44,878 nt of DNA from a candidate division WOR-3 bacterium (lineage in GTDB: Bacteria > Hydrothermota > Hydrothermia > LBFQ01): contig JBDRWW010000011.1 of assembly GCA_039802605.1 (NCBI GenBank), positions 1-44,878 of the forward strand. Reading direction: 5' to 3'. How positions within the stretch are numbered: the stretch's first letter is position 1; every line of letters starts with the position of its first letter. Below, in pieces: positions 1-44,878 of this stretch. The position numbers were made by a program, and so were the translations under genes. The notes below the pieces were generated by a model. It was given only the letters and a program-made list of their open reading frames with translations, was not told where the DNA came from and searched no databases.

Positions 1-1
1 T

Positions 2-229
2 ATAGAAAAATCAAGGAAGATAGGTTATAACGAAATAGACGCCCTTGACGAGTATATAAACTCAAAGATTGTTCCGAGGATTAGGGGCATAAGGGAGGAC
101 TTTGTAAAGGATAACGAAAACATCCTTGAAAATATAAGGGGAAAATGTGAAAAATATGGCCTTGTAAAAACCAAAGAATCCATTGAGAAAAAGAAGGAAA
201 TGCTTGAAAGTAGGGGAATAGTTGAATGA
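2..229 (+). CDS. 3' end of a hypothetical protein (truncated by window edge)
   Basis: Frame 2 is open from the edge (IEKSRKIGYNEIDALDEY...LESRGIVE) and ends in TGA, overlapping the next ATG (ATGA at 226-229). Confidence 0.75.
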   Translation: MEKSRKIGYNEIDALDEYINSKIVPRIRGIREDFVKDNENILENIRGKCEKYGLVKTKESIEKKKEMLESRGIVE

Positions 230-873
230 TGTCCGTCTTTGACATATACTACCAAAGATATGACGATTGGTATGAAAAGCCTTTTGGGAAGTCCGTTTTT
301 AAATTGGAGGCGGAGTGTATGCGAAAGGTGTTTAATATCAAGGGGAAAACATTGGAAATAGGTGTTGGCAGTGGTAGGTTTGCAAGGGAGTTGAATATAA
401 CTTTTGGTTTGGATCCTTCAAGGAATTTAATAAAGTTCGCAAAGGATAGGGGGATAAGGGTTGTTATAGGGAAGGCGGAGTATTTACCCTTTAAAGATGG
501 AATTTTTGATGGCGTTCTCATCGTTGTTTCAATATGTTTCTTTGAAGACCCTTTAAGGGCATTAAAGGAGGCCAAAAGGGTTTTAAAGGATAACGGTGTT
601 TTGGCTTTGGGGATGGTTTTGAAGGAAAGCCCTTGGGGTAGATTTTATGAGGAAAAGGGAAAAATGGGAAATCCATTTTACTCATCCGCAAGGTTTTACT
701 GTTTTGAAGATATTAAGAAAATGTTGAAAATTACCGGCTTTTCAATTGAAAGGGTTTATACAACGCTCTTTGAAGAACCACAAGACAAAGAACCCATAAA
801 AAATACGGAAATAAAAGAGGGTTATTATCCACAAGGGGGTTTTCACTGTATCTCAGCCAAACATTCCCCTTAA
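226..873 (+). CDS. Class I SAM-dependent methyltransferase (Methyltransf_11-like)
   Basis: LEIGVGSG motif I, GLDPS, AEYLPF-FD, RVLK-GV. Confidence 0.9.
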   Translation: MMSVFDIYYQRYDDWYEKPFGKSVFKLEAECMRKVFNIKGKTLEIGVGSGRFARELNITFGLDPSRNLIKFAKDRGIRVVIGKAEYLPFKDGIFDGVLIVVSICFFEDPLRALKEAKRVLKDNGVLALGMVLKESPWGRFYEEKGKMGNPFYSSARFYCFEDIKKMLKITGFSIERVYTTLFEEPQDKEPIKNTEIKEGYYPQGGFHCISAKHSP

Positions 874-1773
874 AACGAGTATTGCATTTGAAGGCTTCTC
901 CGCCAATCTACGCATAAAATATGGATACCAATACTCCCCATAGGGTAAATATATCCTCATCCTATAACCCTTGGTCAATATTTCCCTTTGTAATTTCGGC
1001 CTTACACCGTATAACATCTGAAATTCAAATTTATCCTCCGGTATTCCCATTTCCTTCACCCGTTCAATTATGAAGTTTATTATCTTGTCGTCATGAGTTG
1101 CAAATTCCGGGTAAATTTTATCAACCATTTCAAGCATTTTAACGGAGAGTTTTTTAAAGTTTTCGTTTATATCCTTTTTCTTTTGATATGCCACCTCTCG
1201 GGGTTCCTTATAAGCCCCCTTTACAAGGCGTATGTTCATAGGATATTTTGCCAACTCCATTAAAATTTTTTCGCTTTCAAACAGATAAGCCTGTATAACC
1301 GTTCCCACCTTAAAGCCCTCGGAATTCAACTTTAAAACCACATCAACGGTAGAGCGTAATGTCCGGTATTCTTCCATATCAACATTTATGTATATATTCA
1401 AGGAGTTGGCCTTTTGGCAAATCGTTTTCAAGTTTTCGTAAAACAAGTCCCTACTTATCTCCAAACCCAACTGTGAGGGTTTTAGGGAAATTTCCGCCCT
1501 ATCGGAAAAGCCTTTCAACACATCCGCCAATTTCAAGTATTCCTCCATATGTCTTTTTGCCATTTCAACGCTATGAAAGTGTTCCCCGAGGTATGCAACG
1601 GTTAATAAAAACCCCTCCTTTAAAAGCCTTTCAACCGAAAACTTTAAGTCTTGTAGGGTCTCACCCGCCACAAACCTGCGGGAAATCTTCCTGCCAAACC
1701 TGTTGTTGGTTAAAAACCTTTCAAGGGTTTTGTTGTGCGACAATCCTATGAAGAAATCCCGTAATATTGGCAT
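853..1773 (-). CDS. putB: Monofunctional proline dehydrogenase
   Basis: RRFVAGET, ISLKPSQLG, VDME, IQAYL, RLVKGAY, ATHD, EFQMLYG, YFMRRLAE. Confidence 0.95.
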   Translation of the reverse strand: MPILRDFFIGLSHNKTLERFLTNNRFGRKISRRFVAGETLQDLKFSVERLLKEGFLLTVAYLGEHFHSVEMAKRHMEEYLKLADVLKGFSDRAEISLKPSQLGLEISRDLFYENLKTICQKANSLNIYINVDMEEYRTLRSTVDVVLKLNSEGFKVGTVIQAYLFESEKILMELAKYPMNIRLVKGAYKEPREVAYQKKKDINENFKKLSVKMLEMVDKIYPEFATHDDKIINFIIERVKEMGIPEDKFEFQMLYGVRPKLQREILTKGYRMRIYLPYGEYWYPYFMRRLAEKPSNAILVLRGMFG

Positions 1774-1782
1774 AGGCTGGGA

Positions 1783-1794
1783 ATTTTACCCCCG
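1783..1794 (-). promoter_or_regulatory. C-N5-TAnnAT promoter motif of proline dehydrogenase
   Basis: CGGGGG-TAAAAT, 9 nt before the ATG at 1773. Confidence 0.7.
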
Positions 1795-1806
1795 TTAAAA
1801 CTTAAA

Positions 1807-1974
1807 CTATTCAAAATCTTTGAGAGTGAAGGATGAAATAACCGTCGCAAAAAGCACATAAAGTATAAGTATGGAAATTGCTTTCCAAACATTTAAGATA
1901 TTAACATATCCCTTTATGAGTTCTAACAATGCATCAACCACATAATGGAAAGGTAAAAGGTATCCTATTTCATC
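1807..1974 (-). pseudogene. C-terminal remnant of an ABC-2 type permease
   Basis: Manual translation DEIGYLLPFHYVVDALLELIKG...WKAISILILYVLFATVISSFTLKDFE*; no N-terminal part. Confidence 0.7.
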
Positions 1975-2440
1975 CCTTCAAAAGTTCCAAAAGAATACTA
2001 TCAAGGTTATCGTAATCAAAATCCACATATTGCGCGTTTTTGAAGTTAAGATTTTTAAGCATTTCCGCAATTTTGTCCGGACTGTTTGTTGTCTCAAAGG
2101 TTTTCTCTCCTTCCGAAGTTTTAATCTTAATCCTGAATTTACCAAAAGTTAATATATTTCTCGGAGTATCGTATGCCAAAAGTTTCCCACGGTATAGTAT
2201 GGCCAAACGATCACACATTTGGGCCTCTTCCATTAAATGCGAACTCACAAATATGGTCTTTCCCTCGGATTTCAGACGAGCAAGGAAACCTTCCTTTTCA
2301 TTCCCCCAGAGAAAGACCATACGGGGTAATCCGCCTGTTTTCCAACTCTACAAACCTTAAAAAATTCCGTATATTCACGCAAAAAACTCCAAATTTTCCC
2401 TTGCCGTTAAATCTTCGTATAAGGCAAAATCTTGGGGCAA
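1970..2440 (-). pseudogene. Degraded ABC transporter ATP-binding subunit
   Basis: Q-loop LPQDFALYEDLTARENLEFFA* (TGA at 2375-2377), signature FSGGMKRKVSL and H-loop TIFVSSHLMEEA are separated by stops and frameshifts; Walker A and B are absent. Confidence 0.85.
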
Positions 2441-2574
2441 ACTTCATTAGGTGTGATAACCCATTCCTGTAAAGCAACCGCATAAACGCTGTTCCCATAA
2501 GCCTGCCCTTCTAAAACTTCACTCCCAACCAAATTTACCCTCCAAGTGGCAATATACGATATTACCAATACCAT
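2407..2574 (-). pseudogene. 55-aa chimeric ORF: probable N-terminus of an exported protein fused out of frame to the ABC remnant
   Basis: Strong SD AAGGAGGTGA just before ATG 2574; MVLVISYIATWRV...; its last codons overlap the ABC Q-loop in another frame. Confidence 0.5.
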
Positions 2575-2591
2575 ACCTCACCTCCTTTTTA

Positions 2592-2781
2592 TTATCCATC
2601 CTTAAACACGGTAAAATATACCCCCTTGCCTTTTATCCCTTTTACCTCCCTGCCACTTATATCGTATAACTTATACTCCCCACATATGCTTACAACATTC
2701 TCACCTTGAACCCCAGAACGACCCATGCCAACGGGATTACTATACCTTAAACTGTCGGAACTTAGTATTAATAACAAACAT
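2592..2781 (-). pseudogene. Remnant of a secreted protein with a T9SS-like C-terminal tag
   Basis: YKLYDISGREVKGIKGKGVYF; ATG 2781 is one base out of frame with TTG 2777; passenger domain missing. Confidence 0.6.
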
Positions 2782-2792
2782 TTGATTATGCT

Positions 2793-2870
2793 ATTTTAAG
2801 GCTGAACCCTTTTCCCTGTCAAGGAAGTTTTTTACCCATCCAACCGCCGATAAACCAACAACCTTAAAAT
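2793..2870. promoter_or_regulatory. Divergent C-N5-TAnnAT promoter pair
   Basis: Minus: CAGCCT-TAAAAT (2804-2793). Plus: CAACCT-TAAAAT (2859-2870), 8 nt before the gcvPB ATG. Confidence 0.7.
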
Positions 2871-2878
2871 TCCCGGAA

Positions 2879-4312
2879 ATGAAAACAATTTTTGAAAAAC
2901 ACAAGGAGGGATCGTCAAACTACACATTCCCGGAGTTTGAATACGAAGTTGAGATACCCGAAGAATACAAAAGGAAAATCCCTCTTAACCTCGTTGAAGT
3001 TCCGGAAAACGAAGTTGTTAGGCACTATATTAAACTTTCGCAAAAAAATTACGGGGTTGATATAGGCTTTTACCCATTGGGTTCCTGCACGATGAAATAC
3101 AATCCAAAAATAAACGAAGAACTTTCAAGACTTCCCGGCTTTACCCATCTACACCCCCATACACCCGAAAAACTCGCCCAAGGGGCCTTGGAGGTTATGT
3201 ACGAACTCCAAGAGATCTTAAAGGAACTTACGGGTATGGATGCGGCAACGCTTCAACCGAGTGCCGGGGCTCAGGGGGAATTGACGGGAATACTAATAAT
3301 AAAGGCGTATTTGAAGGATAAGGGACAGGGGCACAGGGATGAGGTTTTAATACCCGATTCTGCGCATGGAACAAATCCGGCAACCGCATCTATGGCCGGC
3401 TTTAAGGCAGTTGAAGTGAAATCCGATAAGGACGGTCTTTTATCCGTTGAAGATTTAAAGGGGAAACTTTCGGATAGGACGGTTGGCCTAATGATTACAA
3501 ACCCAAACACCTTGGGGCTTTATGAGAGGAGGATAAGGGAGATATGCGATTTGGTTCATAAGGCGGGGGGGCAGGTTTATATGGATGGTGCAAACTTTAA
3601 TGCCCTAATGGGTTGGATAAAACCGGGGGATACGGGTGTTGATGTCATACACCTAAACCTTCATAAAACTTTTTCCGTTCCCCACGGTGGAGGCGGTCCT
3701 GGGGCTGGTGCCCTTTTGGTTAAGGGGCATTTAAAGGATTACTTACCCGTTCCCGTTGTTGAAAAATCCGAAAACGGATATTATTTCAATTGGGATCTGC
3801 CAAAGAGCATAGGGAAGGTTCATACATTTTACGGGCATTTCTTGGCATTCATAAGGGCTTATGCTTATATACTCTCAATGGGTAGTGAGGGTTTGAGAAA
3901 GGCGGCGGGGGATGCGGTATTAAACGCAAACTATTTAAAACACCTTTTGGAAAAGGACTTTAAGGTTGCATACCCTTCCGTTTGCATGCACGAATTCGTA
4001 ATAACCGCCAAACCAATAAAGGACGAAACGGGCGTTAGGGCTTTGGATATAGCAAAGAGGATTTTGGATTATGGAATGCACGCACCAACGGTATATTTCC
4101 CCTTAATAGTTCCGGAGGCCTTAATGATTGAACCAACGGAAACGGAAACAAAGGAGACCCTTGAAGATTTCGCCAAAATTATGAAAAAAATAAAGGAAGA
4201 GGCGTACAACGATCCCGAAAAGGTTAAAAACGCACCATACAATACACCGGTTAGGAGACTTGACGAGGCTAAGGCCGCAAAAGAATTAAAGGTTTCGTTT
4301 TTTGAAGGATGA
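2879..4312 (+). CDS. gcvPB: Glycine dehydrogenase (decarboxylating) subunit 2
   Basis: YPLGSCTMKYNP, SAHGTNPAT, HLNLHKTF (PLP lysine), PHGGGGPG, IEPTETE. Confidence 0.97.
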   Translation: MKTIFEKHKEGSSNYTFPEFEYEVEIPEEYKRKIPLNLVEVPENEVVRHYIKLSQKNYGVDIGFYPLGSCTMKYNPKINEELSRLPGFTHLHPHTPEKLAQGALEVMYELQEILKELTGMDAATLQPSAGAQGELTGILIIKAYLKDKGQGHRDEVLIPDSAHGTNPATASMAGFKAVEVKSDKDGLLSVEDLKGKLSDRTVGLMITNPNTLGLYERRIREICDLVHKAGGQVYMDGANFNALMGWIKPGDTGVDVIHLNLHKTFSVPHGGGGPGAGALLVKGHLKDYLPVPVVEKSENGYYFNWDLPKSIGKVHTFYGHFLAFIRAYAYILSMGSEGLRKAAGDAVLNANYLKHLLEKDFKVAYPSVCMHEFVITAKPIKDETGVRALDIAKRILDYGMHAPTVYFPLIVPEALMIEPTETETKETLEDFAKIMKKIKEEAYNDPEKVKNAPYNTPVRRLDEAKAAKELKVSFFEG

Positions 4313-4743
4313 AGATAGCCATAGGCTGCGACCATAGGGGTTTTAGGTTAAAGGAGTTTTTAAAGGAAAAGTTATCAAAGGATTACGAGGTTTTGGATTT
4401 TGGAACATTTTCCGAGGAAAGTACCCACTACCCAATATACGCGCATAAGGTTGCGTCGGCGGTTTCGAAAGGTGAGGCGGATTACGGTGTTTTGATATGC
4501 GCAACCGGTATAGGTATGAGCATAGCGGCGAATAAGGTTAAAGGTGTTAGGGCCGCGCATGTTTGTAGCGACGAACTCGTTGAACTTTCAAGGAAACACA
4601 ACGACGCAAATGTTATATGCTTTGGTAGTTTATATACGGATGGAGAAACGGCATTAAGGTGGGTTAAAATCTTTATATCAACCGAATTTGAAGGTGGAAG
4701 GCATTTAGAAAGGGTAAGGATGCTGGAAAATGTTCCCCATTAG
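4309..4743 (+). CDS. rpiB: Ribose-5-phosphate isomerase B
   Basis: GCDHRG, ICATGIG, AANKVKGVRAA, HNDANV, FEGGRH. Confidence 0.95.
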   Translation: MKIAIGCDHRGFRLKEFLKEKLSKDYEVLDFGTFSEESTHYPIYAHKVASAVSKGEADYGVLICATGIGMSIAANKVKGVRAAHVCSDELVELSRKHNDANVICFGSLYTDGETALRWVKIFISTEFEGGRHLERVRMLENVPH

Positions 4744-5371
4744 CGACGACATACCTTCAAAGAGAAAACCCTTTGTAATGTGGATTTTTATAATAATTTG
4801 CGTTATGGTTTTCCTCATACAAACCGAAGGGATAACACAAATGTTTGGGTTTATACCCGTTAAATTTTGGTTTAGGGGTGAATGGATACAAACAATAACA
4901 TACATATTTCTACACGGAAACCTGTTCCACCTTTTGGGTAATATGTACTACCTATACATCTTTGGGGATAACGTTGAGGATAAACTTGGAAGGTTTGGTT
5001 TTGCCCTATTGTTCATACTATCCGGTATAGGAGGGGCTTTATTGCACGGGATATTCTACCCATACTCCCACATACCCCTTGTTGGGGCCTCGGGGGCGAT
5101 TTCCGGAGTCCTTTCGGCCTATATGATAATGTTTCCGACGGCGGGGATATACACATATGTTTTTTGGTATCTCGTTAAAGTACCGGCGATAATCTTCATA
5201 GGGTTTTGGGTGGTTATGAATTACATTTATGCCTTATCCGGCGTAGAGGTTGGGGTTGCGTGGTGGGCCCATATAGGGGGATTTTTAGTGGGGATTCCGT
5301 TTGGGGTCATAGGAAGGTTAAAGATGTTTTTACAGGGGGAAGGAGATGAGGATATACAACTCTTTACTTGA
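4730..5371 (+). CDS. Rhomboid intramembrane serine protease
   Basis: FLHG-FHLLGNM, GASGAISG, AHIGG. Confidence 0.93.
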   Translation: MFPISDDIPSKRKPFVMWIFIIICVMVFLIQTEGITQMFGFIPVKFWFRGEWIQTITYIFLHGNLFHLLGNMYYLYIFGDNVEDKLGRFGFALLFILSGIGGALLHGIFYPYSHIPLVGASGAISGVLSAYMIMFPTAGIYTYVFWYLVKVPAIIFIGFWVVMNYIYALSGVEVGVAWWAHIGGFLVGIPFGVIGRLKMFLQGEGDEDIQLFT

Positions 5372-6311
5372 TTTGATAGGTAAAACCCCTCTTGTTAAAA
5401 CGAGACTTTTTAAGGGTTTCAAAGCGGAGGTGGTGCTAAAATTGGAATCCTTTAACCCCATGGGTAGTGTAAAGGATAGGATAGCAATTCAAATGGTTGA
5501 GGATGCGGAGAGGGAGGGGAAGTTAAAACCCGGAATGTTGGTAGTTGAATCCACATCGGGGAATACCGGGGCGGGTTTGGCCCTCGTTTGCCTATTAAAG
5601 GGTTATAAGTGCGTTTTAACCGTTCCGGACAAGGTTTCCAAAGAAAAGATTGACCTCTTGAAGGCCTTGGGTGCGGAGGTTGTAATATGCCCGACAAATG
5701 TACCGCCTGAATCCCCCGAAAGTTATTACTCCGTTGCCAAAAGGATAGCGGAGGAAAGGGGAGGTTTGTACATAAACCAATACGAAAACCCTTCAAACCC
5801 AAAGGCCCACTATTTAACAACCGGTCCTGAAATATGGGAAGATACCGATGGTAAAGTTGATGTAGTAGTTGCGGGAATAGGAACGGGCGGGACTTTAACG
5901 GGTGTGGCAAAGTTTTTAAAGGAGAAGAAACCTTCCGTTGAATCCATTGCGGCCGACCCCGAAGGTTCCGTTTATTACGATTACTTCTATAAGGGTCATT
6001 GGGAGGAGGCCCATCAGTATTTGATTGAAGGTATTGGGGAGGATTTTATACCCTCAACCATAGACTTTAAATACATTGACAGGATTTACAGGATTACGGA
6101 TGAGGAGGCTTACGATTGGGCGAGAAAGTTGGCCAAGGTTGATGGTATATTATCGGGAAGCTCTGCGGGTGCGGCCCTTTGTGCCACATACAAATACCTT
6201 TTGGAAAACGATGGAAATAAACTCATAGTCGTAATTATACCCGACAGCGGTTTTAGATACCTATCAAAGGTTTTCAACGAGGATTGGTTAAGGCAAAAGG
6301 GTCTTTTGTGA
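5346..6311 (+). CDS. PLP-dependent cysteine synthase / cystathionine beta-synthase family protein
   Basis: GSVKDR, STSGNTG, GTGGT, IEGIGEDF (CBS-like); no C-terminal CBS domains. Confidence 0.9.
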   Translation: MRIYNSLLDLIGKTPLVKTRLFKGFKAEVVLKLESFNPMGSVKDRIAIQMVEDAEREGKLKPGMLVVESTSGNTGAGLALVCLLKGYKCVLTVPDKVSKEKIDLLKALGAEVVICPTNVPPESPESYYSVAKRIAEERGGLYINQYENPSNPKAHYLTTGPEIWEDTDGKVDVVVAGIGTGGTLTGVAKFLKEKKPSVESIAADPEGSVYYDYFYKGHWEEAHQYLIEGIGEDFIPSTIDFKYIDRIYRITDEEAYDWARKLAKVDGILSGSSAGAALCATYKYLLENDGNKLIVVIIPDSGFRYLSKVFNEDWLRQKGLL

Positions 6312-7040
6312 TCACCTGATAAAGTGTTCCAACCCTTTGGACTTTAAAAGGGATATAAGGTTTTGTGTGTTTTTATCCGATGGATAACCGCTAAACTTGG
6401 GTATTTTATCCCCAAAACCCAAAAAACGGTTTAAAGAAAGCATTTCCAACTCCCTGAAATACTTGGCAAACAGGGAAGCGAGTGCCACCTCTTTATACCT
6501 TTTATCCGCCCCCCTTTCAAATCTTAAAATTTTTGCACCCTTTTTATAAATACCCTTTTCCAAAACCTCCCAACCCTTCAAAAACCTCCCGTAATCCCTA
6601 AAACCCCCCGCCAACCCCGCTATAACGGTATTCCCCTTTAACCCATCCGCTATTTTGCAAATTGCCTTTGCATCCTCTACAAACCTGTTCTTCCTCAATT
6701 TAAAGGCCTCCAACCTCATCGGAACCAGGTTTATAACCTCAAATGGGAGTTGTAATATTTTTCCACCGAAAGCCGGAATCTCAACATTTTTAAAAATTTC
6801 ATCGGCTTTTCCGAAAACTTTTAAGAACAGATCGTATGAGTTGTCAAATCTATACCCCATGCGTGCAAAGGAGGATAAAACCAAACTCTCCGCATAAGAA
6901 TAACCCTTTATGTCCCTCCTGAAAACCTCCTTACTCTCCTTTAAACCGCTTAAATCCCCGATCACATCAACCCCGACTACGAACAGGGAACCAATTTTTG
7001 GGCCGAGGCCGGCCTCATCTATTCCCGAAAAAATCATCAT
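6312..7040 (-). CDS. rnhB: Divergent ribonuclease HII family protein
   Basis: GIDEAG-GP--G, ESK, AD--Y-EVALASLFAK--R, SGYPSD; start placed at MMIFSG (7040). Confidence 0.7.
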   Translation of the reverse strand: MMIFSGIDEAGLGPKIGSLFVVGVDVIGDLSGLKESKEVFRRDIKGYSYAESLVLSSFARMGYRFDNSYDLFLKVFGKADEIFKNVEIPAFGGKILQLPFEVINLVPMRLEAFKLRKNRFVEDAKAICKIADGLKGNTVIAGLAGGFRDYGRFLKGWEVLEKGIYKKGAKILRFERGADKRYKEVALASLFAKYFRELEMLSLNRFLGFGDKIPKFSGYPSDKNTQNLISLLKSKGLEHFIR

Positions 7041-7800
7041 ATTTTGGGTCCATATACTTTTCAACCGCTCTGGAATAGTTTTCCAAAAGTTCCCTCCACC
7101 TTTCCCTATTTATAACCTTTGCAAAGGCATAAGAGCCGTAAATCTGGCCGGCATGAAAGGCCACCCCAACGCCAAACGAGGCATAAGCGGGAATATCCCT
7201 CTTCTCCCTAAACTTATAATAAAAACCCAAAACATAAAATGTTCCAACCATAAAGGCACCCATAAGGGCGGTTCCCCTATCCCCAAGCCAGTACCTACCA
7301 AAACCGGGAATTATTGATAAAAAGGCCGCTTTTTTGGGAGATTTTAAGTCGGGGTCGTAAATGTATCTTTCCAAAACCGTCCCCGCAACCACCCTTTTCG
7401 CCTCCTTCCAATCCCCTTCCTGCAACCTCATCCAAGCGACTAAGGATTTCTTTTGAACGGAATTATCCGGCATTTTTGAAAGTTCCTCATAAAATTTAAA
7501 GGTATCCCCCTTATAAAGGTATATCTTCGCCAATTCGTAATGAGCCCAAACCTTTCCCCTTTTGTTTTCCACAATGTGCCTTTTAAAAATCTCCTCCGCA
7601 AAGTCCAATAGATTTGCTAGTTTATAAGAATATCCGGCCATAAAGTGCGCGTAATCAACGGAATCGCTGTTTGGGAAAAGCGTAATAAACCTCAAAAATT
7701 CAAGGGCGGCTTCCCTATATTTCCCTTCCGAATACAATTCCTCCGCAAAGGAAAAAACCTGCTGGGGATATATTTCAACCTGAAATACAAGCCAAATCAT
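7015..7800 (-). CDS. TPR (BamD/YfiO-like) protein with C-terminal membrane segment
   Basis: FAEELYSEGKYREAALEFLRFITLFPNS; KSPKKAAFLSIIPGFG. Start moved to ATG 7800 because the longer ORF overlaps rnpB and a promoter motif lies 8 nt upstream. Confidence 0.8.
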   Translation of the reverse strand: MIWLVFQVEIYPQQVFSFAEELYSEGKYREAALEFLRFITLFPNSDSVDYAHFMAGYSYKLANLLDFAEEIFKRHIVENKRGKVWAHYELAKIYLYKGDTFKFYEELSKMPDNSVQKKSLVAWMRLQEGDWKEAKRVVAGTVLERYIYDPDLKSPKKAAFLSIIPGFGRYWLGDRGTALMGAFMVGTFYVLGFYYKFREKRDIPAYASFGVGVAFHAGQIYGSYAFAKVINRERWRELLENYSRAVEKYMDPKYDDFFGNR

Positions 7801-7808
7801 TGGCGGAA

Positions 7809-7856
7809 ATTCTAATCCCGATTGATGTTCATTATCGGATTTTTCAACTTTATAAT
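7809..7856. promoter_or_regulatory. Divergent promoter pair for the TPR gene and rnpB
   Basis: Minus: CGGGAT-TAGAAT (7820-7809). Plus: CAACTT-TATAAT (7845-7856). Confidence 0.75.
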
Positions 7857-7862
7857 ATAAAC

Positions 7863-8268
7863 TCGGGTGTGTGCCGGCGGTCGCCCCTAATAGGGGAGGA
7901 AAGTCCGGGCTCCAAAGGGCAGGGCGCCGGGTAATACCCGGGGTGGGGCAAAACCCCACACGGTAAGGGCCTCAGAAACAAGACCGCCGAAGGCCCTTTA
8001 AGGGCCAGGCAAGGGTGAAAGGGTGGGGTAAGGGCCCACCGGCTCCGCAGTAATGCGGGGTGAGGGGGTGAAATGCCCCCGGCCGGGTGAGTCCCGGCTC
8101 AGGTAACCGCCCGCCCGGAGCAAGGCCAAGCAGCGCCGCTCCCCGTAATGGGATAAGGTGGCCCGCCGAAATGCGGCGCGGGTAGGCCGCTAAGGAGTCC
8201 GTGGGGTAACCCACGGGCCAAGATAGATGACCGCCGCATACAGAACCCGGCTTATGGCACACACCCGA
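7863..8268 (+). ncRNA. rnpB: RNase P RNA, bacterial type A
   Basis: GAGGAAAGTCCGGGCTC, GGGTGAAAGGGTG-GGTAAG, GGAGCAAGGCCAA, AGATAGATGACC, ACAGAACCCGGCTTA; P1 pairs TCGGGTGTGTGCC with GGCACACACCCGA. Confidence 0.98.
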
Positions 8269-8295
8269 TTTATTTGAAAGCATCGGAAATTTTAT

Positions 8296-8307
8296 CTAAG
8301 TTATAAT
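8296..8307 (+). promoter_or_regulatory. Promoter motif of the yjbQ-like gene
   Basis: CTAAGT-TATAAT, 8 nt before GTG 8316. Confidence 0.7.
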
Positions 8308-8315
8308 ATTCTCTT

Positions 8316-8729
8316 GTGAAGGCATATACGAAATATTTATGGTTTAACACTCCGGAGAAGAGGGCGATAATAAGGATTACGGATGAGGTTGAAAAAGCCG
8401 TTGAGGAATCCGGTATAAAGGAGGGTTTGTGCTTGGTTTCGTCAATGCACTTAACGGCGAGCGTGATAGTTCAGGATAACGAACCCGGATTACATAAGGA
8501 TATATGGGAGTGGCTTGAAAAATTGGCACCTTTCAGGTATGACTATCACCACCACCATACAGGTGAAACAAATGGGGATGCACATTTAAAAAACCTACTG
8601 GTACATTTACAGGTTATATTACCCATAACCAACGGAAAGTTAGACCTCGGGCCCTGGCAGGAAATATTCTATGTGGAGTTTGATGGGCAAAGGAGAAAAA
8701 GGGCAATAATTAAAATCATAGGGGAATGA
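8316..8729 (+). CDS. yjbQ: YjbQ/UPF0047 family protein
   Basis: [26 protein letters not shown]. Confidence 0.93.
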
Positions 8730-9823
8730 AACGGACGGGGGATATAAGGAACTTTCTTGAAGCCGTTGAAGCCAGTGCGAGGATGGGTAGTCAGTATATT
8801 TGGAAGGTTAGTATCGAACTTCCAGATAGGGAAGGGGAGGGATATGTTATGGGTGGAAAACTCATATATTTGAAAATTGGGGATTTAAAGGGAAACGAGG
8901 CCTTAAAGGCTTTAAGGAAATACGACAGATTTGCGTATTCAATTGAGATTTTTAACGGTTATGTTCCGGAAATCCACGACATAGACATTTTGGAATTGTA
9001 CCATGAGGAACTTTCCCCGATGTTTTCTAGATTACCCATTACAACGGTTAAGGGAAATTTTGTTGATATACTTATGGAATTAGAGGAAAGAGGCTTTAAC
9101 GGTATTATATCTTTTTCGGATAGGGAAGGTAGGGGATATATAGGAACCGTATGCGGAGGGAGGTTATGCGGAATAAGGTACTTGGGTGTTTTGGGTTCAA
9201 CATCAACAATCCTTCAAAATATACGGGAACTTTCCACGGATTTTTACCTACTGGAATTCAAATACCTTGATAAGATTTCGGGTTTTATATACGGTTTAAA
9301 GGATATAGTTGATTCTCCGGCGGGTCAATGGAATGCCCAAAAGTTAAAAAGGATAAACGGCACGGTTGAAGTCACTAGGGGCACAAATAGGATTCTCGTT
9401 ATATCCGATGGAAGCAATGTAATTACCATTTTCGGTTTAAGCATTCCCCCTTCTTTCGGGGAGGATATTATTCCCCTTATATTTCAAAGGGGGAACCTTA
9501 TAAACACATATCCCGCTACGGAGCCAAAACCTATATTTGAATATACCTTCAAGGAAGCCCGGACAATTACAAATATATTCTCATCCTTGGTATCGGAATC
9601 CAGAAAAATCGTCGGCGAAATCGTTTTTAAGCGTGCAGCCGATAAGGTTTTAAATTATTACCTACCCCCCAAGCCCTACCCCGATGATATCGTTAATACA
9701 TTAAAGTCCATTTTCTCCATTTACGAAAAGGAGATTTCGGCGTTTACCGGGAAAAAATGGAAGGAGAAAAAGGCCAGTATCCTATCGGAGTATCCGGAGC
9801 GCTTGGTTAAACTTTTTGGATAA
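8726..9823 (+). CDS. Hypothetical protein with DUF4388/PATAN-like repeats
   Basis: [19 protein letters not shown], then [14 protein letters not shown]; helical C-terminus. Confidence 0.55.
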
Positions 9824-11536
9824 TCAACGCCTTATAACCTTTTTGACCTTACCATCTTTTACGATAAAATAAACACCTTTGTTCTCAATTCCCTTTACAA
9901 TTTTACCATCAACCCTATAAACCTTTCCCCCATTTTTCGTTAATTTTGATATTTCCTCATCAACGGATGTTAAGCAAACATTTATCAAAGAGGGTTGCGA
10001 AACCATATACATCATGAAATCACCCGAGTTTATAGCGTTATTTTCATCAACATCAAACCACAAAGCGACCAAAAGGTCATATGTTCCCGCCGGAGTCCCC
10101 GATGGTACAACAAATATTCTACTCCCCGTAGAAGAACCAGAAGGTACGGTTATTTTTCTATCGTTGGGTGGGTCACTGTAATAACTACCGTTATAAAGGG
10201 ATGCCCCTATCATTATCTGGTTATGCGTATCTTCTGCGTAATTCCGAATATTCACATATATGGTGAATGTATCCCCTATGCAAACATTTGTGGGACTCGC
10301 GCTTATGGAGGTTATATACATAGGCGTGGATAACCTATATCCTCCGGGCGAATAGTAATGCTCGTTTATCCACTTCCAAGTATAACCGTTATTCGCCCAC
10401 CTCGATGAACCCCATTGGCACATACCCCTCCCGTGTCCATAACAGGAATGACCCGTGCAAACCGGATCGGATATACAAGGCCAATAAACCCCATCCCCAC
10501 ACCCGCAATCATTGTTTTCGGCCGAATATTCGGATCTCGCTATAGTTCCGGAGTTTTCAAGCATTATGCCCGATGTATATATCGCCGCGTTTACGGTTGA
10601 TGAATAACTATCACTCGGATCCCAAACCTGGCAACAAGCGCTATTGCAAATATCGTAGGAGGAGTTTATGGGGTTTAAAACATGCCAGGCACCATAAGAC
10701 CTATAAGGGATAGCCCCAGCCCTCAGGGAATGAGCATTCCAACTGGCTATCCATTCATCGTCAAGACCGTATTGTACATATGTTTCAAGGGATACTATAC
10801 TTACGGATGAGCAACTCCTGCAACTGCAATTTGTTCCAACCTTTATGGTTGAAGGGGGGATAAGTAGGGGAGCATGCAATTCGTAATCTTCATCGGAAGG
10901 GGTAAAGGATTTTTTTTTAAAATCTTCCGATTGCTTTTCAATATTTATGCCGTGTTCCTTTTTCTTTATTACCCTACCGTTCCCGGGGGACAGTTGGGCG
11001 TTCAATCTTTGAACACCTTCCAATATGAATATACCGGTTTTTTCAAAGGTTGTGTATCCGTTTTTACTGAATATAACCTTGCCTTCTAAGGGTTTTTCAC
11101 CGTTGGAGCCCTTTACCGGAAATTCAACATAGTAATAACCTTTGTTATCGGTTTTCGCGTTATAGGATCCATAAGGGGTATTCACTTGCACGTTTACACC
11201 TTCCAGCGGGGTGCGCGTCTTTTCATCAACAACCCAACCGTACCATATGGCATACCCGTTTTTCGGTTTTGGGGGTTGGGGTATTTCCAAGGGCATAAGC
11301 ATAAAGTTTATATCTTTGGGTGTGGTTTTATCCACATTTAGCGTGGTTTTTAGTTCCCTGTATCCCTTTGCCTCAACGCTTATGCTGTATTTACCCTCTT
11401 TGAGGTCCAAGGTCAAAAACCCGTTTTCCGTGGTTTTATGGACTGTATCGTTTATCTTTACGGTTGCCCTTATCCCATACCCCGTTATAGCATCCGTTAT
11501 GCTGAAATTTATCGTATAAGAAAACAAAACCAACAT
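9824..11536 (-). CDS. Secreted SpoIID/LytB-domain protein with carboxypeptidase-regulatory-like domains and short T9SS-like tag
   Basis: LETYV---L--EW--SW---SL-AGA---RSY; YDIC---CCQV; GHGRGMCQWG; tail VYRVDGKIV...KGVYFIV. Start placed at MLVLFSY (11536). Confidence 0.85.
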   Translation of the reverse strand: MLVLFSYTINFSITDAITGYGIRATVKINDTVHKTTENGFLTLDLKEGKYSISVEAKGYRELKTTLNVDKTTPKDINFMLMPLEIPQPPKPKNGYAIWYGWVVDEKTRTPLEGVNVQVNTPYGSYNAKTDNKGYYYVEFPVKGSNGEKPLEGKVIFSKNGYTTFEKTGIFILEGVQRLNAQLSPGNGRVIKKKEHGINIEKQSEDFKKKSFTPSDEDYELHAPLLIPPSTIKVGTNCSCRSCSSVSIVSLETYVQYGLDDEWIASWNAHSLRAGAIPYRSYGAWHVLNPINSSYDICNSACCQVWDPSDSYSSTVNAAIYTSGIMLENSGTIARSEYSAENNDCGCGDGVYWPCISDPVCTGHSCYGHGRGMCQWGSSRWANNGYTWKWINEHYYSPGGYRLSTPMYITSISASPTNVCIGDTFTIYVNIRNYAEDTHNQIMIGASLYNGSYYSDPPNDRKITVPSGSSTGSRIFVVPSGTPAGTYDLLVALWFDVDENNAINSGDFMMYMVSQPSLINVCLTSVDEEISKLTKNGGKVYRVDGKIVKGIENKGVYFIVKDGKVKKVIRR

Positions 11537-11544
11537 AATCGTAT

Positions 11545-11572
11545 ATTTTAAAGGTGATTTCAACCTTATCAT
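11545..11572. promoter_or_regulatory. Back-to-back promoter pair within 28 bp
   Basis: Minus: CACCTT-TAAAAT (11556-11545). Plus: CAACCT-TATCAT (11561-11572). Confidence 0.7.
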
Positions 11573-11579
11573 ACCCAAA

Positions 11580-12032
11580 ATGATTGAGGGGGTTAAAGTA
11601 AAGGCGTTAAGGGTGATCCCCGACGATAGGGGAAGGCTTGCGGAGATTTTGAGGGTTGATGATGATATATTTGAGGGTTTCGGGCAGGTTTATTATACCA
11701 CCGCCTATCCGGGTGTTGTAAAGGCTTGGCATGCGCACAGATTTCAAACGGATTTCATAACCTGTATTCATGGAATGATAAAACTCGTTTTATACGATGA
11801 TAGGGAAAACAGCCCCACAAAAGGGGAAATAAACGAGTTTTACATAGGAATACATAACCCCATACTCGTAAAAATTCCCCCCCTCGTTTGGCATGGGTTT
11901 AAAAACATCGGCCTTGAAGAGGCAATAGTTATAAACATCATCACAAAACCTTACAACCAAAAAAATCCGGATGAACTTAGAAAACCTGCACATGGAGTTA
12001 TCCCTTACGATTGGAGTAGAAAGGATAGATAG
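11580..12032 (+). CDS. rfbC: dTDP-4-dehydrorhamnose 3,5-epimerase family (cupin)
   Basis: DDRG, PGVVKAWHAH, DDRENSPT, IPPLVWHGF. Confidence 0.88.
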   Translation: MIEGVKVKALRVIPDDRGRLAEILRVDDDIFEGFGQVYYTTAYPGVVKAWHAHRFQTDFITCIHGMIKLVLYDDRENSPTKGEINEFYIGIHNPILVKIPPLVWHGFKNIGLEEAIVINIITKPYNQKNPDELRKPAHGVIPYDWSRKDR

Positions 12033-14045
12033 TTAAACCAACTCCCCCATTTCCCTTAATTTATCCCTAATAACCATAGCCTTTTCAAATTCCAAATTTT
12101 CCGCGTAAAATGTCATCATTTTCTTCAATTCCTTCAAAGCCTTATGTCTTGGGTATTCCCTTAGAATTTCGTTTATTTTCTCCTCAAAATCCTCTTCCCC
12201 TTTTGTCAATACCCTTTCATCCGCAACTTCCGTGGCTTTTAATATCTCTTCCCTACTCTTCTTTATGGTTCTTGGAATAATACCATATTTCCTATTGTAT
12301 TCCAACTGGATTTTCCTCCTCCTTTCCGTTTCCTCAATTGCCTTTTTCATCGCTTCGGTGATCTCGTCGGCGTATAGTATTACTTTACCCGCCGCATTCC
12401 TTGCGGCTCTACCAATGGTCTGTATTAAGGCGGTGTATGACCTTAAGAATCCGGCCTTGTCGGCATCCGTTATCGCAACCAAAGAAACTTCTGGAAGATC
12501 CAAACCCTCCCTCAAAAGATTAACGCCCACCAAAACATCTATATTTCCAAGCCTCAAATCCCTTAAAATTTTAACCCTCTCTATCGCGTCCAATTCGGAA
12601 TGCAGATAACCCGCCCTTATGCCAACCTCTCTAAGGTAATCGGAAACTTCTTCCGCAGACCTCTTTGTTAAGGTGGTTATAAGTACCCTCTCACCCCTAT
12701 CAATGGTTTTCCTTATCTCTTCCAAAAGGTTGTCCATCATGTTTTCCAATGGCCTAACCTCAACAATGGGGTCGGGTATTCCCGTAGGTCTAACTATCTG
12801 TTCAACCACCTCTCCACCCGTTAGTTCAAGTTCAAAGGGTCCGGGTGTTGCGGACATGAATATAACTTGCTTTAATAAAGACATAAGTTCTTCAAACTTT
12901 AAAGGTCTGTTATCCAAAGCCGATGGGAGTCTAAAACCGTATTCTATTAAATTTAACTTCCTCGTTTTATCCGCCTCGTACATAGCCCTTAATTGTGGGA
13001 TGGTTACATGGGATTCGTCAATAACGGTTAGGAAATCATCGGGGAAATAATCTATTAGCGTCCAAGGTCTTTCTCCGGGTTTCCTACCGGTTATATGCCT
13101 TGAATAGTTTTCTATTCCCGGGCAAGTTCCGGTTGTCCGCAAAAGTTCAATATCGTATTTCGTTCTCTGTTCAAGTCTCTGAGCCTCAAGGAATTTACCC
13201 TGTTCCCTCAATTCCCTTAACCTCTTCTGCAATTCCATTTCTATGCTTTTTATGGCCCTCTCCAACCTATCCTCACCTCCTAAGAAGTGCGCGGCTGGGT
13301 ACAATAGGTACTCTTTTAATTCCCTTATAACCTTTAAGGTTGTAGGTTCCAACATCCTAATCCTGTCTATCTCATCACCCCAAAACTCAACCCTTAAAAT
13401 AAACTCCTCGTAGGCCGGGATTATATCAACCACATCACCCTTTATCCTAAACCTTCCCCTTTGTAAGTCTATATCGTTCCTCTCATACCTCAAATTTACG
13501 AGTTTCAATGCGAAATCCTTTAAATTCCACCTATCCCCAACCCTTATATGTAGGAAACTCTCCCTTATTACATTTGGGTCATCCAAGGAATATATCGCCG
13601 AAACCGAAGCCACGACTATAACATCCTCACGGGTCATAAGTGAAGAAACGGTTCTAAGCCTTAGCCTTTCAATGTCGTCGTTTATAGTCGCCTCCTTTGG
13701 TATGTATGTATCCGTTTGGGGGATATACGCCTCCGGTTGATAGTAGTCGTAATAAGAAATGAAGTATTCAACGGCGTTTTCTGGGAAAAGGGCTTTTAAC
13801 TCCCCATAAAGTTGAGCCGCCAATGTTTTGTTATGAGAAAGTATTAGGGTTGGTTTTCCGGTTCTCGCTATAACATGGGCTATCGTGTAAGTTTTTCCGG
13901 TTCCCGTTGCACCTAAGAGAACGGAAAACCTTTCGCCGCTTTTAATCCTCTCAACCAGTTGTTCAATGGCCTTTGGTTGATCCCCAGCGGGTTCAAAAGG
14001 TGCGTGTAATACAAAGGGGGAACCCTCAAACCTATATACGGGCAT
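12033..14045 (-). CDS. uvrB: Excinuclease ABC subunit B
   Basis: GDQP, GATGTGKT, YYDYYQPEAY, DESH, LREGLDLPEV, QTIGRAARN, C-terminal UVR domain. Confidence 0.98.
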   Translation of the reverse strand: MPVYRFEGSPFVLHAPFEPAGDQPKAIEQLVERIKSGERFSVLLGATGTGKTYTIAHVIARTGKPTLILSHNKTLAAQLYGELKALFPENAVEYFISYYDYYQPEAYIPQTDTYIPKEATINDDIERLRLRTVSSLMTREDVIVVASVSAIYSLDDPNVIRESFLHIRVGDRWNLKDFALKLVNLRYERNDIDLQRGRFRIKGDVVDIIPAYEEFILRVEFWGDEIDRIRMLEPTTLKVIRELKEYLLYPAAHFLGGEDRLERAIKSIEMELQKRLRELREQGKFLEAQRLEQRTKYDIELLRTTGTCPGIENYSRHITGRKPGERPWTLIDYFPDDFLTVIDESHVTIPQLRAMYEADKTRKLNLIEYGFRLPSALDNRPLKFEELMSLLKQVIFMSATPGPFELELTGGEVVEQIVRPTGIPDPIVEVRPLENMMDNLLEEIRKTIDRGERVLITTLTKRSAEEVSDYLREVGIRAGYLHSELDAIERVKILRDLRLGNIDVLVGVNLLREGLDLPEVSLVAITDADKAGFLRSYTALIQTIGRAARNAAGKVILYADEITEAMKKAIEETERRRKIQLEYNRKYGIIPRTIKKSREEILKATEVADERVLTKGEEDFEEKINEILREYPRHKALKELKKMMTFYAENLEFEKAMVIRDKLREMGELV

Positions 14046-14056
14046 AAAGGTATATC

Positions 14057-15424
14057 TTACAAGACCTTATCCAAAATGCTCAGTATTAAAGAAAGGATTA
14101 ATACATTGCTGAAAACCGTTTGTAGTTGGGCGGTATAAAAGTCCAACATTCCATGCTGTATGAAGTTTGGTTTAAACGCCCAGGATATGTTTCTAAGGGC
14201 TTGGGGGAGGGTTAGATAAACGGCCAAAGACCATAAAGGCCATATACCGAAGGCTATCATTATGGGTACTAGTATGTAGGCCGACAGTATTAGGAATGCG
14301 TAATAATACCTTGATACTTTCGGACCCATTATTCCGGCCAATGTTTTGTATCCCGCCCTCTGATCGTCATAAATATCCCTCATGTTATTCCCGTGCAAGA
14401 TTCCAACTATTAACAAGGATACCGGCATATAACCGAGGAAGGCTTTGGCATCCAAAGCTTGCGTTTGAATGTAATAAGCACCGGTGGATATCAAAGACCA
14501 TGCGAGGAATACCGCAACATCCCCTAATGCCAAGTATTTCCAACCTACCGGGATAAAGGCGTAAAAGAAACCGAGGACAAAGCCAAACAATATTAGATAT
14601 AGTAAAACCCTATCAAAACCCAAAAGATACCACAATGTCAAACCGGATAATAGGGCTACGGCGTACAGAACCAAGGATACCGCCAAAACCTCGGAAGGTT
14701 TTAAAAGGTTATCAACAATAACCCTACTTGAACCGAGGGTATCCCACCTATCCGCACCCTTCTTGTAATCAAAGTAATCGGCACTCGCATTTACCGCCAA
14801 GTGTACGGAAACCGCACCTATCAAGGTTAGTATAAACCTTAACGGATCAAACTTTCCGGATAAAAGTGTTCCCACTATTACGGCGGCCACGGTGGCGTAT
14901 ATTACCCAAGGCCTTGTAGCCTGAATGTACAGCTTCCACTTTGGGGTTTTTGGATATATTTCCTTTAACTTTTTGAAATCATCCTCGTTAAATTCTATCT
15001 CAAACCTAGGAATCCAACCTTTGGAGAAATCGCTGACGAAAACCTTTGTGGGGACTATCCTTACCACCGTTGTTTCGGGTACGGCTTTTAAAAAGGGTAT
15101 TATTGGAAAGTTCTTCCTAACCACAATTGTCCTCTCTCTGTCGTATTTACTTGTAGGCCCTATTATTTCAGCCCTTCCATATCCCTGTATAAACCTATCC
15201 GGAGAGCCCTTTTCGATTACGAAATAAACCTCGGGGTTTTCCTTTATGTTGTTAAGCGTATGCCCCTTGTCCTCCAAAATCACATATATATATCCGTCCT
15301 CATCCCCCAAATAGGTCTTTGCAGACCAAACCTTTCCGTTTTTATCTTTTGTGGTTATGGTTATTGTATTGTTTTCCCTTAATATCTCGGCGTACCTTTT
15401 CAACATCTCTTCCCTAGTAAGCAT
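14057..15424 (-). CDS. menA: MenA/UbiA prenyltransferase fused to an N-terminal pyridoxamine-phosphate-oxidase-like domain
   Basis: RPW, N---DYFDYKKGAD, NNMRD--DD---G-KTLA; N-terminal HTL-NI--NPEV split-barrel pattern. Confidence 0.85.
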   Translation of the reverse strand: MLTREEMLKRYAEILRENNTITITTKDKNGKVWSAKTYLGDEDGYIYVILEDKGHTLNNIKENPEVYFVIEKGSPDRFIQGYGRAEIIGPTSKYDRERTIVVRKNFPIIPFLKAVPETTVVRIVPTKVFVSDFSKGWIPRFEIEFNEDDFKKLKEIYPKTPKWKLYIQATRPWVIYATVAAVIVGTLLSGKFDPLRFILTLIGAVSVHLAVNASADYFDYKKGADRWDTLGSSRVIVDNLLKPSEVLAVSLVLYAVALLSGLTLWYLLGFDRVLLYLILFGFVLGFFYAFIPVGWKYLALGDVAVFLAWSLISTGAYYIQTQALDAKAFLGYMPVSLLIVGILHGNNMRDIYDDQRAGYKTLAGIMGPKVSRYYYAFLILSAYILVPIMIAFGIWPLWSLAVYLTLPQALRNISWAFKPNFIQHGMLDFYTAQLQTVFSNVLILSLILSILDKVL

Positions 15425-15432
15425 AGGTGGAT

Positions 15433-15444
15433 ATTATACTTTTG
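15433..15444 (-). promoter_or_regulatory. Promoter motif of menA
   Basis: CAAAAG-TATAAT, 8 nt before ATG 15424. Confidence 0.7.
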
Positions 15445-15493
15445 AAAAATTTTTGGCTTAAAGATTATCTAATTCCATACCTAACCGTGTGAG

Positions 15494-16213
15494 TTATACA
15501 TTTGAAAAGTCCTTTGGCTTAAAGTTCTTAGGGTTTAAAACCTTAACATCTTTGCCGTCCTTATGCTTTAAAACGATAAGCCCCCTTTTGTTGGCATACC
15601 TATCCGCAAATTGGTGGAACTTCATCCCCGCAACCGCACCGTACAACTTATAACCTTTGTACTCGGGGAAAAACTTTAAAAACCTTTTCTCCAACTCTTC
15701 AACAAACTCATCAACATCATCAACCCTTAATGTGGTTTTCACCTCCAAAACGATAACATAATCATCACCTAAAACAAGCCCGTCTATTTCCATACTATCA
15801 CCATCCATTTTACTCTTTAAATTTTCTCTAACCCTAAAACCCTCAAACCCTAACTCTTTAAATGCATACTCCAAACCCTCCCTTATTGTATCTTCCGTGT
15901 AGTCTTTCCAAATGCCGTTAAAATCGGCTACCGCTCTGGTTGTGTTCCTTACCTCTTCGGAAACTTTACTTATTTGAATACTTAACTTTTTTATTTGTTC
16001 ATCCGTTTCAGCCTGTCTCTCAGCAAGTTCTTTTAGTTTTTTATCCGTCTCCTCCTGTCTTTTTGCAAGGCTTTCAACCAATTTCCTCGTTTCCTTTAAC
16101 ATCTTATCCGTTTCCTCTTGGCTCTTTGCCAACCTGTCAAGCCTCTCGTCAACATCATCAAGCCTTTTGCCTACTTCCTTTAATATTTCCCATATCTCCT
16201 TAGAGTTCTCCAT
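15494..16213 (-). CDS. Coiled-coil repeat plus PD-(D/E)XK nuclease-like protein (DUF3782-like)
   Basis: Repeated Q(E/A)ETD heptads; MEIDGL...VLEVKTTL---DV; FPEY---KLYGAVAG. Start placed at MENSKE. Confidence 0.8.
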   Translation of the reverse strand: MENSKEIWEILKEVGKRLDDVDERLDRLAKSQEETDKMLKETRKLVESLAKRQEETDKKLKELAERQAETDEQIKKLSIQISKVSEEVRNTTRAVADFNGIWKDYTEDTIREGLEYAFKELGFEGFRVRENLKSKMDGDSMEIDGLVLGDDYVIVLEVKTTLRVDDVDEFVEELEKRFLKFFPEYKGYKLYGAVAGMKFHQFADRYANKRGLIVLKHKDGKDVKVLNPKNFKPKDFSNV

Positions 16214-16222
16214 ACAACGAGA

Positions 16223-16277
16223 ATTATAAACCCGCAAAGTCTCTATGTCCCCACAAAAACTTTTTCAGCCTTAGAAT
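16223..16277. promoter_or_regulatory. Divergent promoter pair
   Basis: Minus: CGGGTT-TATAAT (16234-16223). Plus: CAGCCT-TAGAAT (16266-16277). Confidence 0.7.
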
Positions 16278-16286
16278 ATTAGCGCT

Positions 16287-16649
16287 ATGCTTTGGCTTAT
16301 AAGTTTTACTTGGATAACTCCGCATTGGCTTAACGATTATATAAAATCCGGGAAGGGAAAGGCCATAATAATAGATGTAAGGACACCCGCGGAACATCAG
16401 ATGGGGTTTATCCCGGGAACCCATATGTTAATACCCCACAATCAGATAGCCGCAAGGATAAATGAAATAAAGGCGGATCCCAATAAGGATACCATAATAG
16501 TTTATTGCAGATCCGGAAACCGCTCCACAATAGCGGCAAGAATCCTTGAATCAAAGGGTTTTAAGTATGTATTAAACCTCAAAGGTGGGATAAACGCTTG
16601 GCAACAAGAAGGTTATAAGGTTGTGAAACCAAAAGGAGGTGAAAGATGA
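16287..16649 (+). CDS. Rhodanese-like protein
   Basis: IIDVR---E---GFIPG, YCRSGNRS, LKGG--AW. Confidence 0.92.
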   Translation: MLWLISFTWITPHWLNDYIKSGKGKAIIIDVRTPAEHQMGFIPGTHMLIPHNQIAARINEIKADPNKDTIIVYCRSGNRSTIAARILESKGFKYVLNLKGGINAWQQEGYKVVKPKGGER

Positions 16650-16849
16650 AAAGGAATGTGGGAACGGTTGATAGGGTTATAAGGGTTATAGTAGGGCTTT
16701 TGGCATTTGGTGGCATATTTTTCGTAAGTACCATCTGGTTAAAGGTTTTACTCGGCATAGTTGGTATAGTTATGCTATTCACGGCGGCCACCGGATTCTG
16801 CGCGCTATACACGCTGTTTGGTATATCAACCTGCCCGGCTAAAAAATAA
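16646..16849 (+). CDS. DUF2892 (YgaP-like) small membrane protein
   Basis: NVG--DR--R, TA--GFC-LY-LFGISTC; SD AAGGAGGT. Confidence 0.9.
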   Translation: MKRNVGTVDRVIRVIVGLLAFGGIFFVSTIWLKVLLGIVGIVMLFTAATGFCALYTLFGISTCPAKK

Positions 16850-17094
16850 CACTTATATCCCTTCTAATATCACCACCAGAAGACAAAATCCAGCATATTG
16901 GGGTTGGTTTTATAGTTTTTGCGGTTTCGTATAACGCCACAAAGGACAAAAGGGCATCCTTAGGTGTTAGTGTAAGCGTAGGTTTATTAAAAGAGGTTTG
17001 GGATAAGGTATCAAAGAGAGGGGATTCGGAAGTTTTAGATTTTGTATATACCGCATTCGGGGGTGTGGTTGGGTACTTGGTGGTCAGCCGTTAA
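16846..17094 (+). CDS. YfiM/DUF2279-like small membrane protein with putative ATA start (absent from the ORF track)
   Basis: 82-aa open frame ITLISLLISPPEDKIQHIGVG...GLLKEVWD...DFVYTAFGG; ATA overlaps the upstream TAA. Confidence 0.75.
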   Translation: MTLISLLISPPEDKIQHIGVGFIVFAVSYNATKDKRASLGVSVSVGLLKEVWDKVSKRGDSEVLDFVYTAFGGVVGYLVVSR

Positions 17095-17996
17095 GAGGGA
17101 CTTAACCCTTGTATTAGTCTTTTCTTTCTCTCAATCCGCAAATTTTTTCTAAAAGTCGCCTCTTTGAATATCCTCTCATCCGCCGCATATGTTTCAAGGT
17201 GTTCTTTTCTATCAACCAATACCATGCTAACAAATGTATGGGTAGCCATATACCTCTTATCGCTTATAGGGTCTTTGCCAAAAACCCATACCTCAACCTC
17301 CGCGGATGTTTTCCAAACGGCGTTTAACCTTGTAAATATCTCTATTATGTGAGAGGACCTTATGGGGTGCAGGAAAATGGTTTCGTCAATTGATGCCGTA
17401 ACCATAGGTTTTTTTGAATATTCAATTGATGTTATAGCCGCCAATTGATCCACATACTCCAAGAGCTTTGCCCCAGACATCATGTCAAAGAAAAACACAT
17501 CTTCCATACTTATACCATAAACCGTGCGTAAGTCATAACTTTCTGGTTCGTAAAGGTTTTTAAAACTTTCCCTTAGCGAATTTATCTTTCCCTTTATCTC
17601 CCTTTCAAGGGTTGGGGAAGGGTTCTTGTAATCGTGGGGAACAACACAGGCGTTTTCATCCACGGAAACAAATGTCAATTCCGCCGCCGTCGTTAGATTC
17701 TCCTCATCGCTTTGGGGATTTCTTGAATATACCGCCACCTTCACCGTTATGGTGTGTTTGGTTGAAAACAATGGAGATATATTTATGCTAACCATATCCC
17801 CAACCCTTATGGGGTTTAAAAAGTCAAAACTGCCCATATAACCGAGGAGGACAGGCCTTTTAACAAGATCTGAGGCGAAAATTGAAGACGACCTGATAAC
17901 CCAATTCATCAACCTCCCACCAAATAAATACCCCAAGACATTGGCATCCTGGGGAAATACCCAATAAACGGTTTCAAAATCCCCCTTAAACCTCAT
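17091..17996 (-). CDS. Double hotdog acyl-CoA thioesterase
   Basis: VFPQDAN--G-LFGG; second domain with VTASIDE--F--P and TSAEVEV. Confidence 0.88.
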   Translation of the reverse strand: MRFKGDFETVYWVFPQDANVLGYLFGGRLMNWVIRSSSIFASDLVKRPVLLGYMGSFDFLNPIRVGDMVSINISPLFSTKHTITVKVAVYSRNPQSDEENLTTAAELTFVSVDENACVVPHDYKNPSPTLEREIKGKINSLRESFKNLYEPESYDLRTVYGISMEDVFFFDMMSGAKLLEYVDQLAAITSIEYSKKPMVTASIDETIFLHPIRSSHIIEIFTRLNAVWKTSAEVEVWVFGKDPISDKRYMATHTFVSMVLVDRKEHLETYAADERIFKEATFRKNLRIERKKRLIQGLSPS

Positions 17997-19957
17997 ATCT
18001 TTTTCAACTTGGCCTTATCCTTATCAAAACTCTTTACGAAATCTTTAAACATAACCTTCACTATATTCCCATCAATGCTTAAAACCTTACCGTACCCGTA
18101 TTTTTCGTGATAGACGCTATCCCCCTTTTTAATATCGTCATTACCCGTATATCCCATTATTCCCATCTCTTCCAAAAATCTACTGGGTTTTAGAGAATGC
18201 CTGTTATATCCCCTAATTTTTGCATGGGTCAGGTAAAGGTATGTTTTCGCCCTCGTTATGGCCACATAACACAACCTCCTTTCCTCATCCTCATTTCCTT
18301 CTTCCAATGATTTGTAGTGTGGAAATGTACCATCCTCTAAACCGACAACAAATACCACATCCCTTTCAAGACCTTTTGCGGAATGAACCGTCATCAAAGA
18401 AACCGCATTCCCCTCCTTTGTATCCGCGGAACTCAAAAGTGATACGGCGTAAAGGAACTCCTCCAAGCCTTTACCCTCGGACTGATAGGTGTATGCCATG
18501 TTTAACAATTCTTCAACATTTTCAATCCTGTCTTCATATTTTTCCGGGTCAAACCTTCGTAGGTATTCGTAATAGTTTAGGAAATCTATGACCTTTTGCA
18601 CGGCTTCCCTTGGTGGTTCGTTCTTTAAATCTTTCAATAACGAAAAGTATTCAGATATTTTTCCCAGTCTAAACCTTGAAATGTTCTTTATATCCTCCCA
18701 ACTCTTTCCGGCCTCAATCTCCATTATAACTCTATTTACGGTGTTTTCGCCCAACCCTTCAACCAAAAGCATACTCCTCCGTAAAGATACAAAATCCTTA
18801 GGGTTCAATGCCACCCTTAAAAACGATAGGATGTCCTTAATTTCCTTCCTTTGAAAAAACCCCACATCCCCTATAATTTTATAGGGTATTCCATACCTGA
18901 CCATAGCCTGCTCAAACACGCGGGATATATAATTTGCCCTGTATAAAACCATTACATCTTCGGGTTTAAACCCCTTTGATAGTATTTCCTTTGCCACCCA
19001 ATCCGCTTCCTCCTCCGGTGTATTAAAACACTTGTATATGGGTTCTGGGCCGGTTTTCCTATCTGTGAATAAAAACTTTTCCCTACGGTTATGGTTGTAT
19101 CTTATAAGGTTATTCGCCAAGTCTAAGATTTTCTGGGTTGAGCGGTAATTTCTTTCAAGTTTAAGGATTAAGGTGTTGGGGAAATCCCTTTGGAAGTTTA
19201 GAAATATCGTATAATCCGCACCCCTAAAAGAGTATATCGCCTGGTCTTCATCCCCAACCACAAAAACCCTTCTGTGTTCCGGATTCCCCGCAATCTTTAC
19301 AAGTATCTTATGTTGTAAGGGGTTAGTGTCCTGATACTCATCAACGAGGATGTAATAGAGTTTTTGGGAGTATTTCTTCCTTATGTTTTCATCCTCTAAA
19401 ACCTCGTTCGCCCTTATAAGAATATCATCAAAGTCAAGGGCGTTGGCCTTTTTTAGTTTATCCTGATATACTTCCAGAATTGATGAAAATACCCCCTCAT
19501 CCAAATTTTCGGGTATCTTCCCGGTGTTTTTGTACCTTGAAATGGCATTTTTTATCTCCTTAACGCTATAACCCAAATCCTTGCATATTGGCTCCAATAT
19601 TGCCTTTGTATCATCCTCGTCATAAACGGTTAAATTCCCGAGATTTTCCCTTACAATTCTTAACGCAAAGGAATGGAATGTTCCCACATTCAATTTTTTC
19701 ACATCTATATACCTTGAAAGCCTTTCCTTCATTTCATCGGCAGCCTTGTTTGTGAAAGTAACGGCAAGAATCCTATCCTCGGGTATCCCTATTTCTTTAA
19801 CAAGATAAGCCACCCTTAGGGTTAATACCCGCGTCTTACCCGAACCCGCACCCGCAACAACGAGTATAGGCCTATCAATTGGTGCCAAAACCGCCTTTAA
19901 CTGTTGCTCGTTTAACGCCCTTAGTTCTTCTCTTATGTCATAATCCGATCCTTTCAA
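17993..19957 (-). CDS. uvrD: UvrD/PcrA superfamily 1 DNA helicase
   Basis: AGAGSGKT, TFTNKAA, VDEYQD, GDEDQAIY, NYRS, HSAKGLE, EERRLCYVAITRA. Confidence 0.96.
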   Translation of the reverse strand: MKGSDYDIREELRALNEQQLKAVLAPIDRPILVVAGAGSGKTRVLTLRVAYLVKEIGIPEDRILAVTFTNKAADEMKERLSRYIDVKKLNVGTFHSFALRIVRENLGNLTVYDEDDTKAILEPICKDLGYSVKEIKNAISRYKNTGKIPENLDEGVFSSILEVYQDKLKKANALDFDDILIRANEVLEDENIRKKYSQKLYYILVDEYQDTNPLQHKILVKIAGNPEHRRVFVVGDEDQAIYSFRGADYTIFLNFQRDFPNTLILKLERNYRSTQKILDLANNLIRYNHNRREKFLFTDRKTGPEPIYKCFNTPEEEADWVAKEILSKGFKPEDVMVLYRANYISRVFEQAMVRYGIPYKIIGDVGFFQRKEIKDILSFLRVALNPKDFVSLRRSMLLVEGLGENTVNRVIMEIEAGKSWEDIKNISRFRLGKISEYFSLLKDLKNEPPREAVQKVIDFLNYYEYLRRFDPEKYEDRIENVEELLNMAYTYQSEGKGLEEFLYAVSLLSSADTKEGNAVSLMTVHSAKGLERDVVFVVGLEDGTFPHYKSLEEGNEDEERRLCYVAITRAKTYLYLTHAKIRGYNRHSLKPSRFLEEMGIMGYTGNDDIKKGDSVYHEKYGYGKVLSIDGNIVKVMFKDFVKSFDKDKAKLKKI

Positions 19958-20462
19958 CCTCCCCTACCTCCTTTTCATAAACTTTTACATCCAAACTTTC
20001 CGTATCCAAAACCACAAAAGAGCACTTTCCGGATATATACCCGTAAATTTCACCGGGGTTGATAATAAGGGTATTCCTTACCCTCCTTATATCTATTTTG
20101 TGTAAATGCCCGTAGAGGATGAAGTTGAAATCCCCAGTTTCCGCGAGTTTATCAACGAATACGGGTTCGTGCATTAATACAAAATCTTTACCTTCAATTT
20201 CCAAAAATGTGGGGGATTCGCTTGAAATAAACCATCCGAATTTTCGGAAGTTTTGCGCCAATTTGAGGTAATCGCCATCGTTGTTGCCAAACACCACCCA
20301 AAGGTTTCCCTTATACATCTCGCCTATCCTTAAAGGGACAAATGGGCTTATCACATCACCTAAGTGTATAACATTTTCTATGCCGAGTTCATTTATTATT
20401 TCAAACGCCCACTTTAAACCTTTAAGATTATCGTGGGAATCTGACATAATCGCTATTTTCAT
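19938..20462 (-). CDS. Metallophosphoesterase (YfcE/MJ0936 family)
   Basis: SDSHDN, HLGD, GNND, GHLH, INPG. Start placed at MKIAIM (20462), with CGGGAG-TATTAT 8 nt upstream. Confidence 0.92.
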   Translation of the reverse strand: MKIAIMSDSHDNLKGLKWAFEIINELGIENVIHLGDVISPFVPLRIGEMYKGNLWVVFGNNDGDYLKLAQNFRKFGWFISSESPTFLEIEGKDFVLMHEPVFVDKLAETGDFNFILYGHLHKIDIRRVRNTLIINPGEIYGYISGKCSFVVLDTESLDVKVYEKEVGEVERIGL

Positions 20463-20499
20463 AAGGGGGAATAATACTCCCGTTTTATTTGCTTGTGGG

Positions 20500-20753
20500 C
20501 ATAAGGTACTTGAACTTGCTAAAAGGTATTTGAAAAATAACCGGGAAACGGTTAAGAAGGCGGGTAGGGATATGCTAAGGATGGTCGGGATAAACAGGGA
20601 GATCCGCCGCATCCGGTACGGCCTACTTGATGGCGATTGAATCGTTAAGGGCTTTGTTTATAGCGATGGGGTAAAAAGGCAATAGACGGCGCTTTTGAGA
20701 AGGTTGAGAAAATAATCCAAATAGTTGAAAGGCACATAAATGGTAGGGGTTAA
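20500..20753 (+). pseudogene. Decayed tandem paralog of the downstream DUF5618-like gene
   Basis: Fragments LAKRYLKN, ASGTAYLMAIESLRALF and KKAIDGAFEKVEKIIQIVERHI match three parts of 20775-21224, separated by a frameshift, a stop and a deletion. Confidence 0.85.
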
Positions 20754-20774
20754 ACAGCCTTAAAATAAGGGCTT

Positions 20775-21224
20775 ATGCCGAAAACAAAAACACCTTTAAC
20801 TCCTGAGGAGAGATTAAGGTTAGCAAAAAGGTATTTAAGGAATGCTAAGGAAGTTTTAAAGAAATCGCCAGTTGATAAAGAGGCGGGTATTTATGAGGAT
20901 ATAAAGTATGTTTCCGAGGCATCTGGAACGGCATATATTTCAGCACTTGAAGCCTTAAAGGCTTTGTTTATGTTTAAGAAGGGTTGGGATGTTGAAAAGG
21001 TAAAAGAGGAAACAAAGGAAGTGGGGTCGTATAGGAAGATATTAAAAACGCTTCCAATAGGTAAGGATAAGGATGTTTTAATAAAACTCTTTTCATCAGT
21101 TTATGATATTCTCCACCTTGGGGGTTATTATAGGGAGTTGCAGGATAAGAAAGCCATAGACAGCGGTTTTGAAAAGGTTGAGAAGATAATCCAAATAGTT
21201 GAGAAACATATAAAGCAGGGCTAA
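20775..21224 (+). CDS. DUF5618 / PaREP1-like HEPN-fold protein
   Basis: A-RYL-NAKE-L, Y-D-KYV--ASGTAY---LEAL, YD-LHL-GYY pattern. Confidence 0.7.
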   Translation: MPKTKTPLTPEERLRLAKRYLRNAKEVLKKSPVDKEAGIYEDIKYVSEASGTAYISALEALKALFMFKKGWDVEKVKEETKEVGSYRKILKTLPIGKDKDVLIKLFSSVYDILHLGGYYRELQDKKAIDSGFEKVEKIIQIVEKHIKQG

Positions 21225-21253
21225 GGTTGTTAGGGGATGATTTATTTTTCCTT

Positions 21254-22033
21254 CTACCATTTCAAGATTTCCTCGTATGTTATCTTTTTGCCTTTTTCGG
21301 TGGTATTTAAATTTTCAAGTATTACCTTCCGCACATGTTCCAAGTATTCCCTTTTAAAAATCACAAACCCATTATTAAACCTTATAAAATATTCTGTAAA
21401 AGTTTTTAAGGCTCTTTTCAACTTTTTCCTCGTGGTCTCTTTTACCCTTGGGTTAGCCATTTTGCTCTTAAACTCCTCAACATTAATAACAAGGTATGGA
21501 ACTTCTACAACAATATCTGCATATCTCTGCTGCCTTTTGGTAAATCTTCTATCCGACGCTTCCCTTCTGTATGATACTTTCTTAACTTGAATTGCAATTT
21601 TCACCTGGTTTAATTCTACAATCGCGTCTATTCCCATCATATCTAACTTAGGAGTAGATACTAACTTTTCCACGAATAACGCATTCCACAAATATTGAAA
21701 ATGGAATTGGGTTAAAATGGACATCCAAATCCTGTATAATCTCGCCTTAAAGCCCTCTTCCACAAATTGCAAAGAGCATCCGTAAAAATACTTCTTCATA
21801 AAATCGTAGATATGTTCCAATTTTTCCTTCCAGTAAATTTTAAAAATCTCATTGTAGTCCTTAAAGTCGGTTGTATCCCAATAGTATTTGTAATATATTT
21901 CAAGTGGTAAAAGATCCCGAGGCAAATCCTGTTCAACCGTTTTAATATCCTTTAAATGTGAATATTGTGCTAAATTTATATTTTTTAGAAAATTCTCAAA
22001 TTTTTCAAGGTCTTTTTTCCAATCCCTTGTCAT
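21254..22033 (-). CDS. TaqI-family type II restriction endonuclease
   Basis: IKTVEQDLPR, KYF-GCS--FV--G--ARLYR, TQFHF-Y-WNA, GIDA...IQVKK, NGFVIF match R.TaqI as I recall it. Confidence 0.9.
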   Translation of the reverse strand: MTRDWKKDLEKFENFLKNINLAQYSHLKDIKTVEQDLPRDLLPLEIYYKYYWDTTDFKDYNEIFKIYWKEKLEHIYDFMKKYFYGCSLQFVEEGFKARLYRIWMSILTQFHFQYLWNALFVEKLVSTPKLDMMGIDAIVELNQVKIAIQVKKVSYRREASDRRFTKRQQRYADIVVEVPYLVINVEEFKSKMANPRVKETTRKKLKRALKTFTEYFIRFNNGFVIFKREYLEHVRKVILENLNTTEKGKKITYEEILKW

Positions 22034-23388
22034 AGTAATACCCCCTTTAAACCCGTTAGTTCTCCTTTTGTAGGAAGTGGAAGAAGTTTCAATTGCGCAA
22101 TGTTAAAATGGTAGGTTATATCCCTAAAAACATCCTTCACATACCTTTTTATAATTTCAGAATTAAGGAAACTCACCACATCTACATCCATTAAATCAAA
22201 TTTTGCACCCGTTAATGCCCGTTTCCTTATAAAATGATATACATCCCCCATCCAAGGATATGCTTTGTAATCATAAGCGGATGCAAGCCTACCATCACCC
22301 CTAAAACCCAAACCAACAACAATATGGGGTTTGTCAAAAAATTCCCTTAACAGTGTTTTCTTTTCCTTTTCAATCCAATATCCTGTTAGAGGTTCATATA
22401 TAACCATTCCAACTTTTAGATTCCTGCCATTTAATATGGGGAGAAGGTTATCCATTTCTTGCGATTTTTCGCATTTTATAACATTTGGGTTGTTTTTTAT
22501 TTCAGGGGTTCTTGGAGAAATCCTTATTGAATATATATCATCAATGCGAAAACTACAAACTTCATCCAACATTTTACTGAAATCCGTGGAAAATAGTATA
22601 ACATCCCCTTCCCAACAATCGTTTTTACTTAAAAGTTTTATCTTCTCATCTTTATAATCGCATAATATCAATTTATTCCTATCCGCAGATGATTTTGTGA
22701 ATTTTAATACAACCGTTGTAATATCCGCTTCTGGTTTAAAAATACCCGAACCCATGTATATTATTTCCGTTTTTCCATTCCTCGCCAAAAATTTGCGGAG
22801 TTTTTTAAATTCGTCAAGTATCATAAAGGTTGCAGGTATAATAAAAATCAACTGACCACCTTCCTTTAACAATTTTACGGATTTTTCCACAAAAGCCCCA
22901 TATAGGTTATACTTCCCATACCAAGTTTCATAAATACGCTTGTATATTCTTTTTGTCCCGTCATCCACCTTTATCGCATAATGTTCTGATAGGCTCGGAA
23001 TACCATAAGGAGGATTGCCGATTATTAAGTCAAAACGCTCATCGGTTTCCCATAAAAGATAGTCGTGATGTATAATCTCTATCCCCCTGTTTAGATTGTT
23101 TTTATAAATGTAATCAACAATCTCGTCATTTATTTCAACACCCACCTTTCTGCGGGCAAGTGTGAAAATATGATTTTTATTCTTTCTAATGCCATACAAG
23201 AATTGGCAGATCCCACACGCCGGTTCAAGGATTTTCAAGTTGTCTTTATCCAAACTCTCCTCGTCTATCAAATTAACCATAAAATCCACAACTTCCGAAG
23301 GGGTAAAAAATATCCCAAAATTCTTTTTCAAATTTTTAACCCTTCTATTTACCCTCTTCGCATGGAACTCAACCGCGAAATCTTCCAC
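22030..23388 (-). CDS. M.TaqI-like N6-adenine DNA methyltransferase
   Basis: TP-EVVDFMV, LEPAC, GNPPYG, GKYNLYGAF-EK-V-LLK-GG, GRNLK, AYPW; promoter motif CAGCCC-TATAAT 9 nt before the GTG. Confidence 0.93.
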   Translation of the reverse strand: MEDFAVEFHAKRVNRRVKNLKKNFGIFFTPSEVVDFMVNLIDEESLDKDNLKILEPACGICQFLYGIRKNKNHIFTLARRKVGVEINDEIVDYIYKNNLNRGIEIIHHDYLLWETDERFDLIIGNPPYGIPSLSEHYAIKVDDGTKRIYKRIYETWYGKYNLYGAFVEKSVKLLKEGGQLIFIIPATFMILDEFKKLRKFLARNGKTEIIYMGSGIFKPEADITTVVLKFTKSSADRNKLILCDYKDEKIKLLSKNDCWEGDVILFSTDFSKMLDEVCSFRIDDIYSIRISPRTPEIKNNPNVIKCEKSQEMDNLLPILNGRNLKVGMVIYEPLTGYWIEKEKKTLLREFFDKPHIVVGLGFRGDGRLASAYDYKAYPWMGDVYHFIRKRALTGAKFDLMDVDVVSFLNSEIIKRYVKDVFRDITYHFNIAQLKLLPLPTKGELTGLKGVLL

Positions 23389-23410
23389 AAACCCCGTATT
23401 ATAGGGCTGT

Positions 23411-24193
23411 TTAAGGGCTTCTCATAACCACACCCCTTTTACTCTTTCTGTAAAATTCAATCAAATGCTTTACCTCTTCGTATCCCGAAAACCTCTCCTC
23501 CAAAACCTTTAATGAATCTTCAAGGGTTAAATTTGTCCTATAAATTGTTCGATAGCATTCCTTTAAAACCTCAATCTTTTCGCTTGAAAATCCCCTCCTC
23601 TTTAGGCCCACCAAATTTAAACCCACAACCTCCGGCTCATATCCAACGGTCATAAAAAAGGGTGGGGCGTCAAGGTTTAGCCTCGTCATACCTCCGATCA
23701 TAGCATAAGCCCCAACCCTACACCACTGATGTATCCCCAAAACACCGGAGATAAAGGCGTAGTCTTCAACCTCAACATATCCGGCCAGTTGGGCGGCGTT
23801 TGCAATCGTTATTCCGTTCCCCAACTTGCAATTATGAGCAATATGAACATAAGCCATTAAAAAGTTATTATTCCCTATAACCGTTGAATTCCCCTCACCC
23901 GTAGCCCTGTGTATCGTGCAAAACTCCCTTATTACATTGTTATTCCCTATTATTACGGCGGTATCCTCGCCCTTGTAATTAACATCCTGGGGTGGCTGCC
24001 CAATGGAAACGGAATGATGAATGGCGTTATTTTCCCCTATGGAAACCCTACCCACAATAACGGAAAAGGGTCCTATTTTCGTCCCCTTCCCTATGGAAAC
24101 CTTTCCGGATATATAAACGTAAGGGCCTATTTCAACACCTTCACCAATGTTAATATCCCCTTCTATTATCGCCGTTGGATGGATCTTACTCAT
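23411..24193 (-). CDS. lpxA: Acyl-ACP--UDP-N-acetylglucosamine O-acyltransferase
   Basis: IHPTAII hexapeptide repeats, PQD, IREFCTIHRAT, HIAHNC, GLNLVGLKRRGF. Confidence 0.96.
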   Translation of the reverse strand: MSKIHPTAIIEGDINIGEGVEIGPYVYISGKVSIGKGTKIGPFSVIVGRVSIGENNAIHHSVSIGQPPQDVNYKGEDTAVIIGNNNVIREFCTIHRATGEGNSTVIGNNNFLMAYVHIAHNCKLGNGITIANAAQLAGYVEVEDYAFISGVLGIHQWCRVGAYAMIGGMTRLNLDAPPFFMTVGYEPEVVGLNLVGLKRRGFSSEKIEVLKECYRTIYRTNLTLEDSLKVLEERFSGYEEVKHLIEFYRKSKRGVVMRSP

Positions 24194-24968
24194 AACTCTC
24201 CTCCAAGGACGGAAAATTACCGTTTTTTATATCGTTTTTAAACCTCTCCAAAGCCTCCTTAAATATTGAAAACCCCTCCACATATCTCCTCGCAAACTTA
24301 AACCTGTATAAGGATAACCCCACAACATCGTGGAAAACGAGAATCTGGCCATCGGTATAAGGTCCAGCACCAATTCCAATGGTAGGTATTGAAATGTTTT
24401 CGGTTATATATTTTGCACTCCCATACGGAACCTTTTCAAGGACTATTGAAAAAGCACCCGCATCTTCCAAGGCCTTTGCCTCTTCCAAAAGCCTTTCTTT
24501 ATCCCTACCCTGCAATTTAAAACCCCCATAAATATTGTATTTTTGAGGGTTCATACCTATGTGACCCATTACGGGTATCCCGTAATCCACGAGTTTTTTA
24601 ACCAAATGCGCTATTTCCCTTCCCCCTTCGAGTTTTACGGCGTTTGCACCCGCCCTTAAAAACCTCCCGGCGTTTTCAATCGCATCCCTTTCGGATGTTT
24701 GATAACTCAAAAAGGGCATATCCGCAACAACCAAAGCCCTCTTAACCGCCCTACAAACCGCTCTTGTATGCATAATCATTTCCTCCATACCTATCTTTAA
24801 TGTATCTTCAAAACCATGAACAACCATGGCGGCCGAATCTCCAACCAGGATAATCTCAAATCCGCTTTCATCCGCCAAAAGGGCCGTTGGATAATCATAG
24901 GAGGTTATCGCCGATATCCTTTCCCTCCCCTTCATCTCCACTATATCCTTAACGGTTATCTTTTTCAT
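24186..24968 (-). CDS. panB: 3-methyl-2-oxobutanoate hydroxymethyltransferase
   Basis: LVGDS, ADMPF, AVKLEGG, GHIG--PQ, IGIGAG---DGQILV. Start placed at MKKITV (24968). Confidence 0.96.
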   Translation of the reverse strand: MKKITVKDIVEMKGRERISAITSYDYPTALLADESGFEIILVGDSAAMVVHGFEDTLKIGMEEMIMHTRAVCRAVKRALVVADMPFLSYQTSERDAIENAGRFLRAGANAVKLEGGREIAHLVKKLVDYGIPVMGHIGMNPQKYNIYGGFKLQGRDKERLLEEAKALEDAGAFSIVLEKVPYGSAKYITENISIPTIGIGAGPYTDGQILVFHDVVGLSLYRFKFARRYVEGFSIFKEALERFKNDIKNGNFPSLEESYE

Positions 24969-24978
24969 AAGGGCGGGT

Positions 24979-25018
24979 ATTATAATTCCGCCACACAAAG
25001 GCATTTCAACCTTATAAT
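24979..25018. promoter_or_regulatory. Divergent promoter pair
   Basis: Minus: CGGAAT-TATAAT (24990-24979). Plus: CAACCT-TATAAT (25007-25018). Confidence 0.75.
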
Positions 25019-25026
25019 ATCCGATT

Positions 25027-25704
25027 GTGATGCTTTTTATCATAGCCTATTCTTTTATATCGGTTGATGAGGTGTATAAAGCTATGGATAAATACACCAT
25101 AGTGGATGTTAGGAGCAGTTATGAGTATAGGGTTGAGCACATAAAGGGGGCTATATCCGCACCAGTAAATGCCATTGAGGCTTATTTTGAAAAGGGCATA
25201 ATACCCTTGGATAAGCCGATAGTTTTTTACTGCGCTTGTCCCCACCACCTATCCGAAATAGCGGCTAGCAAAGCGGAACTTTATGGGGTAAGGGAGGTGT
25301 ACGTTTTAAACGGGGGGTTTTTCGGTTGGAGGGATAAGGGGTATCCAACAGAAGGTTTGAGAAAGGGTGAAAAACCCAATACATTTGTCGCCGCGGGTTA
25401 TGTTAAGAGGAATGGGGATCCGGCTAAATTTACAAGGGTTTGGTTCATACATAAGCGTACGGGTCAAATGGAGGTGGCATACACCACAAACGACGGGTTT
25501 TATAAGTCGGATTGGAATTTCTTTGATATAAAACCCGGGGATACGGTTTTAGTAGCGGTTGATATGCCAAAGGATTTCTCAATTTTGGTTTTGCCCAATA
25601 AAACGGGTAAAGTTTGGGGTAGTAGGGTTGATATTTTTGATGGAAAGGTTGTTAGCATGCCTACAAAATTGATTAAAACATTGGAAGAAAAGGGCTTAAT
25701 GTAA
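25027..25704 (+). CDS. Rhodanese-like protein with C-terminal beta-sandwich domain
   Basis: IVDVR---EY---HIKGA, FYCACPHHLS, GGF-GW---GYP. Confidence 0.85.
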   Translation: MMLFIIAYSFISVDEVYKAMDKYTIVDVRSSYEYRVEHIKGAISAPVNAIEAYFEKGIIPLDKPIVFYCACPHHLSEIAASKAELYGVREVYVLNGGFFGWRDKGYPTEGLRKGEKPNTFVAAGYVKRNGDPAKFTRVWFIHKRTGQMEVAYTTNDGFYKSDWNFFDIKPGDTVLVAVDMPKDFSILVLPNKTGKVWGSRVDIFDGKVVSMPTKLIKTLEEKGLM

Positions 25705-25725
25705 TCTTATTAAAAGGAGGTTCCC

Positions 25726-27003
25726 ATGCTGAGTTTGGAAGATCTAAAAGCCAAGCGTTTGTCGGAATTATACGAGTTGGCAAAGGAATACGGAATAGAG
25801 GACTATGCCGAACTGGACAAAGATACCCTAATAAAGAGAATTATTGAAGTAAAGGTTAGAAAAGAGGGTTTTGTATGGAAAGAGGGGGTTTTGGAGATAC
25901 ACCCAGAGGGGTTTGGATTTTTGAGATCCCCTTTAAATAACCTATTACCTTCAAAGGAAGATGCGTATGTTTCCGCGCAAATCATAAAGGCTTTGGGTTT
26001 AAGACCCGGGGATTATGTTGAGGGTTTCGCAAAACAGCAGAGCGGTGAGAAAAACGACCCAATGGTTAATGTGGTTCGGGTTTCGGGATTCCCCGCTTCC
26101 CAAAGCAAAGCAAGACCCCTATTTGAAAAACTAACACCCTTCTACCCCACGGAAAGGATAAAACTTGAAAACCCAGAAGATGACGATTTATCAATGAGGG
26201 TTGTGGATCTTTTTGTTCCGGTTGGTAAGGGACAAAGGGGTTTAATAGTTGCACCTCCCAGATCCGGTAAAACCATACTCTTACAAAAGATAGCAAAGGC
26301 CATTGTCAGGAATCACCCGGAAATACACTTGATAATACTCCTAATAGATGAAAGGCCAGAGGAGGTAACGGACTTTCAAAGGGTTGTACCCCAAGCGGAA
26401 ATATTCTATTCAACATTTGACATGTCTCCGGATAGGCACGCGCAACTGAGCGAACTGGTTTTGGAAAGGGCCAAAAGGTTAGTTGAAAGCGGGAAAGATG
26501 TGGTAATACTCTTGGACTCCCTAACGAGATTGACAAGGGCTTATAACCAGATAACCCCTTCAACCGGTAAAACCCTTTCCGGTGGAATTGAGGCATCCGC
26601 CTTTATAAAACCCAAAAAGTTCTTCGGTGCCGCGAGAAAAATAGAAGAAGGTGGAAGTTTAACCATTCTCGCCACGGCATTAATAGAAACGGGTTCCCGT
26701 ATGGACGATGTCATATTTGAGGAATTTAAGGGAACGGGCAATATGGAGTTGGTTTTGGATAGGAAATTGGCGGAAAGGAGGGTTTTCCCCGCCATTGATC
26801 TGTTTAGGTCTGGGACGAGAAAAGAAGAACTCCTCCTTTCAAAATACACCCTTGAAAGGATCTGGTTGTTGAGGAAGATTATATCGGATATGAACCCCGT
26901 TGAGGCCATGGAATTCGTATTAAACAGATTGGGTAAGTATCCCACAAACGACGACTTCTTGGCATCCCTTGATTATCAGGTTCTCACGGAAAAGGAGGGA
27001 TAG
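25726..27003 (+). CDS. rho: Transcription termination factor Rho
   Basis: GFGFLR, APPRSGKT, LIDERPEEVTD, FEEFKGTGNME, SGTRKEELL; SD AAGGAGG. Confidence 0.98.
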   Translation: MLSLEDLKAKRLSELYELAKEYGIEDYAELDKDTLIKRIIEVKVRKEGFVWKEGVLEIHPEGFGFLRSPLNNLLPSKEDAYVSAQIIKALGLRPGDYVEGFAKQQSGEKNDPMVNVVRVSGFPASQSKARPLFEKLTPFYPTERIKLENPEDDDLSMRVVDLFVPVGKGQRGLIVAPPRSGKTILLQKIAKAIVRNHPEIHLIILLIDERPEEVTDFQRVVPQAEIFYSTFDMSPDRHAQLSELVLERAKRLVESGKDVVILLDSLTRLTRAYNQITPSTGKTLSGGIEASAFIKPKKFFGAARKIEEGGSLTILATALIETGSRMDDVIFEEFKGTGNMELVLDRKLAERRVFPAIDLFRSGTRKEELLLSKYTLERIWLLRKIISDMNPVEAMEFVLNRLGKYPTNDDFLASLDYQVLTEKEG

Positions 27004-27004
27004 G

Positions 27005-27694
27005 TTGAAGATAAAGGCCATTATATTCGACCTTGACAACACGCTCGTAGATTTTATGAGGATGAAGAGGGAGGCGGTTAGGGCGGCGGCGGAGGCCATG
27101 GTGGGTGCGGGTTTGAGGATGTCGCCGGATGAAGTGTATAAAGAGATTTTCAAAATTTACGAAAAGGAAGGGATAGAGGATCAGCTTGTTTTTAACAAAC
27201 TTTTGGAAAAGCTACTGGGTAGGGTTGATTGGCATATATTGGCCGCGGGGGTTGTGGCTTATAGAAAGGCAAAGGAGGCAAATTTAAGGCCATACCCTTA
27301 TGTAAAGCAAACCCTTGTAGAACTTTTAAGGAGGGGATATAAACTCGGCGTAGTTTCCGATGCCCCAAGATTGCAGGCATGGACGAGGCTTGTGGAATCA
27401 TCATTGGATTCCTTCTTTGATGTGGTTATAACATATGAGGATACGTTTGAGAGGAAACCGAGTGCCGCCCCATTTAAAAAGGCCCTTGAAATACTTGGGG
27501 TTGATAACCCTTCGGAAAGCGTTATGGTTGGGGATTGGGCGGAAAGGGATGTGGTGGGGGCAAAATCCATAGGTATGATAACCGTTTTTGCCAAATACGG
27601 GGATACATTTGGGACGGTTAATTCGGGTGCGGATTTTGAAATAAGCGACCCTTTGGAATTACTGGATGTATTGAAAAAATTGGAAAATTCTTAA
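27005..27694 (+). CDS. HAD-superfamily hydrolase
   Basis: FDLDNTL, VVSDA, RKP, VGD---RD--GA; TTG start at 27005 after SD AAGGAGG. Confidence 0.9.
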   Translation: MKIKAIIFDLDNTLVDFMRMKREAVRAAAEAMVGAGLRMSPDEVYKEIFKIYEKEGIEDQLVFNKLLEKLLGRVDWHILAAGVVAYRKAKEANLRPYPYVKQTLVELLRRGYKLGVVSDAPRLQAWTRLVESSLDSFFDVVITYEDTFERKPSAAPFKKALEILGVDNPSESVMVGDWAERDVVGAKSIGMITVFAKYGDTFGTVNSGADFEISDPLELLDVLKKLENS

Positions 27695-28506
27695 ACTCCC
27701 CAATCCCTTGGAGCTATAAACTCGTAATTAATGCTAACGGATGAAACCTTTGCTATTATTGGCGGTTTCCTCTTAAACTGGTTCTTCCTCAAAAGTTCCC
27801 AAACCCTATCAACCTTTTCCTTTCCATAAAATTCGTATAATTCCTCGGGTTTCCTCAGGTTTTCAATTATTTCCTTTAATATCGCATCGGCCTCGTAATA
27901 AGAAAGTCCGAGTTCTCCCTCATCCGTTTGTCCCGGCCACAGGTCTGCGGTGGGCTTCTTTTTAACTATCTTTTCCGGAACGCCCAAATACTTTGCCAGT
28001 TCCCAAACTTCGGTTTTATAAAGGTCTCCCAAGGGATTTATCGCATGAGCCAAATCACCGTATATTGTGCCATAACCCAACAAAAGTTCCGTTTTGTTTG
28101 ATGTCCCAACAACCATTCCGCTCACTTCCGCGCTCTTATCGTAAAGGACTATCATCCTTAAACGGGCCAAAACATTCCCTATGCGGTTTTTATCGTTTAT
28201 ATTTAGCCTATCAATTATCGGGTCTGCGAACGGGGTTATATCTATCACCTCCGCTTCAACACCAAGCTCTTTGCAAACCAAAAGGGCATCGTCTATGGAT
28301 TCCTTTGAGGATGTTTTATACGGTAATATAAGAAACTCGCAATTATTTTTTCCCAAAGCCTCCACCATTAAATAAGCCACGGTTGCGGAATCCACACCAC
28401 CGGATAAACCCAGAACACCCTTTTTTAAGCCGAACTTCCCAATCTCCTCCCTTATGAATTCCACCAATGCCCGCTTAATTATTTCAAGGTTGTCCAAGGC
28501 GGACAT
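27691..28506 (-). CDS. nadE: NH3-dependent NAD+ synthetase
   Basis: GLSGGVDS, GN--AR-RM, GTSNKTE, GYGTIYGD, PTADLWPGQTDE. Start is ATG 28506 or, going by the promoter motif, TTG 28497. Confidence 0.95.
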   Translation of the reverse strand: MSALDNLEIIKRALVEFIREEIGKFGLKKGVLGLSGGVDSATVAYLMVEALGKNNCEFLILPYKTSSKESIDDALLVCKELGVEAEVIDITPFADPIIDRLNINDKNRIGNVLARLRMIVLYDKSAEVSGMVVGTSNKTELLLGYGTIYGDLAHAINPLGDLYKTEVWELAKYLGVPEKIVKKKPTADLWPGQTDEGELGLSYYEADAILKEIIENLRKPEELYEFYGKEKVDRVWELLRKNQFKRKPPIIAKVSSVSINYEFIAPRDWGV

Positions 28507-28556
28507 TTTAAGGATGTAAATTCCTCCTTGTAAAATGCAAATCGCAACCTTATAAT
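28505..28556. promoter_or_regulatory. Divergent promoter pair
   Basis: Minus: CATCCT-TAAAAT (28516-28505). Plus: CAACCT-TATAAT (28545-28556). Confidence 0.65.
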
Positions 28557-28565
28557 ATCCTATTG

Positions 28566-29708
28566 ATGTGGATAGTTTCCTATATCTCGGAAATCTGGTT
28601 GGATAATAGGAGCTGTGAGGTTCATAGGGAATACTTTTCGGAAGAGTATGTAATGCCAGCCTCAACTTTGAAATCCCTATGGGCTATTGTACTTTTGAAG
28701 GAATTGGGTGAAAATTACAGAATACCCACGATTTTCGCCATAAAAAAGGATACCCTGTTTATAAGGTTCAACGGGGATCCAACCCTTAGATTCTCAACCC
28801 TTGATTCCGTCTTAAAGGAAAAAATATCTACCTTTGACTTCCAAAGCGTAAAAGTCGTTATATCCTTTCCCAAATGGGGAGAGAGGTATGGATACGGTTG
28901 GGCATGGGAGGACATAGATAAGGGTTATATAACGCCGATAACCCCTATATCCATAAATTACGGTAAGGTATCGGAAGATAGCGCCCTAAGAATATACATT
29001 GGGAATGTTCGTGAAGAAACCTTTACGGATAGTGCGATTTATATTCCGAGGAGCGATTATAGGTATAGGGATCCATTAAAGTTTGTGGAACATATCGTTA
29101 AGAGGGTTGCAAAGGATTTTGGTAAAAAGGTTAAAATTGTGACCTTGGAGGGTGATATGCCGGATTTAAGCGGCTTTGATATGGACACCATATACAGCCC
29201 GACATTGGTTGATATGTTAAGGCCAACGCTGTATTACAGTATAAACTTTATGGCGGATATGCTCGTTGCCCATTATTCAAAGGGTTTATCAAATGCCGGG
29301 GATAAGTTTAAAGAGTTTATGAAAAAACTGGGAATGGATGGCGATGCTTATATTTTTGACGGTACGGGACTTTCAAGGTATAACCTCATAAGGGCTAGGG
29401 ATGCGGCGTTTATAATGTGTGCGGGTTCAAAGGGTTTAAGCGAATACGCGTTAGACATATTCCCTTCCCCCGGCGAGGGAACGCTCAAAAGGAGGTTAGT
29501 GGAACTCGGGGAAAGGGTTTATGCCAAAACGGGAACCCTATTCGGTGTTTCGGCACTATTGGGTTTTTATAGGGGATGTAATGAGGAGTATGTATTTGGA
29601 ATATTCGTTCAAAACTATCCGATAACCGAAAAGGCCAGAGCGGAGATAGACAACCTAGTGCGCACATATGGGGGCATTTTGGATTGCGGGAGGGTTGAGG
29701 CAAAATGA
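28566..29708 (+). CDS. dacB: D-alanyl-D-alanine carboxypeptidase/endopeptidase (peptidase S13)
   Basis: PASTLK (SxxK), GDP-L, GWAWED, SIN (SxN), DGTGLSR-N, AKTGTL; start ATG 28566 or TTG 28563. Confidence 0.9.
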   Translation: MWIVSYISEIWLDNRSCEVHREYFSEEYVMPASTLKSLWAIVLLKELGENYRIPTIFAIKKDTLFIRFNGDPTLRFSTLDSVLKEKISTFDFQSVKVVISFPKWGERYGYGWAWEDIDKGYITPITPISINYGKVSEDSALRIYIGNVREETFTDSAIYIPRSDYRYRDPLKFVEHIVKRVAKDFGKKVKIVTLEGDMPDLSGFDMDTIYSPTLVDMLRPTLYYSINFMADMLVAHYSKGLSNAGDKFKEFMKKLGMDGDAYIFDGTGLSRYNLIRARDAAFIMCAGSKGLSEYALDIFPSPGEGTLKRRLVELGERVYAKTGTLFGVSALLGFYRGCNEEYVFGIFVQNYPITEKARAEIDNLVRTYGGILDCGRVEAK

Positions 29709-30358
29709 TATTTTTATTCGCCTTTTTTGAACCCGAAACCTTGGTTTTTGATGCTAAGTTTGGCCCTTTTAAAGCGGGAAAACTCCAAATGATTAGCTCT
29801 GGTAAAACCATATGGAAGGGGAAGGAGGTATATGAGTTCAAACTTTTGGCAAACGGTGGAGTCCCGTTTTTTAAGATAAACGATACGATTATAAGCATAA
29901 CGGATTTAAACCTAAAACCCCTCTTGTACAAAAAGGTTCAGCACGAGGGAAATTACCACTATTGGGGCTGGATAGCATACGATCACCATAACGGGAAGGC
30001 GTTATACCATTACGGTAAAAGCCTTGATATTCCCGAGGGGAGTTTGGACCCACTAACATTGGTATATGTTGCAAGGACATTAAATTACGATTCCCAAAAG
30101 GTTTACAAGTTCCCTTACCATGTGGATGAGATTACTGAAACCGTTAAGGTAAAGGTTGTAGGTGAGGAGAGGGTTAAGACACCCTTAGGGGAATTTGACT
30201 GTTGGATAGTTATGCCAGAGCTAAAATCCGGCAAAAATATATTCGGTGGAGGAGGTGGAATGAAGGTTTGGATTTCAAAAAATGAGAGGATTCCGGTTAA
30301 GGTTGAGGCTAAAATGATCTTCGGTTCGGCCGTTGGGGTTTTGGTTAGGAGAAGATGA
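29705..30358 (+). CDS. DUF3108 family exported protein
   Basis: E-L-F-AKFG-FKAG, LDPLT--Y--R, E-VKTP-GEF-C, VWIS----IPVK. Confidence 0.8.
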   Translation: MIFLFAFFEPETLVFDAKFGPFKAGKLQMISSGKTIWKGKEVYEFKLLANGGVPFFKINDTIISITDLNLKPLLYKKVQHEGNYHYWGWIAYDHHNGKALYHYGKSLDIPEGSLDPLTLVYVARTLNYDSQKVYKFPYHVDEITETVKVKVVGEERVKTPLGEFDCWIVMPELKSGKNIFGGGGGMKVWISKNERIPVKVEAKMIFGSAVGVLVRRR

Positions 30359-30362
30359 AATC

Positions 30363-31082
30363 CTAAGGTTTTTTCCTCCCGAGTTTTTCCCAGCTTTCGG
30401 CGGTCCAAGGCATCTTTTCCTTAAAGATTATGAATATGACATTTGCATATTGTTGTATTTCATACTGGGCATCCTCGGCCATCCTTAACCTGAGGAAGTT
30501 CATCAAGCTCCTCGCGTTAACCGTCCAATAGAATTGCGTATATATACCAATTGGTAAAACAGCCCTCGCCAGCTCCCTCGCCACCCCACTTTCCAATAGT
30601 TGCCTGTAAATTGAATAGGCGTATTCGTAAGCTTTGGAAAAAAGGCTTATGAGTTGTGATTCGTTTTCAAACTCGGCAAATTCGCTCGCCTGTCTGTTGT
30701 CCCTTGATTGTCTCCTCAACCTTTCGGGGATATAAAATTCATCCTTAACCTCAACATACCTTTGACTTATTTCGTTATAAGAGGCCATCCTATGCCTAAA
30801 CCATTCCCTCGCCACGAATATGGGACATTTCACATGAAATTTAAAGACGCTGTGCTCAAAGGGTGTGCCGTGTTCGTGCTCCATAAGGTAATGTATGAGT
30901 TTTCTATCCCTCTCGGGCGTTTTTATACCCTGACCCAAAGAAACCCTCGCCGCCTGAACCACCGCCAAATCACCCCCCAAGAAATCAACAAGCCTAACAA
31001 AACCCTTATCAAGGACATTATAGGAACCGCAATTTTCACAGGGGAAACCACCAACATCCCCACCGCATGCATTACAAACCAT
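30363..31082 (-). CDS. thyX: FAD-dependent thymidylate synthase
   Basis: H-TPFEH, RHR-ASYNEISQRY, ARELAR-VLP, AQYEI. Confidence 0.96.
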   Translation of the reverse strand: MVCNACGGDVGGFPCENCGSYNVLDKGFVRLVDFLGGDLAVVQAARVSLGQGIKTPERDRKLIHYLMEHEHGTPFEHSVFKFHVKCPIFVAREWFRHRMASYNEISQRYVEVKDEFYIPERLRRQSRDNRQASEFAEFENESQLISLFSKAYEYAYSIYRQLLESGVARELARAVLPIGIYTQFYWTVNARSLMNFLRLRMAEDAQYEIQQYANVIFIIFKEKMPWTAESWEKLGRKKP

Positions 31083-31090
31083 AAACGGGA

Positions 31091-31138
31091 ATTATAACTT
31101 CGGAAAGGGAACACTCAAAAACCTAACGGGGGTAAAAT
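31091..31138. promoter_or_regulatory. Divergent promoter pair
   Basis: Minus: CGAAGT-TATAAT (31102-31091). Plus: CGGGGG-TAAAAT (31127-31138). Each is 8 nt from its ATG. Confidence 0.75.
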
Positions 31139-31146
31139 ATCAAACT

Positions 31147-31809
31147 ATGGTGAAGATAATATACTTGGGGCATTCGGCTTTCAAAATAGAGGGTAGCAAG
31201 GTTATATTTATAGACCCGTTTATTACGGGAAATCCGAAATCGCCAATAGGGGATGTTAATAAGGTTGATAAGGCGGATGTGGTCATTGTTACCCACGACC
31301 ACGGGGATCACGGTTTTGAGGATGCCGTTAAGATATGCAAAAAAACCGGAGCATACTTTGTATCCCAATACGAACTGGTGGTTAAATCCGGTCTTCAAAA
31401 GGTTGAACCCATGAACATAGGCGGATTTGTGAATGTAGGGGGCTTGGGTGTAGAGGTCGCCTTCACCCCCGCCTGGCACACCGCACAACTCGGAGATCCC
31501 ACGGGCGTTATAGTTAAAATTGACGGCAAAACCATATACCACGCGGGTGATACGGGGCTGTTTTCCGATATGAAACTTATAGGGGAACTTTACAAACCCG
31601 ATTTGGCACTTCTCCCAATAGGGAGCAGATTTACCATGGATGTCTTCCAAGCCGCAAAGGCCGTTGAGTTTATATCGCCAAAGTATGTAATACCTATGCA
31701 CTACAACACATTTGACCTAATAAAGGCTGATCCCGAGGAGTTTAAGAAGTTGGTGGGCGATAAGGCCCATGTGGTTATATTAAACCCAGGGGAGAGCTTT
31801 GAAATATGA
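31147..31809 (+). CDS. UPF0173 metallo-beta-lactamase-fold hydrolase
   Basis: LGHSAF, IDPF, THDHGDH, YHAGDT, IPMHYNTF. Confidence 0.93.
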   Translation: MVKIIYLGHSAFKIEGSKVIFIDPFITGNPKSPIGDVNKVDKADVVIVTHDHGDHGFEDAVKICKKTGAYFVSQYELVVKSGLQKVEPMNIGGFVNVGGLGVEVAFTPAWHTAQLGDPTGVIVKIDGKTIYHAGDTGLFSDMKLIGELYKPDLALLPIGSRFTMDVFQAAKAVEFISPKYVIPMHYNTFDLIKADPEEFKKLVGDKAHVVILNPGESFEI

Positions 31810-32429
31810 TAGAAACGGCCTTATACGGGATACAATCAAAACTTGATGAGATGTACTCCATAACCGTTGAGATGATAGAGTTGTGTATGGAATCGTATGA
31901 GGAAACCATGCAAAGGGAGAAAAGGGTCAACGAACTTGAAATAGAGATAGACGAACTCATAGTCCAGACATTGGCCTTATATCAGCCAGAGGCAACACAT
32001 TTGAGAGAGCTCCTAATGGATCTAAAAATAAACAACGATATAGAGAGGATAGCGGATCATGCCGAAAATGTGGCAAGGGATATGAAGGTTTTAAAGGAAA
32101 AAGGGGTAAACCTCGGCGATTTTAACGAGGATTTAAAAATCATAAAGGAATTCGCTAAGAAATCGTTCGTTGAGGTTTATTCCTCTTTCAAAAACAGGGA
32201 TGCCGAATTGGCTTTACATATAATAAAGTCCGATGAGGTGATAGACAAGTTTAGGGATAGGATTTTAAACAAGGCGGTAAAAACCCTTGAAACCGAAACC
32301 GCCTTAAAGGTGGTAAGTATAGCCCAAAATTTTGAGAGGATTGCGGACCTTTCAACAAACATAGCGGAAGATGTAATATTCATAACCCGCGGGGAAATAG
32401 TTAAACACGGAAAATATATACAACCTTAG
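31806..32429 (+). CDS. phoU: Phosphate signalling regulator PhoU
   Basis: QP-A--LR, DIERIADHA-N, ERIADLSTNIAEDVIF. Confidence 0.9.
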   Translation: MIETALYGIQSKLDEMYSITVEMIELCMESYEETMQREKRVNELEIEIDELIVQTLALYQPEATHLRELLMDLKINNDIERIADHAENVARDMKVLKEKGVNLGDFNEDLKIIKEFAKKSFVEVYSSFKNRDAELALHIIKSDEVIDKFRDRILNKAVKTLETETALKVVSIAQNFERIADLSTNIAEDVIFITRGEIVKHGKYIQP

Positions 32430-32432
32430 AAT
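32421..32432 (+). promoter_or_regulatory. Internal promoter of korA overlapping the phoU stop codon
   Basis: CAACCT-TAGAAT, 8 nt before ATG 32441. Confidence 0.7.
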
Positions 32433-32440
32433 AACCCGTT

Positions 32441-34213
32441 ATGCGCAAAAACGATGTAGCAATAAAAATAGCGGGCCTTGCAGGCGATGGGAGTTTAACA
32501 ACCGGGGAACTTTTGTCCAAAGTTCTCAAAAAGATGGGTTTTTATGTTTCCCTAATAAAGGATTTCCCTTCAAACATTAGGGGATTACCAACAAATCTAA
32601 CGGTTAGGGCCAAAGATAGACCCATATATGGCCCCAAGGATTATGTTGATTACCTTTTAGCCCTTGATTTCCAAAACTTGCCATTGCACACGGATGAGGT
32701 TGCCCCAGGCGGTGTAATTATTTACGACAACAGTACGCATCCCGAAATACCGGAGCACCTAAAAAGGGATGATGTACATTATTATATCTTACCCCTTGCA
32801 AACCTTTCAAGGGAAAATTTGGGATTGGAGGTTATAAAGAATGTTGTGGCGCTGGGAATAATAGCGGAACTGCTCAACTTAGACCACGATATAGCCCATA
32901 AGGCTATAAAGGAATGGTTTAGGGAGAAGGGAGAAAAGATAATTGAATCAAACATAAAGGCTTATGAGTTTGGAAGGGAAAAGGCAAAAGAACTGGGTAA
33001 GAAAGATGAATACATAATGGAGAAGCTCAAGGACCCGGGTAGGATTATGATGACGGGGAACGATGCCATTGCCCTCGGTGCCTTGACCGCGGGTTGTAGG
33101 TTTGAGGTGGCATACCCCATAACGCCGGCAACCGAAATACTAGAATTCTTCGCAAAATATGGTAGGGAATTCGGAGCGGTTACGATTCAAGCCGAAGACG
33201 AAATAGCATCCATAAACTTTGCCTTGGGTGCGGCCTTTGCGGGTGCAAGGGCTATGACAACATCGTCAGGTCCGGGTTTATCCCTAAAAACCGAAAGTTT
33301 GGGCTTGGCTTATATAAACGAAACGCCTCTGGTAATAGTTGATGCCCAAAGGGCGGGACCCAGTACGGGCCTTCCAACAAAAACGGAACAGTCGGATATA
33401 AACCATATACTCTTTGGAGGACATGGGGATCAGATGAGGATAGTTATAGTACCCGCCACCTTAGAGGAGGGGTTTTACTTCACGGCGTTGGCATTTAACC
33501 TTGCGGAAAAATACCAAACCCCTGTGGTGATCCTTACAGAACAGGCCTTTTCCCAGAATAAATACACCGCAGAACCCGGTTCAATAGACCCGTTTAAGGT
33601 TGAAATAGATAGGGGAAAACTTTTGAGTAAAGAAGACATTGAAAGGATAAAGAAAGAGGGGAGACTGTATTTAAGGTATGAGATAACGGAAGACGGTATA
33701 TCCCCAAGGGCATTGCCCGGAATGGAGGGTACAATTTTCACGGCAAACTCAAACGAGCACGATGAAAGCGGATACACAACGGAGGACCCCGATGTAAGGA
33801 AAGCCATGGTTGATAAAAGGTTGAGAAAATACGAGGTTGCAAAAAACTCCGGCGAACTCCCAAGGGCCGTTTATTACGGAGATGATGATGCGGAAATCGG
33901 TATAATAGGTATGGGTGCAACGATGGGACCCATTCTTGAAGCCATGGAGCAGTTAAAGGAGGAGGGCGTAAAGGTCAGATATATGAGGATAAGGACATTA
34001 TGGCCCTTTTACGACGACGAAGTTAACGAATTCATTGAAAAATACGACAAAGTTTTTGTGGTTGAGATGAACGCCCGGGCGCAACTCTTGCACCTTATAA
34101 GGCAATTCACCGTAAAGCATGATAAGCTCCATTCCATTACGAAATATACGGGTAGGATGTTTAGACCCGTGGAAATAAAGGAGGCTATATTGAAAGTTTT
34201 GCAGAAGGTGTAA
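32441..34213 (+). CDS. korA: 2-oxoacid:ferredoxin oxidoreductase alpha subunit (gamma-alpha fusion)
   Basis: G-AGDG, S-IRG, YPITPA, QAEDEIA, TSSGPG, QRAGPSTGLPTKTEQSD, VVEMN. Confidence 0.93.
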   Translation: MRKNDVAIKIAGLAGDGSLTTGELLSKVLKKMGFYVSLIKDFPSNIRGLPTNLTVRAKDRPIYGPKDYVDYLLALDFQNLPLHTDEVAPGGVIIYDNSTHPEIPEHLKRDDVHYYILPLANLSRENLGLEVIKNVVALGIIAELLNLDHDIAHKAIKEWFREKGEKIIESNIKAYEFGREKAKELGKKDEYIMEKLKDPGRIMMTGNDAIALGALTAGCRFEVAYPITPATEILEFFAKYGREFGAVTIQAEDEIASINFALGAAFAGARAMTTSSGPGLSLKTESLGLAYINETPLVIVDAQRAGPSTGLPTKTEQSDINHILFGGHGDQMRIVIVPATLEEGFYFTALAFNLAEKYQTPVVILTEQAFSQNKYTAEPGSIDPFKVEIDRGKLLSKEDIERIKKEGRLYLRYEITEDGISPRALPGMEGTIFTANSNEHDESGYTTEDPDVRKAMVDKRLRKYEVAKNSGELPRAVYYGDDDAEIGIIGMGATMGPILEAMEQLKEEGVKVRYMRIRTLWPFYDDEVNEFIEKYDKVFVVEMNARAQLLHLIRQFTVKHDKLHSITKYTGRMFRPVEIKEAILKVLQKV

Positions 34214-34216
34214 GGG

Positions 34217-34924
34217 ATAAAAAGGTTAGAAATACTAAAAACCGGCAAAGACGGTGTTAAGAGGTGGGTTTTCTCGGGTAAGGGTTTGTTGGTTTTTAAA
34301 CTCATGGTGGGTTTATGGGTGTTCTTTGGCTTTATCGGATTGTGGGTTTTTATAATGCTTATATCCACCCTGTTTTTTAAGGATAGGGTATATACGAGGT
34401 TTTTGGATATGTTGAAAGCGGAGAGGGAATTGAAAGAGCTGAATGAAAAATACCAAAAACTTCAATCCAGGGTTGAAAAGTTGCAAATATTACTTGGTGG
34501 AAATATAAAACTCCCGGAGGTGGAGTACCCCATGGGAGCCCTACCGATATATGTGGAAGAGTGCGATACACCCTGCGCCTTGCCCGCGGTTGGTCCAATA
34601 GTAAGGGGAGCTGATAGTAATCTCCATACGGGTTTGGATATAGATGTTCCGGAATCAACATTTGTATTCTCCACAGCAAAAGGGGTAATAAAGGATGTTG
34701 GGAGGGATAAAAATTTGGGTTTGTTCGTTAAAATTTCTCATAGTAAGGGTTATGAAACGGTTTATGGGCATCTGTTAAAGGTTTTTGTAAAGGTTGGTGA
34801 TACGGTAAAGACCGGTCAGATAATAGGGCTTTCGGGTAGTACGGGGAAGACGAGCGGTCCGCATATACACTACGAAGTTTGGAAAAACGGAAAACCCATA
34901 GACCCGGTTTCAATTTTGCCGTGA
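34217..34924 (+). CDS. M23 family metallopeptidase
   Basis: HTGLD, YGHL, GPHIHYEV; frame is open back to ATA 34217 (the track uses TTG 34286). Confidence 0.88.
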   Translation: MKRLEILKTGKDGVKRWVFSGKGLLVFKLMVGLWVFFGFIGLWVFIMLISTLFFKDRVYTRFLDMLKAERELKELNEKYQKLQSRVEKLQILLGGNIKLPEVEYPMGALPIYVEECDTPCALPAVGPIVRGADSNLHTGLDIDVPESTFVFSTAKGVIKDVGRDKNLGLFVKISHSKGYETVYGHLLKVFVKVGDTVKTGQIIGLSGSTGKTSGPHIHYEVWKNGKPIDPVSILP

Positions 34925-35748
34925 AAATACCGAAGGAGATAATAAGGGAGTTTGAGATAAGTGTAAAAGGTGTAGTTGAGGGTTTATTTTCCGGAAAGCA
35001 CAGGAGCCATGTTTTGGGGAGTTCTCCGGAGTTTGCAGGGCACAGGCCGTATGTTGAGGGGGATGACATTAGAAGGATAGATTGGAAGGTTTACGCAAGA
35101 AGGCAAAAACCATACTTAAAGCTGTTTTTAAACGAATCCGAAGTTCCAATCCTCATCCTTTTTGATGACACAAAGTCTATGGATATGTGGGAAAAACATA
35201 AAAGGGCCTCCATCGTTGCGGGAATGGTTCTATTTGCGGCAAACAGGTTAAATTACAGGTTTTCATTGCTAACCCTTTCGGGGAAATATATACCCTTTAA
35301 CAAGGGGGCACAACACCTTATAAGGTGTTTTTATGAGACATATAAGGGGGGAAAGGGAGATTTTTTAAAGGGTGTCTTTATGGCTGTTTCGGAAATTAAA
35401 AAGAGGGTTATGGTTGTTGTGATTTCGGATTTTGAGTTTGAGGAAGGCGATTTACAGAAAGGTTTAAATATACTCCTTAAATTCTACGATGTGGTGGCTT
35501 TCCACATTTTGAGCGGTGAGGAATGGAATTTTAAATATGATGGGAAGGTTTTGGTTGATGTTGAAAGTGGGAAAAGGGTTTCTATAAGCCCAAATAGTGC
35601 GGGCTATTATAGGGAAAGGATAAGGAGGTGGGCTAATGGTGTTAGGAATATAGTTTTACAAGGTGGCGGAAGATATTCCCTTATATTTTCGGATACACCT
35701 ATTGAGGTTGAGGCAAAAAAAGTTATTGAGACGATGGGGGTAGTTTAA
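34921..35748 (+). CDS. DUF58 (vWA-like) protein
   Basis: G-HRS---G-S-EF--HR-Y--GDD-R-IDWK--AR, VVISDF; GTG start overlapping the upstream TGA. Confidence 0.9.
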   Translation: MKIPKEIIREFEISVKGVVEGLFSGKHRSHVLGSSPEFAGHRPYVEGDDIRRIDWKVYARRQKPYLKLFLNESEVPILILFDDTKSMDMWEKHKRASIVAGMVLFAANRLNYRFSLLTLSGKYIPFNKGAQHLIRCFYETYKGGKGDFLKGVFMAVSEIKKRVMVVVISDFEFEEGDLQKGLNILLKFYDVVAFHILSGEEWNFKYDGKVLVDVESGKRVSISPNSAGYYRERIRRWANGVRNIVLQGGGRYSLIFSDTPIEVEAKKVIETMGVV

Positions 35749-36313
35749 AGGGTTTTCCAAACCCCAAAGGCTTGTGGGATGTTATGATAAAGACTTTACC
35801 CTTTTTCCGTAAATCTTCTATTATCCTCTCCAAATGGATTTTGGATTTTTCGTCGAGGTGGGCGTAGGGCTCGTCCAATGCTATAACCGGAGCGGGGGAG
35901 GATAGGGCCCTAACCAGTTGAACCTTCCTATTCTGACCCGTTGATATCTCTTTAAATGTTTTATCAAGGACCTCTTTCAATCCAAAAACTTCAATTAAAT
36001 CTGAAGATACGGGTGAAAAGTGTAATTCAAAATACCTTCTAACCGTTATATCCGCCCTTATGGTTTCGCCCAACATCACGGACACGAGTTTTACCCTTTC
36101 CAACGGTGATAATTCCAAAATATCCTTTGACAAGACCCTTATTTCACCCCTTAATATTGATATCCCGAGAAAGGCCTTTAACAGTGTGGTTTTTCCAACC
36201 CCGTTTTCCCCGTAAACGTTTAAAACCTCCCCAAAATCCAATTGAAAACTTATATTACCCAATAAAGGCCTTGCATATCCTATATAGCACTCCTTAGCCT
36301 CCAAAACCTTCAT
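35723..36313 (-). CDS. ABC transporter ATP-binding protein
   Basis: GENGVGKTT, ISTGQ, LDEP, TSH. Confidence 0.9.
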   Translation of the reverse strand: MKVLEAKECYIGYARPLLGNISFQLDFGEVLNVYGENGVGKTTLLKAFLGISILRGEIRVLSKDILELSPLERVKLVSVMLGETIRADITVRRYFELHFSPVSSDLIEVFGLKEVLDKTFKEISTGQNRKVQLVRALSSPAPVIALDEPYAHLDEKSKIHLERIIEDLRKKGKVFIITSHKPLGFGKPFKLPPSSQ

Positions 36314-37433
36314 TTTTACCCATCAATTCCAAGTAATACCCTTCAACCTCTTTTGCGATGTTTTTCCACGAAAACCTTTTTGCGGTTTCAAGGCCGTTTG
36401 ATATTAACCTCTGCCTGAGGTTCTCATCCGTTAAAACCCTTATTATCTTATTGGCCAAATCCACCTCGTTTTCCGGCTCGCTTAATAAACCGTTTTCCCC
36501 ATCCTTTACCACATACCTATAACCCTCGTTATTGGTTGCCACCACCGGAACCCCACTCGCCATAGCCTCCAAAAGAACCATGCCAAAACTCTCGGACCTT
36601 GTTGCCGGGGATACGAATACATCGGCCGAACGGTAATACCTCGGCAATACATCGCTATCAACAGCCCCTTCAAAGAGCACCCTATCTTTTATTTCTTCGG
36701 GTACCAAAGATTTATAATATCCCAAAAGTGGGCCCGAACCCACGACTATTAATCGTGCGTTGGGAACCTTTGAAAGTATTATTGTCATTGCGTTTATTAA
36801 AAACCTCAGCCCTTTTCTGGGTTCCGGCCTCCCTACAAACAAAATATTCTTATAACCCATAAGGTGCTGTAAGGGTTTTTTGTTGGGGTTAAACTTTTCA
36901 ACATCCACACCGTTTGGGATAATCCTGTAATCTATGTTTCCAAAGTGTTTCAAAATGGGTTCTATTGCGGCGGGTGAAACCGCTATAAAACCGTTAATAC
37001 GGGAAAAATAACCCTTTATATAAGGTTTAAAGGTTTTTGCCAAGATGTTTTTGCGATAGGCCGCGTGGAATGTAATTACATTTATTGAATTTGAATATTT
37101 CAAAGCGAGAATTGGTAATGTTGGTGCTACTTGACCGTGTATATGCACTATATCAAATCCGTTATTCCTCAAAATTTCCTTAACATACAGGTTTATCCTC
37201 GGTGAAAATGCCACTGGGGCTATTGAACCGTTTACGGGTATCTTTATCGGAAATCCAACCCTATAAACCCAAGGAGGTTCATCAAATCCCACCTTCTCTT
37301 TAAAATTCGTCGTTAGTATATAGGTTTCCCAGCCCAAATCCCGTAGGTTTTTTGAAAGTTGGTGTATGTGCTCCGAAATCCCACCCGGATATGGATAATA
37401 AACATCGCTTACGAATATAACCCTGCCCTTCAT
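36294..37433 (-). CDS. Glycosyltransferase family 4 (PimA-like)
   Basis: PGGI--H, IP-NGS-A, IIPNGVD, FVGR-EPRKG, ESFG-VLLEAMA. Confidence 0.9.
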   Translation of the reverse strand: MKGRVIFVSDVYYPYPGGISEHIHQLSKNLRDLGWETYILTTNFKEKVGFDEPPWVYRVGFPIKIPVNGSIAPVAFSPRINLYVKEILRNNGFDIVHIHGQVAPTLPILALKYSNSINVITFHAAYRKNILAKTFKPYIKGYFSRINGFIAVSPAAIEPILKHFGNIDYRIIPNGVDVEKFNPNKKPLQHLMGYKNILFVGRPEPRKGLRFLINAMTIILSKVPNARLIVVGSGPLLGYYKSLVPEEIKDRVLFEGAVDSDVLPRYYRSADVFVSPATRSESFGMVLLEAMASGVPVVATNNEGYRYVVKDGENGLLSEPENEVDLANKIIRVLTDENLRQRLISNGLETAKRFSWKNIAKEVEGYYLELMGKNEGFGG

Positions 37434-38503
37434 AACCCCAAATCCCGCCTGATTTGTAAAACCAACCTACCAAACTCCGTATCCCTAAGTTTATCAAATA
37501 TTATAAAGCAGGTTAGCATAAAAAACATGCCGATGGACATAGCGATGAAACTTGCAAGTGTTGGAATCACCCTTTTGGGCCAAACCCTTTTCTCCTTTCC
37601 CAAAGGTTCGGATGCGGGTTGTAGAAAGGGGTTATCCTTCTTTTCCAAAAGTTTGGCCTTTTCATACTCCTCATAAAGGGTTCCATAAACCGTTGAAAGT
37701 ATGGTTAGCCTTACCCTATATTCATAAGCCTTTCTTAAATTCTTTGGGAGGTGTTCAAACTTGGATGAAAGGTTGGACATAAGGGCGTCTATTTCCCTCC
37801 TTACAATTCTAACATCGGGGATGTTTTCGGAAAAAACGGACATAAGGGTTGAGAGTTCCACCTCTTTTTGAACTATTTTTGTTATCAACTCACCTATGGC
37901 CGGTGCCACCATATCTTCGGCAGAGGGTACCAAAATCTTCTCCCTCTCCTCAAAGGCGGTAATACTATCCTGTAATAACTTTATGGAATCTTCTACCTCC
38001 TTTAACCTCTTTTCCAGAAATCTCCTTAACTCCCTACCCTTGGCGTTCAGGGTTAAATTTGCCTTTTCGTTTAAAAAGTCTATGTATTTTTGGGTAAGTT
38101 CCCTTGCCCTATCCTTATCGGTGTCCCTGACACTTAACATAAAGGAACCGCTGGGTAGGGGTTCGAGCTGGAACTTGGAATCCATAATTTGAACGGCATC
38201 GTCTATGTTTTTTGTGCCCAATATCTCCAATAGGTTATACCTTTCAATGAATTCCCTCTTAAAGTTGTAAGATGTTGCTATATCAACGAATATCTGGGCG
38301 GGTGATGACATAGCCCCCCTAGTAAGTTGAAAGAATAAAAGCGTTTGGGGTTGCAATTGTGTTATTTCCTCCAAAGATGGAACTAATATAACACCCCTTT
38401 CATATACGGGCTTAACCAAAAAGGATGATAACAATAATGCCCCGATGGTACCAACAAGCGAAAAGTAAAATATCCAACGAACCCTTTTAAAATACTCAAA
38501 CAT
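37430..38503 (-). CDS. Wzz/GumC-like polysaccharide chain-length determinant
   Basis: N-terminal TM followed by P-Y, coiled coil with SEN-PDV, and WPKR before a C-terminal TM. Confidence 0.8.
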   Translation of the reverse strand: MFEYFKRVRWIFYFSLVGTIGALLLSSFLVKPVYERGVILVPSLEEITQLQPQTLLFFQLTRGAMSSPAQIFVDIATSYNFKREFIERYNLLEILGTKNIDDAVQIMDSKFQLEPLPSGSFMLSVRDTDKDRARELTQKYIDFLNEKANLTLNAKGRELRRFLEKRLKEVEDSIKLLQDSITAFEEREKILVPSAEDMVAPAIGELITKIVQKEVELSTLMSVFSENIPDVRIVRREIDALMSNLSSKFEHLPKNLRKAYEYRVRLTILSTVYGTLYEEYEKAKLLEKKDNPFLQPASEPLGKEKRVWPKRVIPTLASFIAMSIGMFFMLTCFIIFDKLRDTEFGRLVLQIRRDLGL

Positions 38504-38504
38504 T

Positions 38505-39095
38505 CTAAATCTTGAAGTCCTCTTGTGTTAAACCAACATTAACCCTTATATCCCTAAAATTAACCGTTCTTACCTCATTGCCATCGGATGTGTAATCAAC
38601 AACCATAACGGGGAGGAATGTCTCGGAATCTATCCAGTATTTTGAGTATGAGGCTCCATAGTTCTCGGAAGGTTGAAGGGGGACCTTGATTATATAAACC
38701 TTTTTCCCGAAAAGGGTGCCTTCGGATAGAAACTCGGCACTTTTAACCCTCTTTATAAAATACGGTATATGGCTTTCGTATATCCTATGACCCTTTGGTG
38801 ATCTCAACCTGTTATCGTCAGGCGAAAGTGTTACCTTTAAAAATCCCTTCTTCGCCCTAACCTTGCCCGTTTTTGGATTATAAACCGCTATTCCACCTTT
38901 GTTTTCCCCTTCCAAGACCTCCATATAAACCCAACCGTCCATATACTTCTGTGAATACAGTTTGTACTCCGTTTTTCCGTTTTCCTTTGGAACCTTTGAC
39001 TCCATTTTGGCCGTATAATCCTTTATTTTTGTCAGGTTTTCCCTCAAATTCGCGACTATTTCATCGGCGGATATCGATATGAGTATGTAAAGCAT
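38505..39095 (-). CDS. LolA-fold outer-membrane lipoprotein-sorting-like protein
   Basis: ADEI------IKDYTA, YWID-ETFLP, F-DI-VN-GL--EDF. Confidence 0.75.
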   Translation of the reverse strand: MLYILISISADEIVANLRENLTKIKDYTAKMESKVPKENGKTEYKLYSQKYMDGWVYMEVLEGENKGGIAVYNPKTGKVRAKKGFLKVTLSPDDNRLRSPKGHRIYESHIPYFIKRVKSAEFLSEGTLFGKKVYIIKVPLQPSENYGASYSKYWIDSETFLPVMVVDYTSDGNEVRTVNFRDIRVNVGLTQEDFKI

Positions 39096-39102
39096 AGTGG
39101 AA

Positions 39103-39136
39103 ATTTTAAGGTTGAAAAATTAAACGGTTATAAAAT
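39103..39136. promoter_or_regulatory. Back-to-back promoter pair within 34 bp
   Basis: Minus: CAACCT-TAAAAT (39114-39103). Plus: CGGTTA-TAAAAT (39125-39136). Confidence 0.7.
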
Positions 39137-39145
39137 ACCCGCTTT

Positions 39146-40876
39146 ATGAAAATATCCGGGGTATATAAACACGATGTTATTATATTGGGGGCGGGACTGG
39201 CGGGTTTAAGGGCTGCGGTTGAGATAGGTAGGAAATACGGGGATAGGGTTAATGTCGGAATAGTTTCAAAGGTTCAGTTGATGAGGGCGCATTCGGTATG
39301 CGCGGAGGGGGGAACGGCAGCGGTTCTAAGGCCCGAAGAGGGGGACTCCTTTGAATTGCACGCGTGGGATACGATAAAGGGTTCGGACTTTTTGGCGGAT
39401 CAGGATGCGGTTTTCAGGCTTGTAAAGATGATGCCCTACGAGATACTCCTTTTGGAACATTGGGGAATACCTTGGGCGAGGAGGAATGACGGAAAAATAG
39501 CGGCGAGGGCCTTTGGCGGCCAGAGCTTTTTGAGAACATGCTTTGCGCAGGATAAAACGGGATTCTTTGAAATGCAAACCCTTTACGATACACTCCTGAA
39601 ATTCACAAACTTCCAAAGGTATGACGAGTTCTTTGCTACATCCATAATAATTAAAGATAACAAATTTGCGGGTTTAACGGCAATTGACTTGGTAAACGGG
39701 GAGTTTGTACTCTTTATGGGTAAGGCCCTGATAATAGCAACGGGTGGAGCCGGAAGGCTTTATAGATTCACCACATATTCGCATTCAGTTACGGGCGACG
39801 GTTTGGCTATGGCTTACAGGGCGGGGTTACCCTTGAAGGATATGGAGTTTATACAGTTCCACCCCACGGGTATAGTTCCATCGGGGATATTGGTAACCGA
39901 AGGTGCGAGGGGAGAGGGAGGATATTTGAGGAATAATAAAGGGGAAAGGTTTATGCAAAGGTACGCACCAAGTAAAATGGAGTTGGCCCCAAGGGACATA
40001 GTTTCAAGGTCTATGATGATAGAAATAGAGGAGGGAAGGGGATTTGAAGGTCCGGATGGGTTGGATTATTTGCACCTTGACCTAACACACCTCGGAAAGG
40101 AAAAGATACTTGAAAGGTTGCCCCTTATAAGGGAGTTGGCCATAAAGTTTGCCGGTGTGGATCCCATATACGAGCCAATACCGGTAAGGCCCGTGGCGCA
40201 CTACTCAATGGGTGGTATCCATACGGACATTGACGGGAGAACACCCGTTGAAAACATTTTTGCCGCAGGAGAGGCCGCCTGCGTATCCGTTCATGGTGCC
40301 AATAGGTTGGGTTCAAATTCAACGGCGGAATGTTTGGTTTGGGGTAGGATAACGGGTGAATTATCCGCGGAATACGCCTTAAATTCGGATTACATTTTCA
40401 AAGAGGATGAGGTATTGTCGGAGGCGGAGAAGGAGGCAAAAAGGATTGAGGAAATGCTTAATAAAGACGGAAACGAAAACCCTTATGAGATCAGAAACGA
40501 ATTGAGGAGGCTTATGGATACACATGTGGGGGTTTTCAGAACGGGTGATAAACTCCAAGAGGCTTTAAATAAAGTTAGGGAATTGAAGAAGAGGTTTAAC
40601 AATATACGCATAGTTGATAAGGAACTCGTTTGGAATACCGATTTGGTTAGCGCCCTTGAAACCGAAAACATGCTTGAAATAGCCGAAGTAGTTATCCTCG
40701 GTGCCTTAATGAGGGAGGAAAGTAGGGGGGCCCATGCCCGTAGGGATTTCCCAAACAGGGATGACGAGAGGTTTTTAAAGCACACCTTGGCTTATAGAAA
40801 TGAGGATGGAACTCCGAGAATAGAGTATATCCCGGTGAATATAACATATTGGAAACCCGTGGAGAGGAAATACTAA
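39146..40876 (+). CDS. sdhA: Succinate dehydrogenase/fumarate reductase flavoprotein subunit
   Basis: GAGLAG, HSVCAEGG, QFHPT, EGARGEGG, LAPRD, HYSMGG, HGANRLG, ESRGAH. Confidence 0.95.
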   Translation: MKISGVYKHDVIILGAGLAGLRAAVEIGRKYGDRVNVGIVSKVQLMRAHSVCAEGGTAAVLRPEEGDSFELHAWDTIKGSDFLADQDAVFRLVKMMPYEILLLEHWGIPWARRNDGKIAARAFGGQSFLRTCFAQDKTGFFEMQTLYDTLLKFTNFQRYDEFFATSIIIKDNKFAGLTAIDLVNGEFVLFMGKALIIATGGAGRLYRFTTYSHSVTGDGLAMAYRAGLPLKDMEFIQFHPTGIVPSGILVTEGARGEGGYLRNNKGERFMQRYAPSKMELAPRDIVSRSMMIEIEEGRGFEGPDGLDYLHLDLTHLGKEKILERLPLIRELAIKFAGVDPIYEPIPVRPVAHYSMGGIHTDIDGRTPVENIFAAGEAACVSVHGANRLGSNSTAECLVWGRITGELSAEYALNSDYIFKEDEVLSEAEKEAKRIEEMLNKDGNENPYEIRNELRRLMDTHVGVFRTGDKLQEALNKVRELKKRFNNIRIVDKELVWNTDLVSALETENMLEIAEVVILGALMREESRGAHARRDFPNRDDERFLKHTLAYRNEDGTPRIEYIPVNITYWKPVERKY

Positions 40877-40880
40877 GGGT

Positions 40881-42260
40881 TTGAATAGTGCCCTCTTTTG
40901 GACTTTAGCTTCAAGGGTTTCAATACAGGCTTTCTCCTTTTTAAGGGTTGTTATACTCGCGAGAATACTAACCCCCTACGATTTCGGTATTTCCGCCAGC
41001 ACATTTATAGCATATCAACTATTGGATATGCTAACATTTACAGGTTTTACAACGGCTTTAACCGCCCATAAGGGCAATTTTAAAGAGGGTTATCCAACCC
41101 TTTGGTGGTCAACATTTATAAGGGGGCTAATTCTTGCCACCATATTGTTTTTGTTTTCCGATAGTATAGGGGATTTTTTTCACGATAAAAATGTTTCCTT
41201 TGCCGCAAAAGTTATAGCGCTATCCTTTATACCAAACTCGTTAACAAACCCCGTTTTCATAGTTGAGGCCAATAGGTTTTTTGATTTTAAGAAGATCTTT
41301 ATTTTGGAGTTTTCGGAAGCCTTTATAAACACGATTTCGGCCGTAATCCTTGCATTTTACTTTAAGGATTTCAGGGCTATGATATACGCTTTCTTAATCG
41401 GGGTATTTTCAAAGTTTATAATTTCTTATGTTTTAAGGCCGTATATTCCCAAACTTTCTTTTAGCCTTCGGTGGTTTAAAGAGATGCTATCCTTTGGGAT
41501 TTGGGTGAATTTAACCTTCGTATTGAATTTCCTTTTGAGGTATGCGGATAGGACATTGGTGGGTAAGTTTGCGGGGCAATCCCAATTGGGTTATTACTCA
41601 AACGCCCAAAACTTGGCTTTCTTGGTCGCACCGCAGTTGAGCTCAATGATTTCAAGGGTTCTTTTTCCGTTTTTTGTGGTTTCGAGCGGGGAAGATAGCG
41701 AAAGGGCCTTCTCTTATTATCTAAGGGCTGGGATATTAATAGGGGGGTTATTTTTTGCCCCTATGTTCTATTGGAGCGAAGGAGTTATAAAAATCCTTTT
41801 GGGAGATAAGTGGCTTGAAGCCGCGGATTTATTAAAACCACTTTCCTTGGCCTCCATAATGTCCATAATATCCAATACCATAAGCCCGCTATCTCAGGGA
41901 AAAGGTAAGCCAAATCTTGATGTTTTCCGATTGGCAATAATACCTCTGGTATTTTTACCCCTTTCCCTTTTAAACCCAGGTAATTCCGTATGGATAGCGT
42001 GGTCGCTTTTCTTCGGATACTTATCTTCCTTAGCCCTTTGGTATGTGGGGGTTGTTTTAAGCGGGGTAAGGGGATATTACGCCTTAAAACCCCTTTTACC
42101 TTTGGCCATTTCTTTGATATCGCCTATACCCTTTCAAAACGGAATTGTAAAAACCCTTGTGTTTTTATTAACCCTAATAATTTCCGAGCTTATCCTGTTT
42201 AAGGGATTGGGGATTTTTAAGATTTTGAAGTTAAGGATTCCAGAGGTTCAAAAGCCTTAG
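40881..42260 (+). CDS. Wzx-type oligosaccharide flippase
   Basis: ILARILTP-DFG, about 12 hydrophobic segments, D---VGK-------GYY, LLG-KW. Confidence 0.88.
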   Translation: MNSALFWTLASRVSIQAFSFLRVVILARILTPYDFGISASTFIAYQLLDMLTFTGFTTALTAHKGNFKEGYPTLWWSTFIRGLILATILFLFSDSIGDFFHDKNVSFAAKVIALSFIPNSLTNPVFIVEANRFFDFKKIFILEFSEAFINTISAVILAFYFKDFRAMIYAFLIGVFSKFIISYVLRPYIPKLSFSLRWFKEMLSFGIWVNLTFVLNFLLRYADRTLVGKFAGQSQLGYYSNAQNLAFLVAPQLSSMISRVLFPFFVVSSGEDSERAFSYYLRAGILIGGLFFAPMFYWSEGVIKILLGDKWLEAADLLKPLSLASIMSIISNTISPLSQGKGKPNLDVFRLAIIPLVFLPLSLLNPGNSVWIAWSLFFGYLSSLALWYVGVVLSGVRGYYALKPLLPLAISLISPIPFQNGIVKTLVFLLTLIISELILFKGLGIFKILKLRIPEVQKP

Positions 42261-44396
42261 GATTTCGGATTTTTCATTCTTCAAATACTTTAACCCCTTA
42301 TCACCCAACTTTAAAAGCACAAAGGCCTTTAAAATCCTCTCATCCCCCAAAACCCCATCTTCCTTTAAAAGTTTCCTTACGATTTCCGTTTCCCTATTTG
42401 CCCTCTCACCATTTCCATACCTTTCAAAGAAGACATCTTTGAGGTAAATATATAAATCCTCTGAGATTTGAAATTCGCCAAATTCAACCCTTTTTATACC
42501 CATAAGGTATAGGGCCTTTTGTAATGCGTTTGCCCTTATAAAACCTACTCCCTTTATACCGCCCAAAGGGGCATATTCCATAGGCAAGCCGTACCTATAA
42601 GAGTGCATAACCCTTAAAATATCCTTGTCGGTGATAAAAATGTAGCCTTCTTCTCTAAGGGTAATTACCGCCCTTGCCAAATGGTATATATCAACCAAAG
42701 AAAAACCCAATTCCCCCGGTGGGTTTGATATATTGGGATAGTGGAAAAGTCTTCCGTTTAGGTATGCCCACAATTCATCCGTCCCGTCTTCGGGGAAATC
42801 GTAAAAGGGATATTTTGTTTTAAACGCCATCCTCTCCTCAAAAAACTTATCTTTCAAAAAACTTCGTAGGGAGCCCTTGATTTTTTTCATATAGATTAAA
42901 GGCCTAATGGTTAATAGCGTGTCTATACCGCTTTCCCACCTCCTCTTCATCTCTATATATCCGAGGGGTGAAATTGAATGCCTCAATAATATTTCCCCTA
43001 TACCCGTTAATTTTCCGTTTCTTATAAACCCGTAATGTTCAAGGTATGCATATACATCTTCAAGGAATTCACCCTCAACATTTTTAAGGGATGGGACGAG
43101 GGATACAAATTTTTTCCAATTGTTTCCGGCGACCTCCACAGCCCCAAGAACCATTAATGCCACAAAGGATGATATTCCCCAATATTCCTTCAAGTTTAAA
43201 CTCCCATTCATTGAAGAGACATAGGGCTTGATACCCTCAAATATATCTTCCAATTCCTCCCGTATATCCCTATTTGATTTGCTCCAAACATACAATTCCA
43301 CATATCCTTTTTCTTTTATACCGTACCTTCCGGCTCTGCCCTCCATCTGCAATATATCCAAAACATCGGGGATATACTTATCCCGTTTAATCCTTCGGGC
43401 GAAAATTATAACCCTATCCGCTGGGAGATTTACCCCATAGGCCAATGTTTGCGTGGCTATTATGGTTTTCAAATTCCCATTTCTAAAAGAGTTTTCTATT
43501 CTTTCCCTTTCCTCGCTCGGTATATCCGCGTTATGAAAGGCCACATCTTCCCCATCCCTTTGGGGTACAAATGGCAATGTTTCATTTAGAATCCCAAGAT
43601 CCTTAAAGGATAATTCCTCCAAAACCCTATACCCTATATCCTTTTTATGCACAAAAACCAAAGTTTTCTCATTACCGGATAACTTTAAAACCCTTTCAAC
43701 TATAAACCCCACCAGTTCATCCTCATCGCCTACATCCAAACGCTTGTAGGTTCTTTCAACGGGTACGGGTCTGTAATTTGAAATTAAAACATAATTTGCA
43801 CCTATGAGATCTGCGAGTTCCTGGGGTTTGGGTACGGTTGCGGATAGGGACATGAAGGGAAACATACTTTTGTAATTTATATACGCCAAAATCTCCTCAA
43901 TCACAATACCCCTGTCTTTATATATGTGGTGGATTTCATCCAAGACAATGGGCAAAGTTATCCAATGCCTGTTTGTTCTCAAAGAGTTTGCAAGGCTCTC
44001 ATAAGTACAAATGTAAATATCCCTATCCGTTATAAACTCCTCAAATACATCTCCCGTTCTCAAACCAACTTTATCCTCACCGAAAAACTTTACAAATTTC
44101 TCATATAATTCGTTCGCCAATGCCTTCGTTGGAACCGCGTATGTACCCTTTCCATTCATAAATAGGATTGCAACGCCGGTTTTACCGGAGGATGTGGGCG
44201 CCACGATTAAGGCGTTTTCCTTCAAACCCTTTGCAATATATGTTTCATAAAAAACGCTTTGCAAGTGGTTTAGGCTTTTAAAGGGAAAATTGGGCAGGTT
44301 TATGTTTTCCTTTAATTCGTATGAAAGGGTTTCGTTATCCGCAATAACCTTTATACTTTTCCCCTTTACATCGTTTATAACCAAACGCCTTAACAT
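42231..44396 (-). CDS. Ski2/Hel308-like superfamily 2 helicase
   Basis: APTSSGKT, DEIH, LSAT, RPVP, FHNAD, TLAYGVNLPA, QMEGRAGR, HhH-like IKGVGF-RA. Confidence 0.88.
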   Translation of the reverse strand: MLRRLVINDVKGKSIKVIADNETLSYELKENINLPNFPFKSLNHLQSVFYETYIAKGLKENALIVAPTSSGKTGVAILFMNGKGTYAVPTKALANELYEKFVKFFGEDKVGLRTGDVFEEFITDRDIYICTYESLANSLRTNRHWITLPIVLDEIHHIYKDRGIVIEEILAYINYKSMFPFMSLSATVPKPQELADLIGANYVLISNYRPVPVERTYKRLDVGDEDELVGFIVERVLKLSGNEKTLVFVHKKDIGYRVLEELSFKDLGILNETLPFVPQRDGEDVAFHNADIPSEERERIENSFRNGNLKTIIATQTLAYGVNLPADRVIIFARRIKRDKYIPDVLDILQMEGRAGRYGIKEKGYVELYVWSKSNRDIREELEDIFEGIKPYVSSMNGSLNLKEYWGISSFVALMVLGAVEVAGNNWKKFVSLVPSLKNVEGEFLEDVYAYLEHYGFIRNGKLTGIGEILLRHSISPLGYIEMKRRWESGIDTLLTIRPLIYMKKIKGSLRSFLKDKFFEERMAFKTKYPFYDFPEDGTDELWAYLNGRLFHYPNISNPPGELGFSLVDIYHLARAVITLREEGYIFITDKDILRVMHSYRYGLPMEYAPLGGIKGVGFIRANALQKALYLMGIKRVEFGEFQISEDLYIYLKDVFFERYGNGERANRETEIVRKLLKEDGVLGDERILKAFVLLKLGDKGLKYLKNEKSEILRLLNLWNP

Positions 44397-44410
44397 TAAA
44401 GGCGTCGTAT

Positions 44411-44422
44411 ATTATAACACCG
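44411..44422 (-). promoter_or_regulatory. Promoter motif of the helicase
   Basis: CGGTGT-TATAAT, 14 nt before ATG 44396. Confidence 0.6.
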
Positions 44423-44445
44423 AAAAACTACGGACTTTCAAACCC

Positions 44446-44877
44446 TCAAAACACCCCCTTAAACTCCTCAACTTTATCGCCTATCCTAACTTTTAGGATA
44501 TATGCGCCTCTTTTAACATCCAACTTAAACCTATGCTTTCCAGCGGGTAAATACCCAAAACTAAACCTCTTTACAAGCCTGCCACTTGTGGTATATACAT
44601 TTATGCCAACATAATAGGACTCTTGTAGGGTTATGAGTATTTCGTTTTTATCAAGGGTTATAAACGCCCTATGTGGAGGTGCAAAATTCTCGGTTATTAC
44701 CGTAAATAAAGGATCAAGTCTGCTCACAAAGGCATCAGGAGAACCGGTAGTACCGAAGACATTTCTACTAGGTGCAAAGTTTGAGGAATTACCAGTATAT
44801 CCCGCAACAAAAACATTGCCACTTCCATCTATCGCTAAGGAACGAGCCTCATCATAACCACTTGAAGCCAGTATAGC
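44446..44877 (-). CDS. 3' end of a beta-propeller (SBBP-like) protein with T9SS/FlgD-like C-terminal tag
   Basis: Frame open to the edge: GYDEARSLAIDGSGNVFVAGYT...DAFVSRL, then VYTTSGRLVK...GAYILKV. Confidence 0.85.
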   Translation of the reverse strand, partial: AILASSGYDEARSLAIDGSGNVFVAGYTGNSSNFAPSRNVFGTTGSPDAFVSRLDPLFTVITENFAPPHRAFITLDKNEILITLQESYYVGINVYTTSGRLVKRFSFGYLPAGKHRFKLDVKRGAYILKVRIGDKVEEFKGVF

Positions 44878-44878
44878 C

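Follow-up and report, generated by a model that had tools for sequence, protein, structure and literature searches.

A near-invariant cytosine upstream of -10-like boxes in promoters of putative leaderless type in a family of WOR-3 bacteria

The closest described counterparts of the promoters reported here are the leaderless promoters of Deinococcus-Thermus and Actinobacteria (GeneMarkS-2 group C), for which the available text of PMC6028130 and PMC12340547 describes a -10-like box near the start codon of the first gene, no Shine-Dalgarno (SD) sequence and mostly no -35 box. Several elements of the spacer have also been described, in the accessible parts of the papers cited, as acting where the -35 box is missing: 1) the extended -10 (TGn), a short duplex element abutting the -10, which is read by sigma region 3.0 and can replace the -35 (PMC4593229). 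2) The Z-element, a few bp 5' of the -10, which together with the polymerase's zipper is able to replace the -35 given a strong -10 (Yuzenkova et al. 2011, PMC3173786); the replacement was clearest with the polymerase of a thermophile, and a '-10/Z' promoter class was predicted. 3) The spacer AT-tract at -17..-23, which activates -10-only promoters via sigma70 R451 (PMC7229825). In the Thermus open complex (RPo), as presented in the part of PMC4593229 at hand, β' Y34/R35 and sigma H278/R274 contact the -17/-16 phosphates, with Arg in 829 and Lys in 5 of 834 β' sequences at the position of R35, and protein-DNA contact is absent from -29 to -18; hence, a base-specific contact at -18 would be new.

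We analyzed a stretch of 44,878 nt (the window, to which all coordinates refer) from a WOR-3 bacterium of hot springs. A sequence-only reading of it had proposed a promoter composed of a C, 5 nt and a TAnnAT hexamer, in the following instances:

2859..2870, plus strand: promoter C AACCT TAAAAT; ATG 2879, 8 nt past hexamer
7845..7856, plus strand: rnpB promoter C AACTT TATAAT; RNase P RNA 7865-8270, 8 nt past hexamer
8296..8307, plus strand: promoter C TAAGT TATAAT; GTG 8316
11561..11572, plus strand: promoter C AACCT TATCAT; ATG 11580; back-to-back with promoter 11545-11556
16266..16277, plus strand: promoter C AGCCT TAGAAT; ATG 16287, rhodanese-domain gene
20755..20766, plus strand: promoter C AGCCT TAAAAT; ATG 20775
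25007..25018, plus strand: promoter C AACCT TATAAT; GTG 25027
28545..28556, plus strand: promoter C AACCT TATAAT; TTG 28563 or ATG 28566
31127..31138, plus strand: promoter C GGGGG TAAAAT; ATG 31147
32421..32432, plus strand: promoter C AACCT TAGAAT; ATG 32441; inside 3' end of co-directional upstream ORF
39125..39136, plus strand: promoter C GGTTA TAAAAT; ATG 39146
1783..1794, minus strand: promoter C GGGGG TAAAAT; ATG 1773
2793..2804, minus strand: promoter C AGCCT TAAAAT; ATG 11 nt past hexamer; downstream sequence resembles a fragmented ABC-ATPase gene
7809..7820, minus strand: promoter C GGGAT TAGAAT; ATG 7800
11545..11556, minus strand: promoter C ACCTT TAAAAT; ATG 11536
15433..15444, minus strand: promoter C AAAAG TATAAT; ATG 15424
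16223..16234, minus strand: promoter C GGGTT TATAAT; ATG 16213
20471..20482, minus strand: promoter C GGGAG TATTAT; ATG 20462
23398..23409, minus strand: promoter C AGCCC TATAAT; GTG 23388
24979..24990, minus strand: promoter C GGAAT TATAAT; ATG 24968
28505..28516, minus strand: promoter C ATCCT TAAAAT; TTG 28497
31091..31102, minus strand: promoter C GAAGT TATAAT; ATG 31082
39103..39114, minus strand: promoter C AACCT TAAAAT; ATG 39095
44411..44422, minus strand: promoter C GGTGT TATAAT; ATG 44396, 14 nt past hexamer, giving a short leader
14054..14065, minus strand: exception G TCTTG TAAGAT, no C at -6; ATG 8 nt past hexamer

Checked site by site, all 24 C positions of that reading (11 on the plus and 13 on the minus strand) have the layout C-N5-TAnnAT, with a purine directly following the C in 23 of them and a T at 8296. 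The one exception was also correctly described: its hexamer TAAGAT (14059-14054) has a G rather than a C six nt 5', and it serves a 670-aa ORF (12033-14045), named uvrB in the earlier reading. Given a C frequency of 0.206, the probability of 24 in 25 sites is ~7e-16. According to a crude gene table of the window, the start codon lies 6-10 nt past the hexamer at 21 of the 24 C sites, the remaining three being those of rnpB (7845), 2804 and 44422.

The signal extends throughout the genome (1.65 Mb in 23 contigs, 90% complete, with 1628 crude longest-ORF calls). TAnnAT occurs 106, 165, 262, 198 and 119 times at 6, 7, 8, 9 and 10 nt before candidate starts, as against 43-78 times at each distance of 11-39 nt. 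A C six nt 5' of the hexamer is present in 534 of 707 start-proximal sites, a set that includes chance matches since it comprises any TAnnAT near a longest-ORF start codon, versus 20.6% of 20,130 other TAnnAT; the base is G in 44, A in 76 and T in 53 of the 707. Hexamers with the C number 65, 105, 207, 165 and 54 at 6-10 nt before the start, and those without it 41, 60, 55, 33 and 65, which is the background level. Thus, the peak of hexamers before starts consists almost entirely of the C class, as the genome-wide enrichment sought by the sequence-only reading would have it, and the C-N5-TAnnAT observation is confirmed as real and genome-wide; about one tenth of the excess start-proximal hexamers lack a C at -6.

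Alignment of 499 C-class sites yields a fuller consensus, A-rich, T-rich, C-(A/G)(A/G)-C-C-T-TAtAAT-a-C-C-C. The fourth hexamer position is A in 472 sites (95%), making the box TAnAAT, and, relative to the hexamer, C occupies -3 in 316 and T occupies -1 in 309 sites. The box is followed by a C-rich discriminator (C at +7/+8/+9 in 265/303/301 sites), and the 5' flank is T-rich at -11..-7 and A-rich at -16..-12. The two flavors noticed in the window, CA(A/G)CCT and CGGnnn, recur genome-wide: A follows the C in 232 sites, the next bases being mostly (A/G)CCT (CCT in 119), and G follows it in 129, with a further G in 104. The lack of a -35 box was likewise borne out: no position between -40 and -17, counted from the hexamer, carries more than 0.05 bit, and at least 5/6 agreement with TTGACA at 16-18 nt spacing is seen in 29/499 sites versus 8/499 in a shifted control. 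The TG of the extended -10 at -15/-14 is also absent (T at -3 in 50/499 sites, G at -2 in 77/499). The literature searched gave no description of a conserved C at this promoter position, in agreement with the earlier statement that none was known at about -18; this number is valid relative to the hexamer only, and becomes ~-20 for transcripts that begin with the start codon.

The motif is also found before genes that are not translated. Besides rnpB, it precedes 42 of 47 tRNA/tmRNA genes, ending 7-21 nt 5' of the mature end, versus a chance expectation of ~4% per gene, and of the five genes lacking it, four lie in downstream positions of a single tRNA cluster. Since untranslated genes carry it, the motif is a transcription signal, as had been argued from rnpB. 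The fixed distance between motif and start codons could in principle point to a signal for translation or processing acting on the RNA. However, this is very improbable, as rnpB and the tRNA genes have the motif at the same distance, its TAnAAT core corresponds to the -10 consensus of bacteria, and the two motifs of a divergent pair (e.g. 11545-11556/11561-11572) each precede just the gene they serve. RNA reads in the region of the window covered rnpB only and mostly derive from other organisms; molecule ends are at 7871 and 7875, 6-10 nt inside the predicted rnpB 5' end near 7865. Genome-wide, the modal spacing from hexamer to start codon is 8 nt. In the stretch 17 to 9 nt upstream of the start codons of the promoter class (534), SD-like 4-mers have one match only, and genes outside this class show an SD-like 4-mer bump 13-11 nt before the start. 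The earlier reading had missed this layout, with the hexamer ~8 nt from the start codon and no SD sequence. From these sequence features the promoters appear to be of the leaderless type, i.e. the known '-10-adjacent' class.

Comparison with other genomes showed that the C is conserved within one family. In five other genomes of the host's family the hexamer is kept at 21 of 23 orthologous promoter places, and all 21 retain the C at -6, despite alterations of the five intervening bases in 15 of them; the two bases directly after the C vary freely. The C of the rnpB promoter is kept in 4/4 orthologs, while its spacer changes. Furthermore, 24 of 27 sites carry the C in a sister genus with 57.5% GC, as opposed to 41% in the host. 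Across 151 genomes of the phylum, the pattern CNNCCTTATAAT is enriched over its reversed control solely in the host family, where pattern/reversed counts are 115/17, 111/16, 158/20, 32/4, 51/5, 27/1 and 62/0. The C is thus lineage-specific, as had been proposed: it is present in both genera of the host's family and absent from the sister family and four other families of the class. The sister family uses C-T-T-TAAAAT-T, with C at -3 in 40/60 and 21/33 sites of the genomes G017 and G012, in which there was neither a C at -6 nor a -35. More distant relatives use TTG -35 boxes, clearly so in G071 of family f5 (T, T, G in 22, 26, 29 of 44 at -24..-22).

Viewed against the known systems, these promoters represent a family-specific twist on the '-10-only, leaderless' type. 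They resemble group C in their share of genes (534 of 1628 crude ORFs, versus about one third in D. radiodurans; PMC12340547) and in spacing (modal 8 nt, versus 6-8 nt in M. tuberculosis; PMC6028130). In contrast to the group C motif, given in the available text as TANNNT with nothing conserved upstream (PMC6028130, PMC12340547), they have TAnAAT with a near-invariant C, a C at -3 and a C-rich discriminator, and they belong to a different lineage, WOR-3. The host possesses the sigma residues that read the TG of extended -10 promoters, but here C and C-or-T take the place of TG at -15/-14, and the strongest base, at -18, falls beyond the contacts of the solved complex, which cover -17..-13 as far as described (PMC4593229). 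The T7A1 Z-element reads AACCT, which is also the most frequent 5-mer following the C in the host. However, by the part of PMC3173786 available, the T7A1 element spans -22..-18 and is separated from the -10 by 4 bp, whereas AACCT here abuts the box at -17..-13, so that the overlap is limited to the C, at the 3' end of the element. The Z consensus is moreover described as loose, with effects below 2-fold (PMC3173786), in contrast to the nearly invariant C, and a role for the zipper here is putative; of the zipper residue pair needed by the Z-element, the Arg is replaced by Lys in exactly the host family. As in the sigma70 R451 system (PMC7229825, PMC3130263, as far as their accessible text goes), an AT-rich segment occupies the spacer, here as a T-tract at -19..-23, and the host keeps the Arg equivalent; in E. 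coli any AT-tract works and A or T, not C, is favored at -18 (PMC7229825), the position of the C here.

The primary sigma of the host contains regions 1.1-4 and keeps the equivalents of sigma70 R451, H455 and E458, as well as R441, which with the latter two makes up the TG-reading set. At the position corresponding to 446, His is present in 18/18 sigmas of the two -35-less families, and Gln, Asn or Thr in 6/6 sigmas from five other families; of the 151 phylum genomes, 12 contain a DNA pattern for A-D-H-x-R-x-I-R-I-P, and each of these comes from one of those two families. The β' zipper reads INYKT rather than INYRT (Arg to Lys) in 7/7 genomes of the host family, and a DNA pattern for ETINYKT is found in 7/151 phylum genomes, exactly this family. 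The two rare substitutions (β' Arg to Lys, sigma Gln to His) follow the promoter types, as correlations that each represent one unreplicated evolutionary event (one clade with Lys, one with His). A 13-residue insertion beside the β' zipper was rejected as a correlate of -35 loss, as family f5 has the insertion, yet its member G071 has a -35. Because the -35-reading helix of sigma region 4.2 is retained (TRERVRQLE), -35 reading is disused rather than lost.

We favor, with a probability of roughly 0.6, the reading that C-N5-TAnAAT serves the family's housekeeping RNA polymerase as its standard core promoter, and that the holoenzyme itself reads the upstream DNA. The TAnAAT box would be the -10 element of a promoter devoid of a -35 box, and transcription would most likely start ~8 nt past it, at the start codon or no more than a few bases from it, yielding leaderless mRNAs, or, in the case of tRNAs and RNase P RNA, at their 5' end. 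The upstream DNA, with the fixed C at the -18 equivalent, another C at -15, a T at -13 and the T-tract from -19 to -23, would be read by the protein surface in contact with -18 to -13 in solved open complexes, probably the sigma region 2.4/3.0 junction and the β' zipper, and the C may thereby compensate for the missing -35. We infer this surface because the rare substitutions in it match the lineages with these promoters. Among the points that speak against this reading, the RpoD comparison revealed no change of the sigma region 3.0 helix specific to the C-bearing family, E. coli disfavors C at -18, no contact is seen at -29 to -18 in the Thermus RPo, and uvrB in the window lacks the C.

An unlikely alternative is that the C, the T-tract and the C-rich flanks set the shape or melting of the DNA, without any side chain recognizing the base, for instance through a bend at the T-tract/C junction or G+C clamps confining the bubble at ~80 degrees C. 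The T-rich and A-rich segments directly 5' of the C and the C-rich -3/-2 and +7..+9 around an AT-only box are consistent with this, as is the action of E. coli spacer AT-tracts by bending and backbone contact, reported in the accessible part of PMC7229825. However, such effects seldom require a single base at a single position. At -6, moreover, G is found as seldom as A or T, even though a G:C pair should make an equally good clamp, the two positions that follow the C are free to vary, and the sister family has the same layout without this C. Slightly less likely still is a separate general DNA-binding factor that binds the stretch around the C and recruits or stabilizes the polymerase. CarD or RbpA fill such a general role in other bacteria, and an accessory factor of this kind was the earlier reading's other option, beside a sigma-70 contact, for what replaces -35 recognition. 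A near-invariant base at a fixed distance is typical of protein contact, known polymerases make no base contact at -18 (in the part of PMC4593229 at hand), and the sigma 3.0 helix is unchanged. On the other side, the absence of a -35 and the lineage-specificity of the C were upheld, but the accessory factor was not: the 90%-complete genome has no RbpA match and no stand-alone CarD, its sole CarD_TRCF_RID match being in a Mfd-sized ORF of at least 836 aa. To serve at least 500 promoters, those of all tRNAs among them, the protein would have to be a general factor, and none of this kind is known for the phylum, two WOR-3 papers (PMC12285271, PMC12542636) making no mention of promoter, sigma or leaderless; moreover, the rare changes that follow the promoter types are in the polymerase's own spacer-facing residues. 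Finally, that the C is a non-functional by-product of base composition, a dispersed repeat or site choice is scarcely credible. The sites were picked by eye or lay near crude-ORF starts, but control TAnnAT are at background, the start-proximal peak exists solely in the C class, and the C persists in the GC-rich sister genus and in every orthologous promoter with a hexamer; a dispersed repeat was rejected as the flanks differ from site to site.

Within 1783-44422 no clear transcription-unit start had been omitted; possible extra ones are a 72-nt gap before 34286 and an in-ORF match at 41002.

The 1.65-Mb, 41% GC, 90%-complete metagenome-assembled genome of which the window is one whole contig (C11, 44.9 kb) belongs to a host whose UvrB relatives have top identities of 50–59% and are scattered across many phyla; together, the relatives of UvrB and RpoD would mark it as deep-branching and nothing more. 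In the window, a C six nucleotides ahead of a TAnnAT hexamer had been described for 24 of 25 transcription-unit starts, and each of the 24 C positions is indeed followed by five bases and then TAnnAT, with A or G directly after the C in 23; the named exception, uvrB, likewise proved to be one. To this can be added that an ATG, GTG or TTG lies 6–10 nt past the hexamer at nearly every site, and that several of the promoters stand back to back within 20–55 bp, so that the would-be -35 place is taken up by the other promoter or the other gene. The features concerned are:

2793-2804, minus strand: promoter without an intact gene downstream (window 1970-2781)
7865-8270: RNase P RNA gene, rnpB (Rfam, 211.6 bits), with its 5' end 8 nt past its hexamer
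8289-8300, minus strand: additional C-N5-TAAAAT, antisense, aimed into the 3' end of rnpB
11545-11556 and 11561-11572: example of a back-to-back promoter pair
12033-14045: 670-aa ORF of uvrB, with G-N5-TAAGAT upstream

Two of these are minor observations. The antisense element lies 5 nt ahead of a 103-aa, probably spurious ORF overlapping rnpB, and it may be either a chance occurrence or an antisense promoter. Downstream of 2793-2804, a 116-aa ORF (1970-2320) and, in a different frame, a 36-aa ORF with an SGG-type motif (2272-2382) resemble fragments of a frameshifted ABC-ATPase gene; the 116-aa piece had no Pfam match, and 1780-2870 had no Rfam match.

The genome-wide survey used 1628 crude ORF calls (longest ORFs, chosen greedily), with every candidate start within the first 60 codons examined. 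Hexamers of the form TAnnAT number 106, 165, 262, 198 and 119 at 6, 7, 8, 9 and 10 nt ahead of these starts, against 43–78 farther off, the mode being 8 nt. When divided by the base at hexamer-relative position -6 (the equivalent of promoter position -18), those with C amount to 65, 105, 207, 165 and 54 at the same spacings, and those without it to 41, 60, 55, 33 and 65, which is their own background. The peak is thus limited to C-bearing hexamers, so the C is present in roughly nine out of ten of the excess, functional hexamers. The enrichment expected by the sequence-only reading therefore holds across the genome, with the C at 534 of 707 picked sites versus 20.6% of 20,130 other TAnnAT sites, the latter value being exactly the C content of the genome.

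A consensus was derived from the 499 C-class sites at 6–9 nt spacing. The box is better written TAnAAT, with A at its fourth position in 472. Between the fixed C and the box, the prevailing base is C at -3 (316) and T at -1 (309), with position -2 shared by C (239) and T (134); the box is followed by a/t and then by three C positions (265, 303 and 301), and the C itself is preceded by a T-rich stretch at -11 to -7 and an A-rich one at -16 to -12. The two recurrent flavours noticed in the window reflect real dependencies between positions: C-A is mostly followed by (A/G)CCT, and C-G by a further G in 104 of 129 sites. The idea that the CGG flavour is an overlapping divergent promoter read backwards was dropped on reasoning from the sequences of the 499 sites, its register being one base off. 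The absence of a -35 element also stood up, as every position from -40 to -17 carries at most 0.05 bit. TTGACA matches of at least 5/6 at a spacing of 16–18 occur in 29 of the 499 sites versus 8 of 499 in a shifted control, and on this count a -35 may persist at a few percent of promoters. The TG of the usual extended -10 is equally absent, with T at -3 in 50 and G at -2 in 77 sites, the places where C prevails.

That the element acts in transcription had been argued from its presence ahead of the non-coding rnpB, and the tRNA genes greatly extend this argument. Aragorn predicts 46 tRNA genes and one tmRNA gene in the genome, and C-N5-TAnnAT precedes 42 of these 47, against a chance expectation of about 4% per gene, the hexamer ending 7–21 nt (mostly 8–13) from the mature 5' end. 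Among the five motif-less tRNAs, four are downstream members of one five-tRNA cluster, and the fifth is a tRNA-Gln on contig C19. In 13 cases the gene-proximal hexamer is without the C, which the TATAAT register has in all 13; eleven of these nearest hexamers are merely the overlapping register TAATAT within TATAATAT, and the other two, both at tRNA-Met genes, are a TATCAT or TATTAT starting 5 nt past TATAAT. The purest form of the consensus is found here, ttt-C-A-A-C-C-T-TATAAT-A-t-C-C, likewise with no -35. Nearly all tRNA genes on contigs C1–C19 (the window holds none) are solitary, each with a promoter of its own. The end of the -10 box is 7–13 nt from the mature 5' end in 39 of the 42 cases, a distance so short that the pre-tRNA 5' leaders are predicted to be about 0–5 nt, unusually short for RNase P substrates.

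At protein-coding genes the same promoters adjoin starts nearly devoid of Shine-Dalgarno signals. Among the 534 promoter-class starts, SD-like 4-mers are missing from 17 to 9 nt upstream with one single exception, and the candidate starts of other genes show an SD-like bump at 13–11 nt (293, 321 and 276 versus roughly 160–190 at the flanks). A box 6–10 nt ahead of the start together with the lack of an SD is, at the level of sequence, the signature of the bacterial leaderless class, which the portions of PMC6028130 and PMC12340547 consulted describe for Actinobacteria and Deinococcus-Thermus and as group C of GeneMarkS-2. What is shared with group C here is the -10-like box at 6–10 nt and the missing SD at these starts.

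Three hot-spring metatranscriptomes (about 3–5% of each run) and one sediment metatranscriptome, compared with window 1750-21700, gave depth over rnpB only. Most of the mapped reads are 90–95% alike and run on into unlike sequence, and on both grounds these come from other organisms. Molecule ends fall at 7871 and 7875, 6–10 nt inside the predicted 5' end of rnpB, and no mRNA 5' ends were seen in the four runs. Within rnpB 7895-8135, reads of the hot-spring runs swap whole helices, as at 8043-8110, where 873 reads of one run have a 30-nt segment instead; RNase P RNAs of several related organisms are therefore abundant in the hot-spring samples.

Conservation of the element was followed in five other genomes, three from its own genus and two from the sister genus, in which orthologues of 13 promoters from window 1700-21600 yielded 23 places. 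A hexamer is present near the expected place in 21, and the C at -6 in all 21; the five bases between them are unlike those of the window in 15 of the 21. In rnpB, CAACTT becomes CGGGTT, CCGCTT or CGGCCT. The two places without a hexamer are both the 11561 promoter in the sister genus, one member of which (G008; 57.5% GC, 76 kb) has the C in 24 of 27 sites. The proposal of a lineage-specific element is upheld by 151 genomes of the phylum: the strict form CNNCCTTATAAT outnumbers its reversed control in each of the seven family members sampled (115/17, 111/16, 158/20, 32/4, 51/5, 27/1 and 62/0) and otherwise in G100 alone (26/2). The sister family, in the same order, also has a -10-adjacent element without a -35, but of the form C-T-T-TAAAAT-T(T), with C at -3 in 40 of 60 sites in G017 (27% GC) and 21 of 33 in G012 (51% GC), and with no C at -6 in either genome. 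Other families of the class (G019, G020, G086, G100) have little or no start-proximal peak, and their tRNA promoters have a TTGA-type -35. In G071, from family f5, a start-proximal peak is accompanied by an evident TTG box, 18 nt ahead of the hexamer. The promoters of family f5 (G071 and G051; in G071, contig C1, 1–160000) read TTG-N3-N18-T-TATAAT-TT, likewise near start codons, which makes them a leaderless type with a -35 box.

We then consider the polymerase. The primary sigma factor (567 aa) has regions 1.1, 1.2, 2, 3 and 4, and both the region 4.2 helix TRERVRQLE and the region 3.0 stretch RTIRIPIHMIETI are conserved. Residue numbers come from aligning query 293-563 with E. coli chain 342-612, the resulting offset being combined with the residue names found in part of PMC4593229. 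R451, H455 and E458 all have their equivalents here. At the 446 equivalent, the two -35-less families have His without exception (18 of 18 sigmas), six sigmas from five other families carry Gln, Asn or Thr, and three proteobacterial chains carry Gln; a DNA pattern for A-D-H-x-R-x-I-R-I-P finds 12 of the 151 phylum genomes, exactly the two -35-less families. At the V454 equivalent, 22 of the 24 sigmas compared from the class have Ile, which is not specific to the -35-less families; the same part of PMC4593229 describes this residue as lying close to the -15 base and as never varying among 1002 primary sigmas. A family-specific change in the sigma 3.0 helix was not found among the sigmas compared.

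In the β' subunit, a 13-residue insertion, AERRGRERGEHGL, lies directly before GEV..ETINY(R/K)T in a HMMER alignment to the Thermus chain; it occurs in families f1, f2 and f5 (17 of the 17 shown) and is missing from the 11 others shown. As the cause of -35 loss it predicted that f5 has no -35, yet G071 has its clear TTG box, and the insertion alone thus does not account for the promoter type. Structure prediction of the N-terminal 148 residues (23-row alignment; mean pLDDT 55, pTM 0.40) was too poor to place it. In a cyanobacterial RNA polymerase gamma subunit (PDB 8h3v_E), some 9 extra residues precede the zipper at the corresponding position, and insertions at this site seem to be tolerated beyond a single phylum. 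The zipper Tyr-Arg is Tyr-Lys in seven of seven family genomes, and among the 151 phylum genomes a DNA pattern for ETINYKT finds these seven and no others. Table 2 of PMC4593229 lists this Arg as R in 829 and K in 5 sequences, with Tyr and Arg at the -17 phosphate. As far as the consulted part of PMC3173786 goes, the zipper Tyr-Arg mediates the spacer 'Z-element' effect (AACCT at -22 to -18 in T7A1), and a Z-element can stand in for the -35 given a strong -10.

The best-supported account is that of a core promoter of extended--10-like type which does not depend on a -35 and is read by the holoenzyme. The promoter types match rare polymerase substitutions in a stepwise manner, which is suggestive, though the correlation rests on one clade each and one of its predictions, that the insertion entails no -35, failed in G071. 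On this account the fixed C is a family-specific addition onto an order-wide C(-15)-T-T element; -35 loss and gain of the -15 C go with the sigma His, and the acquired -18 C goes with the zipper Lys. A more specific version, to which we give roughly one chance in four, is that the family constitutes a natural genome-wide instance of the '-10/Z' class predicted in 2011, in which the β' zipper (with its 13-residue basic insertion and rare Arg-to-Lys change) would read the -18 C:G and the sigma Gln-to-His change the -15 C, together replacing sigma region 4 and -35 recognition at nearly all promoters. If so, specificity and polymerase would have co-evolved stepwise: the insertion, then the sigma His with -35 loss, then the zipper Lys with gain of the C. 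It is possible, on the other hand, that a separate factor accounts for the C; of the accessory factors that had been suggested, stand-alone CarD and RbpA were sought, and neither was found in the 90%-complete genome. Another possible explanation is indirect readout of DNA shape.

Among known elements, the extended -10 (TGn) differs in having T at -15 and G at -14, where C prevails in this promoter. An extended -10 works without a -35 box, which the present promoters, showing no -35 conservation, may also do. The Z-element lies at about -22 to -18, four bp from the -10, and here the C is at the -18 equivalent with a T/A-rich tract before it; relative to T7A1, as presented in the consulted part of PMC3173786, the AACCT-like bases are 5 bp nearer the box. 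The spacer AT-tract recognized through sigma70 R451 has A or T at -18, whereas here -19 to -23 is T-rich but -18 is C, the R451 equivalent being conserved. Bacteroidota-type promoters consist of TAnnTTTG and a TTTG near -33, unlike the present hexamer, which ends in AAT followed by a-C-C-C, with no information around -33. The literature searched (supplementary files excluded) contained no description of a conserved C at this place or of this phylum's promoters, and term look-ups in PMC12285271 and PMC12542636 returned neither. A near-invariant base pair at -18 is part of no described bacterial promoter element found in that literature.

Where sister families diverge at this pair, their polymerases also diverge by rare substitutions at spacer-contacting residues. 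The situation offers a natural experiment on how RNA polymerase co-evolves with the specificity of its promoters, and on whether sequence specificity can come from the core enzyme through the β' zipper. In practical terms, start codons can be placed from the promoter in the family, and probably in the sister family too; standard SD-based gene callers will often misplace these starts, and many first genes are likely leaderless. For expression in related organisms, a thermophile promoter of 20 bp whose strong positions are defined is also a useful part.

Some further observations concern the window. A 610-nt sediment-metatranscriptome contig (depth 60, no differing letters) matches 16436-17021 on the plus strand, spanning the end of a rhodanese gene and most of a 440-nt ORF-free stretch (16650-17090) that has no Rfam match; it may represent either an extended 3' UTR or an RNA of unknown kind. 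In G002 and G003, which belong to the same genus, the stretches 15488-16242 and 20671-21214 are present in multiple copies, partial matches to them running to dozens. The former corresponds to a coiled-coil ORF (15494-16213, minus strand) with no family above cut-off, and the latter to a DUF5618/PaREP1-like ORF (20775-21224, plus strand).

Follow-up and report, generated by a model that had tools for sequence, protein, structure and literature searches.

Predicted exported proteins of a hot-spring WOR-3 bacterium mostly start with approximately 7–10 uncharged hydrophobic residues

Genes with short hydrophobic leaders in the window

The window, a stretch of 44,878 nucleotides, is one entire contig of the 1.65 Mb genome of a hot-spring bacterium, the BamA of which is 78% identical to that of Ca. 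Caldipriscus (WOR-3). Seven full-length genes in the window encode proteins with short hydrophobic starts, and both the positions and the families given for them in the original prediction are correct (Table 1). Two remnants that were described together with them are also present. In contrast, the start (M)TLISLLIS at 16846 could not be confirmed as that of a gene, as its frame opens with ATA and offers no ATG, GTG, or TTG. The N-termini, which we call micro leaders, consist of Met and approximately six hydrophobic residues and contain neither Lys nor Arg; small residues come next, and after them often Gln or Pro. The predicted promoter motif 7–11 nt upstream of six of the genes matches the distances measured from the end of the TAnAAT box to the ATG. 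In-frame stops are located 2–8 codons upstream of the DUF3108, LolA-like, and both rhodanese genes.

The LolA-like protein has 17 public homologues with identities of 58–98%, of which 13 are full-length. All 13 retain an uncharged leader of 7–10 residues with small residues at positions −3 and −1. The remaining 4 of the 17 are annotated as starting downstream of the leader, which means that gene callers already remove it. The AF2 model of the LolA-like protein has a mean pLDDT of 92.9; however, residues 1–5 score below 50, and the fold begins at residue 10. In the Peptidase_S13 orthologue from the same bacterial family, which is 55% identical, the N-terminus is likewise a brief hydrophobic stretch without charge, and more distant members of the phylum have lipoprotein or Lys/Arg-type signals. 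The DUF3108 gene, the start of which overlaps the DacB stop, encodes a protein with a Pfam match from residue 15. Among 30 orthologues from the phylum, those of families f1, f3, f4, f15, f18, f23, and f27 have uncharged leaders of 8–14 residues, and those of family f8 have canonical signals.

The SpoIID protein reaches its first domain within approximately eight residues, and the in-frame ATG located upstream at 11572 is not preceded by a box. The open frame upstream of the TPR/YfiO-like gene enters the RNase P RNA gene and contains no start codon within 40 codons. An RNA-library contig spanning 25045–25356 provides weak evidence for the second rhodanese gene; RNA contigs are unable to show RNA ends, and two raw-read RNA runs yielded no reads. 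Rhodanese and TPR proteins do not necessarily have to be exported. The end of the SBBP-repeat protein at the contig end resembles, by eye only, a T9SS C-terminal domain.

Table 1. Positions of genes and frames with short hydrophobic starts, and of the SBBP-repeat gene, in the window
Feature	Position	Strand	N-terminus and product	Upstream elements	Box end to ATG (nt)
LolA_like gene	38505..39095	−	leader = residues 1–9 (codons 39069–39095)	TAAAAT box 39103–39108; in-frame stop 8 codons upstream	7
Peptidase_S13 (PBP4/DacB-type) gene	28566..29708	+	5–8-residue hydrophobic start	TATAAT box 28551–28556	9
DUF3108 gene	29705..30358	+	8-residue hydrophobic leader	in-frame stop 2 codons upstream	
SpoIID + CarboxypepD_reg gene	9824..11536	−	micro leader	TAAAAT box 11545–11550	8
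TPR/YfiO-like gene	7015..7800	−	micro leader, then Gln	TAGAAT box 7809–7814	8
Rhodanese gene (first)	16287..16649	+	micro leader	TAGAAT box 16272–16277; in-frame stop 4 codons upstream	9
Rhodanese-domain gene (second)	25030..25704	+	micro leader	TATAAT box 25013–25018; in-frame stop 3–4 codons upstream	11
61-codon remnant	2592..2777	−	micro leader; tail like end of T9SS C-terminal domain, by eye; 61 aa		
55-codon remnant	2407..2574	−	micro-leader start; 55 aa	Shine-Dalgarno-like AAGGAGGTGA, not −10 box	
82-codon frame	16846..17094	+	first codon ATA	overlaps stop of preceding gene	
SBBP-repeat protein, C-terminal part	44446..44877	−	N-terminus past contig end; Pfam match SBBP alone		

Distribution, anatomy, and start sites of micro leaders

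Genes, their starts, and the signal classes were assigned by one crude custom pipeline, in which the micro class is defined by the absence of Lys, Arg, Asp, and Glu from positions 2–6. The class contains 217 of 1582 ORFs. In a relative with canonical signals that served as a control, it contains 23 of 295; judged by eye, most of these 23 look cytoplasmic, and all of them lack Trp at position 3. By the automatic rule, 11 of 18 mapped proteins with a T9SS C-terminal domain (PF18962) belong to the micro class, compared with 206 of the 1564 remaining ORFs (Fisher p = 3e-6). Inspection by eye placed 15 of 19 T9SS cargo proteins in the micro class and two in the canonical class, and left two unclear. 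A Pfam scan with manual sorting covered 97 class members (153 in the loci examined, 217 in all) and divided them into 37 envelope or secreted, 9 cytoplasmic, and 2 membrane proteins, and 49 without an informative family. The envelope and secreted members include SprA, BamA, a second Omp85, TonB-type receptors, SurA, two OEP, OmpA, a PD40 protein, Amidase_3, SLT, M23, and five S8 proteins, among others.

Predicted exported proteins of this organism thus mostly start with approximately 7–10 uncharged hydrophobic residues, and not with an 18–30-residue signal peptide. The leaders mark exported proteins throughout the genome, from T9SS cargo and SprA to BamA, SurA, TolC-like proteins, and TonB-type receptors, and occur in approximately 100 proteins, far more than the original prediction had listed. 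Its claim that cytoplasmic proteins lack such starts holds in most cases only, as 9 of the 97 scanned members are enzymes of the cytoplasm whose first strand is hydrophobic. Micro and canonical leaders form two signal populations within one genome. Nearly all lipoproteins have longer, canonical signals that contain Lys or Arg, with Cys at a median position of 16. A lipobox-like motif is present in 5 of 217 micro and 51 of 247 canonical class members, and the micro class does not have the character of SPII signals.

Leu, Ile, Val, Phe, and Met make up 52–84% of the residues at positions 2–7 of micro leaders and approximately 30% beyond. The hydrophobic enrichment is restricted to positions 2–7, whereas it covers positions 4–15 in canonical signals of the same genome, which suggests that the leader is too short for a canonical h-region. 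The hydrophobic run most commonly ends at position 5–6. The leader has approximately 7–10 residues, rather than the predicted length of about six. Uncharged hydrophobic starts extend past 14 residues in only 16 of 233 cases. The lack of a charged n-region is borne out by a combined Lys and Arg content of at most 3% through position 8, and there is no Tat twin-arginine motif, since the leaders are without Arg and Lys by class definition. Small residues (Ala, Ser, Gly, Thr, Cys) account for 31–38% of positions 6–9, compared with 18–23% in other proteins. Small residues at −3 and −1, as in a c-region, are indicated by this statistical evidence and by the 13 full-length LolA-like homologues, with no mapped site.

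Gln is found in 8% and 7% of micro leaders at positions 8 and 9, respectively, compared with 1.75% overall, and Pro in 7–11% at positions 10–12. An early Gln without a prior charge occurs in 29 of 118 box-supported micro proteins. The Gln signal is modest. A fairer control failed, in that Gln is also present in 10 of the 40 "other" proteins that start without charge; these ten are probably missed micro leaders. Trp occupies position 3 in 22 of 118 micro proteins, compared with 13 of 405. The canonical signals of this genome also have Trp after Lys or Arg, and they often end directly before Gln. In three micro proteins, the first residue of the CarbopepD_reg_2 domain is number 9, 10, or 12, compared with 29 in a canonical paralogue.

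A TAnAAT box is located 5–11 nt before the start candidate in 646 of 1599 ORFs, compared with 73 of 6821 (1.1%) internal ATGs. Because this −10 box is so close to the start codon, the mRNAs are probably leaderless or nearly so, which would fix the N-terminus. An in-frame stop is present 0–10 codons upstream in 69 of the 118 box-supported micro genes, so these N-termini cannot be extended, and the majority of the remainder have no upstream start codon. This supports the original argument against longer N-termini that had been missed. Where genes for cytoplasmic proteins have this box at this distance, the encoded proteins begin with polar residues. Comparison with homologues showed that the leaders are conserved in relatives in the LolA-like, BamA, and DUF3108 families. 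Orthologues from the phylum have uncharged leaders of 8–14 residues in many families, and the pattern is conserved at the protein level despite the divergence of the DNA in BamA and LolA-like genes.

Export machinery and proposed function of the leaders

The genome encodes one copy each of SecY, SecA, LepB (S26 peptidase), and YidC, the last without a long basic tail. No matches to PF02978, RF00169, or RF01854 were found in this genome. The sole PF00448 match (20.8 bits) was rejected as an SRP GTPase and is, by reading, a RadA-like protein. Three phylum-wide searches yielded no Ffh, FtsY, or SRP RNA for the class, which was represented by 15 genomes; in controls, the two protein families were found in 14 of 14 well-known genomes and RF00169 in 12 of 14. 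The organism seems to lack the SRP targeting system. It is missing from all sampled genomes of whole families and of one class, and these genomes are from free-living diderm organisms, have sizes of 1.4–3.3 Mb, and encode full envelope machinery. SRP loss does not track with leader type across families. Both the SRP pathway and a three-part signal peptide that opens with a positively charged n-region are regarded as near-universal.

The earlier interpretation, that the leaders imply altered Sec and SRP recognition, is partly supported. The leaders are a genome-wide mark of exported families, and the failure to find Ffh, FtsY, and SRP RNA would represent an alteration of unexpected form, but SecY looks conventional in one alignment. 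No compensating change is seen in that alignment, in which the pore-ring position, presumably equivalent to Ile-408 of E. coli, is Ile.

With regard to the export route, cleavage, and topology, we infer that the micro leaders are probably genuine signal peptides of minimal size that serve the general SecYEG/SecA route. As SRP seems to be missing, targeting could not use it and would presumably be driven by SecA, aided by signals within the mature domains. Six hydrophobic residues cannot span a bilayer and are, to our knowledge, fewer than in any h-region functional in E. coli. The short leader may sit in the lateral gate or outer leaflet, which it would be free to do because no Lys or Arg holds the N-terminus at the cytoplasmic face. 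LepB may well cleave the micro leaders, and the single enzyme would probably cut at the lateral gate or outer leaflet. The hydrophobic core, often with Trp at position 3, is followed by a zone of 3–4 residues rich in Ser, Ala, Gly, and Thr, and the mature protein would start at approximately residue 8–11, often with Gln or near Pro. Lipoproteins may keep their longer Lys/Arg signals because Lgt and LspA depend on a signal that stays firmly anchored.

That the micro leaders are left on the proteins is conceivable but doubtful. Tags of this kind would engage SecA and SecY but, being uncharged and too short for anchoring, would pass through, possibly with the N-terminus leading, and be retained by the mature protein. 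We consider such uncleaved tags improbable, although a hydrophobic run of approximately six residues has no charge for anchoring, anchored lipoproteins keep longer Lys/Arg signals with most of the lipobox-like motifs, and the DUF3108 leader is nearer to the conserved fold than the cleavage site of canonical homologues. The zone of small residues at positions 6–9, the subsequent Gln or Pro, and the small residues that LolA-like proteins conserve at −3 and −1 resemble a signal-peptidase site; LepB is present, and the leader in the LolA-like model is disordered and outside the fold. It is also unlikely that SecA or an unknown factor reads an uncharged tag of 7–10 residues, which would then use a way into the translocon that has been described for no bacterium. 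Such a tag would not span the membrane and would, for example, enter N-terminus first or be positioned in the outer leaflet only. Caldipriscus-class WOR-3 bacteria would then have rebuilt envelope targeting with no SRP and a tag on most non-lipoprotein exports, and this would constitute a new mode of protein export.

The existence of a separate, undescribed targeting or translocation route that recognises a Met-hydrophobic-Trp start, with the leaders not being Sec signals, is very unlikely. No candidate machinery was identified for it, TonB-type receptor paralogues use either signal, with the first domain at residue 9–12 or 29, and Trp after Lys or Arg in canonical signals fits one continuum. 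This outweighs the stereotyped start with its Trp at position 3, the similar starts in other families of the phylum, the missing SRP, and the discreteness of the two signal populations, all of which would suit a separate route. An artefact, in which the proteins carry no signal and either the true starts are elsewhere or the hydrophobic codons merely reflect which nucleotides are preferred at the 5′ ends of leaderless mRNAs, is hardly credible. The starts were picked by a custom rule, a few class members such as g1136 (in-frame Met-Lys-Arg start three codons upstream) and the rhomboid gene at 4805 (earlier start) are mis-started, and nine cytoplasmic enzymes share the hydrophobic first strand, but the upstream stops, the polar starts encoded by cytoplasmic genes that have an identically spaced box, the enrichment in T9SS cargo, the conservation of protein while DNA diverges, and the micro leader of BamA, a normally essential protein, all speak against it.

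Comparison with known export systems

In this natural, free-living diderm lineage, the whole of outer-membrane and secretion biology seems to depend on signals only half as long as the accepted minimum, in the absence of SRP; the literature searched contained no description of such micro leaders. The minimum signal that Sec needs, and the replacement of SRP, thereby become a testable question. Signal-peptide predictors probably miss these leaders, and estimates of WOR-3 secretomes, protein localisation, and completeness are therefore likely biased. Very short export tags from a thermophile could possibly be used in protein engineering.

Bacterial Sec/SPI signal peptides are composed of n-, h-, and c-regions, with a total length of approximately 18–30 residues and an h-region of approximately 7–15. 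Micro leaders are similar to them in their N-terminal location on periplasmic, outer-membrane, and secreted families, in the hydrophobic core followed by a small-residue zone, in the folded domain directly after the leader, and in the presence of SecYEG, SecA, and LepB. They differ in lacking the Lys/Arg n-region, in their total length of approximately 7–10 residues, and in a core of approximately six residues, compared with approximately 12 in canonical signals of the same genome. Export in E. coli tolerates the loss of n-region charge if the core is very hydrophobic, and prlA and prlG translocons export proteins with defective signals. However, the laboratory cores have approximately 8–10 or more residues, whereas the natural proteome here uses approximately six, and the SecY pore-ring position that was compared is unchanged.

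Like Bacteroidetes, which follow the Q-rule, the organism has a T9SS, and an excess of Gln occurs immediately behind its canonical as well as its micro leaders. At 7–8% Gln per position, the enrichment is far weaker than in Bacteroidetes, for which a mean Q-value of 71% is reported; the rule is also reported not to be valid for the entire FCB group (PMC5837995, PMC10653852). Furthermore, no clear glutaminyl cyclase was found here, with no matches to the plant-type PF05096 and two ambiguous matches to PF04389 (M28).

The −10-type box directly upstream of the start codon in approximately 40% of genes, as judged from the DNA, is reminiscent of Deinococcus deserti, in which 60% of mRNAs are leaderless; in the available portion of that report, leaderless mRNAs are not tied to short signals (PMC4007540). 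Viability without SRP is shared with laboratory suppressors of E. coli, which indicate that life without SRP is possible (PMC7844537, PMC8299109). There it was obtained in the laboratory, whereas here it appears in a natural free-living lineage.

Micro-leader genes of the window and their start sites

The original prediction held that predicted exported proteins of the window begin with a micro leader, that is, with Met and then a few hydrophobic residues. Seven full-length genes with such a start are present at the predicted coordinates, and Pfam matches confirm their families: SpoIID with CarboxypepD_reg, Peptidase_S13 (DacB), DUF3108, LolA_like, a weak YfiO/TPR and two rhodaneses. Two proposed remnants were found as frames of 61 and 55 codons, and a further example at 16846, the frame of which begins with ATA, could not be confirmed as a gene start and was dropped. 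The promoter motif reported 7–11 nt upstream of six genes is a -10-like TAnAAT box, the end of which lies 7–11 nt from the ATG in six of the seven full-length genes. The DUF3108 gene has no box; its start codon and the stop of the preceding gene overlap. In the DUF3108, LolA-like, and both rhodanese genes an in-frame stop is located 2–8 codons 5′ of the start.

Features of the window with their coordinates
Feature	Position	Strand	Remark
Shine-Dalgarno-like sequence	2575-2600	-	before the 55-codon remnant (2574)
Frame of 61 codons	2592-2777	-	micro leader; tail resembles the end of a T9SS C-terminal domain by eye
Rhomboid-type membrane protein gene (our reading)	4730-5371	+	TATAAT box before internal ATG 4805
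TPR/YfiO-like gene	7800		micro leader
RNase P RNA, bacterial class A	7865-8270	+	211.6 bits
SpoIID-like gene	11536		micro leader
Interval between SpoIID-like and cupin/epimerase-like genes	11536-11580		divergent genes
TAnAAT box	16272-16277
Rhodanese-1	16287-16649		micro leader
Rhodanese-2	25030-25704		micro leader
TAnAAT box	28551-28556
Peptidase_S13 (DacB)	28566		micro leader
DUF3108 gene	29705		micro leader
LolA-like gene	39095		micro leader
TAnAAT box	39103-39108

The 61-codon frame may be a cargo gene of the type 9 secretion system (T9SS) with an internal deletion, or a mini-cargo. The long "open frame" upstream of the TPR/YfiO-like gene exists because the RNase P RNA gene occupies the region, immediately 5′ of the TPR/YfiO-like gene and antisense to it. 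The box within the rhomboid-type gene is probably either a chance occurrence or an internal start; a start there would drop the first transmembrane segment.

Two observations concern initiation. The start of the 55-codon remnant is preceded by a strong Shine-Dalgarno-like sequence, AAGGAGGTGA, and the organism thus seems to employ Shine-Dalgarno-led and leaderless initiation alike. The start codons of the divergent SpoIID-like and cupin/epimerase-like genes are 44 bp apart, so that two leaderless-type promoters would have to stand back to back.

Gene calling in the whole genome, G000, with a simple codon-usage score produced 1599 open reading frames (ORFs). In 646 of them a TAnAAT box ends 5–11 nt upstream of a candidate ATG, GTG, or TTG start, and 73 of 6821 internal in-frame ATGs are preceded by a box in the same way. 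The spacing has its mode at 8 nt, and the promoter consensus, tttttCa.CcTTAtAAT, lacks a -35 hexamer. The box position fits leaderless or nearly leaderless mRNAs, and the promoter layout implies that the mRNAs would be mostly leaderless. Leaderless mRNAs on a comparable scale are reported for Deinococcus deserti (PMC4007540); the figure for G000 is drawn from promoter sequence. Two raw-read metatranscriptome runs yielded 0 reads on the 20 kb searched. Contigs of two RNA libraries partly overlap five genes (rhodanese-2, rho, DacB, DUF3108, and the LolA-like gene), but such contigs may hold DNA and cannot reveal 5′ ends.

Leader anatomy and the proteins that carry it

Proteins were assigned to the micro class if positions 2–6 are uncharged, the mean hydropathy of residues 2–7 is at least 1.5, and the hydrophobic run is over by residue 14. 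The class comprises 217 of 1582 classified ORFs. Box-supported genes with 60 residues or more number 638, of which 118 are micro and 108 carry Lys or Arg ahead of a long hydrophobic stretch. Uncharged hydrophobic starts have a run-end mode at residue 5–6, and the run extends past residue 14 in just 16 of 233. The residue profile by position, calculated from the 118 box-supported micro genes, gives the micro leader the layout of a miniature signal peptide without an n-region. An in-frame stop lies at most 10 codons upstream in 69 of these 118 genes, and most of the others have no upstream start codon. A few members of the class are mis-starts, such as g1136, which has an in-frame Met-Lys-Arg start three codons upstream, and the rhomboid gene at 4805.

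Residue frequencies at the start of box-supported micro genes
Residues and positions	Micro genes	Comparison
Leu, Ile, Val, Phe, Met at 2-7	81, 58, 80, 84, 61, 52%, then about 30%	canonical signals: at least 50% over positions 4-15
Trp at 3	22/118	other genes: 13/405
Small residues at 6-9	31-38%	other genes: 18-23%
Gln at 8 and 9	8% and 7%	proteome: 1.75%; second control confounded
Pro at 10-12	7-11%	other genes: 3-4%

The tie to export was assessed independently of the N-terminus using the C-terminal sorting domain of T9SS cargo (PF18962), of which the genome contains 19. The automatic micro class includes 11 of the 18 cargo proteins mapped at once; the corresponding figure for all other ORFs is 206 of 1564 (Fisher p = 3e-6). 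A micro leader is likewise present in the nineteenth cargo protein. By eye, 15 of the 19 have an uncharged hydrophobic start, two are canonical, and two unclear.

A Pfam scan covered 97 of the 153 micro-class proteins in the loci examined (217 in total), the remaining 56 being small. Manual sorting gave 37 envelope or secreted proteins, nine cytoplasmic, two membrane proteins, and 49 uninformative, 22 of which match no family. The envelope and secreted group includes SprA, BamA with five POTRA domains, a second Omp85, TonB-type receptors, SurA, two OEP/TolC-like proteins, OmpA, a PD40 protein, Amidase_3, SLT, M23, five subtilases, M14, Wza-like proteins, NosD, and cytochrome c, among others. 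The claim that cytoplasmic proteins do not start in this way holds for the recognised cytoplasmic genes of the window (in our reading, among others, glycine dehydrogenase, UvrB, a helicase, Rho, and succinate dehydrogenase), which have polar starts, yet in which the box is common. It does not hold for the nine cytoplasmic enzymes of the scan, where the pattern is mimicked by the first beta-strand.

The folded domain begins shortly after the leader. In three micro proteins with an N-terminal CarbopepD_reg_2 domain, this domain starts at residue 9, 10, or 12, whereas a paralogue carrying a canonical signal has it from residue 29. The AlphaFold2 model of the LolA-like protein, calculated from an 18-row alignment, has a mean pLDDT of 92.9, with residues 1–5 below 50, and its first element is a helix from residue 10.

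The canonical class (n = 247) includes membrane proteins, 51 lipobox proteins, and, by eye, about 30 non-lipoprotein signals, many of which stop right before Gln. Signals of lipoproteins are short as well, their Cys standing at a median position of 16 (range 13–28), and keep Lys or Arg. Only five micro-class proteins contain a lipobox-like motif. The genome has four candidate "micro-lipoproteins" (g0144, g0450, g0972, and g1491) with Cys at positions 8–11. By a rough count, micro leaders serve about three quarters of the non-lipoprotein exported proteins, and Lys- or Arg-containing signals are retained in lipoproteins.

Export machinery and leaders across the phylum

The G000 genome (1.65 Mb in 23 contigs, 41% G+C) is rated 90% complete, and the window is one entire contig of it, C11. 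Its BamA is 78% identical to those of Candidatus Caldipriscus sp. T1.2 and a second Caldipriscus metagenome-assembled genome (MAG); with the BamA of a further MAG, identity reaches 93%. These values place G000 in the WOR-3/Caldipriscota group. A cultured member of this phylum is reported to have both inner and outer membranes (PMC12285271).

G000 encodes one SecY, one SecA, one S26 signal peptidase (LepB), and one YidC. SecY aligns end to end with the Aquifex and E. coli proteins of solved structure. The compensating, prl-like change anticipated in SecY was not seen at the single pore-ring position examined, where the residue is unchanged. Streptococcus mutans YidC2 is the reference for a long basic C-terminal tail, which is absent from the YidC of G000. 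The search for a glutaminyl cyclase yielded no match to PF05096 and two ambiguous matches to PF04389.

Searches of G000 for the signal recognition particle (SRP) found no match to the Ffh M domain (PF02978) or to SRP RNA (RF00169 and RF01854), and the sole match to the SRP GTPase (PF00448), at 20.8 bits, is in a protein taken as RadA. In well-known control genomes, the two protein families were positive in 14 of 14 and RF00169 in 12 of 14. The M domain, the SRP-type GTPase (Ffh/FtsY), and the RNA all gave no match in the 15 sampled genomes of the class of G000, which are 90–100% complete, two of them assembled in 3 and 4 contigs; the SRP pathway thus appears to be missing there. In the phylum sample (81 genomes including G000), the three markers co-occur. 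Families f7, f19, f20, f22, and f28 likewise lack all three. In f13, f17, and f21 neither the M domain nor the RNA is present, and each genome has one weaker GTPase match (about 1e-40); together with the class, these families account for 31 of the 81 genomes. Apart from these, four genomes lack only the M-domain match and one only the RNA match, which we read as assembly gaps. In a BamA tree, the class forms a single SRP-less clade, and f19 and f21 are nested among SRP-bearing families, which suggests that SRP was lost at least three times in the phylum. The tree is a quick gene tree, in which the row of genome G073 is on a very long branch, perhaps from a wrongly chosen frame.

Leaders of relatives were compared in several proteins. 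The LolA-like protein has 17 public homologues with 58–98% identity, aligned over the full protein. The 13 full-length homologues have an uncharged leader of 7–10 residues, which varies in sequence although positions -3 and -1 remain small. The other four gene calls (P0015–P0018) start 3′ of the micro leader, and current annotations of the lineage thus already lose the signal. DUF3108 and BamA matches were found in 62 and 81 genomes of the sample, respectively, and 30 loci were examined for each. Uncharged leaders of 8–14 residues occur in f1, f3, f4, f9, f15, f18, f23, and f27, the f4 BamA copies having one Lys. Canonical signals occur in BamA of f8, f11, f16, and f21 and in DUF3108 of f8 and f25; the f19 BamA start appears canonical, with some uncertainty. 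Caldipriscus BamA has a leader of six residues followed by Gln. In 400 kb of a control f8 genome, 23 of 295 ORFs are micro, mostly cytoplasmic-looking by eye and none with Trp at position 3, and the box precedes only 6% of ORFs. In 400 kb of a same-class f2 genome, the micro class takes in 36 of 354 ORFs, and many of them have uncharged leaders of 10–14 residues. A comparison with 400 kb of genome G002 and the same length of G006 yielded too few orthologue pairs to be informative. These surveys indicate that the trait is widespread across the phylum and most extreme in the family of G000.

SRP loss as the simple cause of micro leaders was rejected, since short uncharged leaders occur in the SRP-bearing families f9, f15, f18, f23, and f27, and BamA is canonical in the SRP-less f21. 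Judged from these sequences, leader type is unpredictable from SRP status.

Proposed export route and comparison with known signals

The sequence pattern, its tie to exported families, its conservation, and the gene content are observations, from which a route can be proposed. The micro leader would engage SecA and the SecY lateral gate in an SRP-free manner. Without a charge, its N-terminus would be unfixed at the cytoplasmic face and could rest in the gate or the outer leaflet. LepB would then cleave the leader C-terminally of the small-residue zone; alternatively, the leader may remain attached to the protein. Under the proposed Sec-dependent route, lipoproteins would retain anchored signals because Lgt and LspA work on a precursor embedded in the membrane.

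The main texts searched, which included few subscription journals, contain no account of short signals without an n-region or of natural SRP loss in free-living bacteria, and those on WOR-3 and Caldipriscus mention neither micro leaders nor SRP absence. Micro leaders are predicted to act like Sec/SPI signals. However, the n-region, a defining feature of those signals, is absent from micro leaders, and the length of their h-region is borderline, which sets them apart from ordinary Sec/SPI members.
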